Of a stretch of 64,000 nucleotides of DNA, positions 1-64,000 are shown piece after piece. Origin of the DNA: Malacoraja senta. Its lineage: Eukaryota. The notes beneath the pieces were generated by a model. That model ran no database searches. It was given only the letters and a program-made list of their open reading frames with translations, and had not been told where the DNA came from. A program made the position numbers and the translations under genes. How positions within the stretch are numbered: position 1 is the stretch's first letter; each line of letters starts with the position of its first letter. Where the stretch lies: assembly GCA_038087875.1 (NCBI GenBank), contig JAXLNO010005343.1, positions 62,001 to 126,000 of the forward strand, read 5' to 3'.

Positions 1-2730
1 TATGATATAGTTACTCCACGATTACAAAAAATGTATACATATGCTTATAAAGAGCAAAACCTACCTGAAACACTAGCGGAATCAACGATCATATTAATAC
101 TTAAAAAAGATAAAAATATAGAAGAACCAGGATCATATAGAGCTATTGCTTTGTTAAATACGGATCAGAAAATAATAGCAAAAACATTAGCCAATAGATT
201 AAGCAAGTATGTTAGTAGACTAATACATGAGGATCAAACAGGATTTATACCTAAGAGGCACTCATTTAATAATTTGAGACGTTTGCTTAACATAATGCAT
301 TCACATAAATCTTATGACCAAGAGTTAGCTATCATCTCACTGGACGCAGAAAAAGCGTTTGATCAAGTAGAATGGGACTATATGATCAAAGTATTGCAAA
401 AATTCCAATTGGGAGAAAACTTTATTGCATGGATAAAACTACTATATAACAAACCTACGGCTAGAATACTAACTAATAATATATTATCTTCAAAATTCGA
501 ATTATCTAGGGGCAACAGACAAGGATGTTCACTATCACCGCTGTTATTTGCTTTGGTAATTGAACCCTTGCTGAAAAAATAAGAACACACTCGAATATTC
601 ACGGTTATAACACAAAATATTCAAACAACAAACTATCCCTATATGCTGATGATGTACTACTGTACATCACAAAACCACAAATTAGTATACCAAATATATT
701 AAACTTAATTGAGGACTTTGGATCCTTTTCAGGATATAGAATAAATTGGAACAAAAGTGAAATTATGTCGATTAAACCAAAAGACTCAACACATCTCAGG
801 AAATTCCCTTTTAAAATAGCTATGGAAAAATTCAAATATTTAGGAATTGAGATTACTAGAAATTACCATGATATGTTTAAAGCTAATTATAATCCCCTAC
901 TTAAGAAATTAAAGAATCTGATTAAATTTTGGAAAACACTTCCGATGTCCTTAATAGGTAGGATAAATGCTATAAAAATGATTTTCTTACCACAAATCCT
1001 TTACCTATTTCAATCAATACCTATATATCTCCCAAAAAAGTTTTTCAAAAAACTGGACTCAGACATTACAAATTTTATATGGGATTACAAATCCCACAGA
1101 ATACAAAGAACACACCTTAACAAACGAAAAGAGTTGGGGGGTCTAGCGCTCCCTAACTTTATGTATTATAACTGGGCAGTAAATATTAAAAATATGATTC
1201 ACCTGCTGGACAATTCTGCCCAGCAGGTGGACTGGATTATAATGGAAAAAGGGGATTGCTCCCCGAATAATATAGGAGCGATTATTCTCTCTCCAATAAA
1301 TTTGAATAATAAAAATTATAATAAAAATCCAATTATATATAGCACTATTAGAACATGGAAGCAAATAAAACAGAATCTAAAATTAAGAAACCTATCTCTC
1401 TTAATACCAATAGTCAATAACCCATCGTTTAAACCTTCAATCATAGATAAAGCATTTATACAATGGGAAAGAATGGGAATTAAAACGCTCGAAGATCTGT
1501 ATGAATTAGAAAAATTACTATCATTCCAACAACTACAACTGAAATATAATTTGAAAAATAATCAATATTTTAAATATATACAAATCTGTGACTATTTGAA
1601 AACACACACAAAAGATTATTATAATATGCCTTCCGACTTACTAGATGAAGCAATGAAGACAAAGGCGGAATCAGTTAATTTAATATCATACTTATATAAT
1701 ATCATCTTAAATATAGAAATACCCACAACAGATGGAATTAGAAGAGATTGGGAACAAGATCTAGGTATAAAAATTTCAAAAGAGAGTTGGGATAATCATT
1801 TATTACAGGTGCATAAATGCTCGATCAACGTACGACATACGCTTATCCAATTTAAAACATTACATAGATTATATTATTCAAAAACCAAACTAAATAAAAT
1901 CTTTCCTAACGTCTCACCAATCTGTGATAAATGTATATGTCAAGAAGCTACCATAGCACATTCTTTTGTTTTTTGTACAAAAATCCAAAAATTCTGGTTT
2001 GAAATATTTGATATTTTTTCAAAATTAATCAAAATAAAACTGGTACCAAAACCAGAATGGATTATTTTTGGAATATCGGAAGGTATTCCTGAATTAAACG
2101 TGTATCAGAAGAATTTACTCAATTATGGGCTAATAATGGGAAAAAAGCTTATACTTAAATTCTGGAAAAATGCGCCCACACCAACAATAAAAATGTGGAC
2201 ATCAAATATGTTGGAAACATTACATCTGGAAGAGATGAGATTCCTCCTAGTAGGCAAAGTAGATCAATTTCAAAAGACGTGGTCTACGTTTTTGGACCTA
2301 TTACAAGCATGAGGTGCAATAGTAATTTAGAAAAACAAATAAATAAATAAAAGGTATCTGGACCTGGTAATGGGAGGTAAAATAAAAATAGACTTGGTTG
2401 GTAGTTCCTTCTCTATGAAGTATGGTATAAGAGTTATAATAGAGCGATTGTTCCTTCTTTCTTTCTCTTTTTTTTCTAGGGTCTATTTTCTAACTTTACT
2501 TCCTTCTCTAACCTCTTTTCTAAGGGGCTTTCTTTTCCCAACACTCTTTTGCACTTCACAACCTTTGCGCACTTTCTTCACTTTTCTTACTTCTTTCTTT
2601 TTCTTTCTTAAAGTTTAAAAAAGTGAAGCGGTACAAAAAAAATGTATTAATATATACGTGTTGTACATTACTGTAATCTACCGTACTTCTAAAAAATAAA
2701 AAAAATAAAAAATAAAAAAAAAAAAATAAA
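1..2730 (+). mobile_element. L1-clade LINE, 5'-truncated by the window edge; ORF2 RT plus C-terminal Cys/His region, 3'UTR and poly(A)
   Basis: ORFs 31-582 and 765-2312 carry ISLDAEKAFD, GNRQGCSLSPLLF and CDKC...HSFVFC. The YADD motif (tatgctgatgat, ~641-652) lies between them in a shifted frame. A-rich tail at 2691-2730. Confidence 0.93.
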
Positions 2731-4907
2731 TGATGTTCACGTGCCTCGTAAACATCGAAGAGAAGCAGCAAAGTAACAAAAGTAACAAATAAAGCTTGTA
2801 CTTAAATTATAAGGGAGGGATTTTGAAAGAAGAGAACCAGAAAGGGGAAAGGGAGTAGAGGGCCGAACGGTAATGGGACATTTTACATAGCTGCCTTGGG
2901 GGGTGATTAGAAGAAACCCAGAGCACGACGATGTGCCAAACTAAAGTGCATTTATCAAAACATTCTGATAAAGGAGGAATGTTGAGATAATTAGTCTAAA
3001 CGGACAACGCAGTAAAAAACTGTAGAACATCATGTGATCTTTGTTCTGGGAACGGTCTAGTTTGTCTGTTCGCAACGGCCGTTGTATAAGGCGCTCTTTG
3101 ATAAAGTATAGCGTTGACTGCCTTACCCGATTTTTGCGGGTGCATTTTAAAGTGGTTTTCCACACTACATATCATTAAACACGGGTCAAAATTATTATTT
3201 GAGAATTGCTTAATTAAAATAAGTGTACGCACAAGTTTTAATAACAACAAATCCTTGTGCAATTGTGTCCCATGATAATATGGCGGGTATTTTCTTTGGC
3301 ACTAAATATTAACCAACAAGTAGTTTCGGAGGAATTTTTGATGGAACATTATTTTTGAAAATTATTTGAATTTATATTTCTGTTTAAGCATAACATTATT
3401 AAACAATTGAATTAGTAAAAACAGAATAAAATATTGTTTTTGTTGTCTCGATGGAACATTCCAATCTCTGTGGAGTCCACTGATCGTCGAAGGCCTCGAA
3501 TCAACATTCCCTGCGCCCTATTCAGGGGCACCTATGCAAGAACATAACGGAAATAGGCGAGCAGGCAATGGGATGGGCAGATATCTCGAAGGCCCGCCAC
3601 ATAAAATTGTAAATGGTCAGCATAAAGACCCGCCCGCTTCCCCCCCCCCCCACCCCAATGATGGACTAACAAGGTCTGCCTTCTCGTTGCACGAGCAATC
3701 CATGTCAACGATGGCGGATTGTTCCCAAAATTTCGACTTGGTTCAAGAAAGTTAATCGCAGTCATTCATTAAATATGATTGGGCACATTTCTGTTTCACT
3801 AAATTATTGTATATGCGAGACAAGCGACGAACTTCTTTTTTGTTTGCTATTACTCGTCTACAATCCACTATTCATGTGATTTGCAGGGTGCCGAGAAACG
3901 ATCCCGCTGGTCCTTGCAGGTCAATTTTCCCATCGTCCAAAATTCGCTAAACATCACTGTCGAATATTTTTAAAAGGTAGAACTGTAGCACTTCCCCGAC
4001 CTGCTTTCCAAAACAATAAATGTCTGACAATGTACTGGACATTCAACGTGGAATATGATATCCAATAATAAATCCTTGCATTGTAATTTCATAATTTAAT
4101 AGATGTTATTGATGAATCTAACACGTGTGGATGAATGGTTATCGTCCTTCATTTGATTGTAAAGAAAACATGGTAAGAAAAAGTTAGTGCAGGAATATAT
4201 TGTATCCATTGTCTGGTATTGTTACTAACATCCTCTGTTATGTTTCCACATTCTGATAATGTTACAACTTACTGTTTCACCCTCCTATTTTCATTATATC
4301 CTTAAGTGGCCAAAATGCGCCTGACATCCTTGCGATATTTACGTACAGATACTCGTTACGATAGACGATCGAACATCCAAATCATATTAAGAGAGTAGGA
4401 TATATTCGGCGTGGAAATCTTTACGTGGAGTCATGTTTCACCCAAATCTACTGAATACATAGAGGCACAGAGCTACACGGCACTGAAACCGGACATTAGC
4501 CCAATTCGTCTATGCCAACCGACCTAGTCTTATGTGGCTGCTCCTAGACCCCATTCCTCCACGTGATTCATATCCATGTATCTGTCCAACGGTCTTTTAA
4601 ATGTCGTAACGAGTTTTTTTGTTGATGAATCTGGTTCAACGCATTGTGGCAGACAGAACCAGCGAAACACTTTTGCTAACCTCTTACCACCATAACACGA
4701 TGAATGGTTTACTCATGGTGGCAGGCAATTACTACTAGCGTGCCGTTGGTATCAGTGCCGGGGCCTTATTATTTCACAATATATATAAATCTTTCTCAAT
4801 CAATTGCCCCGGCCTGCGCAAACGCACACACGCACAGAAACGCACATACAGACACACACACATCCGCCACACACTTGAATGGGTTCAGTCTGACACTGGT
4901 GGAATGT

Positions 4908-5198
4908 GGGGCGGCACAGTGGCACAGTATGTAGAGCCGTTGACTCGCAGCGCCAAATACCTGGGTTTGATCCTGACTTCAGGTGGTGTCTATGTGGAGT
5001 GTGCACGTTCTCCCGGTGACTGCATGTGTTTTCTCCGGGTACGCTGGATTGTAGGTCAATTGGCCGCTGTAAATTGTTCCTAATGTGGTGACATTGGATG
5101 AGAAAGTGGGATAAACATAGAAAGAGTATGAACGGATGATCAATGCACAGCGTGGACTCAGTGAACCATAAGCCTGTTCCCATGCTGTGTCTCTAAAC
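4908..5198 (+). mobile_element. tRNA-derived V-SINE (HE1-like)
   Basis: ggggcggcacagtggc...gggtttgatcctgac A/B-box-like head, central ggagtgtgcacgttctcc domain, CR1-like 3' end. Related copies at ~19236-19440, 25175-25290, 43500-43640, 45170-45345, 46150-46430, 52360-52470 and 54230-54510. Confidence 0.75.
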
Positions 5199-6239
5199 AT
5201 TTAGAAATTATACTTCATGATGAAAATCGGGTTAGGTTAAAATTTCTCCTTTCTGTACTACTTGAAAATCTATCGAATGCTTCATGGCTATGGGCAGATA
5301 AGCAGACGTTATCGCTTTGATGATAGTCCCATGTAAGCCAAGGTAAACTAAATTTTACACAAGACGACAATAATCATATGATATGGAATTAGTCTAATCT
5401 TGAGATGATATCAGAAATAAGTTATTGTATTAACCGTTTAGTTTAACTTCGCATCATGTTCGGAGCAGATATACTTGGCCAAAAGGCCCGTTCCTATGCT
5501 ATACTGTTCTTTGTACTTCTCAAAGGCCTTGCTAAAGTCCAGTTAGACGACGTTTATGGCCCTGGCACCAGCAATCTTCTTTGTTGCATCTTCAAAATAC
5601 TCTGTCAAATTCGTCTCCCATGCACAAAGCTTACTATATCCACTGAACGGATACCATTCCAACTACAGGTGTATCTCATCCCTCCACTTCACTCTGATTC
5701 ATTTGTTCACTGTTCTCCATTCTGATTCGATGAATCAAACGCGAATCCACCTTGGTATTTTCACAAATATACCTGTGTGTGCTTACGTGTGTCCAGTCGT
5801 CTCTTTGTTAATATGAGCAGTCAGGTGCGGGATTAACAACAATATATTGCTGATGGACATAAAATGCGGGGGGTTAACTCATCGGTTCAGGCAGCATCTC
5901 TGGAGAAAAGGAATATCCTACACAAGATATTGTGCACTTTGTCACAGGAACATATGCATACAGAAGGCCGTCACACATGCCCCATCGTTGAAACTCACCG
6001 TGGCGCAACTCAACTTCTCTTCTGTGCCAGATCCCAATACCCTCACTTCTGTGAGTCAGTGAAAATACCATAATATCAAGTCGTCCACAGTGTACAGATA
6101 GAGGATAAGGCTATACCGTTAAGGATACGATAAAGTCCATTAAATAAGGTCTCCAATGAGGTGGATGGGAATTCAGGACGGCTCTCTAGTTCACGAGAGA
6201 ATAGTTCAGTTGTCTGATAACAGCTAGGAATAAAATGTC

Positions 6240-6700
6240 CCTGAATCTGCAGAAATGGATTTTCATACCTGTACCTTTTGCCTGATGGAAGAGGGGGCGA
6301 AGTGGATTATGCTGGTGACCTTGCCGAGGTAGAGTGCGAAGTGCAGATGGAGTCAATGGAAGAGAGGTTAGTCTACGTGGTAGTCTGGGGTACGTCCGCA
6401 ACTCTCTGTAATTTCTAGCGGTCTTGGGTGTAGCTGTTCCCAAACCATGCCTTGATGCGTCCCGATAAAATGTTTTCAATGGCGCATCTTTTGAGGCAGG
6501 GCTGTTGGGGACATGCGTAACTGCCCAAGCCTTCTAAGAGAGTAGAGGTATTGGTGTGCTTTCTTTGCCATTGTATCGACGTGGCTGGTCCAGTACAAGT
6601 TGTTGGTGATATGTATTCCTAAAAACCTGGAGCTTTCAGCCATATTTACTTCAGCAGCAACAATGTATACCAGGGTATGTGCACCGCTTCGCTTGCCGAA
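6240..6700 (-). mobile_element. Rex1/Babar-like LINE 3' fragment
   Basis: The minus frame reads FLGIHITNNLYWTSHVDTMAKKAHQYLYSLRRL, a typical Rex1/Babar RT C-terminus. Confidence 0.7.
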
Positions 6701-8672
6701 GTCGATCATAACTTCTTTGTCTTGCTTTCATGAAGGGAACGGTTATGCCATGATATAAGAAAACGTATATGTCCAGAGTTCCTTAGTCCTTGTAATATAC
6801 GGATTTCCATGGATTATTGGGATTCGGGCATTGATTGACAACTAGCACACAAGGATGTGACAATACTATAGTATAAACCCTCTAATTCAGGTCAGTACTT
6901 TCAACTACTTTAGGCAATTACAAATCCAGGTCATTACTTTCAACTGTGGCACCCGCCTTGCATATACAGTAGCTTGAAGCACCGTGTACGTAAAGCAGGA
7001 CTGGGCCTCTTTGCTTTCTGATTACATTCCATTTGGATATCCGTGGAGTCTCCAGTTACCTTCAGGTTTCGCGTCCCCATGTAGTAAAGCAGTTCAGACT
7101 ACAATGACCAAAAGTCTTATGCAAGTACATTGGAGTATCTAGGAAGATAAAAAAATAACTAACAGTGAGATACTGATTTCCCTGCATCCCAGCAAACTTT
7201 GCCAGGCTATTTTTATATAATCACAACTCATACAATTAGCTATTCTTCACAGAGAATTCACCATACTCAAATATAGAATATGGTATTAGGAACCGGTATT
7301 CGTTGTCGTATATTTCGCAAACGATTATCTTGCCAATATCATATTCCAAATAACCATGCAGTTTATTCCGCTGTTTTCTAAATCCTCCCGTATTTGGAGC
7401 AATTGGATTGCTTATATGAACTGATAACTTGATAGTAATTAATCGCTGTACTCCTTTATTAGCAATCAAACAGCTTTGCGCAAATTGTAGAAGCAGGTGT
7501 CCGTACAACCCCTGTGAATTCTTCATCGACGTTTACATAGTTTAACCTGTATACATGCACTCTCCCCTCCGCTTGCATCCACTCCCCGACACTAAACTAC
7601 ACTAACCGTGCCTGTATCACTGCCGGGACAACCAAATTATGAAGTATTGGCTCTTGCTTGATGTCCTCCATGCTTAGCAATTTTTAGCACGTATTTCTGC
7701 ATTTCCAGCGAGCAGTTTCATCGGTATATGTGTTACGGCGGTGAACGCTATTTCTGCTTGGAAACCCTGTAATAGTCGGTCCAAACCCCACCATCTGGGC
7801 CACAAATCTCCAGCTATCTGTTTCACCGTGCCCGCCCACCGCCATCCTCGTCGGTTATGGGTTTATACAAAACCGGTTGATCAAACCGATGTAACACTGA
7901 GAGCTTTTCAGTGGTGGCGAAAGCAGAAACGCCGACAACAGAAGAACAAATGCCTCAGGAGCAGCGGTGAAACAATTTATGGTGGCTTCCTGTTCAACTC
8001 GAAGCAGTTACCCCAGCAATCTCTGTTGAATAGCGAATACCTCCCTCTGTTAAGAACTTCAAGAATGTGTTATCTATTTATTTGCTAAACTATAGACCAA
8101 TGGATCTCCCCCTTCTCATCTGAAATGATTTCGCAGATTTTTCTGCTGAAATGACGCAAACTTCCGCTATCATTGCACAACAGTGTACCGATGTTTTTGC
8201 AGACTAACTGAGCAAAATGAGGAATTTTCTCTTCATCCTGTGCGAAAGATCAACCTGAATTCAGTATGGAGAGCAGGGGAATTTCAAAAATCTGGATTAG
8301 TGCTTAAATGTCCTTATCATAGCTTGTGTTAGCATAAGGACTCGCCGATTACTGGGGTGGAAGCGATAAGGTATGAAATGGGCGGTGCGGTAAGGGGAGG
8401 GGAGGGGAGCGGTGGGTCGTGGTCAGGGATGGTAGAGATCCGGAATGATGACGTTTAGATGGCGGAATGGGACTGCAAGGGTTGGGGTTTGTAAAATCAG
8501 TGGTTTGATTGGGGAGGCGGAGAGTCAATTAAGCCCAACTAGATGCAAAACGCAGGTTTTTAGAGCTCATCTACGTTATATTTGTTTGGTGTATTGCTTT
8601 CTCTTCATTCAGTGAAATAGTCCACAGCCGATTGTGCTGCTGTTGACAGCAATGCAAGTAAAAGTAAGTCTC

Positions 8673-8719
8673 ACCACATCGACAAGAGCCGCGCTGCAGT
8701 CACAGAAGGAGTGACGTGC
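8673..8719 (+). promoter_or_regulatory. Candidate proximal promoter motifs of gene A (RUNX site, CRE-like decamer)
   Basis: ACCACA at 8673-8678 and AGTGACGTGC at 8710-8719, 70-120 nt upstream of the leader ATG. Motif match only. Confidence 0.3.
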
Positions 8720-8789
8720 TTCATCGTCTGACAATTCAACCTTCAGAAACGTTTACTGCTCCACACGCCCTGTGATCACTTGCTGCGGA

Positions 8790-8844
8790 ATGTTGTCCAG
8801 CATTGCACTTCGCTGTTTCTCTTTTTGGGGGATAATTTTCACAG
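8790..8844 (+). CDS. Gene A exon 1: signal peptide MLSSIALRCFSFWGIIFT(G)
   Basis: ATG at 8790, hydrophobic 18-aa leader, phase-1 donor G|gtacat. The 161-nt intron ends in ...ttttctttcctttag, in frame with the V exon. Confidence 0.82.
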
Positions 8845-9005
8845 GTACATGGCATCCCCATAAACCCTTTATACAGACTAAAATCTACATCTATTCAATG
8901 GTTCTTTAATGCGTGACTTTATTTCCATTTGCAATTAGCCCTGCTCCTGCGTTTAACCTTCTGGGGTGAAATATTCCTAATCGGGCCTGTTTTTCTTTCC
9001 TTTAG

Positions 9006-9326
9006 GTAATGGGAAAACTGCAGACAAAGTAACTCAAGTTCCTCAAGCAGTGAATGTCTCGACGGGCCAAAATGCTTCGTTTCACTGCTCTGTTCCCTTC
9101 TTTCGTGAAGGGCCCAGCGTAAGCGTACATTGGTGGAAACAGGGTGAAAATGTTTTTTTCATCCCAGACCCTGACGGGAGAACGGTTTCCGGCGTCGGTA
9201 CTAAATTCAGTGGCTTCCTGAAAATAGTCAATGTGAGCCGACAGGATGCCGGAGTATATTATTGTACCATCACCCTCTGTGGCACTTTAGTTGGCAACGG
9301 AACCGGGTCGACTTTAGTTGTGTTGG
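9006..9326 (+). CDS. Gene A exon 2: germline-joined V(J)-type Ig domain
   Basis: KVTQVP...NASFHC...VHWWKQ...[17 protein letters not shown]...[11 protein letters not shown]. Has the canonical B-strand Cys, C-strand Trp, DxGxYYC and a J-like GxGSTLxV. Strong acceptor, donor G|gtaagt, phase 1-1. Confidence 0.93.
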
Positions 9327-9994
9327 GTAAGTAGGTTTAAACGTGTAACGAATGCGATTTCGCGACTGTGATATTGCCCTGCAAGTAACGTGTTTTTTCA
9401 GATTTGAATCATTCATACAGCCAGATGAATACTATAAATATTGCAATTGGTAAATCATACCATAGATGGTCTGCATGCTGATATGTATAAACAATACGTT
9501 TTAGCGATATTAATCAAAACGTATCTTATGTATTGGAAGTTTATTTCCAAAGCACAGCATAACATTAGTACAATACAGGTACCATTGTAGTGCCCGTTGT
9601 GAATACGGAAAAGACATGTGCAACTGTCGTAGTGGGTGACCCCATATGATGTACCATTTCGCCTGCGTTAGATCAAGAGGACTGTTTGTTTTTATATTGG
9701 ACGTTAGAGTCATTCAATTGTAACCGTGGCCTCCACATGAATAAGTTTGGACGCTAATGTTGCGAACGTAAAATAGCGAAGAATCGGAACCCAAATTTCC
9801 CTCAACATTTCAAATGACCTGCATGGTGTTCCGCACCTACCACCTAAAATTCTCATATCACGACTAAATTACAATTTTCAGAATTGTTTAATCACAATGT
9901 TTGCAAATGATCGGGGAAATAGTCGGCAGCAGAACATTTACATGTTTGGCATTTACCCGAGACGGCAGTGTTGCAAGAATGTACCATCATGTTG

Positions 9995-10845
9995 TGGGAA
10001 CTGCAGATGCTGGTTTAAACCGAAGACACAAAATGCTGGCGTCATTCAGCGGGACAGGCAGCATCTCTGGATAGAAGGAATGGGTGACGTTTCGGGTCGA
10101 GACCCTTCTTCACACTGTCAGGGGAGACGGAGATACAGAAATAAGGAAATGTATGGTGTGAAAACGAGACAAAGGGGATGGCGATCAGGGGAAATGTAGA
10201 ATATATCATTGTTAGCTAGGAAAAGGGAACAATAAAGTAAACAGAGATGAAATGTAAACGAGGACAGTCAGACTAGTCGGAGAATTGGGTAGAGGATGGA
10301 TGGAGAGAGAGCGAAGGCAAGGGTTACTTGAAATTATAGGTCAATATTCATACCGCTGGGGTGTAAGCTGCCCAAACGAATTACGAGGTATTGTTCCTCC
10401 AATTTGCGCTGGGCCTCACTTTGACAATGGAGGAGGCCCAGGACAAAAAGATCAGTGTGGGAATGGGAGGGGGAGTTAAAGTGTTGGCTAGTGGTAGGAT
10501 CCCGTTAGAGGTGGCGAAAATGCCGGAGAATTATGTGCTGTATGCGACGGCTGTTGGGGAGAACGGTGAGGACTAGGGGGACTACGTCCCTGTTGCGACT
10601 GGGGGAGGGGGAGCAAGCGCGGAGCTGCGGGACATCGAGGAGACCCCAGTGAGGGCATCGTTTATGATGGAAGGGAGGAATCCCTGTTTCCTATTGAATG
10701 AAGACATCTCAGATGTCCTGGTATGGAACACCTCATCTTGGGCGCAGAAGCGGCGTAGACGGAGGAATTGGGAGTCGGAGAAGAGTCTCTACAGGACGCA
10801 GGGTGGGATACACATTTACCATCATGTTTTTCTTCACTAGACAGC
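9995..10845 (-). mobile_element. Penelope-like element fragment in the gene A V-C1 intron
   Basis: A minus frame reads SQFLRLRRFCAQDEVFHTRTSEM (PLE RT C-terminus). It ends in the recurrent PLE terminal repeat (cgacccgaaacgtcacc...ccagagatgctgcc). Confidence 0.75.
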
Positions 10846-11005
10846 ACGAGTAAACGTTATCTCTGATTTAAATTCGGGTATAAAGGTTCCGTTTACATTA
10901 TTATAAATGCACAACGAACGCGCGAATCCGCCTCACAGAAACCATTCACAGTCCGCGCACTCATTTTGTACTAATATAACCGTATCACTAACCTTCATTC
11001 CCTAG

Positions 11006-11311
11006 TTCCGCCAACTCCGTTGAAAATTTATTCTGGAATTCCCGAGAAGACGGAATCCTTCGTTATTCTCTGCGTGACATCTCCCTTTTACCCAAAGAAT
11101 ATCAGCTTCATGTGGTATCAAGATGGTAGAAAAACTACAACGGATTTGGTTAATAGCAACAAGCCCACCGCAGATGGATTGTATGAAGCTTCCAGCCGAT
11201 TATCAGTGACACAGTATGTCCCGAGCGGCACCGTTTACACCTGCCTTGTGAATCATGTAACCCACCGTGTTCCTGCAGCAGCCACTTACGTTGTCATCAA
11301 CTCCGACACAG
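11006..11311 (+). CDS. Gene A exon 3: C1-set Ig domain
   Basis: (V)PPTPLKIY...[21 protein letters not shown]...[12 protein letters not shown]...YTCLVNH shows the C1 hallmarks CxxxxFYPxxIxxxW, DGxY and YxCxVxH. Acceptor cattccctag, donor G|gtaaga, phase 1-1. Confidence 0.93.
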
Positions 11312-12699
11312 GTAAGACCGGTAAGATCTCTATTACCATAGAAAGATACGTAAAGTTGGAGATTTCACAAAATGTCGCATGATAGGAATTACTGTTATTC
11401 CTGGCCTGAAACTATAAACCTTGAAGATCCGTCTATTATAATCGCATCCGCTCGATTTCCATGTGGCTGCAAATGTTCTCATCAAGTACACGCAAAATTG
11501 TCTTTTGACAAATTCATTGGGAGCTACTACCTCCAGCATGTCAGGCGCTGCACTCCGAATCTCAAGAAAGCTATTCCCACAAATGTCCTCGATACGGTAT
11601 AACCGCTGGTTTCCCCTTTTCTTCAGCGGAAATAGATTGTGTTTAATTGCCCCAGTAAAGCATCTCCCGTGACCAATTGCTCTTCATTTCTGCCAAACGA
11701 GAAGACCCCAAACTTCTCCCAACTCTTCACTGAACCGGGCACAATGATCTCATCTATCATTCTAGCAAACAACCTGTGCATAGACCTAAATTAAAAAGTA
11801 GTGATTTTCAAGCATTTGCCACGGTATGGTGTCCCTTGCTTCATCCATGAGGGCTAAAAGTTCCACGATCTGCCTTAAATCTTTTATCAGCTTCCCAGAA
11901 TTGTGTAATATGTTTTCCTCTTTCCCGTATGCTTCCAAATTCCTCAAAATATAAGCATATCTTGGCTCATTTGTCCAGTCTAACAACGACCTCCTCACGT
12001 CTCCTGTTTTTTTTATGTAGGATAACAGCACTCCCGTAACAAACACAGAAACAATTCCCCGCCACCGCGAGGGTCAATTGTTTGATTCTAAACAAAATGC
12101 CGTGATCCCGATATCCGACTAATATATCTCGGTCTGCCGCTCTGTCTCTACTGCCGGATGAGTCAACGCAGAAGTGTAAGATGGATACATGAGCTAGTAT
12201 CCGCTCCTTGCCGAGAGGCCACGGAGCTGAAACGCTGTCTCTCATTCGCTGAACATGACATAACTTCCTACAGATCAGAAACGTTGCCAATAATTTAAAG
12301 CTAGAAATAAAGTAACACGCTGAAAATATCCTCATTGACATTCCTGAATTTTAAAGCGGATATCATTTGTGAGTCGGACAGACGGTTTGCTGTCTCCGAT
12401 TTAATCAGAAGTATCTCTCATATTGAACTTTCATTTTAATAAGAATACGCGAACACCAGTTCGTTTTTTAAAGCTGTTGTTCTCGTAGTAAAGTATGAAA
12501 ACTATTATTTCTCGCTTATAAGAATAGGTTCATAAAATGACGCCTGAAAGCATGTTTTATTTTTTGACATATAATATAGAACCGTACACCACAGGATCAG
12601 ACATTTCGTCCCGCACGTGATGCAAGTTAAAATAATGTCCTCTCCCTTTTGGTGATCTATTTCCTTACACACTCTGCATCTCAATGTACCTGTACGAAA

Positions 12700-14420
12700 G
12701 ACTCTTAAAGCCCACGTTCCCTTCTGCTTCCAACACCACCATCACCTGGCAACGTTTTCCCGGCACTCACCAGTTTCTGTATAAAAACAACTTGCCCCAC
12801 ACATCTCTAATCTTATAGTTATGCCCTCGATTCTATTACATTTTAACCCTGGGAAAAGGTTTCTGACTATTTCTCCTAACCATGTCCCTCATAATCCTAT
12901 ATACTTGTATCTCCCCACAATTTCCGATGCCCCAGAAAAAAAATCCGAAGTTGGCCAATCTCTCTTGATGGCCAATATCCTCTCATGCAGCCAGCATTCT
13001 GGTAAAGTCATAGAGCACGGGAACAGACTGTACTGTCCAACATGCCCATGCCGACCTAGATGCCTGATCTACACAAGTTCCACCTGCCTGCATGCATCTC
13101 TCATCCTTCTTACCGTGTCCAATATATGTAGCTGTCGAAATATCTTTTAAATGGTGTTTTAGTAAATCTGTTCTGCACCCTGTGAAAAGTCTCCACATTC
13201 TTGCCGCATTGGGTGACCAAAACGGCACACAACACGCGGCCTATCCATAGTGTTTTAAAGCTGTAACATGGCTCCCTCTCAGCACATGGCTCTAGCACTC
13301 AGTGCCACAACCGACGAAGGGAAGTATACCAAATGCATTCTTTACAATTCTATCATTTTGTGTTTGCATTCTTAAGGAGCTGTATCTTTAGACCCAAGTT
13401 CCAACAATACATCAGTGCTGTGGAAAGTCTTGCAAAGCGTAACAGCACACACTTGCTCCGATTAAACTGCATTTGCCATTTCTATGCACACATCTGCAAT
13501 TATACCTTTCCCCGTTTAGACGGTGAGGGGCATAGTGTCAATGATGTTGACAGGCTGGAATTTGTCAAATATGTTCAGGACAATATCCTTAGCCAGTACG
13601 TGTATGGCACTACAAGGGGGAGGACAAAGCTTGCCCTAATCATTGGAATTGGGAAATTGGCAAGTGACTGAAGATGGTTATCAACAATTGAAACAGGATG
13701 TTGATCTGTTGGGCAGGTAGGCTGAGGAATGGTTAATGGAGTTTTATACCAGTAAGTGAGAGGTGTTGCATTTTCTGAGGTCAAATAGTGTTAGGACCAA
13801 AACAGTGTAAGGCAGGGCTCTATGGAGTGATGGGGAGCAGACGGATGTAGGAGTGCAGGTACTTACTTCCTTGAGAATGTTGTCACATGTAGATAGGGTG
13901 AGCAAGAAGGCATTCGGCACAGTGGCCTTCATCATTCAGAATATTGAGTATAGAAGTTAGGAGGTCGTGTTACAATTGTACAGGACATTGGGGAGGCAAC
14001 ATTTGGAGTATTGTGTTCAGTTATGGCCATCCTGTTACAGGAATGATGCTGTTCAGCTGTAAAGGGTGCAGAGAAGATTTGCGAGGAAGTTAACAGGACT
14101 CGAGAGCCTGAGTTATAGGGAGTGATTGAGCAGGCTCAGACTTTATTCCTTGTGCTGCAGGAGGATGAGGGGTGATCTTATTGAAGTTCTTCGCATTAGG
14201 GGAACAGATAGGGTAAATGCACAGTATTTTTCTCAGAGGAGGGGAATCAAAAAAAGAGGGCAAAAATAAATCTGGACCGGTGCATGGATAGGATAGTTTT
14301 AGAAGGTCATGGACCAAATGGCAGGCAAGTGGAACTAGTGTAGATGAGCTATATTGGTCCGCGTGGGCAAGTTAGGCAGAAGGGCCTGTTTCCATATTGA
14401 ATTACTCTTTGACTACACAA
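12700..14420. mobile_element. Two adjacent degraded CR1 fragments (minus ~12700-13300, plus ~13330-14420)
   Basis: CR1 C-terminal motifs: RPxLEYCVQxW...RVQxRF-like text (13990-14090 on plus) and VETFHRVQNRFTK on minus. Confidence 0.7.
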
Positions 14421-15348
14421 ATGTTGGTGGGTGAACATCAGGGACCAGTAACCACAGTTCTATTTGCTTGAAAATAGTTTTGAATCAACACAGGGTTAGT
14501 CCACAAGGTTAAAGTCCGAAGCTGGTGCAAGGTCAACTTTGATGGTATTAGACAGGAATTTACAAACGTTTGGTGGAGGCTTGGAGCAGACCCAACCAGG
14601 GGTCTGAAAAAGAGTCCCGACTCATAACGTCACCCATCCATGTTCTGCAGAGATGCTGATTGACCAGCAGAGTTAATCCAGCACTTTGTATCATTTTAAC
14701 TTACAACTGTTGAGTTGAGTAGGTTATTAGCGGCCAAAGCAGCTTCGGGAAAATTGAATGCTCTTCAAAGTCCAATGGCGAGAGTTCTAAGCATGCATGT
14801 CCATGCTAAAGTAATAGGTAAGACAAATGGGAGTAAGGGAGCCCAGATGACATGCAAATTTGGGTCTCTGGTCAGGAAAAAAGGAGGTATGTGCCAGTTA
14901 TAGGCAGCTGGGATTAAATGTATGCCTTGAAGGTTTTGGGGACTGAGGAGCATAGTTAAGAAGCAAATCAAACGGGCAAAAAAAAGGCAATGGATAATTC
15001 TAGCAAATAATATTAAGGAAAATATGAAGACATTTCGTGAGTACATTAAGGGAAAAAGGTAACTGGACAGTGATATAAAACCTGCTGTAACCTTTGACAA
15101 CCTTTCTCCCAACTCCATCAATTTTATTAAATTTAATTCGACCATTAGGCAAATCTATTTACATTTTCGCCAGATTCGCTTTCGGAAAACTTAAATCTGT
15201 CACTTTTATTTGTTTGCTTTGCACAAATGTTCAAATTATTAGTAGATTTCTGAGCTTGCAGCGTATTACATCAGATTCAAGGGAGAGGGATTTTCCGATT
15301 TCAGGAGGTACGATATTCATATGTATCTTATGCATTTCAATCTTACAG

Positions 15349-15442
15349 GTACTAACATCGTCAATTGTGTCAGGATAATGTGCGGTTTAGTACTACTGCC
15401 TCTTCTCATTGCAACGTGTTGTATTGCAAGAAAAAAATAAAG
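15349..15442 (+). CDS. Gene A candidate TM exon [30 protein letters not shown]
   Basis: Phase-1 acceptor (catttcaatcttacag). Hydrophobic run with Arg at its N-terminal edge and basic stop-transfer RKK. In-frame TAA at 15438-15440, then a donor ag|gtaaag at 15443. Confidence 0.55.
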
Positions 15443-17308
15443 GTAAAGAATAATTTAACCCAATTAAGTATTTTGTTCAGAGGGCTATAGCTTTAGAAAG
15501 AGGGGCGCGTGATCTCTCTGTTCTTGGGCAAAATAGCTTCATTTTTCTTGTCATCACGGTCGACAAAGCCATTGTGGGCCGAGGGGCCTTTTCCTATGCT
15601 GTGTATTTATGTTTTATGTTACAACGAGTGGTCGCCCTATTCCTTCTGCGAAATTTCATTACCTTGCTTGAAAGTATTCATATTCGCCATTCCGCCCATT
15701 TTTAGTACACTAATATCCTACTGTAATGTTCTGTTCCCCTCAGTACTGAAGATCTCGTCCAATTATGTGTCACCCTTACTTCAGAAATCAGGTTTGATTC
15801 TGGTTCGAACAATCTGCAGTTCTGGAAGCAACACAACTGCGCCCATTGCTTTCTGTGAGCAGTTGCAGTTTAGTCTGCTTTCTTTCCCGCAGCCAGCCAT
15901 GAATCGATCTGAAACCTGTCACTAATTACGTATTCTCAGATCGTTTTTCGTGTGTCCTATGTCGCCAACCTATCTGCCATTCCTCTGGAAATCTAAGTTT
16001 ATATTTGTTTTCATTATCATAGCCATGCCTCTCCGTATTTGCTTACTGCCACGTCAAATTATATGAGTCCCAGCAATCGGGAGAGATTGCTAACTGGAGA
16101 TTCTATTTAGTTACCAGCGGCCTGGCTCTCGAAAAACACTGAGTAGAATTAAAAGGCTAGCGACGTCAGCATATTAATATCGATTCGGGATAAAGCCATG
16201 TATTTGCATATGATCGTCTCCATCAATCTATATTAAGCACTTTTGTTCATCGATCTATGAGAACCTCTTTTTTCGGGTGACAAAATGCCATTTTTGTAAC
16301 TTGAGAAGTAATTAGTATTATTAATTTACCAGATACCCAGAAGGAAGGAGAAATATATAATATTAATGGTATGTACTCAAAATCCATGGAATTGTTTCGG
16401 AAATCTAAAATAATATATTATACAAAATTAGCAGTCGAGCCGATTGGACAAAAATGAAGCATGAACCTAAAAAGAACTGTCAGTAGTGTGCGATGCATTT
16501 AATTGCCATCAGATCAATCTGAAGTAACATTTCACATTTACACGCCATGAAAGAAGTAAAGTTAAAATATCTGTGTTTGCCTTCAATACAACGGAAATTA
16601 GTTAGCAGTATCGTTGATGCCACTACCTCTCGGTAGCAGCCGTTCAAAGGGTTTTGTATGTTAACACGAATGCTAGATGAAAACCCATCTTGCCAAGATG
16701 ACATATTGCACTCACTTTTAAAAATTCGTGCCTCTTGTCAACAAAATGTCTAAGGTCTTTTAAATGCTCGTACCTCCACAGCAAAATCATGAATGTCTAC
16801 CACGGATGCATATCTACCGTTTTCGCTTGGCACGCACTGCATGCCCAGTAATTACCATGTGAAGCCTCGAAGACGGACGTCCAATCAGTACAGAATAAAG
16901 CTGCCCTCTATTTGCGCCTAGAGCGAAACCCCAATGCACCCGCAATCATCTCAGTGGACCTTCTCTGAACTGTGTCGTGTAACTTTCTAGCGGAGAGCGA
17001 CACTATCAGGCTCTAAAATGGATACAAACGAAAGTGTTCCTTTCTTTTAGTAAGCGCATTGAAACAGGACGTCTTTGCTGCCTTGCACAGACTGACAACC
17101 ACTTGGAAACAGGATTTTGATGTGAAATGAAATGAAAAATCGAGTTCACTATTATTTCCGTTCAATCAGTTGGCTGCAATTTGCTTCTTTGCGTTTGCAA
17201 ATGCTAAGATAAAGCAAATACGTTTACGAAGATAATATAGGTCATTTAGGGCTAGGAAGCCTTCCCCCGCCATATCCACACTGCGATTTATTTAGCTAAT
17301 CAGATCTA

Positions 17309-18906
17309 CAGTGCCCTCCATAATGTTTTGGACAAAGACCCATCACTCATTTATTTGCCGCTGTACTCCACAATTTGAGATTTGTAACAGAAAAAAAAAT
17401 CACATGTGGTTAAAGTGCACATTGTCAGATTTTAATAAAGTGCATTTTAATCATTTTTGTTTCACCGTGTAGGAATTACAGCAGTGTTTATACATAGTTC
17501 CCTCCCCCCATTACAGGGCACCATAATGAAAGTAGTCATGTTTAGTATTTTGTTGCATATCCTTTGCATGCAATGACTGCTTGAAGTCTGCGATTCATGG
17601 ACATCACCAGTTGCTGGGTGTCTTCTCTGGCGATGCCCTGCCAGGCCTGCATTACAGTTATCTCTAGCTTATGCTTGTTTTGGGGGCTAGTACCCATCAG
17701 TTTTCTCTTCAGCATATAAAAGACATGCTCAATTTGGTTCAGATCGGGTGATTGACTTGGCCACTCAAGAATTGACACATTTTTAGCTTTGAAAAACTGC
17801 TTAGTCGCTTTAGCAGTATGTTTGGGGTCATTGGATTGCTGTGAATGAACGCCGGCCAATGAGTTTTGATGCATTTGTTTGAAATTGAGCAGATAGGATG
17901 TGTCTATACACTTGAGAATTCATTATGCTACCACCATCAGCAGTTGTATCATCAATGAAGATAAGTGAGCCAATACCTTCAGCAGCCATATATGCCCAGG
18001 CCATAACACCCCCACCACCATGTTTCACAAATGAGGTGGTATGCATCAGATCTTGGGCAGTTCCTTCTCTCCTCCATACTTTGCTCTTGCCATCATTCGA
18101 ATATGTTAATCTTCGACTCATCTGTCCACAAGACCCATTTCCAGAACTGCGGTTGCTCTTTTAAGTACTTCTTGGCAAACTGTAACCTGGCCATCCTGTT
18201 TTTGCGGCTAACCAGTGGTTTGCATCTTGCAGTGTAGCCTCTGTATTTTTGTTCATGAAGGCTTCCGCGGAGAGTGGTCATTGACAAATCCACACCTGAC
18301 TCATGAAGAGTGTTTCTGATCTGTCGGACGGGTGTTTGGGGATTTTTCTTTATTATAGAGAAAATTCTTCTCTCACCAGCTTCCATGGCCTGTCTGTCCC
18401 TTTGCGATTATTAAGCTCAAAAGTGCACTCTTTCTTCTTAATGATGTTCTAAACAGTTGATTTTGGTAAGCCTACGGTTTGGCTGATGCCGCTAACATTT
18501 TAATTCGTGTTTCTCAGTCTCATAATGGCTTCTTTGACTTTCATTGGCACATTTTCGGTCCTCATGTTGATAAGCGGCAATAAACGTTTTCAAAGGTGAT
18601 GGAAAGACTGGAGGATAGACTAGATGCTGAGCACCCCCTTAAACACACCTGAGCAATTGCAAACGCCTGTGAAGCCATGTGTCCCAAACATTATGGTGCC
18701 ATGAAATGGGGGGACTATGTTTAAACCCAGCTGTAATTTCTACATGGTGAAACCAAAATGTATAAAAATGGCCTTTAATAAAACCTGACAATATGCACTT
18801 TAACCACACGTGATTTTTTTTTAAATTACAAATCTCAAATTGTGCAGTACAGAGGCAAATAAATAAATGATGGGTCTTTGTCTCAAACATTAAGGGGGGG
18901 GCACTA
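17309..18906 (-). mobile_element. Tc1/mariner DNA transposon, near full length, defective; long IR/DR-type TIRs
   Basis: ~220-bp inverted repeats at 17309-~17528 and ~18682-18906, with TA to the left. The transposase is split over three frames (18386-17542): TDESK, QQSNDPKH (catalytic D replaced by S) and SPDLNQIEH. Confidence 0.92.
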
Positions 18907-19097
18907 TTACTCGCTTTTTTTTTGGTACTGTTGGAGCATCAGAAGTGATAGACACTTTTATTCATGTAATAGGCCGTCGAATCTGTTTTAGAGCATGATT
19001 GTGTCGTTCTCCGCAAGAATCAATTCACCTCTGTTTCGAAGATGCATACTTTCCTCGTTTAGTCTATGGAATGTGCAGGTGAAGCGAGTGTGCCTTA

Positions 19098-19238
19098 TTT
19101 TTAGTTTAGATTAGTTTCGTTTAGTTTCGTTTAGTTTCGTTTAGTTTAGTTTAGTTTAGATTAGTTGCGTTTAGTTTAGTTTAGTTTAGATGCGTTTAGT
19201 TTAGTTTAGTTTAGTTTAGTTTAGTTTAGATTAGTTTA
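19098..19238 (+). repeat. (TTTAG)n pentanucleotide microsatellite with TTTCG/GATTA variants, tail of a minus-strand SINE
   Basis: Directly visible tandem array abutting the SINE sequence gatacaacgcagaaaaaggccc. Confidence 0.9.
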
Positions 19239-19754
19239 GAGATACAACGCAGAAAAAGGCCCTTTGGCCCACCGAGTCCATGCCGACCAACGATGCCCGC
19301 ACACTTACCATATCCTACACAAAGTAGGAACAGTTTTACAATTATACCAAGCCAATTAACCTACAAACCTGTACGTCTTTGGACTGTGGCACCCGGTCTC
19401 GGGCGCTGTGTGGCAGCAACTCTAACGTTGCGCCAACGTGCCGCCCCAAATCTGCGCAAAATCTGAGCAAATCCAGGATAATTCCAATGCCGGTCAATCA
19501 AGAAAGGACAGGTACACATATATGAACGCATTCAGGCTAGATATCGGCACCTCCGCCCTTCGGCATGCTTCGGCGTACAATAAGGTGTTGATTGGCCTTA
19601 GCTCTGCGTTTACCATTGCCAACCTAACGATTGACGGCTTTACTTATTTAATACATATATCATCTCCTGACAGAAAATATAAAGTGGAGAAAAAAGTCAA
19701 ATTCTTGTCCTTGCACATAATGTATCAAAAATATTTATATGGCAAAGTTAGACA

Positions 19755-20104
19755 CAAGATGCTGGAGAAACTCAGCGGGTCAGGCAGCATCTCTGGAGAA
19801 AATGGATGTGACGTTTCGGGTCCGGACCCTTCTTCAGACTGAATCCAGCAGGGAGAGTAGAGGGAAAAATGGAAAGCGAAGTAAATTAGGAAAAGTCGGG
19901 GCCAGCAACAGATGACCTCAGGTAAACTGGTTTCCCGATGGGCTGACTGTTGGCCAGGGGCGGGTGTGAGTCGAAGAGGGATACATAGTCGAATTCGGTA
20001 AACAACCTCTAGTGGAGGACGGGGGGGGGGTGAGGAGAGAAGGGGAGGGAGGTGTAGCGAGGTGTTGACGGCCTTGATTTGTCCTGTTTTTTCTTCGCCT
20101 CCAG
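19755..20104 (-). mobile_element. Penelope-like terminal repeat/fragment running into the gap
   Basis: Same PLE terminal motif as at ~10018-10110. Confidence 0.6.
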
Positions 20105-20302
20105 NNNNNNNNNNNNNNNNNNNNNNNNNNNNNNNNNNNNNNNNNNNNNNNNNNNNNNNNNNNNNNNNNNNNNNNNNNNNNNNNNNNNNNNNNNNNNNNN
20201 NNNNNNNNNNNNNNNNNNNNNNNNNNNNNNNNNNNNNNNNNNNNNNNNNNNNNNNNNNNNNNNNNNNNNNNNNNNNNNNNNNNNNNNNNNNNNNNNNNNN
20301 NN
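20105..20302. other. Assembly gap (N run)
   Basis: Run of N characters. Confidence 0.99.
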
Positions 20303-20680
20303 ACGAGTATGACTGTCCTCTTTTGGGAGGACGCCTGTGCCTGACTTAGTTTAACGTGGGGAGACTCGTGCACAGACAGCCACCACACGGTTCTTGACAG
20401 ATCTGGGTCAGGATCCATTGCCATAGAGTCCAAGACGACCGTAGACTCTTTTCTGCTGCAGCTTTCATCCGCCTTCCCAGCCGTTGTGACGCTCCACTAA
20501 AGTCAGCCATCATCCTCTGCCTTTTCCACCGTTGCGGTCTTGGTTGGATTGCTCCTTGTCAGGGACCTTCCCCTCGACCTTACCGCCATGGGTGGCCCAA
20601 CCATGAGCATAGCTCCAGACGGCATCGCTCTTAGGATCTCAGGACCACACAAGCGTCTCCGCCACGACAAGGTAACAATC
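20303..20680 (+). mobile_element. Probable RTE-like retrotransposon 5' region fragment
   Basis: ...ctccagacggcatcgctcttaggatc...ccgccacgacaaggtaacaatcc recalls vertebrate RTE 5' sequence. Recognition from memory only. Confidence 0.35.
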
Positions 20681-22249
20681 CACATACACACACTCTCACA
20701 CAAACACACACACACACACAATCAGACTTAAGAAGGGTCCCGACCCCAAGAGTCACCTGTCCATTTTCGTCAGAATGCTGCCTGACCCTCTGACTCACTC
20801 GAGCACTTTGTGTCTCTTTGGTATAAACCAGTATATGCCGTTCATTTATGTTACTTTTAGTTGGCAGCCTGTTGTAATAATCTCTGATTTTGCGATGCTC
20901 TCGTGGCTGCATGAGATTTAAAGCAACTTAAAAAATGAACTAATATTCTTTCCATTAAATTTTCATCTCGTAGACCAAGCAGAAACCAATGCATGCTAAA
21001 GTGATCTACGCTCCGTTCGTTACGGTAGGAAACACGAAAAGAGAGCAAACAATTGTACGGATAATGACACTGACAGCTAATAAAGCAAATGCGAGGTGCA
21101 GATGTTATCTATTCAGAATGGAATCCCAAGTAGTGTCCGTGCTCAAATTGATGTCTTGTTATTTGTGTGATTACTTATCAAGTCCATTCTCTGACAAAAA
21201 GCATCAACAACCCTCAGAGAAAGGGCGAGATGTACTATATTACAAGCATGGCGCACTGATTTTACGTCAAAATTCCTAACCAACATTTCACCTTCAACAC
21301 TTGGGGTGAAATGGGTTGCAAATGATTGCCCAAGTTATGTTCAAGAAAGTTTCGGTGTCCATGCGTTTAGCAACTGTGCTCCCTGTCTTTGCATATGTTT
21401 GGTAAAGGTAGGCACCTAAATTATAATTTCTGTAAAATAATATGCACTTTCATGCGTGTGTTTACCGCATTCTTTCCAGTCGCTTTGCAATCGCTGAATG
21501 TTTGAAGTGTACGGACAGATTAAAAACAAACATGATCAGAAATGTGAAAACTGTACATCATATGAATAAAAATCGATACGGTCAGAGACGAAACCAATCC
21601 GTCTTGACTCGGTTGGGGAAAAATAAACATAGTTTAGTTTAATTTAATATTGTCACATATATAGTGGAACGCCTTTTGTTGCATGCTATCAGTCAAAGAA
21701 AAGACTATACATGAGTATTATCAAGCCGTCCACAGTGTACCATTAAAGGATAACAAACTACAAATATCATTAAATGGGAAGGGCTGGAACGTTGGGATTC
21801 CGAAATCTGTAATATTGTAAGGGTCGTTGTGCACGGAATAAATGCTCCGCGGGTATGGCTGGATCCGTAAAATCGGTAATAAAGTAAGCATATCAATTTC
21901 TTGGCCTTATTTCAGAACAGCAGGAGAGTAGAGAAGCACAGGTGTTCATGCAAGTACAGAAGCAGTGAATAGGAAGTGGAGGGTTAAAGGACTAAAGCAG
22001 AGACTGGCGATACGGTGTGTAGCCAACCGAAAGACAAAGCAATTGATAATAATATGATCAAACTCTATTCCTTAAAGATATAGAAGAAACAATGAACGGC
22101 AGATGTTGGTTTAACAAGGAAGACAAAATGCTTGAGTATATCAGCGGGCCGGATAGCATTCCTGGAAAACTTGTGATAGGTGACGCTTCAGGTCAAGACC
22201 CTTCAGATTAATGACGTTTCGGGTCGGGACCCTTTCACCTGGAATATCT

Positions 22250-24560
22250 CCGACACCGCTCTTCCCTTTTTTGATCTCTCTGCCTCCTTCACAGGGGACA
22301 AACTATGAACTGAGGCCTATTACACGCCTACATACTCCCGCGGTTATCTGAACTACACTTCCTTCCACGATGGCTCATGCAAAGACGCTATCCCCTATTC
22401 TCAATTCCACCGACTGCACCACATTAGCTCCCACGATGCGGCTTTTTCAATCGAGGACATTCAAGACGTCCTCTTGCTTTAGTAAAGTTAGCTCTCCCCT
22501 TCTGTCATAGGTGGATCCCTGACTCGCGTCACTTCTGTGCCCCGTAGCTCTGCTCTCGCTCCCCTCCCCCTCAAACAGAACAAGGATAGAGTCCCTTTGT
22601 CCTCATCTTTCACCCCACTAGTCACTGAATCCAATACATCACTTGGGTATTTCTGTTACCTCCAATGTATTCCCACCACTAATCACACCCTCCGCATCCA
22701 CCACATCATTATCCTACATTTCCGGTATCTCTGATGTGATCACAACAGCAATCATATCTTACCATCTCCACCCACTCAGCGTTTGCAAAGATCACTCCTT
22801 CTACAATTCCATGGCTCGTTCATCCCTTCCCACCCAAACCACCTCATCCCGAATATTTCAACTGTCCCCTAATGCATGGCGCATTGAGGTTAATATAGAG
22901 AAGTGTGAACTATTGCTTTTTGAGAAGGAACACCATGGCATAATCTACACAGTGAATGGCAGAGCTCTGGGGAGTGACAGGGCAGAAGGATGTGGGAGTA
23001 CGGATACATAGTTCCTTGAAAGTGGAGTCACAAGTAGATAGGGTAACCAAGAACGCTTTCAGCACATCGGCCTTCATCGGTCAGAGTATTTAATATAGAG
23101 GTTGGGAGGTCATGTTACAGTTATGCATGACATTGGTGTGGCAACCCTCATAGTATTGTGTTCTGTTTTGGTCACTCTATTGCAGGAAATATGCTATTAA
23201 GATGGAAAGGTTGCAGAGAAGTGTTTCGAGGATGTTGCCAGATCACATGTCCGGGCTATAGAGAGAAATTGAGCAGGCTAGGACTTTATTCCTTGGTGCA
23301 GAAGGATGAGGGGTGATCTTATAGAGGTTACAAGATCATGAGAGGAATATTGTACTTTTACCCAGAGATGGGGAATCGATAAGCAGAGGACATCGGTTTA
23401 AAGTGAGTGTGGACATTTTTAATAAGAACCTGAGGAGCAACCTTTTTAAACAAAGGGTGGGCCGTGTGTGAAATGAGTAGCCAGAGGAGGTAGTTGAAGC
23501 AGGCACTGTAACAATGTTTACAAAACCTTTAGAAATGTACATGGATATATAGTCTCCAAGAAGTGTTCCATTTTATACCTGGGTAATATAACTACAATGA
23601 TGCTGAAGGAAGATCATTACTTGGTTAAAATCCTACTCACAGCTGGCAGAAAGGCCATTACAAGAAACTGGCTTGCAGCGGACACACCCACACAGTACAG
23701 GAAATATTGTCATGGAGAAAATAACATATTCTCTAAGAGTGAAAGAAGACGAGTTTAACAGGAACAAATGGGAAAAAAGAATTAGGTATAGAATTAAAGA
23801 CATCAACTGTATACTTTTATTGACAATAATGTAAGTTATTGGAAAATGTTTTAATAAGAAAATAGTTCAGTATACTGCATCAGTAATTGTAAACTGACCC
23901 CCCCCACCCCCCCCACCCCCGCTGCACTATTGTATGTTTCACTGCATTGTTGTATGTTTCGTTGTTATATTTGTGTTTTATTTGTGTATGCATAAAAGCA
24001 ATAAAGACTAAAGTGAAAAAAAAGAAATGTACATGGACAGGATAGGTTTAGATGGATAAGGGCCAAACACAGGCAAGTCGGTCGAGTGTAGATGCGGCAT
24101 GTTGGTCGGCGCGGGCAAGTTGTGATAAAGGGCCTGTTTACACGCTATGTGACTATGACTCTCTATAAGTCTAACCGCAGGAAATCCAACACCTGTCCTT
24201 ATACCTCAACCCTCGCCTCCAAGGACCCCGGCACTCCTTCTAGGTGAGACAAAAGTTCACGTGCACCGCCACCAAACTTGTGTACTACATCCGCTCTTCC
24301 CTATGTGGCCTCATGTACTGTTCATCCACTGAACTGAATGTCGTCTCTGCAACCATTTCGCTCCTAACACTTGCGTCTGATCGACAAGGCCTGTAGGAAC
24401 TCCAGGCTAACTCATGTAGCCCCACTTTTTATTCCCATACTAACCCTCCGCCATTCCCAAAGTGAGTCCACACGCAAACTGGAGGACCTCATTTTCTGCT
24501 TGAGTGGCTTAAAACCCAACGCTATTAACATTGAATTTTCCAATTTCAGCTAACGACCAT
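22250..24560 (+). mobile_element. Penelope-like element (RT C-terminus plus GIY-YIG region) interrupted by a CR1, which is itself interrupted by an L1 fragment
   Basis: 22350-22430 reads YTSFH..SCKDAIPYSQFHRL (PLE RT). 24255-24320 reads FTCTATKLVYYIR (GIY-YIG region). The CR1 occupies ~22870-24170. Confidence 0.75.
23546..24022 (+). mobile_element. 5'-truncated L1/Tx1-like 3' fragment with 15-bp target-site duplication
   Basis: Reads LVKILLTAGRKAITRNW (ORF2 C-terminus) and has an A-rich tail. agaaatgtacatgga is duplicated at 23531-23545 and 24023-24037. Confidence 0.8.
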
Positions 24561-26147
24561 CATATTTTCTCCCATAAACCCTCACCTCTTTCTCACCCGC
24601 CCCCCCCGCCACAAACACACCCTGAGCGTTGGCTGACCATGCATCTACCCCTTCCTTCCCTTCCCTCTTTACCCACAGTCTTACACAATTTTATACTTGT
24701 CAATCCTCTAGCTTTACAATTCGCAACTTTTTAATTCTTTTTGTCCCACAACTTGGTGTGTGTACACCATGTGTAAATATATTTATACCCATTGTCCAAT
24801 CATCTGCTTATCACCACCCCTCCCGCCTCTGATCACCTGTCATGCTTTCTCCTGCCCCTCCACTCATGCTACAGGGATGCATAATTCCCAGACGAGCTCA
24901 ATTACGCACACTTCGTTGGGGAAAACGCTGATGTGGCTTCCGAGCTCCCATAGCCCCGATGGTATCGCAATCTCAGTCACAGAGGGGAACGTCAGATTAT
25001 TCTTCAGGAGGGTGACATCTGGAAAAGCGTTTGGACCTGATGGCATGCCTGGTCATGTTCTCACAACCTGTGCAGACCAATCGTCTCAGAGCGATTCCCA
25101 AATATATAATTATATTTGTTTCCCGATTGTTTGACTCCATGTTAAACATTAACTTTATGTCTTAAGTGTTAAGGGTGGCGTGGTGGCGTGGCGGTAGTGC
25201 TGCTGCTTCACATCGCCAGAGCCAAGGGTTCAATCATGACTACTGCCACTGGATATACGAAGTTTGCACGATCTCCCTGTGAGAGTTATGAGCAAAAATG
25301 TGAATGAGAGGGATTTCGTAACTTTGTTTAGTGGATTAGCACAAGCAAAATCTATTGACAAAATCTAATCACGTCAATAGCACAAGCTATTGACGTGATT
25401 AGACATATCTTCCTTTTTAAGAGAAAAGGTACAGACTTGGCGAAAGATAGGAGAATTGTATCTGCAAAACAGATGAAGAACGGATGCTTCACTACTCGTG
25501 CACACAACTTTTTTTCTGACAACCATCACTGTGATGTGGTTACTTTTGCATTAAAACAGTATCAATGCGTGCAAAGAAGCAGTTATTCGCCTATCCTTTA
25601 TATCACTCATGGGGTGAATTACAACGTAATGGAAACGCTATCTGTGGTTGCTAAATGTAGTGGTTACAACAGAAATTCTACAATAAATGTTATGGGTTAA
25701 TAGCATTGGCGCAATGGAAATGTATTCGTTCAGCCCACAGTGAAAATTGTCATTGCAATGGACGTAATGATGTCTGTTTAATGGATACGTTAGGTTTGTC
25801 CAAGGGAGTATGAACGCTGACGTGGCTTCTGTGGTTATTTGAATGACATATAACTCAGTATTGCATGTCTCAAAACTTTCCGAATATGCGGTTGATTTTT
25901 TTTAACAGGTGTGAAACCATAAACACGGGAATGGGAAAGTGTTATACAAGGGACTGAAGACGCTGGTCCTAACCCCAAACCTTGTCCATCGTTTTCCTTC
26001 CACTTGTGTTATCTGCAACGCCGTGGTTTTAAGAACGCTTCTTCCTTACAGCAAAATTGATGTCTGTTTTGTTTTCCATATCTTGAACAAAATGTATGTG
26101 CCCATCCAAGATCATTAGTTTTATCCCGAGTATACCTGGAGCTTATA

Positions 26148-27130
26148 ATAGAAACATAGAAACATAGACAATAGGTGCAGGAGTATGCCATTTGGCCCTT
26201 CGAGCCCGCACCGCCATTCAATATGATCATGGCTGATCATCCAACTCAGTATCCCGTACCTGCCTTCTCTCCATACCCCCTGACCCCCTTAGCCACAAGG
26301 GCCACATCTAACTCCCTCTTAAATATAGCCAATGAACTGGCCTCAACTACCTTCGGTGGCAGAGAATTCCACAGATTCGCCACTCTCTGTGTGAAAAATG
26401 TTTTTCTCATCTCGGTCCTAAAAGACTTCCCCCTTATCCTTAAACTGTGACCCCTTGTTCTGGACTTCCCCAACATCGGGAACTATCTTCCTGTATCTAG
26501 CTTGTCCAACCCCTTAAGAATTTTGTAAGTTTCAATAAGACCCCCCCTCAATCTTCTAAATTCTAGCGAGTACAAGCCGAGTCTATCCAGTCATTCTTCA
26601 TATGAAAGTTTTGACATCCCAGAAATCAGTCTGGTGAACCTTCTCTGTATTCTCTCTATGGCAAGAATGTCTTTCCTCAGATTAGGAGACCAAAACTGTA
26701 CGCAATACTCCAGGTGTGGTCTCACCAAGACCCTGTACAACTGCAGTAGAACCTCCCTGCTCCTAACATACCATTCGCTTTCTTCACTTCCTGCTGCACC
26801 TGCATGCCTACTTTCAATGACTGGTGTACCATGACACCCAGGTCTCGTCGCATCTCCCTTTTTCCTAATCGGCCACCATTCAGATAACAGTCTACTTTCC
26901 CGTTTTTGCCACCAAAGTGGATAACCTCACATTTATCCACATTATACTGCATCTGCCATGCATTTGCCCACTCACCCAACCTATCCAAGTCACCTTGCAG
27001 CCTCCTAGCATCATCCTCACAGCTAACATTGCCCCCCAGCTTCGTGTCATCCGCAAACTTGGAGATGTTGCATTCAATTCCCTCGTTCAAATCATTGATA
27101 TATATTGTAAATAGCTGGGGTCCCAGCACC
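26148..27130 (-). mobile_element. CR1 (HER1-like) LINE 3' portion, young
   Basis: ORF 26722-27129 LGPQLFTIYINDL...KFADDTKLGG, C-terminal TRGHSLRIRG...FFTQRV, and an (atagaaac)n terminal repeat. Confidence 0.92.
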
Positions 27131-28039
27131 GATTGAACCCGGTTCTCTGGCGCAGTGAAGCAGCAACTCTACCGCTGCGCCACCGCGCTGCCTCTGTTGT
27201 TTACGATTGAAGTAAATTGTTGAGTAAACAGCTAAACATATATAGCTCTAGGTGACTGCCATAGACAACTCCTGAAATGATATCCAGATTTTAAATAGTC
27301 AGTGGACCAATTTGTGAAATAAAATAACTGTCACCATCTACCCCCACAAACACCCTACCCATAACTTTACATCTCACCCCACACGCTTAAATCGCCTGCC
27401 TGTGCACGCACGGCATACAAAAAAACGCGCGCACACTATTTAAGAGAGAATCAAGTCAAGAGAGCAACTTAAGAGTGACATGGGAGTGACCAACCAATTT
27501 TGCCTGGAATTCAATTCCTTTCCCTTTAATGAAGCCTGAAACATATGCGTCTGCAGAATATGACTGCGCATCCGCTGTTAAGATCTGGGAATCATCAATT
27601 AGCATTATTGATGGCCTCAAACTGCGCTTCAAACATTGACAGTGAGCTATCAACCTGCTATGAGACACAAGACCGCAGGTACAAAACCATGCTGACTATC
27701 CCTAATCAGCCCGTCTGTCTAAAGTGCATATATTTTAACAGTAACTAGTCTACCACATATGTCGGCCTCACGGGTTTATAGTTCCCAGGGGTGGGTGGGG
27801 GGGGCAATGACTTCATTGGAGGAAAGAAGAGGATACTTTATTGCCTTCCATCACAGTGAGGAACGTGGTGGAGCCGCTGTGGTGGATGTTTATGTTAATT
27901 TTTATGTAGTTGTGTCTTGTTGCTTTTTTTGGTATGACTGTATGGCAATTCAAATTCTCTGTATGTTGAAAAACATGTTTAGCTAATAAATTACATGAGT
28001 TACGAGTTGAGAGTTATTAGCTTCCTACTGTGTCCTCTG

Positions 28040-29810
28040 TAAAGATCTGATCAAGCCTGGGAGATTTGTCTACCTTCACACAACGTAGGACGTCCAGTAC
28101 TCCATCGACCGTAATACCGACTTTCCTCAAGATCCTTCCATTAACTGTCCCAAATTCTGAGATGCCTCCGTCTTTTTCCATAGCAAAGCCTCAGTTTCTC
28201 TCATTGTCTAAACTTCCTCACACCCAGGTGCCTTGTCTTTCACTCTAACCTGAATGTGCCTGCCCAGAACTCTTGTCATCATACTTTTTAAAGTATCCCA
28301 CTTTTCAAATGCTTCGTTCCCAGCAATTATACTAGTGCAATCAACTTAAGCTACTCCTTGACCAATACGATCAAAGTAGGCCCTGACCCAAATAGGTAAT
28401 TTAACGAGCGCGACGGCCCTATCTCTATCCTTAGCTATCTTTAAACTATCTTTAAACTAATTGAACAGCAGTCAATGGTCGCAGAAGGCTCACCCAAAGA
28501 ACGCATCAGTCACATGCTCTTCCCAATTTCTTAAGAGTAGATCAAGCTCTGCCCTCTACCATGTCGGGCCCTCTGCATGTTGCCTGAGGAAACGTTCCTG
28601 AACACATTTGACACATTCCACCCCACCTAAGCAGTCCCAGTGTATGTTTGAAAGTTAAAATCACCGACCATGATAACCTTATTAGTTTTGCAGCTGCCTG
28701 CAATGCCGGGGCATATTTGATCTTCTAATTCCTGTTAACTATTTGTGAGTCACAACAAGGTGATAATCCCCTTTTTTATGTCTCCGCTCTTCCCATATAG
28801 TCTCACTGGATGAACTATCAGTAATGTTATCTCGGACTAATGCCATGACATTCTCCTTAATCAATAAAGCAACAGCCCCTCCTCTTTTACCCCCAGACCT
28901 ATCTCTCCTGCAGCACCTGAATCCTGGAACATTAAGTTGCCAGTCCTGCCCCTCTGTTAGCCAGGTTTCCTTAATGGCTACGGCATTCCAGTCGCACAGA
29001 CCTATCCACACCCAGAGTTCATCTGACTTATCAGTAAGGCCTCTCGCATTAAAATAAGTCCAATTCAATCCAACAGTCCTTCCTCGCTCCCAACTGTAAT
29101 CCTTTCTATTCTGTCCTCTGACCTTATTTCATCACCATGCATACGCGTTCCAGCCTCTCATCTGTCTCTGTCTTGCTTCGGATCCCACCCCCTTCCAATC
29201 TAAATCAAACCCTTTAAGGGATTCCCGTTTCTCCTTAAAAGTATGCCAATAAGGTTGGACACCCCGACCTGAGAAAAAAGACTGGCAATGCAACTGATTT
29301 CCTAACCCCCCCGCCCCCTAAGGCCACCCCTCAACCTCTTGCGCTCCAAGGAAAACAGTCGCAGCCTATCGAGTCTCTCCTTAGAACGCAAGCCCTGCAT
29401 CATGGTAACATTCTTTTGAATCTTCTCTGAAAACTCTAGCTTAACTATTTCATTCCTACAGTATGTCAACCATAATTGCACAGAAAACTCCAGGTGCGGT
29501 CTCACCAACATATTGTACATCTGTAATATAGCATCCTAAACACAATGCCCTGATCAATGACGGTAAACATTCCAACAACTTCCTCACACACACTGTCACT
29601 GTGTCGCCACCTTCAGAGAGCGATGTTCTTCTACACCCTAGGTCGCTCCGCAAAATTTCCAAGATTTTGCCATTCGCAATATATATCCCTCCCTGATATA
29701 AACACATCAATTTGGAATTTTCTGAGTTACCTTCCACCGTTGATTGTATTGCGACTCTCCCAATTGATCTAGATCCTGCTGTAAACTCAGACAATCATCC
29801 TCACTGTCTA
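28040..29810 (-). mobile_element. Degraded CR1 with endonuclease and C-terminal remnants
   Basis: YFNARGL...AIKETWL...CRRDRSGGKRGGAVALLIKE (28739-29068) and LVRPHLEF (29302-29520). Confidence 0.8.
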
Positions 29811-30497
29811 CAATGCCATCAGTTATCGTGCCATTCGTAAATGTACCCTATGCCACCTACATTCTCTTCCACGACGTTCAAAAAACGGGGGAAACCAGCA
29901 CTGATCCGTGTTGCGCCAATTGTTTACTGACCAATACATTTTGAAAGTTACCATCTACTAACTTCTTCCACACGGTCAGTTTTAGAAACATAGAAACATA
30001 GAAAATAGTTGGAGGAGGAGGTCATTTGGCCCTTCAAGCCTGCACCACCATTCATTGTGATCATGGCTGATCATCCATAATCAGTAACCCGTGCCTGCCT
30101 TCTCCCCATATCCCTTGATTTCGCAAGCCCATAGAGCTTTATCTAATTCTTCAACTATCAAACGATCAACATTGGTAAATGATGCAGGTGAGCCCTTCAG
30201 CAACTATTTCCACGCAGGAACATTAAAAAATTGTTCACATCGTCTGAGATAGCACGGACAATGTGTGTGGCTAGTCACTAATGCGCAGTCTTATGTTTAG
30301 CCAACCAGAGCAGTGATAAATGAATCAATGTGTTCTTTCGCAGAAGGAAATATATTAATATAATAACATTTTTCATATTAGTAAAGGCATTTGTTTTTTT
30401 GCTATCATTTATAATGTCCATTACTGGCGGTGGTGGTGTATTTTTGGAAATATGTTGATGGATGTAATAATTAAAACAACTTGCTGATAACTTTCAG

Positions 30498-30608
30498 ACA
30501 ATTCAATTCCAATGTGATCCAAAGTTAACATATACTACTCTAAACATCACTGGTCTAGAGATATCTACTAAATCCAGATACTTTGAAGAAAGCACGATAT
30601 ATGCCCAG
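30498..30608 (+). CDS. Orphan cytoplasmic ITIM exon TIQFQCDPKLTYTTLNITGLEISTKSRYFEESTIYAQ (probably gene A)
   Basis: Acceptor gataactttcag, open 111-nt phase 0-0 frame, perfect donor CAG|gtaagt. It contains LTYTTL and ends in TIYAQ|. The Tyr-Tyr spacing of 23 aa and the YxQ| junction match gene B exon 39319-39405. Confidence 0.7.
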
Positions 30609-30696
30609 GTAAGTGTAACAAGAGCCTATTAATGGAACTTCACGAATCAAAGATGAATTCATGTTGACCAATTTTCTTTGTACGGTGTCTGTCGTT

Positions 30697-33420
30697 ACAT
30701 AGATACATAGATACATAGAAAATAGGTGCAGGAATAGGCCATTCGGCCCTTCGCGCCAGCACCGCTGTTCACTGATCATCCACAATCAGTTCTCCGTTCG
30801 TGCCTCCTCCCCATATCCCTTGATTACACGTCCTAAGAGTTCAATCCAACTCTCTTTTGAATGCATGCAGTATGCAGTGAATCGGCCCCCACTGCCTTCT
30901 GAGACAGAGCATTCCACAAATTCACAGCCCCATGGGTGAAAAAGCTTTTCCGCATCTCAGTTCAAAATGGCCTACCCCTTATTCTTAAATTGTGGCCCCT
31001 GGTTCTGGACTCCCCCCAACATCGGGAACATGTTTCTTGCATCTAGCGTGTCCAATCCGTTAATAATTGTATACGTTTCTAGACGATACCCTCTCATCCT
31101 TCTAAATTCCAGAGAATACATGCCCAGTAGCTCCATTCTTTCATCACATGGCAGTCACGCCATCTGTTAACATTGTGAACCTATGCTGCATTCCCTCAAT
31201 AGAAAGAATGTCCTTCCTCAAATTAGGAGACCGAAACTGCACACAATACTCCAGGTGTGGTCTCTCTAAGGTCCTGTACAACTGCAGAACGACCTCTTTG
31301 CTCCTATACTCAACTCCTCTCGTTATGAAGGCCAACATGCCATTAGATGTATTCACTGCCTGCTGTACCTGCATGCTTACCTATAGTGACTGATGAACAA
31401 GGACCCCCAGGTCCAGTTGTACTTCCGCTTTTCCTAACCTGACACCATTCAGATAATAATCTGCCTTCCTGTTCTTGCCACCAAAGTGGATAACCTCACA
31501 TTTATCCACATTATATTGCATTTGCCATGCTTCTGCCCACTCACCCAACCTGTCCAAGTCACCCCACGTCCTCATAGCATCCTCTTCACAGTTCGCACTG
31601 CCACCCAGACTTGTGTCATCTGCAAATTTGCTAATGTTACTTTTAATTCCTTCATCTAAGTCAATAATATATATTGTAAATAGCTGCGGTCCCAGCACCA
31701 AGCCTTGTGACTTCCCACTAGTCACTGCCTGCCATTCTAAAAGGCGCCCATTAATTCCTACTCTTTGTTTCCTGGCCGCCAACCAATTTTCTATCCATGT
31801 CAATACCCTACCCCGAATACCATGTGGTCTAATTTTGCCCACTAATCTCCTGTGTGGGACCTTATCAAAGGCATTCTGAAAGCCCAGGTACACTACATCC
31901 ACTGGCTCTTCCATGAACATTCTACTTGTTATATCCTCAAATAATTCCAGAAGATTAGTCAAGCATGATTTCCCCTTCGTAAATCCATGCTGACTTGGAA
32001 GGATCCTGTCACTGCTATCCAAATGCGCCGCTATTACGTATTTAGTAAATCGACTTCAGGATCTTCCCCACCACCGATGTCAGGCTAACGTCTATAATTC
32101 CATGATTTTTCTCTCCCTCCTTCTTAAAATGTGGGATAACATTAGCTACCCTTCAATCCACAGGATCTGACCCAGAATCTATAAAACATTGGATAATTAT
32201 CACCAATGCGTCCACAATTTCTAGAGCCACCTGCTCGGGTACCCTGGGATGCAGACCATCAGGCTCTGGGGATATATCAGCATTCAGTCCCATCAGTCTA
32301 CCCAACACCATTATCTGACTAATGTGAATTTCTTTCAGTTCCTCCATCACCGTAGGTGCTCTGTCCCCTATTGCATCCGGGAGATTGTTTGTGTCTTCCT
32401 TAGTGAAGACAGAACCAAAATATCTGTTCAACTCGTCTGCCATTTCCTTGTTCCCCATAATAAATTCACATGTTTCTGTCTTCAAGGGACCCACATTTGT
32501 CTGATATAATGTTTTCCTCTTCACATACCTAAAGATTGTTTTACTATCCTCCTTTATATTCTTGGCTAGCTTACCTTCGTACCTCATTTTTCTCCTAGTA
32601 TTGCCTTTTTAGTTACCTCCGTTGATCTTTAAAAGTTTCCCAATCCTTTGGCCTTCCGCTCATCTAAACTATGTTATACGTCTTATCTTTTATTTTTATA
32701 CTGTCCTTGACTTCCCTTGTCAAACATGGGCGCCTCTTACTCCCCTTAGAATCGTTCTTCCTCATTGGAATGAAAAGATCCTGCATTATCTGGATAATTC
32801 CCTGAAATACCTGCCATTGATGTTCCACTGTCATCCCTGCTAGGGTCCCTTTCCAGCCAACTTCGGCCAGCTCCTCCCTCATGCTTCCATAGTCCCCTTT
32901 CTTCAACTGCAATACTGACACTTCCAATTTTACCATCTCCCTCTCAAATTGCAGATTGAAACTTATCTTATTATGGTCACTACCTCGTAATGGTTCTTTT
33001 ATCTTGAGTTCCTTTATCAAATTCGGTTCATTACACAACACTAAATCCAGAATTGCCTTCTCCCTGGTTAGCTCCAGTACAAGCTGCTTTAAGAATCCAT
33101 CTCGGAGGTACTCTACAAATTCACTTTCTTGGGGTCCAGTGCCAACCTGATTTTCCCAGTCAACCTGCATGTTAAAATCTCCCATAACCACCGTAGCATT
33201 ACCTATTGTTACATGCCAATTTTAACTCCTGATGCAACTTGAACCCTATATCCAGGCTACTGTTTGGGGGCCTGTAGATAACTACCATTAGGGTATTTTT
33301 ACCCTTACAATTTCTCAGTTCTATCCACAATGTCTCTGCACCTTCTGATTCTATGTAACCCCTCGCAAGTGACTGAATGTCATTCCTTACGAACAGTGCT
33401 ACCCCACCCCCTCTGCCCAC
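30697..33420 (-). mobile_element. CR1 LINE ORF2 (endonuclease plus RT), frameshifted
   Basis: ORFs 32664-33191 (VMGDFN...ILDLVL), 32153-32587, 31381-32022 (QHGFTKGKSCLTNL...KFADDT) and 31144-31374. (atagatac)n tail at 30697-30722. Confidence 0.93.
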
Positions 33421-33444
33421 CCGTCTGTATTTTCGATAGGGACA

Positions 33445-34090
33445 TATCTTTCTATATATCTATATATTAGATCGAAACTATCATATTGACCACTTCCTAT
33501 CTGTGTTGTAATTAAATTTGCGCAAAAACGATCCCCCATAGCGCTGCGATTTTTCGGCACCTTACTCACCATTCTCCTCTGCTGCAAGACAAATAAGTTG
33601 TGTTCCGATCGGTGAAATAGCACAAAAGTTATGAAGGTTTTGAAGGTTACCCCTCCCCCACACCCTCCCCTCATCCACACCCACCCTCCCCACACCCACC
33701 CCAAACCCCCCTCTCCCACACACCCCCTCTCCCACACCCCCCTCCCCCACACACACCCCTCCCCCACCCCCATTCCCCACTCTCACCTCCCCCACACGCC
33801 CTCCCCACACACCCCTCCCCCACACCCCCCTCACACACACACCCCTCCACTACCCCACCCCCTCCACCACCACCCTCCCCAACCCCCCTCCCCAACCCCC
33901 CCCCAACCCCCTCCCACCCCCCTCCCCCACCCCCCCTCTCACACCAGCTACCTCGCCTACACACACAATCCCCCACAACCCCCCCCCCCCACCCCCACAC
34001 ACCCACCTCTACCACACACCCCCCCTCCCCCACACCGCCATTATACTCCCAATTTGTCAACCCCCACCCCGGCTACAAACAATAGATTGA
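33445..34090. repeat. Non-autonomous element (possibly Helitron-like) containing a ~420-bp C-rich low-complexity tract
   Basis: Starts tctatatatc...gaccacttcc. The tract at 33650-34070 is irregular CCCC/CACAC. The family assignment is a guess. Confidence 0.4.
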
Positions 34091-35047
34091 AATCGAAAAC
34101 ATATAGATAGAACAACCAAAATTGATTATTTTGCTCTGTCTTCGCTTCGATTATTTTGGATGGATTACATGGTCCTCGGCCAGGCTAGTATTTATTGATC
34201 ATTCCTAACAGCGATTGAGGAGATCTTAATGGCCGCATACTTGAACCTCTGCAATCTACATGCTACAATCTCGCGCTGCTCCGGGAGGCAGTCCTGAAAT
34301 GTAGACCCAATGAAGATGAAGGACTAATGATATACCATATGTCAGGGTGGTGTGTGACCTTGACAGGAACGTGCAGGTAGTAGTGTTTCCATACTGCCCT
34401 TCTAGCGTTGGAAGAAATGTGCGTAGGGCGATGGGCTGGTGCCACTGAGACGACCTTCTTTTTCCAGAATTATGCCAAGTTTCCTAAGAGTTACTGGAAC
34501 TCATTCAGACAAATATATATATTTTTTCATATACTTAACTTCTGCTTTGAAATGGAGGAAAGATTTCATGGTGTCAAATTGACTGAATTCGCGTTTATTG
34601 TCATTTGCACAAGTATGGCTAGGTACAAGTACAATGACAACCTTGCTCGCAGCAGCACCACCGGCACCAAGAATCAGGCAGCATACTACAACATGACATA
34701 CATACTTATACTTAAGTTATACGTAACTTCTGCTGGGCAATAGAAAGAATAAAGAAACGTGGCAGAAAACAAGTAATTAACGCAAAACCCACTTTTAAAA
34801 AAAATTATAGTTGTGCCATCATGTTTTATTGTTGAGGTAGAATTAGGATAGCAGGCTAACTAGGATTAAGAACCATATGGTTGTACGAAAGTGCCTGTAC
34901 CTGAACCTGGCGGCGTGGGATTTTAGGCCTCTGCGCTTCCTGCAGGATGGTAGAGGTGGGAGACGGCATCTCCCAGATGTTTGGGAGCCTGGACGATAGA
35001 TGCCACCATCTTGAGGAAATGCCTAATGTTGATGCTTTAAATGACAA

Positions 35048-35990
35048 TGGACAATAGACAATAGGTGCAGGAGTAAGCCATTAGGCCCTTCGAGCCAGCA
35101 CCGCTATTTAATGTGATCATGGCTGATCATCCCCAATCAGTACCCCGTTCCTGCTTTCTCCCCATATCCCCTGACTCCACTATCTTTAAGAGGCCTATCT
35201 AGCTCTCTCTTGAAAGTATCCAGAGAACCGGCCTCCACTGCCCTCTGAGGCAGAGAATATCACAGACTCACAACACTCTGTGCGAAGAAGTGTTTCCTCG
35301 TCTCCGTTCTAAATGGCTTACCCTTATTCTTAAACTGTGGCCCCTGGTTCTGGACTCCCCCAACACAAGGAATATGTTTCCTGCCTCTAGTGTGTCCACA
35401 CCCTTAATAATCTTATATGTTTCAATAAGATTCCCTCCCATCCTTCTAAACTCCAGAGTTTACAACCCCAGCCGCTTCATTCTCTCAGCATATGACAGTC
35501 CCGCCACCCCGGGAATTAACCTTGTAAACCTACGCTGCACTCCCTCAATAGCAAGAATGTCCTTCCTCAAATTAGGGGACCGAAACTGCACACAATACTC
35601 CAGGTGTGGTCTCACTAGGGCCCTATACAACTGATGAAGGACATCTTTGCTCCTGTACTCAACTCCTCTTGTTATGAAGGACAACATGCCATTCGCTTTC
35701 TTCTTTGCCTGCTGTACCTGCATGCTTACTTTCAGTGACTGATGAACAAGGACCCCCAGATCCCGTTGTACTTCCCCTTTTCCCAACTTGGCACAATTTA
35801 GATAATAATCTGCCTTCTTGTTTTTGCTACCAATGTGGATAACCTCACATTTATCCACATTAAACTGCATCTGCCATGCATCTGCCCACTCACCCAACCA
35901 GTCCAAGTTACCCTGCATTCTCATAGCATCCTCCTCACAGTTCACACTGCCACCCGGCTTTGTGTCATCTGCAAATTTGCTAATGTTATT
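35048..35990 (-). mobile_element. CR1 LINE 3' portion, young
   Basis: ORF 35460-35945 ...LVRPHLEYCVQFRSP...VQRRFTRLIPG, with an (atagaca)n tail. Confidence 0.92.
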
Positions 35991-37144
35991 TGAGTCCCTT
36001 CATCTAAATCATCGATGGTGAGGATGGTGGGGATGGTGGGGATGGTGAAGTACAGAGAGCTGGTTGATGACCAGTATGGATAAGATCGGCCAAATAGCAT
36101 GTTTTCTTTCTCAAAGATACACCATCTAATCTCATCTACTGAATTCCCTGACCCGACATGTGTCCCCCCTTTATATCGGTGACACCAAACCATAAAGATG
36201 AACCAATATAGCAAACACCCTACATGATAGAACAACAGTTATGGCCGGATTCAAAACAGGTTGTTAATTGTTCAGCTGCATATCAAAATGACAAAATAAA
36301 GTTAAATAATTCTACTGGACCGATTGGATATTTTGTTTGCAGACAGGTGCTGTGTGGCCTGCGGAGTTCCCCCGCCATTTCGTTTTTTGCTCAAGGTTTC
36401 AGCACGTGCAGTTTCTTGTGTCTCCATTGTGTGAAGATCTTTTTGTTTCCGCCTGTATAATTGTGAATCTGTAATACTGCCTCTTTGCTTGCCATTCATT
36501 GAGTACATCTATTTTTCCAACTAAAGTTTGGCAGTTATAGAAGGAACTTAAAGACCCACCCCGAATGCCTCTTGGAATATGACAGCAGCTTGGAACAGGA
36601 CGCTTTAACGGATGAGTGGAAAGATAACAGGTCAACATAGATCTAAAGAGGCAATTTAATTCCGAATTCATTAACTTAGTAGTTTAGTGGTAACTCAATT
36701 TCGTCGACGCAATGAACAGTAGGGCTAACGTACAACTGGGACTATTTAACGGCTTTGTCTGGCTTTAGCTGATTTACCTTTGGCGAGTGCATGACTATGT
36801 TTAAAGGGATAAGGAGAGTGCAGCAGCCTTTCGGTAGACATTCACCAAACATAACCTCTGTTATAAATACGTTAAGAGTGATAAGTTTATTCGGAGTGCA
36901 ACGTTTAGTTTATTTTAATTTCGTTTATTGTCACGTACATCTTTTCTGTCGCGTGCTATTCAATTAGCGGAAAGACTTACATGATTACAATCAAGCCGCC
37001 CACAGTGTACAGATACAGGATAAGGGGAGTAAAGTTTAGTGCAAGTCCAGTACAGTCCGATTAAAGATAGTCCGAGGGTCACCAATGAGGTAGACGATTG
37101 CACAGGACCGCTCGCTAGTTGGTGATAGGATCGTCTAGTTGCCT

Positions 37145-38235
37145 CATAGAGTCATAGAGAGTCATAGAGTGATACAGTGTGGAAACAGGCCCTTCGGCCC
37201 AACTTGCCCATGCCGGCCAACATGTCCCACCTACACAAGTCCCATCTGCCTGCGCTTGGTCCATATCCACCCACCCCCCCAAACTGTTCAATCCATGCAC
37301 CTGTCTAACTGTATCTTAAAAGATGGGATAGCCCCAACCTCAACTACTTCCTCTGGCAGCTTGTTCCATACACCCACCATCTTTTGTGTGAAAAAGTTAT
37401 AACTCGGATTCCTATTAAATCTTTTCCCCTTCACCTTGAACCTATGTACTCTGGTCCTCGATTCCACTACTCTGGGCAAGAGACTGTGTGCATCTACCCG
37501 ATCTATTCCTCTCATGATTTTGTACACCTCTATAAGATCACCCCTCACCCTCCTGCACTCCAAGGAATAGAGACCCAGCCTACTCAACCTCTCCCTATTG
37601 CTCACGCCCTCTAGTCCTGGCAATATCCTCGGAAATCTTTTCTGAACCCTTTCAAGCTGGACAATATATTTCCTATAACATGGTGCCCAGAAATGAACAA
37701 AATATTCTAAATGCCGTCTCACGAACGTGTTATACAACTATAACATGACCTCCCAACTTGAAGAAGGGTCTTGACTCGAAATGTCGCCCATTCCTTCTCT
37801 CCAGAGATACTGCCTGTCCCGTTGAGTTACTCCAGCTTTTCGTTTCTCTCTTCGGTTTCAACCAGTATCTGCAGCTCCTTTTTTACACACCTCTCTATAC
37901 TCAATACTCAGACTGATGAAGGCCAAAGTGCGAAAAGCTTATTTGACCACCTTATCTACATGCGACTCGACTTTCAAGGAACCATGCACCAGCACTCCTA
38001 GATCCATCTGCTCTACAACACTCCCCAGAGGTCAACCATTTACTGTGAGGTCCTGCCCTTGTTAGACGTCCCAAAATGCAACACCTCACACTTCTCCGTA
38101 TTCAATTCCAACAACCATTCCTCAGCCCACATGGTCATTCGATCCCGATCCTGCTGCAGTCTTTCACAACCATCTTTACTATCTGCAAAAGCACTCACCT
38201 TTGTATCATCAGCAAATTTGCTAATCATGCCCTGT
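37145..38235 (-). mobile_element. CR1 fragments of a second subfamily with an inserted PLE terminal repeat (~37760-37880)
   Basis: ORF 37288-37737 RRHLEYFVHFWAP...GDLIEVYKI and 38040-38282 ISKFADDTKV. Confidence 0.85.
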
Positions 38236-38860
38236 ATGTTCTCATCCAAATGACACGGTAACAGCTGGGAAGAAACTGTCACTAGATCTGGACGTATGCG
38301 TTTTCATACTTCTGTACCTCTTGCCTGGTGGGGGAGGGGAGAGGCCCTGTTGGGTTGAGACCCTGTCTTGATTATGCCGGTGACTTTGCGAGGCAGCGTG
38401 AAGTGGAGATGGAGTTAATGGCAGGGAGGTGGTTTTGCGTGACGGTTTGGGCTGGTCCACAATTCTCTGCTATTTTTTGCGGTCTTGGATGGAGCTATTC
38501 CCATATTCCTGTGATACATCCCGATAAAATGCTTCCAACGGTGCAGAGTCCTGAAAAGCGCTACATAAATAAAATCTATTATTATTATCTGTTCAGTTTT
38601 CTTAAAGTATGAGGAATACAGACAGGATAGATATTCAGAGTCTATTTCTTAATATTGTGGAGAATTATTTAACTGACGAGCGTATGCTTAGGATAAACAT
38701 GTATGCAGCATGCGGTCATGACCATGGACGAGCTGGCAAGGTGTTTGTGGAGGCAGACACAAATACAGCCTATCACTTGCATTTCCACAGGCACTTTCAT
38801 GGGGAAAACCTAGAGAGATAAGGATCTTATGCGGTTAGCTAGGATTTGCGGTGAAAGTCG

Positions 38861-38866
38861 TTTATT
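38861..38866 (-). terminator. Candidate polyadenylation signal of gene B
   Basis: AATAAA on the minus strand, ~235 nt downstream of the stop codon at 39101. Confidence 0.4.
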
Positions 38867-39100
38867 GTGCAGAACAGCTCTATGGTTGTACGATTCTATG
38901 ATCATTAATCGTTTTTCTGGTGACGTTAAGAAGGGTAACATTTATCAGAGTTGATCATCGCTCATTAAAATCCCCTGCTCACCGAGCATTGTCTTGTAAA
39001 TGATAATGTATGTGTGCGATCTTTGACTCAATGGTAATCAGGTTTATGAAATTTAAATATTGTTGGTTTTACAGTGAATGGACGTTTGCTGATTTCGCAG

Positions 39101-39223
39101 CTACTTAAAAATCATGATTCCTGCATACACTGTTTCATTATTCTTCGCCGTTCTTGGATCTTTCAGAGACGCGGTGAGATCCAGAGTTGCATAGGTCAGT
39201 TTATTTTGAGACATTTCCTTGAC
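39101..39223 (-). CDS. Gene B last coding exon VKEMSQNKLTYATLDLTASLKDPRTAKNNETVYAGIMIFK* (ITIM plus ITSM)
   Basis: Acceptor tgattatttttcgacag, phase 0, 123 nt ending in TAG. Contains LTYATL and TVYAGI. Confidence 0.9.
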   Translation of the reverse strand, partial: VKEMSQNKLTYATLDLTASLKDPRTAKNNETVYAGIMIFK

Positions 39224-39318
39224 CTGTCGAAAAATAATCAGAGATCATGAGTTGCTGATTCGCCTATATGTGCGATGTACACGAATTTTCCTTGCAGCAC
39301 AATTCCGCTTTATTTTAC

Positions 39319-39405
39319 CTGGCCATAGGTAATTTGTTTTTCCCGCCGTCTGTTTTTCTCAGTTTTCTTCTTTCCGCTGAAGTTCAAATCTGCGTACGTT
39401 GGATA
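39319..39405 (-). CDS. Gene B cytoplasmic exon YPTYADLNFSGKKKTEKNRRREKQITYGQ
   Basis: Acceptor atgttccctcag, donor CAG|gtaaaa, 87 nt, phase 0-0, 95-nt intron to the last exon. The ITIM ITYGQ|V is completed across the junction. Confidence 0.9.
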
Positions 39406-39648
39406 CTGAGGGAACATTTATTTGAAAGGAAATAAACTCCGCATTTACAAACAACTGCGAAGACGATCACACATAAAAGACGCTGGGTCTGCACGACCAA
39501 TCATTCCATTGCTATTTCTGGCCACATCCCTATGATGAGATTACTAAAAAAAGTAAACGGAAGCCACTAGTATCTAATTGGTTTGAGTTTCCTGAATAAT
39601 TAGTGAACTATTAGCTAAAATCGTGAAACCAATGGGCAGAACACTGAC

Positions 39649-39747
39649 CGGAAGTTTGTTGGATGATGACTTCGAGGACAATATATAGTTGACGCGATTT
39701 CTGGGCTCAGACATGTCAGCAGATTTTCCGTCATATATCAGTACGAG
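39649..39747 (-). CDS. Gene B possible optional cytoplasmic exon LVLIYDGKSADMSEPRNRVNYILSSKSSSNKLP
   Basis: Acceptor ttatattttttgcggtgtag, donor CCG|gtcagt, 99 nt, phase 0-0, open. Not needed to keep the frame. Confidence 0.45.
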
Positions 39748-39769
39748 CTACACCGCAAAAAATATAAGG

Positions 39770-40165
39770 TGTGAATTTTGAATTGGAACAGGATGGGCCT
39801 CGGTTATGATGCTTCACGAAGTGAACAATCCGCTCGACACAGACGGATTAGACATAACTGTTTAGGATACCAGCGGCTCTTTTTCCTGAGAAGAGTGGGG
39901 AAGTTTGGCATGATCGCCAGCATCCTCACAAACGTCTACAGTTGCACCATCCAGAGTCTGCTGACGGGCTGCACCACAGTCTGGTACGGGAACTGTTCTG
40001 CCCACAGCCGCAAATCACTACAGAGAGCGATGAAGGCAGCTCAGCACATCACTGGCAACTGTCCGCCGGATATTTTCCGCAGACGATACAGGAGCATGGG
40101 TGCACGTACCACCAGACTTAAGAACCGTTTTTATCATCATGCCATCAGGCTTCTGAACTCATAAA
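39770..40165 (+). mobile_element. Rex1/Babar-like LINE 3' fragment
   Basis: QRLFFLRR...ILTNVYSCTIQSLLTGCTTVWYGNC. Further fragments at ~38250-38520 (-), 52900-53660 (+) and 59720-59830 (+). Confidence 0.8.
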
Positions 40166-40269
40166 CACATCATATATGTTGATTATTTTATTTATTATCT
40201 ACCAATGTCCTACCAATGTCACTTTTATCTTATCTTTTTAATCTTAATTTTATCCTTGTAATATCATGG

Positions 40270-41097
40270 ACACCTGGACATCCGGTGGCGTTGTTACGGG
40301 CTGCCTCCGCCCACGGTCTGGTTGTCTTTTTTTTGTTGTTATGTTTAGAGTGTGTTATTTGGGGGGTTTCTGTATTTTATGTGGGGGGCAGCGGGTAGGG
40401 TAAGAGGGAAACCGTCCGTCAGTCGCTTCCTGGCGAGGATGTGGCTATTATCCGAGTCGCGTCCTCGCCCACCCCCTCTCGCGGCCTACCAACTGGATTG
40501 GCGCGGCCTTTCCTGCCGGGAACGGACCAGAACCTGGGATCGCCGCTTGGAGCTCAGGAGTGTTGGGCCGCTGCTCCAACACCGCGGAGCTGTGGGTGCG
40601 GAGCTCCCAAAGCGGGCGGCGCTGACTTTAACATCGCGGAGTCCTGGGACCCTTTGCCGCGGGTCGCCAGCGCAAATCTCCGCCCAGCGCGGCCTGTGGA
40701 CATCGGGAGCCGCGGACTCCGGTGGAAGGTGGCCGATTCAGAGGTCCAGGCCACTGAGGATGTTCTCCCGTTCGATGTCGGGGTTCCATCATTCCCGGCG
40801 AGAGGGCCTGAAAATTAGGCCGCCCGTAGCGGCGACTACGGGGTGCTCGGGAGCCCCCCGATCATTGGGGAACATCAGTGAGGAGGTTGATTGGACTTTG
40901 GTTCCTTCCCTCACAGTGGGGAACTTTGGTGCCGCTGTGGGGATGTTTGTGTTGTGGACTACTGTGTTCTGTGTTTGTGTGTTGTGTGGGTTTTTTTGTG
41001 TTTTTTTTTTGTATGACTGTAAGGGAAAGAGAATTTCGTTGTCTCTTAATTGAAGACAATGACAATAAATTAAATTAAATCAAATCAAATCAAATCA
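40270..41097 (+). mobile_element. GC-rich non-autonomous retroposon with LINE-like tail and (TCAAA)n end
   Basis: GC/CpG-rich body, GT-rich 3' part, ...aatttcgttgtc...gacaataaa followed by aatcaaatcaaatc. A shorter relative occurs at ~27780-27990. Confidence 0.5.
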
Positions 41098-41393
41098 TTG
41101 CTGAGGTGACCCGTTGTCTTGTCAAACACATTTCATTGTACTGTTGACCCTGTGTTAACCTACATATGACAAATAAAACTGAACTGATCGATACGCAAGT
41201 GCACGTCACTGACGATCATGGGCTATATCATAAGAATACAGAAGGATAAGGAAAATTGCAAACGAGGCACGTAGAGAGTTCCACGAAAAGTGGATCCATC
41301 CTGTTGTCCCATCAATGTGATTATAATTACGGACGTCCATTAGCAGAACATGATACAATAGGTTATATCTTGTTATACCATCAAAAAAATTAC

Positions 41394-41437
41394 CTGTTTT
41401 TCGAAGTGATGAGTTCTGTCCTCAATATTTTCTGGGG
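41394..41437 (-). CDS. Gene B first cytoplasmic exon (A)PENIEDRTHHFEKQ
   Basis: Acceptor ttttattatgttctctactag, donor CAG|gtaatt, 44 nt. It is the phase 1->0 bridge required between the TM and ITIM exons. Confidence 0.75.
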
Positions 41438-42109
41438 CTAGTAGAGAACATAATAAAACGACCAAATTTAATCATCAACGTATCACAACCTGCCTGCCGA
41501 TAGTCAGTTAATAATCGAGTTGTGACCAGATTCGTTCGGCTGCAGAAATTGACCATTGCGATCATGCTATTCTTGTTATTTGAACAAATCCTCTCCTCGT
41601 AAGTCATAATGCTAAGGAAAAGCACACGGAAAAGTTGAAACCCTATGGTTTGCTTCCGCTTTCCTGTGATAACTGCCCCTATTTAAACAACCCGACCTTT
41701 GCAGCATTTCACCCAGTGTTTAAAAGAGCCTTCTTTTTAGAACAAACGACAACTATGCTTTTGCAACCAACGGCTTAAACCGGTTAACATTTTGTTTCCC
41801 ACAGAATGCTGCGGTCGGGGAAATGCCATGTTGTTTAAATCTATCGTTATCTCAGCACTCCTCGTTGCTCCTTCAACTGAACATTGCCATTTTCGGTAAA
41901 AACACGAAGGGCTGTAGTAATTCAGCGGGTTAGGAAGCATCTACGGGGGGCATCGATGCCGAAGTTTCAAATGTGACTCAACCCCAAAAGTTCCCTATCC
42001 ATTGTATCCCCAGATGCTGCCAAACCGCTGAGTTACTCAAGCACTTTGCGTTTTGCATCTGCAGTTCCTTGTGTCGCTAATTTCGGACAAGAATCAACTA
42101 ATTTCTTAC

Positions 42110-42220
42110 CTTCAGTACTGTGTAATTTGCACCGCCTGGCAAAAAATAGCAGCGCTAGAATAATTAACACGCATGTGGCAAATCCACCCGTCAGAAAGTA
42201 GACAAGTTTAACGCGTGTTC
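42110..42220 (-). CDS. Gene B transmembrane exon GTRVKLVYFLTGGFATCVLIILALLFFARRCKLHSTE
   Basis: Acceptor cttttattttccctttag, donor G|gtaaga, 111 nt, phase 1-1. Uncharged 22-aa hydrophobic core followed by RRCK. Confidence 0.88.
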
Positions 42221-42319
42221 CTAAAGGGAAAATAAAAGCTAAATATTATAATTTTTCAGAGATTATCTTCATTGAATAATCAGATTACATGAACCAGTGA
42301 ATTGCAGAATGTGTCCACA

Positions 42320-42850
42320 TTTTCACTTTGCTACGCTGTATTCCATTACCCACTCTCCCAAACTGTCCAAGTACTTCAGCAAACTCCCTGCTTCCTCAAC
42401 ACTATCTGCCCCTGAACCTACCTTCGTGTCATCTGAAAACCTGGCGAAAATGCCATCAATTTCATCATCCAGATAATTAACATATAATGTAAAATGCAGC
42501 AGACACAACACCGACCCCCTGCAGAACACCACTAGTCAACCACAACAAACCACAAAAGGCCCCTTTATTGACACTGTTGTCTTCTGCCAGTTAGTGAATC
42601 TTCAATCCGTTCTAATCTAATGCCATGCGCTTCTATTTTGTTTAACGGCCTCACGTGGCACCTTATCAAAGGCATATTTAAATTCCAAGTAAACGACTCT
42701 TATTGACACTCTCTCGTTTATCCCGCTTGTTATCTCCTCAAAAAAACAGAAAGGGTTTGACAGGCAAGATCTCCCTTTAACAAAATTATGCTTATATTAT
42801 CATGTGCATCCAAGTACTCGAAACGTCATCCTTAATACGGATTCTAAAAT
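42320..42850 (-). mobile_element. Degraded CR1 RT fragment
   Basis: GSVLC...FTLYVNYLD...ARFSDDTKVG. Confidence 0.75.
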
Positions 42851-45349
42851 TTAAAATTTTCGATCAGTAGCCTTTAAAGAGGGCTGAACTTTGTTTTACT
42901 CTTCATATATTCTGTCTGATAATTATCTCAAACATTTTCCGTTGTTTCTCCTTCATACTTTATATCTACATACTATTTTGACATTGTACGGATGCGCTTG
43001 TCACCACCTCTTCCCGTTTCGCCGTGTCACTTGAATTCCCCGGCAATCAAAATATAAGCTTTAAGGTAACGAATTACCTGGAGTGAAAACATCAAAAATT
43101 TATTCCACTGGGCATAAAAAACACGATTTCTCGTGCACGATCTGTAATGTACTTTGTATTTGGTAAAATAGATTATTCTACTGGGTTTCGGGTCTGTGTC
43201 TTCTTAGTGTTGGGATCATTAATATCGTAAAGGCTGTTTAATTGACATATCGACCGTCTGTTGAAATTTTGGAAGGATAACTGCAGTCGATAGGATTCAT
43301 GTATCAACACGAGATCAGAATTATTCTGAGTTGTGATATATCTCTGAGAAGGTTTGGCGAACAAATCATTGACGCACCACCGAAGTGTTGCACGTGCACT
43401 ATCCCAGCTTTCAAAATGGTTTGAACAATATAGACGTTAGTCACGTTATACCATCCCGAGAAAGTGACACTCTGGATCCACTCCTGGCACATCTTCGCAG
43501 TTAGTAACTCTGCTGTTTCACATCTCCAGAGACCCTGGATCAATTCTGACCTCCAGTGTTCTCTGGAGTTTTTATATTCCCACGGTGACCACGTTACTTC
43601 CGTCGGGTACTCTAACATCTTCCCAAATCTCACCGACTTGCAGGATTGTTGGTTAATTGGCCATTATACGTAGTTATTAAGTTTGAAGAAGAGTCTCGAC
43701 CCGAAACGTCACCCATTTCTTCTCTCCAATGACGCTGCCTATCCAGTTGAGCTACTGCAGTATTTTGTGCCTATCTCCGTCAGTAATGTGATGGTCATTT
43801 TGTGGGGAGTTGATAGGACTGTGCCGGGAATGAAATGGGGCGACAGTAGGTTTTGTACAATTAGGGACTAGCTGATCCCAAGCACCTGTTTTCTTCCTTT
43901 AACTACATAAAACATTTACACCCGAGCCGTTGGTTTTGGGCCTGGAGAAAAGTATAGTCTCCGTCGCTGCGATTGAGCTCATTATTCATCATAGCGGGGA
44001 AGTGGAAATTTTACATTTAACGTTTGTACCTTATGAAAACCGAAACGACGAAGAGACAACCAAGATTAAACGATTGGATTTATAAAGCAAAAAACAAAAT
44101 ATACAATGGGGTGTACCTGTCCAGAGTATTTCATAATGGTGACTAAAGTTAAGGCAGGAACACAGCTAATGGGATCATTATTTATCAAGAAAGAACTAAC
44201 ATGTAAAAGCAAGGAGGTTGTACCATTTATTTTGGATAGAAAGTACGTCCAGTGCAAGATTGGGCAAATAAGTTAAGGGCAATCTTTGCAATGCTCTCTC
44301 TACATTAGCTTTCCATTTCAATCTCATTTTTTCCACATCCATCTTGGGGGAGGGGGATGCTGCTATTAATTCCCATTACCAGCCCGCGTACACGCACAGT
44401 TATCTCCAGCGCATTTCCTCTGACTCAGCCAGGTCAACGGGCTCCATTACCTATATGTATTTTCTGAGACATTGTTTGACATTTTCTGATAATCGTACGT
44501 TCTGTAATCGCAAATTTCACTGGACCTTAATTGGTACATGTGACAGTAAACTGACCTTGAAACCTTGAAACGTTGTATCGCTGTTTCTATAAGCACCCTT
44601 TACCTCAACGTGTTTGCCTCCATCACAGTTTGGTTCACAGCCATGCATGCTCAATTTATCAGTCAGCTGCTCTGAAATCTCGTCCCAACACCCACCTGGA
44701 ACAAGAAGAGCTTTCTCCTTGTCCATAAGGTCAATGTCATAAGGAATAGGAGTAGAATTAAGCCATTCGGTCCATCAAGTATACTCTTCAATGCAATCAT
44801 GGCTGAACTATCTCTTCCCCCTAACCCCACTCTTCAGCCTTCTCCCCATAACCTCTGACACCTCTACTAATGAAGAATCTATCTCTCTCTGCCTATAAAA
44901 TATCCACTGAATGCCTCCACAGCCTTCTGTAGCAAATTATTCCATAGATTCGCCGATAATCTGCAAGTAATCTTAAGTAATTTTAAATGCTGCAGAAATA
45001 ATAATGAGTTCGAAAAAAATCCCATTATTTCAATTCGAAACCTGAAACTCTCAGACCAATAAAACAATGAGTGCAAGTCAGAGGCAGCGAAAACTTCAGA
45101 AGGAGGATTTAACAGGCCTGGGGTTCATTGAGAAGGGCAATCACCACCTTGGACTCAACAGCGACACATCTAGCAGAGCTGCTGTTTCACAGCACCAGAG
45201 ATACAGGTGCAATTCTAAATTGGGCCCTGTCTATGTGAAGTTTGCATTCTCTCTGAAATCATGTGGGGTTTCTCCTGGTGCTCCAGGTTTCTCTCAACCC
45301 CCAAAGACGTGTGGATTTGTGCAGCAGCAATCCACTCCAGGATAGGTAT

Positions 45350-45760
45350 AAAGGGATAGGAGTAGAATTAGGCGATTCGACACATCAATTCTACTTCGCC
45401 ATTCAATCGTGGCTATCTATCTCTCCCTCCTAACCCCACTCTCATGCCTTCACCCCATAAGCTCTGACACTTGTACTAATGAAGAATCTATCTATCTCTG
45501 CCTTAAAAATATCCACTGACTGCCTCCACTGCTTTCTTTTAATAATTTAATTCTGAGGCTATGACCTCTAGTCCTAGACTCTCCCGCAAGTGGAAACATA
45601 CTCTCCACATGCACTCTATCCAAACCTTTCACTATTCTGTATGTTTCAATGAGGTCCCCCATTCTTCTGAACTCCAGCGAATACAGGCCAAGTGCCGACA
45701 AACGCTCAACATAGGTTGATCTACTCATTCCTGGGATCATTCTTGTAAACATCTTCTGTA
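45350..45760 (-). mobile_element. CR1 3' fragment; a similar 3' end occurs at 44740-44940
   Basis: RMIPGMS...LYSLEFRRMGDLIETYRI...TRGHSLRI. Confidence 0.8.
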
Positions 45761-45919
45761 CGACTACCCTCTAATCTCATGGAATCATGCTCTATATTTT
45801 AAACGACCATCGGAGTCATGGCACCAGCTGGCAGCTGATCTCCCTCTACTTTCTTTATCGCAAAAGCATTATTTCACCACAAACCATCTTCACTTTCCTG
45901 TATCCGCGAACACCTATTT

Positions 45920-46071
45920 GCCTTCTCACCATACCTTCGCATTCAGCGATATTGTAATGTTTGCCCTTTCAAAACTTCCATTAACACCACCCAGGGTGCC
46001 TTCTCATCATACCTTCGCATTCAGCGATAGATATTATAATGTTTGCCCTTTCAGAACTTCCATTAACACCA
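45920..46071 (+). repeat. Tandem direct duplication of ~72 bp
   Basis: gccttctca(c/t)cataccttcgcattcagcgat...tgtttgccctttca(a/g)aacttccattaacacca occurs at 45920-45990 and 45998-46071. Confidence 0.9.
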
Positions 46072-47888
46072 TCTGCTTACTCCCTCCAGGGTTAACCTTT
46101 TCCGATTTCAATTACGACAGTATATTTGGTGAGGTCTATTTCACTTGGGAAATACCAGCTGTAGAGCTACTGCCTGAACAGCGCGAGAGACGCAGGTTTG
46201 ATCCTAACCATGGATGCTGTCCGTGTGGAATGTCTACGTTCAAATGTGACCGCGTTGGTGTTCTTCGGGTATTACGGTTTCCTCCCACATCCCTTGATTG
46301 TGGAGGTGTGAAAGCTAATTGGCTTCTGTAATTTGTCGCCAGTGTGTAGTGAGTGAATGATAAAGTGTTCTAACAGAGAAATATATGCAGGTGATCGATG
46401 ATCAGCGTGGACTTGGTGGGCTACCTCAATGAAGTCTCAAAAAAAGCGTTATGGAATATCTTCCAACTACATGGACTAAAACTTTAGACCTGAAAAATAT
46501 ATTCAACAATTTCAGAAATTTGGAAGTATACTGGCAGTTTCTATGAATGAAAATAATGGGATAACTTCCAGCTGCTGGGCGCATAAAATTAACAAAACAT
46601 AGAGATGTCTGGGAGCACGGAACAGATCAGACAGTTCAGACGAACGCCTACCAGCCGGAATTATCGCTACTCCTTATTGTATGTATGACCGTTCGAACAT
46701 TTTCTTATTTCTCCTTTCTTTTCATTTTCCTCTTCTGTTTGAATCTCATCACAGATCAGTAACCATGAAAAAAGAAAACATCGAAGTTAATGACCGCGTC
46801 TGTTATTAAATCTCCCTTGGCCTCTCTCTTCAGGCTTGTTGTTTTGGTCCCTTGAAACTTGAAATATGTTGGATTACCATCTCTCTCCAATCTCCAAGGT
46901 TACAGTGATAAGACTGAAAATTATTTTACATATACACAGAAAACAGTGCCCTTATTATGCAGGGAAACAGCTTTACAAGTATCTGCTGAGACGACTTATA
47001 GACAATAGACAATAGACAATAGGTGCAGGAGTAGGCCATTTGGCCCTTCGAGCCAGCACCGCCATTCAATGTGATCATGGCTGATCATCCTCAATCAGTT
47101 CCCCGTTCCTGCCTTCTCCCCATATCCCCTGACTCCGCTATTTTTAAGAGCCCTATCTCGCTCTCTCTTGAAAGCTTGTTGGTGTTCTGTGTGCTGTTCT
47201 GGTCATCCTGCTATACGTAGCATGCCATTAAGTTAGAAAAGGTGCAGAAATGATTCACCAAGTAGTGCCTGGAATTCATGGCTGGAGTTATACGGTGATG
47301 CTGAGTAGGTTGTGACTTCTGCCCATGAGGCATAGGCGGTTTACCCAATTAAAGTATATAAAATTATGATGGTCGTAGAGAAAGTGAATGCTTACAGTTG
47401 TTTTCCCCAGCGTAATGGATTTTGAACATGGAAAATTAAGAGGGGCCCAAGGGGCAATTTCTTTCCGAGGAAGCTGCAGAAGCGTATACAATTGTGATTT
47501 TCAAAGGATATTTGGATAGATATTTGGATAGGGGAAATGTGTCAAATGCGGGCAGATGAGTCTAGTCCAGAATGCCAACTTGCTTGACGTCGACAGGGCG
47601 GGTCGAAGGGTCTTGCCTCCATGCTGTGTAGCTCTATATAATCAGAGATAAACAGCGAGTTCAAGCATTCGCTATTAAAAAACCATACAAACACAACTGT
47701 CATCTTTGCACGATGTCTCTTACTAACCAGTATCTAATTTCCTAGACTTGTCATACCTTTTCATTTCAACAAAGACAAGCTCACTATCTTCATTTAAACA
47801 CTTAAAACGGTCTGGCGTGTGTTTTGGGTGGTAATTCATGAAATGCCATGACATGAAACAGACATTATTGAAAGTATTATCCTCATAC

Positions 47889-48170
47889 CCATTCCAAGAA
47901 TTCTGTGAGTTTCAACGGTCGGAACCAGGAGGGTGACGTGAGACACATTGCAACTATAAACCGATCGGCTATCCACTACTTGCAGGAAGCTGGAAGCAAG
48001 GTATAATCCCTCGTCGTTCCGTATTTTAGTGGTACTTATTCCAGAAGTGATTTCGTGGTCATCTTTATACCAGGTAAGTTCACAGTCCTTCGGGAAAAAC
48101 GGAGCAGTTGTACAGTTTAGTGCCAGGGAAGGAGTGTTCATCTGTTTAATCTTCAAAGGCGTCGGTGACA
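47889..48170 (-). CDS. Gene B C1-set Ig domain exon
   Basis: (V)SPTPLKI...LNCTTAPFFPKDCELTWYKD...EGLYLASSFL...YSCNVSH. Acceptor aattgtttgcag, donor G|gtatga, 282 nt, phase 1-1. Confidence 0.92.
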
Positions 48171-48299
48171 CTGCAAACAATTTAAGATAAAGGAGTTAGC
48201 ACCCCTATATCTTTATTTAGAAGACCATATAATCGCTTTCGAAATGGATAATACCATAACTTCTTGAGCGTTCCTTTAATAGTAAAATATTTAACTCTG

Positions 48300-50082
48300 T
48301 TGTTGGGAAACTAACCGAAAGGGCGGGACGCCTAAAAGCCAACTAACCGAAAGGCTGCGTCGCCAACAAGTCAATTAACCGAATGGCCGCCCAACCGAAA
48401 AGTCAAATAACCGACATGACGTCACAGGGTGCGGGACTTGTCAGCGATTGGTCCAGATCCCTGCGTACATCACGTCTGACTACACTTATGCAGAGCAGCT
48501 ATGGAAGTTGAGAAAACTGGCACTGACCGCGGTCTATGTGAAGGGACAGCACCTACCAACAATGAAGGCACCATAAAACCAGCTGCCACAAGCCCTTCCC
48601 ACGGAACGGGGTTTTAACTCGGCATGAAAAGTCAAAAAAGAGTTACATTAATTTAATAACAAAAATGTTACATGTATAAATGGTTCTTACATTTGGGAAA
48701 CTGGTTAATTAAGTGGTGGGTTTATTTCCCTGTCCTAACTATGCCTTCGCTTTAGCAGGTGGTCACATCCATTCCATCCCTCTCTTGCAAATGTATAGAT
48801 GCAGGCGCATGAAAAGCCGATGAAATGAGATGAGAAATGAGAAATACATGAAGCCGATGAAATGAGACAACTGTCACACCAAAGATACACAAAATGCTGG
48901 AGTGTCTCAGTGGGACAGGCAGCATCTCTGGAGAGAAGGAATGGGTGGCGTTTCGGGTCGAGACCTTCAGACACAGTCTTCAGGTCTGAAAAATGGTTTC
49001 GACCCGAAACGTCACGCATTCCTTCTCTCCAGAGATGCTGGCTGTTCCGCTGAGTTACTCCAGCTTTTTTGTCCATCTTCGGTTAAGGCAGTTTACAGAT
49101 TACCTGGTGTTTTTGTGCGTGTGAGCTTGTGTGCGTTACGCAGGCAACCAGACGGTAATACATAAAACATGCTTCTTGTTGTCAGGAGGGGGGAGAGGCA
49201 GGAGATAACATTGTTCGTTGTCATGCACACTTGTCATCGGCCCGCCAGGGAATTTATGTGTGTCCCCCATGTTTAAAAAGCGATTTACTATGGCTGCCAA
49301 TGCCCCGAGGCGAGTGACCCCGCGGCCGGGGTGGGGATGAATCACCCGGTGTGGGTGTCAGGTTGTAAATCACCCCGTGAGTGGGTCGGGGTCCGGGGGT
49401 CGGGGGGGAAATCACCCTGGTGTGGGGGTTGGGGTCTGATGGCGGTGCATCGTGGTCAATGACTCTGAGAGGGACCAGCCTGTCCCACACCTCTGCTCCA
49501 CCCAGCGCTGCCGACACACAACCGTCACAGTGCGGCCGCACGGTAGAGACGAGGCGGAGGGCGGCCGTGGTCATGGGAGAGTGGGGGTTGTCCGAAGGGA
49601 TGCGCTCCTTCGGCCCCTTACAACTTGGTGCTCGGATTCAAAGTCCCCAGTCACCTATGGCTTGTGTGGGAAAATGACCCCCACCCTCCCGTCTCCACCG
49701 GCCAGTGATGTGATGGACGCGAGGGTCTGGACCAATCGCTGACGTGTCCGGCCCCCCGGCGATGTCATGTCCGTTATTTGACTTTTCGGTTGAGCGCCAT
49801 TCGGTTAGTTGGCTTGTAGGCGACGCAGCCTTTCGGTTAGGTGGCGTTTCGGCAGAGCGGCCATTCAGTGAGTTTGCTTTTAGGCGACGCAGCCTTTCAG
49901 TTAGTTGGCTTTTAGGCGTCCCGCCCTTTGGTTAGTTTGCATTTAGGCGCCCCACCCTTTCGGTTAGTTGGCGTTTCGGCTTTGTACGCTTTCGGTTATT
50001 TGGCGTTTCGGCTTAGTTTCCCTTCAGTTATTTGGCTTCCACTTCTTGGTTCGGCTTCTCGTCCTTCGACGCCACCGGGTAC
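48300..50082. mobile_element. Foldback/MITE-like non-autonomous DNA element with repetitive long inverted termini
   Basis: 48311-48435 (aactaaccgaaagg... arrays) is the reverse complement of ~49760-49940. The right arm carries extra tttcggtt units to ~50080. No transposase ORF. Confidence 0.7.
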
Positions 50083-50434
50083 CATGACATAAACTATCGA
50101 ACTTGTAATAAGGATCAATTAAAAGCAAATCACACCCGATATCTCAAGTAAACCAAATAATTTAATGTGCCGCAATCAGATAGTAGGCCTTACAATAATT
50201 CTGTTCCCGATGCAAACGAATATGATTATTAAGTTATACTATATCAGACACTTCCAGTTATTTCAAATTTAACCATGACATTGCAAAGCTTACGTTTAAA
50301 GAATCAACAAGAAGATCGACTGAAAGAATGCAGAAGAAATTATTTTTATGGGAAAGAAGAAGATTCATGGGGATGAGGATACGGAAAGATGGTATGTTTC
50401 ATCAACTGTGGTCATGGCGAATAGGATACATGGG

Positions 50435-51075
50435 AATCTCATGTAGATAGGGTGGTAAAGAAAGCTTTTGGTGTGCTGGCCTTTATAAATCAGAGCATTG
50501 AATATAGAAGTTGGGATGTAATGTTAAAATTGTACAAGGCATTGGTGAGGCCAATTCTGGAGTATGGAGTACAATTTTGGTCGCCTAATTATAGGAAGGA
50601 TGTCAACAAAATAGAGAGAGTACAGAGGAGATTTACTAGAATGTTGCCTGGGTTTCAGCAACTAAGTTACAGAGAAAGGTTGAACAAGTTAGGTCTTTAT
50701 TCTTTGGAGCGCAGAAGGTTAAGAGGGGACTTGATAGAGGTCTTTAAAATTATGAGCGGGTTAGACAGAGTGGACGTGGATAAGCTTTTCCCATTGAGAG
50801 TAGGGAAGATTCAAACAAGGGGACATGACTTGAGAATTAAGGGACAGAAGTTTAGGGGGAACATTAGGGGGAACTTCTTTACTCAGAGAGTGGTAGCTGT
50901 GTGGAATGAGCTTCCAGTGGAAGTGGTGGAGGCAGGTTCGATGTTATCCTTTAAAAATAGATTGGATGGGTATATGGACGGGAAAGGAATGGAGGGTTAT
51001 GGTCTGAGTGCAGGTAGATGGGACTAGGGGGAAGAATTTTATTTTTAATTTAAAAAAAAAAAAAAAAAAAAAATT
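50435..51075 (+). mobile_element. CR1 3' portion with intact 191-aa C-terminal frame
   Basis: ORF 50452-51027 LVRPILEYGVQFWSP...RGDLIEVFKI...TRGHDLRI. More degraded CR1 follows at ~51340-51960. Confidence 0.92.
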
Positions 51076-54000
51076 AAATGTTCGGCACGGACTTGAAGGG
51101 CCGAGATGGCCTGTTTCCGTGCTGTTATGGTTATATGGTTATATGGTTATATGGTGGCGGGCATGCGGGGGGCAGTTAATTTAGAATGTGGTGATGTGAG
51201 TTAACACATCGGTTGTGTCTTATAATGGAATACATCTAGGGACGTCGAGAATTGATTAAAACAAAACATCAAATTAAGAGTGTGTATCAATAGAGAAATA
51301 GCGTGAAAAGACCTACATGAAGACTTGAGGATGGCTAATATTGTGGCTATATTTGAGAAGGGCTGGAAGGAAAACTCTGGGACCTGTAAACTAGTCTGTG
51401 TTAGGAAGGCCACTGGAAAGGATTCAGAGGGATAAAATATGTATGCATTTGATTAGAAAGGAGCTGATCGAGGATTATCAGCAAGGTGAAATATCGTGTG
51501 TCACGAATCCGATTTATTTTAAAGCAACCAAAAAGGTTGATTTGGGCAAAGCAGTAAGACGTTGTCTGTATGGACCAGAAATGACTTTGACAAGGTTCCA
51601 CATGGTACGTTGTTCTGGAACATTAGAACCCATGTGGTCCAAGGAGAACTCGCCACTGGGTAGAGAAATGGCTTCATGTAAGGAAGCAAAGCGTGATGGT
51701 GGAATGTTGTATTTTGCGGACTCAATTCCGGGGAAGGGGAGAGGGGAACACTTACCAAGAAGCTAAGGGGCATCCTCTTCATGCAGATGCTGGTGGGTAT
51801 ATGGAATGAGGTGCCAGATGAGGTCGCTGAGGGAGGTACAATTTTTACCAGACATTTGGACGGATAAATTGGGAAAAAGGTTTAGAGAAGGATAAGGGCC
51901 AATTACTGTGTGACATCTTGGTGAGCATTGGACAATTGGGCTGAACTGGGTGTTTTCCTGCTCGAGGACTCTGTGCTTCTATTCAATGATAGCGTTTATT
52001 TTTGCAAAGCGTGTCAACCCAATGCCAAATATATTCAGGAAAATATATCAAATTATGACCAATAATCAATAGATCAAGAATAGATCAAGGGTAATAGACA
52101 ATAATACGTAGAGTTCTGAGCTAGGAATAAGTTCGTATAGAAATTGGTTGATTAAGCAAATCATAATCTTTCAGATCGATTAGAGGAGGGTTATCTACCC
52201 AAGTGGACTAATGATGGACAATTGATAAATTAATACATTACATCTCACATAAGCTTTTTTAAAAAGGTGAGGATAATTATAGCTATCACGCCAACCAACG
52301 TGATTGCTTCCCTCCAATGAAGTAATAACGGGGTGAAGTCAACGCGCCCTCATATTATCAGAACGTACAAACTCCGTACAGACAAGCACCTGTAGCTAGG
52401 ATCGAACGCGGGCCTCTGGCGCTGTAAGCGCTGTTGGCTGCACCTCTACCACTGCACCACCGTGCAGAGGCTCAAATATTGGATTGTTATTAGGTGGTAC
52501 AGATATAATATAATAGCATGAAAATACTACTCCATATGTAGCCATTAATGACTCAACGGGTGAAGCAGAGAAATGGCTTCCCACGGAACCTGTGGAAAAT
52601 GACACCCAAAGGAAACTGTAATTTGTTCCCACAAACTGAACATGCAAGGAGGATGCAGACAAATGAAACATTAGAATCACTTCTTAAACGCAGCAAGCAT
52701 GGGATGAAAGAGGGCGAGCAGGACAGATTTTGGGGGAAGTAGCATGCGCGATGTAATGGTTGTGATCCAATTGGTTTTTGACATCAGTTTCCTACACCTA
52801 TAAGGGAAAATAACACAGAGGAAAGAAGAAATCACTGGAGATAATCCATAATGTTCTAACAGCAGGTATACAAAAGGCCATATTGGAACTGACCAATGCC
52901 GTGAAGCTGTCACATTGCTCACGCTTCATCCTCGATAACTATCAGAACAGTGGCACCTCAAGGCTGTGTGCTCACTCTATACCCATGGATGTGTACCCGG
53001 AACAGTTCCAACTCAACCTTTACATTTGCAGACTACACCACCGTTGCTGAACTAATTACAGGTAATGATGTGTCAGAGGAGTTCCATCATCTGATCGAAT
53101 GGTGCTAGAACAACAATCTGTCTCTCAATGTCAGTAAAATTGCTGATTGTTGACTTTAGAGGAGGACGGGCCAGGATTCATCAACCTATCTTCATCGACG
53201 GGTCGGTGGTGGAGAGAGTCAAAAACTTCAGGTTCCATGGCATGCATATTTCTGAAGATCCGTCCTGAAGTCCGCACATCCATACAATCATATGAAAGCC
53301 CCCCAATGCTTCTAATTCCCAAGAAGATTGAGGAGGTTCGGTATGTTGCCATTGAGTCATAGTCATAGTTTCCTGCTTGACACCATCTTTAATCGAAAGC
53401 GCTCTTAAACCTGTGCAGTATATGGTAGAGCGTATTAACCGGTTGCATCACGGCCTGGTCCAGTAACTCGAACGCCCAGGAATGGAATTACAAAAAGTGG
53501 TGGACACTGCCCGATCGATCAGGTGTTCCGACCTTCCAACCATCGAAGAGATCTATAGGAGAAGCTGCCTCAAAAAAGCAGCCAGCATCAAGACCTCACA
53601 CAACCTTGCCACACTGCCATCGAGAAGAAAGTATAGGCGTTTGAAAACCATGACCTTCATGTTGTGAAAGAGCTTTTTCCCAACAACCCTTCAGGCTATT
53701 AGACATTACAAACACCAACTAAACCGAATACAAACCGTCTTTGATGTACTCGGAACTTTGGAGCATTTGTTTTTGTTTTGCACTAATATAGTTTTCTATT
53801 GTAAATATTTTGGTTTGTTTGTTGAGTACTGTGCTACAGACCCGTTATGCTGCTGCGACATTGTTCTGTTTCTGTACATTGGCAATGAATCACCCTTAAC
53901 TGTTTGGGATAGATTCCAACACTCACATGTCTGCAGCAAAAATATGTAACTCACGTGAATCATAATAGACGAAAATGTTGAAGCAAACATTCAATCACTC

Positions 54001-56506
54001 ACCTAGAGGGATACTCGGGTCCATTTGAACCTTAACACCTTCAACTCTCTCTATTTCTCGACCTCGCTATTTGTTTCTTCCAGTGCGTGGATATCCTCAC
54101 TCAACCACATCATTTTGCACCTGTCATATATTTACTTAATCGCTAACCCTGACCATAACCTTCTTAATTCGCCCTGTATCAAGCACGCCCTCTGTACTGT
54201 GGTGATTGTGTTGCTTTTTAGTGTTTTAGTTTTAGAGATACAACGCGGAACCAGGCCTTTCGGCCCATCGAGTCCGCGCCGGCCAGCGATTGCCGCATAT
54301 TAACACTATCCGACACACACTAGGGATACTTTTTACATTTACCAAGCCAATTTACAACCATACCTCTACGTCTTTGGGGTGTGGAAGGAAACAGAAGATC
54401 TCGGAGGGAACCCACGCGTTCACGGGTAGAACGTACAAATTCCGTAGTCAGGATCGAACGGGGGTCTCCGACGCTGCAAGCGCTGTAAACTCTATCGCTG
54501 CGCCACCATGCCGAGTTTTCATAGGTGTTGTGTGTGTGTGTGTGGGGGGGGGGGTGACTTAATAGAATGAAATGTTTAGCAACTACATTTACTCAACATG
54601 AAATAGGACACCATCTCTAACGGCGAATGTTCGGCACCATCATGCTCCCGTCCACGTAACAAAAGCATTCTTTCTACATCGGTGGGTAAATCTTTGATCT
54701 CCATCCCAAACTGATCTATGCAAGTGCTCTCACCAGAGAATTTCCGCGGATATTTCACAAGTAGTGATCGGAAAGAAAGAAAGGGTGCATGGGACTGACA
54801 ATTTCGGTTTCCTGGTGGCGGGCACATAATTGATCTCTCCACTGCGACGCAAACTTCTTTTCCTCGGTTATTGTAATTTAATGTGGTGAAATGTTTAGTT
54901 TACAAGGTCTTGATTCCACTACTCTGGGTAAAAGGCGATGCATATACCAGATTTATTCCTGTCATGATCAGATACGCCTTAATAAGATCAACTCTTACCC
55001 TCCTGCGCTGCAAGGAATAACGTCCTAGCCTGCTTAGGCTCTCCCTATAGCTCAGACCCTCGCGTCGTGGCAACATCCTCGTAAATCTGTTCTATACCCC
55101 TTCCAGCTTAACTACATCATGCCTAGTTGCAGAGGCAGATACGATAGGGGCATCTTAGATATTTTTAAATAGGCAAATGCAGGGAATGGAAGGATGTGTC
55201 TCGCAAAGAGCGGATATTATTTTAACTTGGCACCATATTCGGCACTGAAATTGTGGGCCGAAGGGTCTATTCCTGTTGTATGTTGAGGAGATGTTGAATT
55301 TATTTTGAGCAGTTATAAGTTTCGAAATTGATGGGATGCTTTAGGTATTTGTCGTGTTCGCAATACACGTCACGGTGCTTAAACTGGACAAGGTATAGTA
55401 GCGTTTATGTGTGTATTCAGTAGTTGCTGATGTGGGATTGAAATAGTGCGCTGTGCGGAGGAAAGAGCGTACTCAGTTGGCTGAAGCTTTTTGGCATATT
55501 GCCACCCATCAATCGAGTATGCCGCTGACGTGTATTTATCATTCAGACTGAAGCTTCTGTTCTCCCACTCGAAGCTCTGCTGAGTTCCAATGAAACTCGA
55601 CGTAAAATGACGGATAACGTTTTGATTAATACTCTCAATTTGCAATTTAATCATTTGAATTCTGATACTAATTTTATCTTCTTTGTTTACATATTTTGTG
55701 ACTTGTTGCATTATTCTCAGATTTCCCCCCGTTTATAACTTAATGGGGTTGTTTTGTCTTCCACCCACATTAATGCGCCACCACGCACCCCACCTATTCT
55801 TCCTTGCTATACCTCTGAATTTCTTTAACAATTTTCACCATGAACTTTTGTTACTTCCGTTATAACGTTCTAGGCAGAAACTAATTTCTGTAGTCGCAGA
55901 TGTGTTGTGACTCGTATTTTATCATTCATTTTCTTTGAAACTATGAATTCCTAAAATCACGGTAGAATAGTCTTACACAAGATTGCGGTTAGAATATATC
56001 ACGCTCACTATTCATCAAATGTTTCTTCTATCAACATACGTTTTGTTAACATTTACTATTTGGATTAGAAATAACTACATAAATGGTCAAGTATGGTTAT
56101 TCTACAACAAAGAGCTCAATTCGTGAACCCCCAAGAATGCTCCATCATCTGGATATCACAGGTCTAGACTCGAACGCAATGTTTTTTTGACTAAACGACT
56201 GCAGCTACAATACTCGCTAACATATGACGGTTTATATTTCATTGACTACCATCTGCAATCTTAATCTATACTCCTTTCGCAGGATGCAGTTGAGGGGCCG
56301 CCAAGAAAATTAACCCTACACATAAAAATGATAACTAAATGATATGAAATTAAAGAATAATGATTGTCCAAAGAGCTCGTGGTCCAACAATCACGAAAAA
56401 CCAATTACTTAAATCGCTAGTGCAAAACTTCTAGTACAGACTTTATAACTCTGTAGCACACCATATTTGTTTTGTATTGTGATTCGAAACATCAAGTAAG
56501 ACTCAC

Positions 56507-56830
56507 CGTGCACAATAATCCTCGTGCCATTGCTTTTGGAACTCTTTCCTTCCCCGCGTCTCACACTGCAATAATAGATCCCGGAGTCACGGAAGCTCAC
56601 GTCCAACAGATGTAATTCGGCAAATCCCTTCAGTACATTGTTCATTGTCATCCTCCTGTTTGCGGTAGGATTCAAAGTCTCTTCTTGACCGTCTCTCTTC
56701 CAGTATACATCCACCAGTGCTTTCTGACCGAAGATTGGGAAAGTACAGTATAGGGATACATTTTCACCTTTCACTTTCGTTACCTTATCGGGAATCTGAC
56801 GCACCCTGAACGAGGAGGCCCCGTCAGTAA
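56507..56830 (-). CDS. Gene B germline-joined V(J)-type Ig domain exon
   Basis: FRVRQIP...GENVSLYC...VYWKR...AELHLLDVSFRDSGIYYC...SNGTRIIVH. Acceptor tttttaattctgacag, donor G|gtgagt, 324 nt, phase 1-1. Confidence 0.93.
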
Positions 56831-57000
56831 CTGTCAGAATTAAAAACAAACGTTAAACATGTGAAATGACAATGAACGGATTGATAAAAATCCAAATAGC
56901 TGAAATAGCTCGACCGAAAGGTAAGAGTTGTACATCTTATACTTTTCGCGGATTGACCTTTTCCCTGTTATTTTCGTTTAATAGAGGGAAATATATTAAC

Positions 57001-57055
57001 CTGTGTAACTCATGCGCAGGATCGAGAGAAACAGCAGCACGGCAAACATAAACAT
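57001..57055 (-). CDS. Gene B exon 1: signal peptide MFMFAVLLFLSILRMSYT(V)
   Basis: 55-nt coding leader, phase-1 donor G|gttaat, 170-nt intron to the V exon. Same leader length as gene A. Confidence 0.82.
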
Positions 57056-57161
57056 TCTGAGCCAAGATGATGAAATTCAACGATGTATGCTCTCTGACAG
57101 CGAGTCAAGCAGTGAAGCTTGTTGGCGACCGTCTTGCAGCAATACCGCGTGGCCCGAATGG

Positions 57162-57182
57162 TTCCGTTTCACTTTGACGTCA
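57162..57182 (-). promoter_or_regulatory. Candidate gene B promoter module: CRE palindrome plus IRF site plus Ets core
   Basis: TGACGTCA at 57175-57182 overlaps AAAGTGAAAC followed by GGAA on the minus strand, ~110-125 nt upstream of the ATG. Confidence 0.4.
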
Positions 57183-57559
57183 TAGCGCTGGAAAGCACAG
57201 TCAATGTCACAGAGGACACAGATGTTGCAGATATTATCTAGAGAAATGGCACATTTTGTGTATCATGGAAAGTTTTGATTTGATGCAGCTTCGCTCATGT
57301 CACAACCCGGTTAACTTTTACAGATGCTTTAAATGATATGGCCAATGGAAAGTAGAATATCAAAGTAACGAAAAGAGAAATACATAAATTAAATTCGTGA
57401 AAGTGTCGAAAAGAAATGCCTCGCCAGTCAAATCTAAGCGCGTTACAAATACTGCAGCAGTTAGAATGGGAGAAGAAAACCAACGCGTAGAACAAATAAT
57501 GTTTACAAATATACAGGACTAGATGTTAAAAGTCCAAAGTGCCAAATATCAATTTATCC

Positions 57560-58190
57560 CGATGGTGATGGGAGCCTTCTGCACTCACCTATGCTCCTCC
57601 GATGTTGAGAAAGGCTAAGCAGACACGTCATTGGGGTTATCAAGTGGGCACCTATTTTCATCGACGTTTCGCTGATTGAACCCACGGCGTCTCCAGTAGG
57701 CTCAGTGGTGCGTTCTGGCGTCCCAGAACCACCCCCCTCTGCATCTGTCAAGTCGGTTAATTGGGAGACCAAATGGGGACTTTCCTCTTCAGCCAGAGCC
57801 ACTGGCTACTCCGCTCTGCCACCCGTGATGTTTCTTTGATGGCATGGCGTAGGGCTTGTCCGCTGATCCCCAGGTCTTAAGGTAGATGTTGCCACGCATC
57901 CTCGACATCCAACTTCTATCGGGCAGATCTTAGCTCTCCAGTACCGCTGTTCTGCCTCCGCTGCAAGCTCTGTATATCGCAGTTTCTTTCTTTCGAAGGC
58001 TTCCTGCACAGCATCCTCCGAAGGGACTGTGAGCTCCACAAAATACACCATGCGCTGAGAGTTCGACCAGAGCACAAGATCAGGCCTCAAGTTGGTGATG
58101 GCTATTTCTGATGGAACTGTAAGCCGTTGGTCCACATCCACCAGCATCTGCCAATCCCTGGGCTGCCTCCAGCTGTCCAAACCTGGTCCT
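57560..58190 (-). mobile_element. 3' fragment of a non-LTR retrotransposon with a restriction-enzyme-like (PD-(D/E)XK) endonuclease, HERO/NeSL-type
   Basis: RPDLVLWS...VELTVPSE...ERKKLRY...IEVGCRG follows the REL motif series RPD...E...K-Y. Confidence 0.8.
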
Positions 58191-59715
58191 TGGTGGAAGA
58201 AGAGGAAGGAGGTTCTCCAACATGACTACAGAGAGTTGGGAAGAAGACTGAAATGCCGGACTTCTAGGGTGGTTATCTCTGGATTGCTTCCAGTACCTCG
58301 TGCTAGTGAGGCCAGGAACAGGGAAATATGGGATTTGAATGTGTGGCTGAGGGGCTGGTGCAGGGAGCAAGGATTTAGATTTATAGACCACTAGGATCTC
58401 TTCTGGCGTAGGGGTGACCTGCACAAAAGGGACGGATTACACCTTAACTGAAGGGGGACAGACATTCTGGAAGGCAGGTTTGCTAGGGCTACACGTGTGG
58501 GTTTAAACTATATAGTGGGGGGGGAGGGATTGACAAATTGGGAGTATAAAGATGGAGTTGAAGGGGAAGTGGCTACAGGAAAAATGGACAACAGATTAAG
58601 GTCAGGGCCAATTTCGAGGGGGGAAGTGAATACGGAGGTCAAAGTGCTGTATATGGATGCCCGAAGTATAAGGAATAAAGCGGACGAGCTTGAGGCTCAG
58701 TTAGAAACTGGCAAGTATGATGTTGTGGGAATTACTGAGACATGGCTGCAAGGGGCTAGGGCTGGGAACTGAATATTCAAGGGTATACCTCCTATCGAAA
58801 AGACAGACAGGTGGGCAGATGGGGTGGGGTTGCCCTGTTGGTGAGGAATGAAATGCAGTCTCTTGCAAGGGGTGACATTGAAACAGGAGATGTGGAGTCA
58901 GTATGGATGGAACTAAGGAATTGTAAGGGTAAAAAGATCCTAATGAGACTAATATACATGCCCCCAAACAGTAGCCTGGACATAGGGCGCAAGTTGAAAC
59001 AGGTGTTACAATTGGCATGCAGTAAAAGTAATGCTGTGGTTGTTATGGGAGATTTCAACATGCAGGTCGACTGGGAAAATCAGGTTGGTACTGGATCCCA
59101 AGAAAGGTACTTTGTAGAGTGCCTTCGTGATGGATTCTTTGAACAGCTTGTATTGGAGCGTACCAGGGAGAAGGCAATTATGGATTTAGTGTTATGTAAT
59201 GAACCGGATTTGATAAAGGACCTCGAGGTTAATGAGCCATTAGGAGGCAGTGACCATAACATGGTCAGGTTTAATCTACAATTGGAGAGGGAGAAGAGTA
59301 GATCCGAGGTGTCAGTGTTGCAGTTGAATAAAGGGGACTATGGGGCCATGAGGGAGGTGCTGGCCAAAGTTGACTGGAAAGATACACTAGCAGGGATGAC
59401 AGTGGAACAAAAATGGCAGGTGTTTTTAGGTATAATACAGAAGGTGCAGAATCAGTTCATTCCTAGGAGGAAGAAAGATTTCAAGGGGAGAAAAGGACGA
59501 CCATGGCTGACAAGGGACAATATATATTAATGATTTGGGCGAGGGAATTGAATGCAACATCTCCAAGTTTGCGGATGACACTAAGCTGGGGGCAGTGTTA
59601 GCTGTGAGGAGGATGCTAGGAGGCTGCAAGGTGACTTGGATAGGCTGGGTGAGTGGGCAAATGCATGGCAGATGCAGTATAATGTTGATAAATGTGAGGT
59701 TATCCACTTTGGTAA
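58190..59715 (+). mobile_element. CR1 with ORF1 SGNH-esterase remnant, ORF2 endonuclease and a large internal deletion
   Basis: RVVISGLLPVP...LNVWLRGWC (ORF1 esterase) and VMGDFN...MDLVL...SDHN (endonuclease). An abrupt jump at ~59520 leads to KFADDTKLG. Confidence 0.88.
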
Positions 59716-60419
59716 AGGGATCTATCGCAGGCGCTGCCTCAAAAAGGCTGCCAGCATTATCAAGGACCCACACACTCAACTCTGCGCTGCCATCAGGTAG
59801 AAGGTACACGAGCCTGAAATCTGCAACATCCAGGTTCAGGAACATATATATATATATTCTATGGTATATGGACACAATGATCTGATATGTATTTATGCCT
59901 ACAATATTCTGTTGTGCTGCAGCAGGCAAGAATTTAATTGTCCTATCTGGAACACATGACAATGAACTCTCTTGAATTGACTTGTCTATTGCTCTCATGG
60001 TGTTATATACACCTAGAATATCACCCTCGGCCTCCTGTGGTCCTAGTCCGCCCAACCTTATCCCATAGCTCAGGCCCTCCAGTCTTGATAACATATGTTA
60101 AACTTCTCTAATCACTATTTCCAGCATAATGACATCCTTCCTGCAGAAGGGTGTCCAAAAGTGAAAACGATATTCAAAATGTGATCTCACCATCGTCTCC
60201 TCCGAATTTACCATAACACAAATTCTGGACGAAATACATTGACTGCTGAACGAAAATGTGCTAAAAGCTCTCCTTACCTGTGACGCCATGTGCAAGTAAC
60301 GATGTATCCGTAAGCCTGGTTCCCATTGCTCTATAACTTTTCCCAGGCTTCACTGTAAATGGCCTGCCCTGGGGTGATCTCCCAAAATGCAACAACTCGC
60401 AATTGTTTGCATTAAGCTT

Positions 60420-63400
60420 CATTAGCAGCAAAGGTATACCATTTAAATCAAAGAATATCATAATAGATAAGGAAGGGAGATACCTTATAGTTACCGGAGA
60501 GATTCATGCTACTCCAATTGGTAAATATTTATGTACCTAATTTTGATAATCCCCAATTCTTTAATAAAATCCTGAATATAATTTCAGTTCAATTTATCAA
60601 AATGTGATAATTGGGGGAGATTTTAACTGTGTTTTAGATCCATACTTGGATAAATCTTCAAAACAGAACAGGGGTAATGCAAAATCTAAAACCAGGGAAA
60701 TCTTAAATACATACATAAAAAACACAAATATAACAGATGTCTGGAGGATCGCTAACCCTGTTGGAAGGGAATACTCATTTTATTCAATGGTACACAAAAC
60801 TTATTCATGTATCGACTATTTTCTAGTGGATACAATATTAATTCCCTATACACTAAACCCAAAATACCACAATAGTACAATTTCTGATCACTCCCCGATA
60901 ACTTTTTTTTTAAATTAGACGGAATGCCTACTAATAAATCGTTCTGGAGGTTTAATCCTCAAATCCTAAATGATCTACAAGGGAAAATATGTCTAAAACA
61001 ACAGATGGAACTTTTTTTCAAGACTAATGATATCCCAGAGGATTCACCAACCTTACTATGGGAATCTTTCAAAGCATTTATTAGAGGATCGATAATCTCA
61101 TACCAAGCTTTTTTAAATAAAAAGAATAAGAATGAACAAAGGCAGTTAGAAGAACGAATTAGACAATTGGATTTAGATAACGCTAAAGAGCCAACTATAG
61201 ATAAATATAATAAAATAACAATATTGAAATTTAAATTAAATAAAATATTATCAGCAAATGTTATAAGATTATTTCAAATTACAAAACATGAAAATTTTGA
61301 ATTTGGGGATAAACCACACAAACTTTTGTTCCGACAACTGAAAAAATGGGAAAAAGATCATACGATTTTAAAGATTAAATCAGATAAAGGGAAATTGTTA
61401 ACACTACCTAAGAATATTAATAAAAGATTCGCTGCAATAATTTGAGACGTCTGTTTAATATAATGCACTCATATAAAACCGAAGAACAAGACCTATCAAT
61501 TATTTCATTGGACGCAGAAAAAGCATTCGATCAAATGGAATGGGATTACCTTGTTAAAGTATTGCAAACATTTCAAATGGGAGAGAATTTTATCGCTTGG
61601 GTAAAATTACTATATGACAGGCCTACTGCCAGAATATTAACTAATAATATGTCCCCGAAATTTCAATTATCAAGGGGAAATAGACAGGGATGTTCATTAT
61701 CACCTCTGCTATTTGCTCTTGTAATAGAACCGTTGGCGGAAAGTATTAGAATACATCCGAACATCCATGGTTATAATACAAAATACAAAAATAATAAAAT
61801 ATCATTATATGCAGACGATGTACTATTATATATTACAAAATCACAAATCAGTATACCAAATATATTAAATGTAATAGAGGATTTTGGATCATTTTCAGGA
61901 TATAGAATAAATTGGAATAAAAGTGAAATTATGACGCTAAAACCTCAAGACCCAACACACCTGTTAAAATTCCATTTTAAAATCGCTTCAGAAATATTCA
62001 AATATTTGGGAATTGAAATTACTAGAAAATATAAATCTTTATTTAATGCAAACTATATGCCCTTACTCCATAAACTAAACATACTGATTAAATTTTGGAA
62101 AACTCTCCCGATGTCTCTAATAGGCCGAATTAATGCTTTAAAAATGATTTTTTTTTACCACAAATTTTATATCTAATATAATATTTTTACCAAATAAAAA
62201 AATAATAAAAACTGGATGCTGATATTACAAATTTTATATGGGACTATAAATCCCATAGAATTCAAAGAAGACATTTGTGCAAACCTAAAGAATTTGGCGG
62301 ATTATCACTCCCTAATTTTTTGTATTATTACTGGGCTGCAAATGTCAAAAATATGATTCACCTGTTGGACAACTCAGCCCAGCAGGTGGATTGGATAGTA
62401 ATGGAGAGAGATGATTGTTCCCCTTTTAATATAGGAGCGATCCTTCTCTCACCAACAAAATTGAAGAATCCAATTATCCATAGTACAATTAGAATTTGGA
62501 AAACAAATAAAATTAACTTTAAAATTAAGAAATCTATCGCTTCTTTCACCTATAATGAATAATCCTTCGTTTAAACCTTCTACGATAGATAAATCGTTTA
62601 CATACTGGGATAGATTAGGAATTAAAACGTTTGGAGATATGTATGATAATGGAAGTTTTTTTAACATTTCACCAACTACAACTTAAATACAATTTGATTA
62701 GTAATCAATATTTTAAATATTTTCAAATACGTGACTATTTGAAAAAAATATACAAAATATGTCTCCAGATTTATTAGACGAGACAATTAATATAAAAGCA
62801 GAATCAACTAATTTAATATCATACCTGTATAATACCATCCTAAATATAGAAATACCATCATCTGATAGGATTAGAAGAGATTGGGAACAAGAACTAGCTA
62901 TAAAAATCTCGAAAGAGAGTTAGGATAAACACTTGTTATATGTACATAAATGCTCGATTAACGTAAGACACATTCTAATTCAATTTAAAATCTTACATAG
63001 ATTATACTACTCAAAAGCTAAAATAAGTAAATTTTACCCAAATGGCTCTTCTATCTGTGATAAATGTCTAACCCAAGAAGCAAATATAGCACACTCTTTT
63101 GTTTTTTGTATAAAAATTCAAAAATTTTGGAATGAAATCTTTGACATTTTCACGAAATTATTAAAAATAAAACCGAAACCGAATGCAGAACTGATCATTT
63201 TTGGAACAATCGAAGCCAGTTTGGAGCTGTCTTCGTTTCAAAGGGGCTTTCTTAATTATGGCTTAATAACGGCAAAAAAACGTATACTGAAATTTTGGAA
63301 AAATGCTCCCACGCCAAAGACAAAAATGTGGATTTCTAATATGTCAGAACTGTTACACCTAGAAGATATGAGATTCCTCTTAGCAGGTAAACCAGACCAT

Positions 63401-63795
63401 TTCCAAAAGATTTGGTCTCCATTTATCGACATTACAAATATAGGGTGCAACAAAATGTTGATAATAAATGGTTTCAGGACCTGGTGAGGGGTGAGTAAAG
63501 ATATGAAGTAGGTACATCCCTTTTATCTTGTCTTATCTTATCTTACTTTTTTTTTTTTTTTAATGTTCCTTCTTTTGGTTTTTCTCTTTTGTTTAACTCT
63601 TTCTTGTGATTTAGGTCCCTATGGGTATTCCTAGACCACTCTTTCACTCACTCACTTACTATCTCTGCTAGCTCTCTCTATCCTTTTTCTTATTAAAGTT
63701 TAAAATAAGAAGTGGTACAAGAAATGTCTAATTTTATGTTTGTTTGAGATCACTGTATTGTACAATACTTCTAATTTTAAAAAAATTTAAAAAAT
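60420..63795 (+). mobile_element. Second L1-clade LINE, 5'-truncated, internally deleted and frameshifted
   Basis: Endonuclease IIGGDFNCVLD...IDY...SDH, RT ISLDAEKAFD/YADD, C-terminal CDKC...HSFVFC, 3'UTR and A-rich end. Clearly paralogous to the element at 1-2730. Confidence 0.93.
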
Positions 63796-63874
63796 GTTTA
63801 AAGCTTCATTAGCTATCCCTCAATCCATGTGCCCAACTGATCAAGATCCTGCTGTAATTTTTGATGACCGTCTT

Positions 63875-64000
63875 ACATAGATACATAGATACATAGAAAA
63901 TAGGTGCAGGAGTAGGCCATTCGGCCCTTCGAGCCTGCACCGCCATTCAATATGATCATGGCTGATCATCCAACTCAGTATCCCGTACCTGCCCTCTCTC
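63875..64000 (-). mobile_element. CR1 3' end running off the window
   Basis: (atagatac)n followed by ataggtgcaggagtaggccattcggccc, as at 30697. Confidence 0.85.

Follow-up and report, generated by a model that had tools for sequence, protein, structure and literature searches.

The window analysed here, a stretch of 64,000 nucleotides of Malacoraja senta DNA (contig JAXLNO010005343.1), contains two intact genes of the immunoglobulin superfamily (IgSF)—gene A on the forward and gene B on the reverse strand—which are convergently oriented and whose structures and domains are established directly, from models assembled by reading the sequence itself. Both follow the layout proposed in the initial annotation, whose coordinates proved exact for both models: a 55-nt leader exon, a first intron of 161 nt (A) or 170 nt (B), a V exon of 321 or 324 nt with a built-in J-like G strand, and a single C1 exon, the predicted start of which, V(P/S)PTPLKI, reads VPPTPLKI at the gene A junction and VSPTPLKI at the gene B junction. 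All splice junctions are canonical (AG/GT), the leader/V/C1 junctions are in phase 1, and the reading frame is open through all four exons of gene A and all seven of gene B. Pfam likewise returned the expected domains: a V-set in each V exon (E 4e-10 for A, 2e-11 for B) and a C1-set in each C exon (6e-13 and 5e-13).

Gene A encodes a product of 257 aa. Its split leader (8790..8844, +; ATG at 8790, donor GTACAT), which is 98% identical to that of the Leucoraja erinacea orthologue, is joined across intron 1 (8845-9005, +) to the V exon in phase 1, preserving the frame. The V exon (9006..9326, +) contains the canonical Cys-Trp-Cys and is followed by the C1 exon (11006..11311, +; 306 nt). The last coding exon (15349..15442, +) provides a transmembrane (TM) segment, whose helix carries an arginine in its outer third, plus a three-residue tail (RKK); the stop codon (15438-15440) is followed by a run of seven A residues and a GT donor. 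A cysteine is present at the membrane boundary. Gene A is 86–88% identical to Leucoraja and Amblyraja models, of which the Leucoraja one shares the Arg-containing TM exon; in L. erinacea, which conserves this exon, the run is one base shorter (A6) and the frame reads on. An optional terminal mini-exon (20974..20999, +; DQAETNAC-stop), preceded by an AG acceptor and matching the C-terminus of L. erinacea model P0007, would be coding only with the A run one base shorter, and otherwise part of the 3'UTR. The signalling of the pair had been suggested to be opposite or switchable; the latter is not borne out, given that the A6 variant merely replaces RKK-stop by RKNK plus eight residues devoid of any signalling motif.

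The product of gene B comprises 341 aa encoded in seven exons, with an uncharged TM segment and a tail containing four tyrosines of ITIM/ITSM type. The split leader (57001..57055, −; ATG at 57055) and intron 1 (between 57001 and 56830, −; read directly) precede the V exon (56507..56830, −), which ends in ..SNGTRIIVH, the J motif having lost the first glycine of GxG and being shortened relative to homologues. The C1 exon (47889..48170, −; 282 nt) is followed by exon 4 (42110..42220, −), which encodes the TM segment and RRCKLHSTE and is 50% identical to the TM of the Mobula homologue P0055. Exon 5 (41394..41437, −; 44 nt, APENIEDRTHHFEKQ), the first cytoplasmic exon, which changes the phase (1 to 0), was located by a phase and splice-site scan; its counterpart in shark homologues, the ..HFEEQ segment, occupies an equivalent exon position, and the gene B exon is shortened in comparison. 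Exon 6 (39319..39405, −) carries the tyrosine motifs PTYADLNF.. and ITYGQ, and exon 7 (39101..39223, −; stop 39103-39101) the motifs LTYATL and TVYAGI. Homologues from Mobula, Heptranchias and Heterodontus align with the tail over its whole length (E 6e-23 to 5e-17); all four tyrosines are kept, at a spacing of 23/13/22 versus 23/13/23 in shark and 23/14/23 in chimaera. On these features, the uncharged TM and four-tyrosine tail mark gene B as a putative inhibitory-type receptor, while the TM arginine and minimal tail mark gene A as a putative activating-type one, in agreement with the opposite signalling types initially proposed.

No heptamer/nonamer recombination signal (RSS) was found near the V exon of either gene or elsewhere in the window, and a tblastn search of the entire window with the two proteins revealed no V or C1 exons beyond the two models, hence each gene has a single C1. 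The description of A and B as non-rearranging VJ-C1 receptor genes holds. A rearranging antigen receptor was considered and ruled out by the absence of RSS and the splicing of C1 to TM and tail exons. The anticipated two-domain ectodomain of light-chain/TCR size is supported by a confident AlphaFold model, which among solved structures matches antibody light chains best, at 20–26% identity. Skates have germline-joined immunoglobulin light-chain (IgL) clusters, and the order split leader, VJ exon, one C exon, the equal size of the V(J)-C1 ectodomain, these structure matches and the automatic name “Ig lambda-1 light chain-like” of some relatives would all be in keeping with A and B being such clusters. 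The chance of this is, however, negligible: A and B are membrane-anchored and non-rearranging, the C1 of both is spliced to TM and cytoplasmic exons that make up signalling tails, no C-terminal Cys-then-stop follows C1, and the C1 domains of their family are monophyletic (support 95) and lie, weakly, apart from both IgL and UrIg2-like C domains in a C1 tree. Light-chain identity is thereby refuted by the TM and tail exons together with the family alignment.

Both genes are members of a family already known to databases, not a new kind of gene. The initial annotation had left it open whether such receptors had been described before; RefSeq in fact holds models in at least 15 chondrichthyan species, under inconsistent labels (PTPNS1/SIRP-alpha-like, SIRP-beta-like, tapasin-related-like, Ig lambda-like). 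The family and its distribution are directly established. An exhaustive search with profiles of both C1 exons gave 1225 matches, the best single-domain ones of which are V-C1-TM proteins of 250–380 aa; these are skate, ray, shark and chimaera proteins with automatic SIRP-alpha-like names. Word-indexed searches returned 46 proteins with a one-member query and 60 with a 26-sequence profile, all chondrichthyan and with E-values down to 1e-157, and at least 60 cluster representatives originate without exception from skates, rays, sharks or chimaera. Family members, including A and B, have a split leader, an NGTGS.L.V-type J strand, a VPPTPLKI-type junction, one C1 and a TM segment, encoded in phase-1 exons; the family alignment displays conserved sequence motifs and four tail tyrosines, conservation that is read directly from it, and its consensus has one C1. 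Gene B is 49–56% identical to other members. An uncharged TM plus Tyr motifs is found in 38 of 77 family-like proteins, whereas at least 10 of the 77, spread over several sublineages, show a basic residue (Arg or Lys) early in the TM and no Tyr motif.

Two sublineages can be told apart directly in the family tree, in which A falls into a clade with support 99 and B into one with support 100, each comprising sharks and batoids; the A and B sublineages are old and split before the shark/batoid divergence. Identity between the two genes is 33% across V-C1 (E 7e-39) and 41% across C1 alone, and the V domains share 26% identity, which agrees with the strong V divergence noted despite the common layout. 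A and B do not form a paired-receptor couple as commonly understood, with nearly identical ectodomains carrying opposite tails, considering ectodomains of only 33% identity and separate, well-supported clades; this identity and the age of the two sublineages argue for neighbours with opposite signalling instead of a same-ligand pair. It is very unlikely that the A and B chains form a heterodimer in the manner of an antigen receptor or CD79. Such an assembly would accord with the light-chain/TCR-sized V-C1 ectodomain of both, with the adjacent, convergent genes and with the membrane-boundary cysteine of gene A; however, gene B has no matching extracellular cysteine, that of gene A is not conserved in A-lineage relatives, the copy numbers of A-type and B-type genes vary independently across species, and a conserved N-glycan sequon (NGT) occupies the family's G-strand bulge, which forms the V-V interface in Ig and TCR.

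CD47 is a ligand of SIRP, and the basic residue in the TM of SIRP-beta is a lysine. With SIRP, the chondrichthyan genes share a clustered multigene organisation and a non-rearranging V that has a J-like strand and precedes one or more C1-set domains. In arrangement, their putative inhibitory form, whose four tyrosines are grouped as two pairs, and their putative activating forms, short-tailed and with a basic TM residue, would also correspond to those of SIRP. They differ in having an arginine near the outer TM end instead of that lysine, and one C1, in A, B and the family consensus, versus V plus two C1 in SIRP-alpha/beta. Of the proposal of a clustered SIRP/NKp30-like family, the clustering and the SIRP-like character of the nearest named relatives stand; the V domain matches NKp30 no better than other V domains. 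It is a conceivable, if tentative, alternative that in Chondrichthyes this family constitutes the true (co-)orthologue of tetrapod SIRP, with an ancestral SIRP of one C1 and a second one gained later or lost here. In a Foldseek comparison of the AlphaFold model with Swiss-Prot, the top three entries are SIRP-alpha of human, cow and rat, with alignments spanning ectodomain and tail; the SIRP-alpha ectodomain 2wng ranks third against the family profile in the PDB and is the best match that is neither antibody nor UrIg; many members are named PTPNS1-like or SIRP-beta-like by the NCBI pipeline; and the tail of four tyrosines in two pairs appears to resemble that of SIRP-alpha. Family and lungfish SIRP-like C1 domains, moreover, lie on the same weakly supported side (83) of the C1 tree, an exploratory and only weakly suggestive one built with SIRP-like in place of bona fide SIRP sequences. 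Against orthology speak the single C1, a SIRP-alpha identity of just 16–18% and the word-indexed searches, which returned no bony-vertebrate protein. For the SIRP-like reading of the family as a whole, the SIRP-alpha similarity is only marginally above that to PD-L1, TCR-beta, CD276, B7-H6 or light chains.

PRARP in chicken is, as reported by Fu et al. 2019, a set of linked, MHC-associated, non-rearranging VJ genes. PMC10751288 gives it, alongside NKp30, among the VJ genes of the MHC, and PMC11599192 counts it among the joined-VJ IgSF members. By description, PRARP genes would resemble A and B in being IgSF membrane genes of VJ type that are linked and do not rearrange; the MHC association is stated for PRARP (PMC10751288). 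It is rather doubtful that PRARP has its cartilaginous-fish counterpart in this family: A and B are linked and non-rearranging and the classification of PRARP would fit, but the sole close AlphaFold DB cluster is from a shark (E 3e-28), all others having E 4e-16 or weaker.

NKp30/NCR3 has a non-rearranging VJ-type V with an NGT-containing J motif and a TM arginine in its activating form, as seen here, yet it is a single-V molecule with neither C1 nor an inhibitory four-tyrosine form, while A and B possess a C1. Shark NCR3 sequences (MT914154-61) are cited in PMC12227049, and it is improbable that A and B are C1-bearing members of an expanded shark NCR3 family. The GNGT in the J-like motif, which NKp30 has as well, would suit this affiliation, NKp30 structures match the V profile at full length (E ~1e-6), and V-only isoform models occur in relatives (P0193, P0204, P0205). 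The V profile, however, scores NKp30 no better than PD-L1, TCR-mu and light chains, NKp30 is without a C1 domain, and the V-only isoforms retain the family ITIM tail.

UrIg and UrIg2 are elasmobranch non-rearranging antibody-like genes (PMC12227049; PDB 9dmx). The split leader and the germline VJ exon followed by C1-type exons are shared with A and B, but both form homodimeric antibody-like proteins, the C domains number three in the secreted UrIg and 9–11 in UrIg2 as opposed to one C1 in A and B, and neither carries an ITIM tail or a TM arginine. For each C1 exon alone, UrIg2 9dmx is the best PDB sequence match, the best-stretch match to a UrIg2 C1 being weak (i-Evalue 3.5e-4), and UrIg2-like C domains lie on the opposite side of the C1 tree from the family. 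A link of the family to antigen-receptor ancestry is put forward as a hypothesis.

Taken together, it is quite probable that the window contains two intact members of a chondrichthyan non-rearranging immunoreceptor family, B inhibitory and A activating, operating as follows. Members are type I membrane glycoproteins composed of a V domain with germline J-like strand, one C1, a TM segment and either a long four-tyrosine or a minimal tail. In gene B, the tyrosines of the two motif pairs would become phosphorylated once ligand is bound, and the phosphotyrosines may recruit tandem-SH2 phosphatases of the SHP-1/SHP-2 type, by analogy with SIRP-alpha. In gene A, the TM arginine together with the three-residue tail implies pairing with an ITAM adaptor, putatively of the FcR-gamma, CD3-zeta or DAP12 type. 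We infer that A and B probably bind different ligands.

Likewise, we infer that both genes are expressed; no transcripts of A or B were found, all runs containing the sequence being DNA, and in a polyA RNA run from a related species, of which ~6% was covered, no read fell on the gene B C1 exon. This result would agree with one or both copies being unexpressed or decaying, as would a V exon dN/dS of ~1.07 between gene A and L. erinacea, the gene A stop just ahead of a conserved donor, and the shortened J motif and first cytoplasmic exon of gene B. Such decay is nevertheless not likely: splice sites are canonical and the reading frame is uninterrupted across all 4 + 7 exons, the gene A C1 exon has a dN/dS of ~0.56, the gene B C1 exon differs by substitutions only, with no indels, in DNA contigs of a related species, and the four tail tyrosines are kept at conserved spacing. 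The gene A exons are 93–94% identical to those of L. erinacea, barely above the introns (87–94%), which, with the V dN/dS near 1, fits fast-evolving immune receptors and would also fit relaxed constraint.

About 4.7 kb downstream of the gene A stop, within the last intron or 3' flank and upstream of the mini-exon, lies an assembly gap of 198 N (20105..20302), which touches none of the exons found and on either side of which the sequence runs collinear with a single uninterrupted segment of a related skate locus (L. erinacea L001). Also downstream of gene A are decayed inhibitory-tail relics (19063..19510, +; 19063-19098 and 19445-19510), detected by tblastn with the tails of P0001 and P0181, inhibitory relatives of the A lineage; here, a PYAALNL-type motif has decayed to PKSAQNL. 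Further downstream, among LINE fragments, an orphan cytoplasmic exon (30498..30608, +) with AG acceptor and GTAAGT donor retains two intact Tyr motifs, LTYTTL and TIYAQV, and can be aligned with the part of the family tails around the last tyrosine. Since such decayed and orphaned tail exons persist downstream, gene A appears to derive from an inhibitory ancestor.

The window yields two complete, hand-checked gene models, and direct reading recovered every gene element where the initial annotation had placed it. Gene A, a predicted activating-type receptor gene on the plus strand, starts with a 55-nt leader exon (8790–8844, read directly), followed by a 161-nt intron 1, a 321-nt V exon (9006–9326) and a 306-nt C1 exon (11006–11311); its exon 4 (15349–15442) codes for an arginine-containing transmembrane segment (..NCVRIMCGL..) followed by RKK and a stop codon (15438–15440). 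Gene B, the predicted inhibitory-type gene on the minus strand, has a 55-nt leader exon (57055–57001, read directly), a 170-nt intron 1, a 324-nt V exon (56830–56507), a 282-nt C1 exon (48170–47889) and four exons beyond C1. These are an uncharged transmembrane exon (42220–42110), a 44-nt exon (41437–41394), detected by a phase-aware scan and matching the ..HFEEQ segment of shark homologues, and two tail exons (39405–39319 and 39223–39101), which together carry the motifs PTYADL, ITYGQV, LTYATL and TVYAGI. As the completed exon sets read, the products comprise 257 residues (gene A) and 341 residues (gene B).

Both genes share one architecture. All leader-V-C1 junctions are AG/GT and phase 1, the J-like G strand is continuous with each V exon, and the V-to-C1 join reads VPPTPLKI in gene A and VSPTPLKI in gene B. 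Pfam assigned V-set and C1-set domains to all four exons above the curated cut-offs. The proposal that the genes are non-rearranging is borne out, with no RSS-like heptamer/nonamer pair near the V exons or elsewhere in the window; tblastn of both proteins against the window found no V or C1 exon beyond those of genes A and B. Over V-C1, the two proteins are 33% identical (E 7e-39), with 41% identity in C1 and 26% in V, which agrees with the strong divergence of the V sequences noted initially.

The 3' end of gene A deserves closer description. At the end of the transmembrane exon, an adenine run (15431–15437) is A7 in the window, giving RKK-stop, and A6 in Leucoraja erinacea, where the frame continues into RKNK and is spliced to an 8-residue terminal exon. 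The corresponding 26-nt exon (DQAETNAC-stop), used in the L. erinacea RefSeq model, is located at 20974–20999 on the plus strand. The run length may truly differ between the species, may be polymorphic or may be an assembly error in the homopolymer; in either frame, the tail of gene A is devoid of a signalling motif. Hence, a “homopolymer switch” was rejected, and the “switchable” signalling of the initial annotation went too far, the alternative frame adding only a short motif-less tail. A gap of 198 N (20105–20302) lies in the last intron or 3' flank of gene A, since it is positioned between the stop codon and the terminal exon; on either side of it, the sequence runs collinear with the L. 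erinacea locus, which is contiguous, and none of the identified exons of either gene touches it.

Downstream of gene A, two decayed tail exon copies that have lost the tyrosine motif (19063–19098 and 19445–19510) and an orphan, intact two-tyrosine exon (30498–30608) are present. The persistence of these inhibitory-tail traces suggests that the ancestor of gene A was inhibitory, the usual origin of activating members in receptor families of this kind. Gene A is 86–88% identical to Leucoraja and Amblyraja models and 52–63% identical to ray and catshark proteins, while gene B shares 49–56% identity with Mobula, Heptranchias and Heterodontus proteins. The tail of gene B aligns over its full length with those of its homologues, and the tyrosine spacing is kept (23/13/22 in gene B, against 23/13/23 in a shark and 23/14/23 in chimaera). 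When the gene B V-exon ORF was used for a word-indexed protein search, no match was returned, the length window excluding full-length relatives.

Much is known about paired activating and inhibitory receptors of the Ig superfamily in mammals (SIRP, KIR, LILR) and teleosts (NITR), but, to our knowledge, they have hardly been studied in cartilaginous fish. A profile built from both C1 exons was used for an exhaustive search of 1.84 billion representatives and gave 1225 hits, the top single-domain ones being V-C1-TM proteins of ~250–380 aa; exact look-ups identified these as RefSeq or UniProt models, all groups being chondrichthyan. Members are found in skates (Amblyraja, Leucoraja), rays (Hemitrygon, Mobula, Pristis), sharks (Scyliorhinus, Heterodontus, Mustelus, Heptranchias, Cetorhinus, Chiloscyllium) and a chimaera (Callorhinchus), and, per species, many of them have one chromosome in common. 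A search with a single member reached 46 proteins and one with a 26-sequence profile 60, of which 100% were chondrichthyan; neither search retrieved a bony-vertebrate protein or anything scoring between E 1e-56 and the cut-off. The alignment of the family is characterised by YWWK.GE in strand C, a J-like strand NGTGS.L.V including a conserved N-glycan sequon, the VPPTPLKI junction, C1 motifs, a transmembrane segment and a four-tyrosine tail.

Automatic naming of these proteins is inconsistent and includes [quoted passage not shown] (that is, SIRP-alpha-like), “SIRP beta-1-like”, “tapasin-related protein-like”, “Ig lambda-1 light chain-like”, “NCR3 ligand 1-like” and “CD276 homolog”. Annotations under at least five unrelated names are thereby united into one family across sharks, rays and chimaeras, whose V(J)-C1 ectodomain is light-chain-like and whose tail resembles that of SIRP-alpha. 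Full-text searches of the accessible literature on SIRP or paired receptors in cartilaginous fish turned up no description of this family; the two genes add carefully defined new members to a family already present in public annotation under inconsistent names.

In a set of 77 family-like proteins, tail tyrosine motifs occur together with an uncharged transmembrane segment in 38, and at least 10, from several sublineages, have an early transmembrane Arg or Lys and a short motif-less tail. Such co-occurrence of uncharged/ITIM-type and basic/short-tail forms is the hallmark of a paired activating/inhibitory receptor family. The initial proposal of a clustered SIRP/NKp30-like family with opposite signalling was right in kind; treating genes A and B as one paired system was an overstatement. 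In a maximum-likelihood tree of 58 ectodomains, they fall into separate clades with supports of 99 (gene A) and 100 (gene B), each containing sharks and batoids. Genes A and B are adjacent members of separate sublineages and not recent duplicates forming a pair for the same ligand; their divergence predates the shark-batoid split, because each clade includes both groups.

True activating/inhibitory pairs may exist within the A lineage, given two observations in relatives. In protein model P0001 of Amblyraja radiata (XP_032892405), an A-type V-C1 portion is joined to another, near-identical C1, after which come an uncharged transmembrane segment and an ITIM tail; the model is probably a fusion of an activating and an inhibitory A-type gene lying in tandem. 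In L. erinacea, the start of a tandem duplicate is present, as positions 31273–37778 of the locus with the gene A orthologue (L001) repeat the tail-relic and upstream regions; the window is without it. At L001:1671–2045, ~17 kb upstream of the V exon of the gene A orthologue, another family-type C1 exon (36–39% identical to the gene A-type C1) is located, and the family cluster therefore extends upstream of the window start. RefSeq isoform models without the C1 exon (P0193 from Callorhinchus, P0204 and P0205 from Mobula) have a V-TM-ITIM, NKp30-like layout; C1-skipping isoforms are possible because all exons are phase 1.

When each C1 exon is searched alone, the best PDB match is UrIg2 (9dmx), with a modest per-domain score and with IgM, IgA, MHC and light-chain C domains close behind. 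UrIg membership was considered on account of this match and ruled out by the number of domains, the score per domain and the C1 tree. In the ranking by the whole-family profile, a lambda-type V-C comes first, followed by UrIg2 and then the SIRP-alpha ectodomain. Solved light chains are the best PDB structures (20–26% identity); a germline-joined IgL is ruled out by the transmembrane and tail exons. The V profile match to NKp30 is about equal to that of many other V and I-set domains. For one shark member, the AlphaFold model has high confidence in the V, C1 and transmembrane regions. With this predicted structure, Foldseek puts SIRP-alpha (human, cow, rat) top in Swiss-Prot, aligned through the tail at 16–18% identity, with PD-L1, TCR-beta, CD276, B7-H6 and TAPBPR only slightly behind; among AlphaFold DB clusters, one shark cluster scores 3e-28 and all others 4e-16 or weaker.

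An exploratory C1 tree recovers the family as monophyletic (support 95) and, with weak support (83), groups it with SIRP-like proteins of lungfish and multi-C1 proteins of reptiles, not with IgL, IgH or UrIg2-like C domains. The trees left out SIRP, PRARP and NCR3 sequences, since the protein searches reached no bony-vertebrate protein, and the family departs from SIRP in one structural criterion, the presence of two C1 domains. The family is, thus, probably SIRP-like in its predicted working, the label denoting a mode of action rather than a verdict on orthology to SIRP, PRARP or NCR3. If its members were plain SIRP or PRARP orthologues, the value of the present work would chiefly be improved annotation. 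We consider it rather improbable that the family is a surviving membrane-bound VJ-C1 lineage of the proto-MHC beside NCR3, with SIRP (by C1 gain), NKp30 (by C1 loss) and perhaps PRARP as offshoots; if true, it would be a relative, able to signal, of the gene type that the RAG transposon invaded, complementing the secreted or long UrIg genes. For innate recognition (NK or myeloid) in the oldest jawed vertebrates, the family provides a testable candidate, and trees of antigen-receptor origin gain one further non-rearranging VJ-C1 gene type.

Open frames are preserved and the V domain is fast-evolving. Between gene A and L. erinacea, dN/dS is ~0.56 for the C1 exon (13 non-synonymous/7 synonymous changes) and ~1.07 for the V exon (15.5/4.5), all of these counts being small. 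The fast V evolution fits ligand-driven change, without proving such a cause. In contigs of a related species, six substitutions cluster in the first 40 bases of the gene A V exon (within 9006–9050), with few in the rest. The gene B C1 exon has 12 substitutions and no indels in DNA contigs of a related species other than L. erinacea. The sequencing runs containing gene A, from the same and a related species, are all genomic DNA. One polyA RNA run of a related species (tissue unspecified, ~6% read) had no reads on the gene B C1 exon and is uninformative.

Overall, the window is vertebrate DNA rich in repeats. A SINE-like element that is repeated very many times is present at 9944–10938 in intron 2 of gene A, with a related copy near 48300–48500 and 48735–49165; in genomic runs of two species, its summed contig depth reaches millions, and many reads end or join inside it. 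Between the gene A transmembrane exon and the gap, three adjacent minus-strand ORFs (17542–18386) resemble a frame-shifted remnant of a Tc1/mariner-type transposase. At 26700–38300, the minus strand carries several LINE reverse-transcriptase fragments, with strongly negative GC skew, and a G/C-rich low-complexity block is found at ~33400–34100; this LINE and low-complexity load occupies most of the 23.6 kb separating the 3' ends of genes A and B.

Follow-up and report, generated by a model that had tools for sequence, protein, structure and literature searches.

An adenine run that sets the end of a receptor

Does a single adenine decide the signaling class of an immune receptor? The question is raised by gene A, in the window (the whole 64-kb stretch of DNA that we analyzed), where the membrane exon ends in ARKK followed by a TAA stop that hinges on a run of seven adenines (A7). 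By frame arithmetic, six adenines (A6) would read ARKNK and leave the exon in phase 1, seven give ARKK and the stop, and eight (A8) would read ARKKIK and leave it in phase 0. A sequence-only reading of this DNA had already given the exon coordinates, the position of the TAA 2 nt before the donor and its dependence on A7, all of which we confirmed on the sequence, and its assignment of phase 0 to A8 and phase 1 to A6 is correct. It had further proposed that the run marks an assembly indel, a null allele, or a one-base switch that would turn an activating-type form into one with an ITIM. Runs of at least seven adenines occur 22 times in the window, and a run of seven is by itself ordinary; this one is meaningful because of its position in the membrane exon, not its length alone. 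The features of gene A are as follows (here and below, a slash marks an exon boundary).

8790-8844, forward strand: leader exon, MLSSIALRCFSFWGIIFT, ending in phase 1
9006-9326, forward strand: V exon, phase 1 to 1, with a germline J-like strand at the exon end
11006-11311, forward strand: C1 exon, phase 1 to 1
15349-15442, forward strand: membrane exon of 94 nt, entered in phase 1, acceptor AG at 15347-15348
15372-15374, forward strand: codon AGG of the membrane Arg, within the outer third of the helix
15431-15437, forward strand: A7 homopolymer in the membrane exon, A6 in orthologues
15438-15440, forward strand: TAA stop made by the extra A, 2 nt (AG) before the donor
15443-15444, forward strand: donor GT after the membrane exon, ag/gtaaag

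The leader, V, C1, and membrane exons are all open, with canonical splice sites and phase 1 junctions. The V exon matches the Pfam V-set domain (E=4e-10) and holds, in the same single exon, the J-like GxGTxLxV strand; the C1 exon matches C1-set (E=6e-13) and is the only C1 exon that separates V from the membrane exon. The Ig-fold Cys/Trp/YYC residues are kept. The leader exon is 96-97% identical, with an intact ATG, in Leucoraja erinacea and in both Amblyraja radiata copies, and the V exon shows 94% DNA identity to its orthologues and zero stops. The predicted product is 257 residues long, and the protein collection contains no entry encoded by the window's own gene A.

Gene A in a V-C1 receptor family of cartilaginous fish

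In order to find relatives of gene A, we ran a full HMMER search with its C1 exon as the query. The C1 orthologues, at 90% protein identity, were XP_055505064.1 (L. erinacea) and XP_032892405.1 (A. radiata), and the C1 domain matched ray and shark proteins at 50-67% identity. High-scoring relatives of this single C1-set exon occur in skates, rays, sharks, and chimaera. Both skate orthologues bear the RefSeq name 'tyrosine-protein phosphatase non-receptor type substrate 1-like' (SIRP-alpha-like), which comes from automatic annotation. A literature search combining SIRP with cartilaginous fish yielded no description of the V-C1 family. From its predicted domains and its relatives, we place gene A in a family of SIRP-like V-C1 receptors that cartilaginous fish possess.

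The loci compared were those of L. erinacea (L001) and A. radiata (L002). Positions 7813-17497 of the window are collinear with L002 17992-27571 at 90% identity, and contigs from two related organisms span the membrane exon at ∼92% identity. The sequence-only reading had taken this exon for the Arg-containing membrane exon of an activating-type receptor, and that description stands: the exon looks real, and the membrane Arg and its flanking residues are identical across the three skates, although the A. radiata RefSeq model omits the Arg exon entirely. Gene A thus has two features of adaptor-coupled activating Ig receptors of the NKp46, LILRA, Fc-alpha-RI, and KIR2DL4 type, namely, a basic residue inside the membrane helix (the Arg of all three skates) and a short tail free of motifs (RKK here; RKNKDQAET(N/D)AC for its orthologues).

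The opposite strand holds a distantly related paralogue, gene B, arranged tail to tail with gene A.

56768-56502, reverse strand: gene B V exon
48135-47896, reverse strand: gene B C1 exon
42220-42110, reverse strand: gene B membrane exon, with an uncharged helix, ending in phase 1 (ARRCKLHSTE g/gt)

Gene B has two tail exons with four tyrosines. In A. radiata, an activating copy 1 and an inhibitory copy 2 have a C1 dS of 0, and this lack of synonymous difference is the signature of a homogenized paired-receptor ectodomain. No second gene copy was found in the window past 29304 when it was compared with the A. radiata locus.

The seventh adenine as a derived insertion

The sequence-only reading had suggested comparing the orthologous exon in related species. 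We found A6 in L. erinacea and in A. radiata, and A7 here.

L. erinacea, L001 ∼22807-22914: orthologous membrane exon, ending GCAAG-AAAAAA-TAAAG/GTAAAG (A6), ARKNK, phase 1
A. radiata, L002 ∼25390-25497: orthologous membrane exon, ending GCAAG-AAAAAA-TAAAG/GTAAAG (A6), ARKNK, phase 1
Window, gene A membrane exon: the same end with one extra A (A7), ARKK, stop
A. radiata, L002 ∼47929-48069: membrane exon of the inhibitory paralogue, ending GCAAGGAAAATTAAAG/GT (A6 length), CIARKIK, phase 1

In the alignments with the orthologues, the final 30 nt of the membrane exon differ in length only by A7 versus A6. We also considered whether the CIARKIK end of the A. radiata paralogue stands in a phase-0, A8-like frame; this was rejected, since the DNA alignment gives phase 1 and the A6 length. 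Ray and shark relatives end the membrane exon in CITRKNK/G, CLSKKNK/G, or CVAKKNN/G, again in phase 1. Exons of this family thus typically close on (R/K)K(N/I)(K/N) and leave phase 1; the window's exon is homologous but departs from this in being one A longer. Because the orthologues, the paralogue, and the ray and shark relatives all have the A6-type end, the A6 length and phase 1 are best read as ancestral, and A7 as a derived +1 insertion on the window's side.

The stop is probably genuine

A different explanation is that A7 is a homopolymer error of sequencing or assembly, or a private or heterozygous allele, in a species whose norm is A6 with a 12-residue tail. Consensus indels arise most often in homopolymers, and the A6 length of two orthologues and a paralogue is what this explanation would predict for the species. 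We examined contigs of sequencing runs from the same organism. A de novo contig built from run X1 alone (record 6, 14949-16689) showed 0 differences and 0 gaps relative to the window, at a word depth of 11.5 over that interval, and reproduced A7. X1 is the only run that matches the region exactly; it may derive from the assembled individual, and contigs drop minor variants and can hide a heterozygous A6. Nevertheless, the X1 contig spans the whole region without a difference, and systematic consensus errors would rather be expected in runs longer than seven bases. We therefore consider an error or a private allele improbable, and the assembly indel proposed by the sequence-only reading is unlikely given that the X1 contig reproduces A7.

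The contigs of four sequencing runs all cover the gene A introns, and these runs are DNA-like for that reason. The same organism also contains a second copy of 14949-15629, ∼87% identical (X1 record 7, X11 record 20), which may represent either a paralogue or a diverged haplotype. Two open frames that adjoin the run, 39 and 138 aa long, gave no match in exact look-ups aimed at contigs of other individuals, and the A6/A7 difference is one seen between species only. The stop is probably genuine, and annotators should not "correct" it.

The short tail and a former ITIM exon

We then turned to what follows the membrane exon.

20974-20999, forward strand: terminal exon, acceptor AG at 20972-20973; in phase 1, (G)AC.. 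reads DQAETNAC and then a stop
21001-21018, forward strand: ITIM-like VIYAPF, in the ancestral phase-0 frame of the terminal exon; VIYAPL in the other two skates
21079-21084, forward strand: candidate polyadenylation signal AATAAA, 80 nt past the phase-1 stop, putatively used
19445-19510, forward strand: decayed relic of what was the first ITIM exon of the family, PKSAQNLSKSRIIPMPVNQERT against PYAALDLTKSRKVPGPVNQERT, with both tyrosines lost

The L. erinacea RefSeq model XP_055505064.1 reads ARKNK/DQAETDAC and then a stop, with its last exon at L001 27755-27780; this one computational model is the source of the orthologous splice pattern. The terminal exon is conserved in all three skates, in which the acceptor tcatctcgtag is identical. 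With A7 in force, the exon at 20974-20999 becomes 3' untranslated, and the predicted tail is RKK (3 residues) versus RKNKDQAETNAC (12 residues) for the A6 form. Neither form has a tyrosine in its tail.

Read in phase 0, the terminal exon gives TKQKPMHAKVIYAPF, a match to the ITIM exon found in inhibitory relatives (TKQ..xxYAxx), among them Mobula (TKQRPPNKNVTYAPI) and the intact A. radiata copy 2 (L002 55311-55481). Past the VIYAP motif, the phase-0 frame is broken by a 1-nt deletion common to gene A of the three skates, and the window's terminal exon carries a further 7-nt deletion in that frame. Since the three skates have the 1-nt deletion in common, the phase-0 frame has not been maintained since before they diverged. 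The relic of the first ITIM exon was found by tblastn with the P0033 tail (E=1.5e-4), and the same relic is present in L. erinacea. The homology of the terminal exon to an ITIM exon, together with the tyrosine-less relic upstream, indicates that gene A descends from an inhibitory gene.

A related arrangement is annotated in the horn shark. RefSeq isoform X1 of the horn shark gene reads KKNK/GVQNDGERCDYPEQK/TNHRSPGNKLTYAAL and includes a small exon (GVQND...), while isoform X2 skips that exon and enters the same next exon shifted by one base, giving KKNK/DQPQVTG and a stop; a one-base shift in the reading of TNHRSPGN yields DQPQVTG-stop exactly. An exact look-up of the short isoform found no record. 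The horn shark thus appears, from these models, to use the out-of-frame route into the ITIM exon as an alternative isoform.

A further candidate exon, at 15744-15791, was rejected: the L. erinacea model does not use it, and its surroundings show only intron-level identity to that species (∼86%).

Exon 30498 and the proposed switch

The toggle put forward by the sequence-only reading ran through a second ITIM exon.

30498-30608, forward strand: orphan ITIM exon, whose phase 0 carries LTYTTL and TIYAQ

This is a phase-0 ITIM exon, as had been claimed; its role as the tail exon of gene A did not hold up. It had zero DNA match in L001 or L002, no exon following it was found, and it belongs to the same exon class as the terminal exon at 20974. 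On the basis of that shared class and of the missing match in the orthologous loci, we rejected it as part of gene A and take it for a relic of another, decayed gene copy. A toggle between tailless and ITIM-bearing forms through 30498 also disagrees with the phase-1 junction of the family and with the A6 orthologue, which is modeled onto a 20974-type exon. Since the terminal exon of the A6 orthologue adds only DQAET(N/D)AC, the real choice lies between a 12-residue and a 3-residue tail, both free of motifs.

Formally, a switch could run by way of exon 20974 rather than 30498. In that case, the adenine run would act as a frame selector, through run-length polymorphism or through slippage in transcription or translation, and would yield activating and ITIM-bearing forms. 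The run length does vary between species, and A6, A7, and A8 or A5 would give three distinct ends (the 12-residue tail, the 3-residue tail, and a VIYAP[L/F] tail), with A8 or A5 placing the terminal exon in its ancestral ITIM frame. That such a polymorphism can exist is shown by human KIR2DL4 (PMC3422731). However, only A6 and A7 were observed, and a phase-0 frame that carries a deletion in all three skates and another of 7 nt here has not been kept open by selection; moreover, exon 30498 does not belong to gene A.

Slippage by the ribosome was considered separately. In gene A, the sequence A AAA AAA conforms to the X XXY YYZ pattern of a slippery heptamer and stands in the correct register for a −1 frameshift. 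Looking for a stimulatory structure, we found that the 50 to 90 nt of spliced message downstream of the run fold no better than shuffled sequences (z −0.2 to +1.0). Programmed −1 ribosomal frameshifting was rejected on this ground, and the lack of a stable RNA structure weighs against a switch in general. We regard the switch as highly improbable. Were it true, a single gene would flip between activating and inhibitory forms, a convergent and more extreme counterpart, in the oldest jawed vertebrates, of the 9A/10A variation of KIR2DL4.

Integrity of gene A

The frameshift could instead be one step of pseudogenization in a gene that is decaying in this lineage. We estimated a V-exon dN/dS of ∼1.1 to 1.5 on the window's branch and a C1 dN/dS of ∼0.5 to 0.66 relative to the orthologues, each from few changes. 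The V-exon value is equally in line with relaxed constraint and with diversifying selection, and the overall pattern would be compatible with either a fast-evolving immune receptor or early decay. Decay would also account for the window's own deletions, of 6 nt in the membrane exon and 7 nt in the terminal exon, and for the absence, past 29304, of the inhibitory twin that lies downstream in A. radiata. Against it, the four coding exons are all open, with canonical splice sites and the residues of the Ig fold, the 6-nt deletion, which is specific to the window, is in frame, and the C1 dN/dS is ∼0.5 to 0.66. Furthermore, the stop costs just 9 residues, none of them part of a motif. Decay of gene A thus seems unlikely, and so does the null allele suggested by the sequence-only reading, as only those 9 tail residues are lost.

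Proposed origin and effect of the truncation

The account that we favor, and hold to be fairly probable as a whole, is that gene A encodes an activating-type receptor with an inhibitory ancestor, in which A7 trims a dispensable tail from 12 to 3 residues with no change of class. Gene A would be an activating-type member of the V-C1 paired-receptor family, with a membrane Arg and hardly any tail, presumably coupled to an ITAM adaptor such as FcR gamma, CD3 zeta, or DAP12. In the lineage leading to it from the inhibitory ancestor, the small cytoplasmic exons would have decayed, and the membrane exon, ending in phase 1, would have come to be spliced straight onto the former ITIM exon, which is read one base off and stops after 8 codons. 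The ancestral end would have been AGA AAA AAT AAA G/gt (A6), with the tail RKNKDQAET(N/D)AC that the two other skates have kept. Replication slippage may then have added one A in the window's lineage or individual, to give AGA AAA AAA TAA and the tail RKK.

If gene A is expressed, the splicing of its mRNA should be unchanged (predicted junction 15442/20974), and the protein would stay anchored in the membrane. Nonsense-mediated decay usually follows a 50- to 55-nt rule, and with just 2 nt between the stop and the final splice junction, the message is expected to escape it. Both the A6 and the A7 forms are predicted to be short-tailed, with the membrane Arg conserved. A7 is therefore probably a near-neutral, small truncation of a dispensable tail that leaves the signaling class as it was, and its consequence for the animal is probably small.

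Gene A offers a clean and datable case in which the signaling class of a paired immune receptor is decided by how its membrane exon ends. A membrane anchor rich in Lys and Asn is necessarily encoded by A-rich DNA and is prone to slippage. A tailless form made by reading an ITIM exon one base off seems to be an isoform in the horn shark and fixed in the skate gene A lineage, and in this species one extra A would have shortened the tail further. The logic of paired receptors and the truncation of tails by a homopolymer, as in primate KIR, would thus already be present in the oldest jawed vertebrates.

Comparison with known receptor systems

Mammalian SIRP-alpha and SIRP-beta resemble the gene A family in that C1-set domain(s) come after a V domain that includes a J-like strand. 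In both, the tail of inhibitory members holds four tyrosines, and activating members combine a basic residue in the membrane with a tail only a few residues long. Gene A differs in having one C1-set domain where SIRP has two. SIRP-beta has a mid-membrane Lys, whereas the Arg of gene A sits high in the helix. The family name comes from automatic annotation, and the resemblance to SIRP is one of logic.

Activating receptors of the KIR, LILRA, PIR-A, and CEACAM3 type likewise arose from inhibitory ones through loss of the tail. The likeness extends to an ectodomain nearly identical to that of the neighboring inhibitory gene, as in the A. radiata copies, to the gain of a membrane Arg, and to ITIM exons left as relics in gene A. 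In contrast to these receptors, gene A loses its tail by out-of-frame splicing onto the old ITIM exon.

The best PDB sequence match of the gene A C1 domain was not SIRP but shark UrIg2 V-C1-C2-C3 (9dmx_A, E=2.6e-17). UrIg and UrIg2 are non-rearranging VJ-C1 genes of elasmobranchs (PMC12227049), and, like gene A, they have V and J joined in the germline within one exon, with C1-type exons after it. UrIg2 contains at least nine C domains, compared with the single C1 of gene A, and paired activating and inhibitory forms are not among the descriptions given in the UrIg2 paper (PMC12227049).

Human KIR2DL4 (CD158d) has alleles whose membrane exon contains 9 or 10 adenines, the receptor being truncated in the first case and full in the second, and the FcR gamma chain pairs with an Arg that lies close to the helix top (PMC3422731). 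Gene A likewise combines a poly-A run in the membrane exon, the length of which sets the frame of the tail, with an Arg high in the helix. The two differ in that the long form of KIR2DL4 has an ITIM tail, whereas the A6 form of gene A adds 9 residues with no tyrosine, and in that both lengths of KIR2DL4 segregate in one population, whereas here they differ between species. The D0-D2 ectodomain of KIR2DL4 is unrelated to the V-C1 ectodomain of gene A. By this comparison, KIR2DL4 is the nearest known case, and its likeness to gene A is convergent.

Tandem receptor copies and gene starts in related skates

In the Amblyraja radiata locus orthologous to gene A, the SIRP-like V-C1 receptor gene of the window, two receptor copies lie in tandem (CM021382.1, L002:13295-55500, where L002 denotes the fetched locus):

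Copy 1: V and C1 exons plus a membrane exon with Arg, the latter at ~25.4 kb of L002
Copy 2: V and C1 exons plus an uncharged membrane exon, the latter at ~48 kb of L002, with the ITIM tail intact

Between copies 1 and 2 the C1 exons show a dS of 0, which suggests gene conversion. The RefSeq model XP_032892405.1 merges both copies into a V-C1-C1 protein and leaves out the Arg exon. The leader exon of gene A (8790-8844) is 96-97% conserved, with its ATG intact, at L001:18391-18501 in the fetched Leucoraja erinacea locus and at L002:18938-19048 and L002:41671-41780 in A. radiata. Despite this conserved leader, the RefSeq models of both species begin at different exons further upstream, and these start exons are probably wrong.

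A second copy of the membrane-exon region in sequencing contigs

Two public sequencing runs of the same organism as the window, X1 and X11, were used as assembled contigs. In X1, the sole contig over the C1 exon (10900-11363) carried 6 differences from the window and had double the depth of its neighbours (32 versus 16). For the membrane-exon region (14949-15629), two of the organism's samples contained a second copy, ~87% identical, at a relative depth of ~1:1 in X1 and ~1:4 in X11. This second copy may represent an unplaced paralogue or a highly divergent haplotype.

ITIM exons, decayed and orphan

A decayed first-ITIM exon (PKSAQNL...VNQERT), its tyrosine substituted, lies at 19445-19510 of the window and recurs in L. 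erinacea at L001 26773-26838 and 33051-33116. Further downstream stands an orphan:

30498-30608: ITIM/ITSM-like exon with good splice sites

Its protein identity to the second ITIM exon of the family is 33-37%. Neither fetched skate locus (L001, L002) contained a DNA match to it, and a search for its next exon detected none.

Transposon remnants and an assembly gap

Open frames in four intervals of the window resemble transposon remnants, as classed by eye from ORF translations alone:

31-2312
17542-18386, minus strand
26722-27129, minus strand
31381-33191, minus strand

Some of these look, by eye, like LINE-type reverse-transcriptase ORFs. Broken ORFs inside the last intron of gene A were likewise taken by eye as Tc1/mariner-type transposase. 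The same intron contains an assembly gap (N) at 20105-20302.

Comparison with known shark receptors

In Heterodontus francisci, XP_067905932.1 and XP_067905933.1 (P0173 and P0156) are RefSeq isoforms of one gene that share an ITIM exon, read in two different frames. One isoform carries a long ITIM tail, and the other omits a small exon and ends in KKNKDQPQVTG. For the C1 domain of gene A (11008-11310), the top solved-structure match by sequence was shark UrIg2 V-C1-C2-C3 (9dmx_A, E=2.6e-17), which outscored Ig mu and every SIRP. Numerous long multi-C1 proteins among the representative-search matches may be UrIg2-like.

Follow-up and report, generated by a model that had tools for sequence, protein, structure and literature searches.

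The window, by which we mean the whole analysed stretch of 64,000 nucleotides, contains two receptor genes, gene A on the plus strand and gene B, whose tail exons lie on the minus strand. Between them lies a single tail exon on the plus strand, which we call the stranded exon. The features discussed here are the following.

8981-9331, plus strand: V exon of gene A
10975-11379, plus strand: C1 exon of gene A
15349-15442, plus strand: TM exon of gene A, with an arginine in the helix and a run of seven A (A7) followed by TAA before the donor (..CCIARKK, stop)
16333-16368, plus strand: fossil juxtamembrane exon of gene A, 36 nt, compared with 44 nt in the intact A. radiata copy
19063-19510, plus strand: fossil first tyrosine-pair exon of gene A, split by a SINE
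20974-21133, plus strand: fossil last exon of gene A, TKQKPMHAKVIYAPFV ... MRGADVIYSEWNPK, stop; frameshifted relative to the intact A. radiata copy
29983-30119, no strand assigned: high-copy SINE-like repeat with a depth in the millions, upstream bound of a unique island
30483-30497, plus strand: acceptor region of the stranded exon, gctgataactttcag; no differences in species B and C among those listed
30498-30608, plus strand: stranded tail-module exon, 37 codons, phase 0-0, with the ITIM LTYTTL and a distal TIYAQ
30609-30693, plus strand: GTAAGT donor of the stranded exon and 85 nt of unique intron-like sequence
30694-33440, minus strand: LINE insertion with reverse transcriptase and endonuclease ORFs, at the position where relatives have a short terminal exon
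39101-39223, minus strand: last exon of gene B, VKEMSQNKLTYATLDLTASLKDPRTAKNNETVYAGIMIFK, stop
39319-39405, minus strand: penultimate exon of gene B, the comparison exon of the preliminary description

The stranded exon and its surroundings

The preliminary description of this DNA had reported a 111-nt phase 0-0 exon with LTYTTL and a terminal TIYAQ followed by gtaagt, and direct reading of 30498-30608 bore this out. The exon begins behind an AG acceptor (...ctgataactttcag followed by ACA at 30498), is open over all of its 111 nt and ends in CAG, with the gtaagt donor after 30608. Its 37 codons without a stop translate to TIQFQCDPKLTYTTLNITGLEISTKSRYFEESTIYAQ. The two tyrosines are residues 12 and 35, with a spacing of 23. 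LTYTTL (residues 10-15) agrees with the ITIM consensus [ILVS]-x-Y-x-x-[LVI] and is the same in the related species B and C; homology suggests that this ITIM would be cytoplasmic. The ITSM consensus is T-x-Y-x-x-[VI], and TIYAQ stops at the splice site, with the +3 residue to come from elsewhere. Only two possible sources of this residue were found, namely read-through of the donor, which would supply a V, and an acceptor at the LINE edge, which would supply an I. Read-through of the donor gives VSVTRAY and then a stop, and no polyadenylation signal (AATAAA or ATTAAA) is present after the donor in 30609-30693.

The exon is carried by a unique island of 569 nt (30125-30693) between the SINE-like repeat and the LINE. 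The LINE is 2.75 kb long and starts 86 nt downstream of the donor; its ORFs, RVT_1 and Exo_endo_phos_2, run on the minus strand. It corresponds to the repeat of ~2.7 kb, a putative CR1, that had been placed ~90 nt downstream. The contigs of three species all break at 30694, the edge of the LINE.

No convincing next exon had been found previously, and a tblastn search with the last exon of gene B over 30609-39100 had been proposed. This search gave nothing credible, and together with 14 family tails and 30 terminal peptides as queries it yielded no credible further tail or terminal exon on the plus strand of this region. A second module or terminal exon is not present within ~100 nt downstream. 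Nor does the exon lie downstream of phase-compatible V, C1, TM and juxtamembrane exons: every V, C1 or TM exon found in the window belongs to gene A or gene B. Hydrophobic, TM-like matches at 23138 and 25173 were read as LINE-derived because they resemble repeat ORFs elsewhere in the window.

Tail modules of cartilaginous-fish V-C1 receptors

To obtain the receptor family, the C1 exon of gene A (10975-11379) was used as query against 1.84 billion representative proteins, which returned V-C1-TM receptors from sharks, rays, skates and one chimaera. Their naming at NCBI is inconsistent; the most frequent name marks them as SIRP-alpha-like ([quoted passage not shown]). In many members the tail ends in one to three tandem modules of ~37 residues each, followed by a short terminal peptide; within each module, xTYAxL is the proximal motif and xxYAQ/E the distal one. 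Profiles of first and of second tail modules, built on 25 family proteins from other species and with no window sequence included, were run against all 3260 six-frame segments of the window. Matches were found in three places: the last exon of gene B (E 6e-9), the stranded exon (E 6e-4) and the penultimate exon of gene B (E 7e-4). The tail relics of gene A scored far below these three.

The best single match of the stranded exon is residues 267-303 of P0177 from Heptranchias perlo (TKHIETDERLTYLTLNLTSTNKIAKPRRTEESTIYSE), with 46% identity in an ungapped alignment over 37/37 residues (E 2.7e-6, among 203 proteins). A further family protein, P0080, is 55% identical over 29 residues (residues 266-294). 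The layout also matches that of a live tail exon of A. radiata (L001 6630-6740). The tail to which that exon belongs (L001 6630-6920, plus strand) consists of a 37-codon phase 0-0 exon ending in YAE followed by gtaggt, an intron of ~100 nt and the terminal exon IKRVKTSQKLIYASEELNGF with its stop. With these three modules the stranded exon has in common the length of 37 residues, the phase 0-0, a T-x-Q start, a proximal LTYxxL and a distal S/T-T-x-Y-A-Q/E with the splice directly after it; it is thus a symmetric exon in the range of ~36-39 codons, spliced right after a distal Y-[AS]-[QE]. The difference lies in the context: the modules of the relatives follow TM and juxtamembrane exons and precede another module or a terminal exon, whereas the stranded exon stands alone between repeats. 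Judged by this homology, the stranded exon is a genuine tyrosine-pair tail module of 37 residues, of the type seen in cartilaginous-fish V-C1, SIRP-alpha-like receptors.

The intact A. radiata tail at L001 6630-6920 belongs to another family member, which is located upstream of the gene A orthologue, and its module reads RTGKENDEFCSYAALDLSKSKMVSNMKGTEERTTYAE. The same module is also found in L. erinacea at L002 9516-9608.

In AT-rich intergenic DNA an open frame with tyrosine motifs could also arise by chance: ~17% of random 37-codon frames are open, and motifs of the YxxL type are short. This reading is extremely improbable, given that the window-wide profile match of the exon (E 6e-4) is accompanied by only two others, both to real tail exons of gene B, and that the exon aligns to a shark family member without gaps at 46% identity over its full extent, with the same length, the same phases and the splice after Y-A-Q.

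The preliminary description had called the exon a paralogue of the penultimate exon of gene B (39405-39319, minus strand; YPTYADLNFSGKKKTEKNRRREKQITYGQ followed by gtaaaa). The identical tyrosine spacing and splice position on which the comparison drew are confirmed, since both exons have a spacing of 23 and both are spliced after Y-x-Q. In an ungapped alignment the two are 37% identical over 27 residues. The homology is real, but the claim is too narrow, because the last exon of gene B matches the stranded exon about equally well. Profiles of first and second modules do not discriminate either (18.2 vs 18.8 bits), which leaves the exon unassigned between these two positions, and the best match of all is a shark module. 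The paralogy is with the module type and not with one particular exon of gene B. The tail exons of gene B resemble the stranded exon in a KLTYxTLxxT core (last exon) and in tyrosine spacing and splice position (penultimate exon). They differ from it in that the identity is only 31-37%, that they lie on the opposite strand and that gene B is complete without the stranded exon. A skate orthologue of gene B was not found in the protein collection.

The tail of mammalian SIRP-alpha (SHPS-1/PTPNS1) carries paired motifs, xTYADL ... xEYASI, that are ~23-24 residues apart and repeated twice. The stranded exon resembles it in having paired tyrosine motifs, and the names given to the relatives at NCBI agree with this. 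The ectodomains are different, V-C1 in the fish family and V-C1-C1 in mammalian SIRP-alpha, and the stranded exon has a single pair; the comparison is one of likeness. The terms ITIM, SIRP and cytoplasmic tail do not occur in the UrIg paper.

Gene A, its decayed tail and a second tandem copy

Over 3335-24373, A. radiata L001 and L. erinacea L002 align collinearly with the window at ~90% identity. Downstream of its TM exon, gene A has the relics of a complete inhibitory tail of its own. The juxtamembrane exon has 36 nt instead of the 44 nt of the intact A. radiata copy (L001 49281-49325), which breaks the frame of gene A. The first tyrosine-pair exon is divided into SMECAGEASVPY (19063-19098) and AQNLSKSRIIPMPVNQERT (19454-19510) by a SINE (~19099-19453), and its second tyrosine is lost. 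The last exon begins with TKQKPMHAKVIYAPFV and ends in another frame with MRGADVIYSEWNPK and its own stop at 21133; the intact last exon of A. radiata (L001 55317-55484) is in one frame throughout. L. erinacea has the SINE, the loss of 8 nt and the frameshift as well, which shows that the lesions are old; of these, the frameshift of the last exon also occurs in copy 1 of A. radiata.

At 20105-20302 the assembly has a gap of 198 N, between the fossil first-pair and the fossil last exon. The ~590 bp around this gap have almost no counterpart in L. erinacea L002.

The TM exon ends in a run of A (15431-15437) that is A7 in the window and A6 in A. radiata copy 1 (L001 ~25480) and L. erinacea (L002 ~22900). 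With A6, both related skates read RKNK and then, out of frame, DQAET[DN]AC and a stop from the old last exon. This is the arrangement of the L. erinacea model P0002, in which the arginine-TM exon (..CCIARKNK, A6, phase 1) is spliced out of frame to the old last exon, giving DQAETDAC and a stop. The A7 of the window is a derived extra base or a homopolymer error. The stranded exon needs a partner ending in phase 0. An in-frame splice from gene A to it fails, as A7 gives a TAA before the donor and A6 gives phase 1; phase 0 is not found at the end of any gene A exon, which makes an in-frame junction with the stranded exon impossible for all of them. From its exons, gene A is a tailless, activating-type receptor, and its transcription unit would end near 21.2 kb.

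These observations bear on the proposal, made in the preliminary description, that the stranded exon is the inhibitory tail of gene A, which would then span >22 kb. Long-range splicing would in that case give gene A an inhibitory isoform. The exon does lie on the same strand and downstream of gene A, and with eight A instead of seven (A8) the TM exon would close in phase 0 (RKKIK) and fit the stranded exon. However, gene A has its own decayed tail at 16333-21133, with relics of the juxtamembrane, first-pair and last exons and a stop at 21133, and the model of the L. erinacea orthologue ends in the old last exon, joined out of frame to the TM exon (RKNK, then DQAETDAC and a stop). Moreover, the related species have A6 and not A8, the A7 of the window gives a TAA before the donor, and the stranded exon is far more diverged from the gene A modules than these are from their second-copy counterparts. 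We therefore consider this proposal very improbable, and in annotation the stranded exon should not be joined to gene A.

The second copy is found in A. radiata and L. erinacea, where a block matching window positions 27798-29304 is directly followed by a second tandem copy of the gene A unit at these positions:

L001 37511-55484: second tandem copy of the gene A unit, A. radiata
L002 36323-37778: second tandem copy of the gene A unit, L. erinacea

In A. radiata this copy has an uncharged TM (L001 47932-48069) and intact juxtamembrane, first-pair and last exons. The uncharged TM together with the intact tail makes it a likely inhibitory partner. In the NCBI model P0001 (493 aa, two C1 domains), V-C1 of copy 1 is fused to C1-TM-tail of copy 2. 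The second copy is absent from the window. The stranded exon was considered as the tail of a deleted second copy; this was rejected because its distance from gene A-type tail modules is much greater than the distance between the two tandem copies. By its sequence it looks like the leftover of an older, different family member.

The unique island 30125-30693 is not contained in the fetched sequences of A. radiata L001 (62 kb) and L. erinacea L002 (38 kb), in which only the flanking repeats match; its orthologue may lie beyond the ends of these fetched sequences. Weak peptide matches at L001 33627 and L002 29147 (..PRIYAQ) proved to lie within a SINE.

Activating KIR and Ly49 receptors arose from inhibitory homologues (Abi-Rached and Parham, 2005; PMC2213150). 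Gene A corresponds to the same route: a basic TM residue was gained, the ITIM tail was cut by a stop or frameshift, and the old tail is decaying downstream. The parallel covers the gene A relics at 16-21 kb; the stranded exon at 30.5 kb is a remnant apart from them and older. Gene A and the A. radiata second copy represent an inhibitory-to-activating conversion, as in primate KIR and rodent Ly49, in the oldest living lineage of jawed vertebrates.

Conservation and probable origin of the exon

Contigs of four runs were compared over 27800-31000. The contigs cross exon-intron borders, which indicates genomic DNA. The contig of run X1, from the same species, is identical across 30201-30694, which confirms the assembly there. 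It is the only same-species contig that covers the stranded exon at a likeness of at least 85%, so no close paralogue is seen in that run.

Species B differs from the window exon by four changes among the differences listed, all of them nonsynonymous (I2M, T18A, I22T and F29V). Among those listed for species C are I2M, T18A, E21K, I22S, S26C, F29V and I34V together with two synonymous changes; in addition, one base is lost and another gained at a distance of four bases, with no net effect on the frame. The preliminary description had made its case dependent on conservation of the frame in related species, and in species B and C the frame is indeed open, LTYTTL and T-x-YAQ are kept, and AG and GTAAGT are unchanged among the differences listed.

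This conservation can be compared with what drift alone would leave. The dN/dS ratio is 0.56 for the window against species C and about 0.26 for B against C, and the window lineage of the exon has acquired three to four nonsynonymous and no synonymous changes. Divergence of the exon does not differ from that of its flanks (Fisher p 0.83 and 0.21), and the contrast between synonymous and nonsynonymous changes in B and C is non-significant (p 0.10). In neutral simulations conditioned on an intact window copy, frame, splice dinucleotides and both motifs all survive in the two other species with a probability of ~0.05-0.16. The conservation of the exon fits neutral drift.

The exon contig of species C (2912 nt, run X5) has a depth of 40.8, compared with 7-9 in its neighbours (~4-6x), and its match to the window ends at 30485, 13 nt upstream of the exon. 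Because of the high depth and the end of the match it may be a paralogue; the contig may be multi-copy or rearranged.

Our preferred explanation, to which we give a probability of roughly 60%, is that the stranded exon is a remnant of the cytoplasmic tail of a third inhibitory receptor gene of the V-C1, SIRP-alpha-like type, distinct from genes A and B. A third family member had been proposed as one of two origins in the preliminary description, and this part of it agrees with all the evidence, although it was arrived at by exclusion and not by direct demonstration, as no orthologous intact gene was found. The module homology, the absent partner exons, the fossil tail that gene A has of its own and the presence of the exon in two related species support the remnant, as do the LINE close behind the donor, the equal divergence of exon and flanks, the lack of synonymous changes in the window lineage and the single same-species contig on the exon. 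Against it stand the frame, both motifs, the AG and the GTAAGT, which are all intact in the window and in two related species, the dN/dS of ~0.26 between B and C (p 0.10), and the fact that tail relics of gene A of comparable or greater age are visibly broken whereas the stranded exon is not.

An intact relative has one to three such 37-residue modules in tandem, each a phase 0-0 exon with an ITIM proximally and a T-x-Y-x-x motif distally, the last residue of the latter being supplied by the next exon. Phosphorylated tyrosines of ITIM receptors would recruit SH2-domain phosphatases. The V, C1, TM, juxtamembrane and terminal exons of the lost third gene would be gone from this strand, with the LINE now occupying the expected place of the terminal exon. 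Since there is no phase-compatible upstream exon and the LINE sits at the terminal-exon site, the stranded exon is most probably not translated; most probably it is silent and has simply not yet received a disabling mutation.

We regard it as doubtful that the exon is still used, as a live cassette or near-terminal exon of an unreconstructed transcript. Such a transcript could have a repeat-derived terminal exon, for which an acceptor-like ...gttacatag followed by ATA is available at the LINE edge and would give TIYAQ-I, or could start from an unrecognised promoter. The retention of frame, motifs and splice sites in three species, the dN/dS of ~0.26 between B and C, the neutral probability of only ~0.05-0.16 that both other species keep everything and the species C contig, whose depth of ~4-6x that of its neighbours may mean several copies in that species, argue for continued use. 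Against it, a phase-compatible upstream exon, a TM exon and a terminal exon are absent, the exon evolves no slower than its flanks, and the run searches with the stranded exon and the C1 exon of gene A returned no run on record as RNA. The copies of species B and C may also be paralogues in working genes, and would then be uninformative on the window locus.

A stronger version, in which the exon is kept by selection and still spliced, either in a hidden inhibitory isoform of gene A, with the homopolymer misread or varying by one base, or in a repeat-ended transcript, appears improbable to us. If true, one V-C1 ectodomain would serve an activating and an inhibitory receptor from a single cartilaginous-fish locus.

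Most likely, the stranded exon is an ordinary relic. As a leftover it matters little by itself, and more can be learned from its surroundings; it adds evidence for the repeated gain and loss of members in this receptor cluster.

The X1 contig of the island (30201-30694) has a depth of 8.7, compared with ~15 in neighbouring unique contigs, and the island contig is missing in the 2x run X2. This low depth could be due to an AT-rich coverage bias (GC 0.34 vs 0.45) or to a hemizygous segment.

Follow-up and report, generated by a model that had tools for sequence, protein, structure and literature searches.

The window, i.e., the whole 64,000-nucleotide stretch of Malacoraja senta DNA analyzed here, contains two genes (A and B) and otherwise only repeats. 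Gene B lies on the minus strand, as do all of the features described below. The initial annotation joined its constitutive exons into a 341-amino-acid (aa) reading frame, and this model was reproduced in full: seven minus-strand exons, each internal one preceded by AG and followed by GT, join in compatible phases, and the last exon closes with TAG. The start phases of the eight exons originally listed, including one described as optional (see below), are 0, 1, 1, 1, 1, 0, 0, and 0. Comparable loci of relatives span 18.9 and 19.3 kb. To assess the model, we compared it with RefSeq models from Mobula, Hemitrygon, Heterodontus, Heptranchias, Scyliorhinus, Mustelus, and Callorhinchus, the intron positions of which were deduced exclusively from the breaks of exon-skipping isoforms. 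Each constitutive exon of gene B has a homologous counterpart in these models.

Translation starts in exon 1 (57001..57055), which also encodes the bulk of the signal peptide (MFMFAVLLFLSILRMSYT), ends in phase 1, and is followed by a GT donor; its leader is hydrophobic, and 8 of 18 residues are identical to the leader of Mobula P0004. Exon 2 (56507..56830) encodes a V-set domain (Pfam, 2e-11) together with a germline-joined J-like strand (SNGTRIIVH) and is 48 to 56% identical to relatives of the same clade. The single C1-set domain (Pfam, 5e-13) is encoded by exon 3 (47889..48170), the borders of which coincide with those of a 93- to 94-aa block that isoforms P0005, P0009, and P0155 of the relatives leave out. 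Exon 4 (42110..42220) provides a stalk, an uncharged transmembrane (TM) helix, and an RRCK stop-transfer signal. It is 50% identical over 38 aa to the P0004 tail (tblastn), and its borders correspond to a 38-aa block skipped in isoform P0160. Exon 5 (41394..41437) is a 44-nt cytoplasmic exon (APENIEDRTHHFEKQ) with AG/GT borders that brings back phase 0 and without which the tail is out of frame; it aligns with TEAAENDENLSRYLENQ and SEGTEISEDIPGQFEEQ of relatives, and its 3' border matches their isoform break after ...ENQ or ...EEQ.

The two remaining constitutive exons carry the tyrosine motifs. Exon 7 (39319..39405) encodes the first pair, PTYADLNF and ITYGQV, and aligns with the equivalent exons of relatives, which end in ...VYAQ or ...TNAL at an identical column. 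It is 8 residues shorter than these at its 5' end. Its acceptor is the sole in-frame AG within 100 nt, and a longer version of the exon was rejected because of in-frame stops just upstream and the lack of another in-frame AG. Exon 8 (39101..39223), which is matched by the P0004 tail (tblastn) and is 40 to 52% identical to relatives, encodes the second pair, LTYATLD and TVYAGI, and the TAG stop codon (39103-39101). A pattern scan located an AATAAA hexamer (38861..38866) 234 nt past the stop codon, which may serve as the poly(A) signal.

The initial annotation also allowed for a 374-aa form, which would include a 33-aa optional exon (39649..39747; AG/GT, phase 0/0). When compared with 160 proteins, this segment reached a best score of 39, against a mean of 41 for shuffled controls; the 374-aa form is therefore unsupported, and only the 341-aa form stands. 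No equivalent was found in any of the relatives compared, nor was there a second copy in the window, and the segment is probably not part of gene B. A tblastn search of the locus likewise led us to reject an alternative exon encoding an Arg-containing TM segment. The list of open reading frames (ORFs) displays the V and C1 exons only, which bears out the earlier remark that the TM and tail exons escape it. Reading only long ORFs thus misses a complete receptor gene.

The product of gene B is a 341-aa type I protein composed of a leader, a nonrearranging V(J) domain, a C1-set domain, a TM segment, and a 94-residue tail. The introns of gene B contain no further Ig-like open frame and no tblastn match to a second C1 exon, and the ectodomain is therefore V-C1 only, as had been proposed. 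Charged residues are absent from the TM segment (LVYFLTGGFATCVLIILALLFFA), in agreement with its earlier description, and its hydropathy peaks at 2.49. The four tail motifs were also recovered in the order given in the initial annotation (i.e., PTYADLNF, ITYGQV, LTYATLD, and TVYAGI). Of these, ITYGQV and LTYATL conform to the ITIM consensus and TVYAGI conforms to the ITSM consensus; the Pro at -2 in PTYADL makes this motif a YxxL site rather than a canonical ITIM. Gene B thus presents the features by which ITIM-bearing inhibitory receptors are recognized, namely, those of a type I protein whose TM segment is uncharged and whose tail contains at least one (I/V/L/S)xYxx(L/V/I) motif. The C1 domain contains an additional unpaired Cys (C156).

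Gene B is a member of a chondrichthyan family of VJ-C1 receptors with ITIM tails. The V exon alone matches its relatives at E = 5e-31 in a search of 1.84 billion proteins. The family is multigenic, with members in rays, sharks, and chimaeras, and shares a common exon layout (leader, V, C1, TM, short cytoplasmic, and two tyrosine-pair exons). Of the residues that are invariant in the family across the V domain, C1 domain, and tail, gene B retains 22 of 23, and of those that are near-invariant, it retains all 15. The exception is G117S, in which Ser replaces the first Gly of the J-like G-x-G motif of the family. The tail tyrosines are spaced 23/13-14/22-23 residues apart in the family (23/13/22 in gene B and 23/14/23 in Callorhinchus), and the consensus motifs are sYAxLNF, T[VE]YAQ[IT], LTYAxLD, and TEYAxI. 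In a maximum-likelihood tree of the ectodomains, gene B falls within a clade with 100/100 support and, inside it, within a batoid subclade with 100/99 support that also includes Mobula and Hemitrygon sequences. The topology of this subclade mirrors the species tree, with gene B as the skate branch. The family also includes short-tailed members that have Arg in the TM segment, and the long-tailed P0004 and the Arg-TM P0156 have near-identical ectodomains. Word-indexed homology searches, run with one protein and with a profile of 13 sequences, returned cartilaginous-fish proteins and no others. This V-C1 family is not described in any paper that we found on SIRP in sharks, elasmobranchs, or cartilaginous fish. 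The names assigned to its members by annotation pipelines are inconsistent and should be regarded as unreliable. As a single locus, gene B represents one more member of this family.

Taken together, gene B is very likely to be an intact seven-exon gene for a 341-aa SIRP-like inhibitory receptor, representing the skate branch of the batoid subclade. Counting against this reading are the Pro of the first motif, the lost Gly of the J-like strand, the unpaired C156, and two points taken up below, namely, the zero RNA reads and the absence of an annotated close orthologue in Amblyraja. Its sequence suggests how such a receptor might work. If the gene is expressed, as is predicted, binding of a ligand by the V domain would cluster the receptor, and Src-family kinases would then phosphorylate all four tyrosines of the tail. 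The tyrosines make up two ITIM and ITSM-like pairs, each with its tyrosines ~23 residues apart, and each pair could serve as a docking site for SHP-1 or SHP-2 through their tandem SH2 domains. The docked phosphatases would dampen the activating signals of the cell.

Two accounts of where this receptor comes from were weighed. The first, which we take seriously without favoring it, places the ectodomain in an old nonrearranging VJ-C1 group of antigen receptor relics (UrIg, PRARP, and similar proteins) and regards the tail as convergent or as exon shuffled from a pool of ITIM/ITSM modules. Gene B would then remain an inhibitory receptor without being a SIRP. Consistent with this account, the C1 exon matches shark UrIg2 best among solved structures, the best per-domain matches of the family profile are the VJ-C regions of Ig lambda and kappa, and the J-like strand is germline joined in the family. 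In addition, nonrearranging VJ-C1 genes are known from the shark MHC (PMC10751288, PMC12227049). PRARPs, known from chicken and other nonmammals (Fu et al. 2019, cited in PMC10751288), are membrane proteins of the nonrearranging VJ-C1 type and, as far as that secondhand description goes, resemble gene B in combining a nonrearranging VJ domain, a C1 domain, and a TM segment. UrIg and UrIg2 likewise have a nonrearranging VJ exon followed by a C1-set exon and are restricted to cartilaginous fish. However, their C domains number three to nine, and they lack an ITIM tail (PMC12227049): UrIg is antibody-like, and UrIg2 consists of VJ plus nine C-type domains, whereas gene B has a single C1 domain (not the three or more that follow VJ in UrIg/UrIg2), a TM segment, and an ITIM tail. 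SIRPs, moreover, score on par with UrIg2. Ig light chains share the V-J-C1 layout and reach the highest per-domain profile scores (57 to 58 bits, compared with 54.8 bits for SIRP-alpha and 50.6 bits for UrIg2, which amounts to a tie). Unlike gene B, their genes undergo rearrangement, and the chains, whether secreted or bound to heavy chains, lack a TM segment and a tail; with a bent V-C elbow, they reach a TM-score of only ~0.43 against the gene B model.

In Siglec/CD33, CEACAM1, and LILR receptors, a membrane-distal ITIM followed by an ITSM-like motif recruits SHP-1/2, and the module of gene B is of the same kind. Such modules were also found on multi-Ig matches in our searches (P0021, P0023, P0028, P0047, P0054, and P0065), and their occurrence on unrelated receptors fits a convergent or shuffled tail and weighs against reading the tail as a mark of SIRP ancestry. 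The Siglec-, CEACAM1-, and LILR-type receptors differ from gene B in having V/I/C2-set ectodomains without a C1 domain and mostly one motif pair instead of two; C1 alignment scores were 48 to 65 for these receptors, compared with 150 to 280 within the family.

The second account, which we consider somewhat unlikely, is that the family is the cartilaginous-fish (co-)orthologue of tetrapod SIRPs, that gene B is a CD47-binding "self" sensor, and that the tetrapod V-C1-C1 arrangement arose by duplication of the C1 exon. The resemblance to SIRP-alpha is extensive: both have an N-terminal V domain with a J-like strand, C1-set domain(s), an uncharged TM segment, and a tail with two ITIM and ITSM-like tyrosine pairs in identical order, which in the SIRP-alpha type runs YADL, EYAxI, YADLD, and EYAxV. 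The tyrosines of human SIRP-alpha are spaced about 24/17/26 residues apart, which is comparable to the 23/13/22 of gene B. The consensus motifs of the family are close to those published for the SIRP-alpha tail (ITYADL, TEYASI, and LTYADL [PMC5413580]), from which the first motif of gene B differs by its Pro at -2. Several searches also point to SIRPs. Once Ig chains and UrIg2 are set aside, the top 60 ectodomain profile matches contain only SIRP-alpha and SIRP-gamma; the SIRP-alpha match runs collinearly across V-C1 and scores 118.9 bits; and SIRP-alpha d3 outscores IgH constant domains (41.9 versus 22 to 40 bits). The best TM-scores among Swiss-Prot models are those of SIRP-beta1 and SIRP-alpha (0.74 to 0.76), and the top clusters by language-model features are SIRP-alpha, at 0.96. 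The NCBI pipeline names members SIRP-alpha-like in at least 8 species, and the Arg-TM, short-tailed partners in the family recall the charged TM residue of SIRP-beta.

Other results argue against orthology. When searched by itself, the V exon yields neither a SIRP in its top 60 solved matches nor a nonchondrichthyan V-C1 protein in its best 150 representatives, and the V domain of gene B is thus not specifically SIRP-like by sequence. The SIRP TM-scores tie with that of PD-L1, just as the per-domain profile scores tie with those of Ig light chains and UrIg2. Gene B has one C1 domain, whereas SIRPs have two (V-C1-C1 [PMC2785349]). The family, unlike SIRPs, is known only from cartilaginous fish, and some of its members are automatically named tapasin-related, CD276, Ig lambda, or NCR3LG1-like instead. 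Two further comparisons point neither way: a PDB-wide structural alignment was not discriminating, with Z values of 14 to 17 for many V-C pairs (e.g., Rst, B7-H6, PD-L2, and butyrophilins), and a tail-only language-model search gave no usable match. By profile, structure, and language model, SIRP-alpha/beta/gamma are the nearest nonimmunoglobulin relatives of gene B, although Ig light chains, UrIg2, or PD-L1 does equally well depending on the comparison. These ties, together with the unspecific V domain and the single C1 domain, mean that SIRP orthology and CD47 sensing are unproven. Of the original description of gene B as a SIRP-alpha-like inhibitory receptor, what is supported is the SIRP-alpha-like inhibitory architecture, with its four conserved tyrosines, on a V-C1 ectodomain; the "self" sensor reading is conjectural, and the V domain by itself singles out no SIRP.

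The receptor family to which gene B belongs bears on the evolutionary origin of SIRPs, which is described as unknown in reviews (PMC9652883). SIRPs have been reported in mammals, chicken, and Anolis and dated to Tetrapoda (PMC9652883, PMC13262535), the latter source being a 2026 survey. The SIRP-alpha structure paper placed SIRPs near the V-C1 precursor of antigen receptors and knew of no SIRP outside higher vertebrates (PMC2785349). We tentatively raise the idea that the cartilaginous-fish family could represent a pre-tetrapod SIRP lineage, in which an ancestral one-C1 SIRP-alpha with a four-tyrosine tail and charged-TM partners was present at the base of the jawed vertebrates. If so, the origin of SIRPs would shift from Tetrapoda to the gnathostome root, and species alive today would still carry the kind of "V-C1 receptor on myeloid cells" envisaged by Hatherley et al. 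as a relative of the antigen receptor precursor. A V(J)-C1 family with a double ITIM/ITSM tail and Arg-TM partners makes the origin of SIRPs testable by phylogeny, synteny, and CD47/SHP binding.

It is improbable that gene B is instead an unexpressed relic or a recently silenced birth-and-death copy with a frame not yet decayed, as might be read from the dense retroelement debris around it, the derived residues at positions where relatives hold the consensus (F69 for Ser and S for G117), the absence of an annotated close orthologue in Amblyraja (in which the orthologue of gene A is annotated), and the zero reads on any of its exons in a single poly(A) RNA run, given that this run came from a related species and an unspecified tissue and was read to ~6%, that every splice site is intact and no exon of the seven has a disrupted frame, and that gene B retains the family residue at 37 of 38 conserved positions. 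The V exon, in addition, differs only by substitutions in three other skate DNA data sets, without a stop or an indel, and its pN/pS ratio is ~0.38, a value drawn from only 14 changes. Searches turned up no RNA run from Malacoraja senta itself, and the reads of the run from the related species fell on intronic repeats only, at 39840-41200 and 41824-42070.

Gene B, a receptor gene on the minus strand of the Malacoraja senta window (39101-57055), was proposed in the initial annotation to consist of exons joining in compatible phases. All eight claimed exons are flanked by AG on the 5' side and GT on the 3' side, the final exon closes with TAG, and the start phases (0,1,1,1,1,0,0,0) and an uninterrupted conceptual join of 341 aa agree with this proposal. 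The mechanical open reading frame list contains the V and C1 exons only and thus misses the transmembrane (TM) and tail exons, as had been noted. The sole run of N in the window (20105-20302) falls outside gene B, an AATAAA is located 234 nt downstream of the stop, and the span of 17.95 kb compares with 18.9 and 19.3 kb for the genes of relatives. A longer, 374-aa form had also been proposed, including a 99-nt optional exon (39747-39649; 33 aa) between exons 5 and 7; this exon joins in frame, but it has no counterpart among 160 proteins, the best of which scored 39, below the shuffled-control mean of 41. Pfam assigned exon 2 to the V-set (2e-11) and exon 3 to the C1-set (5e-13). Neither a protein tblastn search against the window nor a scan of all open frames in the introns revealed an additional Ig exon, so that the V-C1 reading of the ectodomain holds in this assembly. 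The most hydrophobic segment, LVYFLTGGFATCVLIILALLFFA, lacks a charged residue. A search for RNA runs of this species returned none, and a poly-A RNA run from a related organism (approximately 6% of the run read) had reads on intronic repeats only and none on the exons of gene B, so that comparison is the basis of the gene model.

When the V exon was used in an exhaustive HMMER search, a set of proteins of 260 to 450 aa with 46 to 56% V-domain identity was identified, all of them automatic gene models. Their shared layout runs from leader, V, C1, and TM through a short acidic segment to a tail in which the tyrosine motifs follow the same order. The relatives come from rays and skates (Mobula birostris, M. 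hypostoma, Hemitrygon akajei, Hypanus sabinus, and Amblyraja radiata), sharks (Heterodontus, Heptranchias, Scyliorhinus, Chiloscyllium, Cetorhinus, and Mustelus), and the chimaera Callorhinchus. The source was checked for roughly two-thirds of the matches with a gene-B-like C1, and every one of these was chondrichthyan; the checked matches from other vertebrates were multi-Ig proteins without such a domain. A maximum likelihood tree of 39 ectodomains placed gene B inside a 100/100 elasmobranch clade and, within it, a 100/99 batoid subclade, (gene B, (Hemitrygon, Mobula)), which matches the species tree. Compared with members of its own clade, gene B shows 48 to 56% identity in both the V and the C1 exon, up to 51% in the TM exon, about 40% in exon 5, 38 to 45% in exon 7, and 40 to 52% in exon 8. 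Between RefSeq isoforms of the relatives, entire blocks are present or absent, and the block ends match five gene B junctions (i.e., V/C1, C1/TM, TM/exon 5, exon 5/exon 7, and exon 7/exon 8). Of the conserved family positions, gene B retains 22 of the 23 that are invariant and all 15 that are near-invariant; the lone exception is a Ser in place of the first Gly of the J-like G-x-G. The sole difference in layout is the exon-7 equivalent (36 to 37 aa in relatives versus 29 aa in gene B); a longer gene B exon 7 was ruled out, as no in-frame AG other than the proposed acceptor occurs within 100 nt and this acceptor is closely preceded by in-frame stops.

Database names for these proteins conflict, including [quoted passage not shown] (i.e., SIRP-alpha-like), "tapasin-related protein-like," "CD276 homolog," "immunoglobulin lambda-1 light chain-like," "NCR3LG1-like," and "uncharacterized." Several members are already labelled SIRP-alpha-like by pipelines, and gene B is apparently a further, unannotated member. 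No paper describing a chondrichthyan V-C1 family with ITIM tails was found in the literature. One RefSeq model from Scyliorhinus canicula (P0018; 450 aa) carries the TM-plus-tail block twice behind a single V-C1 and probably represents two tandem genes fused by the annotation pipeline.

The tail of gene B had been described as a four-tyrosine, SIRP-alpha-like tail. All four motifs are present in the proposed order (PTYADL, ITYGQV, LTYATL, and TVYAGI); two are canonical ITIMs and one matches the ITSM pattern, but the first, with Pro at -2, is merely a YxxL site. The spacing between the tyrosines is 23/13/22 in gene B, compared with 23/14/23 in Callorhinchus, and such conservation across all cartilaginous fish argues for a functional tail. 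By analogy with established ITIM/ITSM receptors, binding of a putative ligand by the V domain would place the receptor beside activating receptors, and the tail tyrosines would be phosphorylated by Src-family kinases. The two motif pairs, each with its motifs approximately 23 residues apart, could then serve as docking sites for the paired SH2 domains of SHP-1 or SHP-2, which would dephosphorylate signalling proteins nearby.

The motifs reported for SIRP-alpha (ITYADL, TEYASI, and LTYADL; PMC5413580) closely match, in identical order, the family tail consensus sYAxLNF, T(V/E)YAQ(I/T), LTYAxLD, and TEYAxI. In a search with an ectodomain profile built from 33 sequences, SIRP-alpha was collinear over V-C1 (profile 3-193 to residues 4-205; 118.9 bits; rank 5), and SIRP-gamma was also among the top 60, all others there being Ig chains or UrIg2. 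A language-model feature search returned SIRP-alpha clusters first (0.96), accounting for 16 of the 100 nearest. For the structural comparison, the closest annotated orthologue was represented by a model of high confidence (pLDDT 91.9); its best superpositions among Swiss-Prot models were SIRP-beta1 and SIRP-alpha (TM 0.74 to 0.76), tied with PD-L1 (0.74) and followed by TAPBPL, butyrophilins, and CD276 (0.62 to 0.70) and Ig/TCR chains (about 0.43). A PDB-wide structural alignment did not discriminate among the candidate relatives. Per-domain profile scores for SIRP-alpha (54.8 bits for J+d2 and 41.9 bits for d3) lie among those of Ig light chains (57 to 58), UrIg2 (50.6), and IgH constant domains (22 to 40), and no SIRP occurred among the best 60 solved matches of the V exon. 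The module of ITIM plus ITSM-like motif is also carried by unrelated receptors among the matches, and the V-C1-C1 layout that defines SIRPs differs from the single C1 of gene B. These results point to SIRPs as being among the closest relatives of gene B, through a link that is not unique. The initial description of a SIRP-alpha-like receptor with one C1 is thus upheld as to proximity in profile, TM score, and features, but Ig light chains, UrIg2, and PD-L1 come equally close; that gene B would work like SIRP-alpha is well supported, while its being a SIRP is no more than a candidate reading. According to reviews, the origin of SIRPs is unknown (PMC9652883); a survey from 2026 assigns it to Tetrapoda (PMC13262535).

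The ectodomain could instead derive from an old, non-rearranging VJ-C1 group (UrIg and PRARP) that acquired its tail by convergence or shuffling, a reading in line with UrIg2 being the best solved match of the gene B C1 exon; UrIg proteins, however, carry numerous C domains and lack an ITIM tail (PMC12227049). Gene B could also be a silent relic, against which stand its intact frames, its conserved residues, and a V exon that is open in other skates. In DNA contigs from three other skate data sets, the V exon shows substitutions only, every listed indel being intronic or upstream. The best-covered copy has no stops and differs from gene B at 6 synonymous (of 70.7) and 8 non-synonymous (of 250.3) sites, giving a pN/pS of about 0.38, a low-powered estimate that is suggestive of constraint on the V exon. 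In organism A, the best DNA source, one contig shows 6 differences in 154 nt in the central part of the V exon (56567-56720), and its flanking contigs show 0 to 1 per 115 to 180 nt. Three of these differences are grouped at residues 57 to 61 (N57Y, R59S, and T61K) and would stem either from hypervariable V-domain alleles or from a closely related paralogue.

A short-tailed family member from Mobula hypostoma (P0156) has an ectodomain nearly identical to that of the long-tailed P0004, but its tail is 6 residues long and its TM segment contains an Arg; as read from the predicted proteins, this is the pattern of paired inhibitory and activating receptors. No alternative Arg-containing TM exon was found within the gene B locus. 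The plus-strand paralogue in the window, gene A (8990-15437; V exon about 8996-9334, C1 exon about 11005-11310, and TM exon 15348-15437), is 28% identical to gene B in V and 39% in C1. In the ectodomain tree, it groups at very short distance with its close orthologue P0130 of Amblyraja radiata, which suggests that a skate near Amblyraja is the source of the window. The RefSeq model P0130 differs from gene A in that its C1 is present in two near-identical copies, its TM segment is uncharged, and its tail bears tyrosine motifs. The gene A TM exon contains Arg and ends in ...ARKK followed by a stop, and its Arg-TM segment (15360-15413, plus strand) resembles that of P0156, NLCRILLGLLVI, which suggests a conserved, putatively "activating" TM exon type within the family. 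A tblastn comparison with the P0130 tail, which carries the tyrosine motifs, gave weak matches (19063-19098 and 19445-19510, plus strand; SMECAGEASVPY and PKSAQNLSKSRIIPMPVNQERT, E = 3e-4) that shortly precede the N gap at 20105-20302 and may represent decayed or alternative gene A tail exons.

An orphan exon on the strand of gene A (30498-30608), 15 kb beyond the gene A TM exon, encodes CDPKLTYTTLNITGLEISTKSRYFEESTIYAQ, followed by GTAAGT, and has the family exon-7 form (two tyrosine motifs, ending ...YAQ/gt). Within a gene B intron, a GC-rich repeat (40212-41100) reaches a poly-A RNA depth of up to about 500 in the related organism at 90 to 95% identity, with first mates mostly on the minus strand; it is a transcribed repeat family outside the make-up of gene B.
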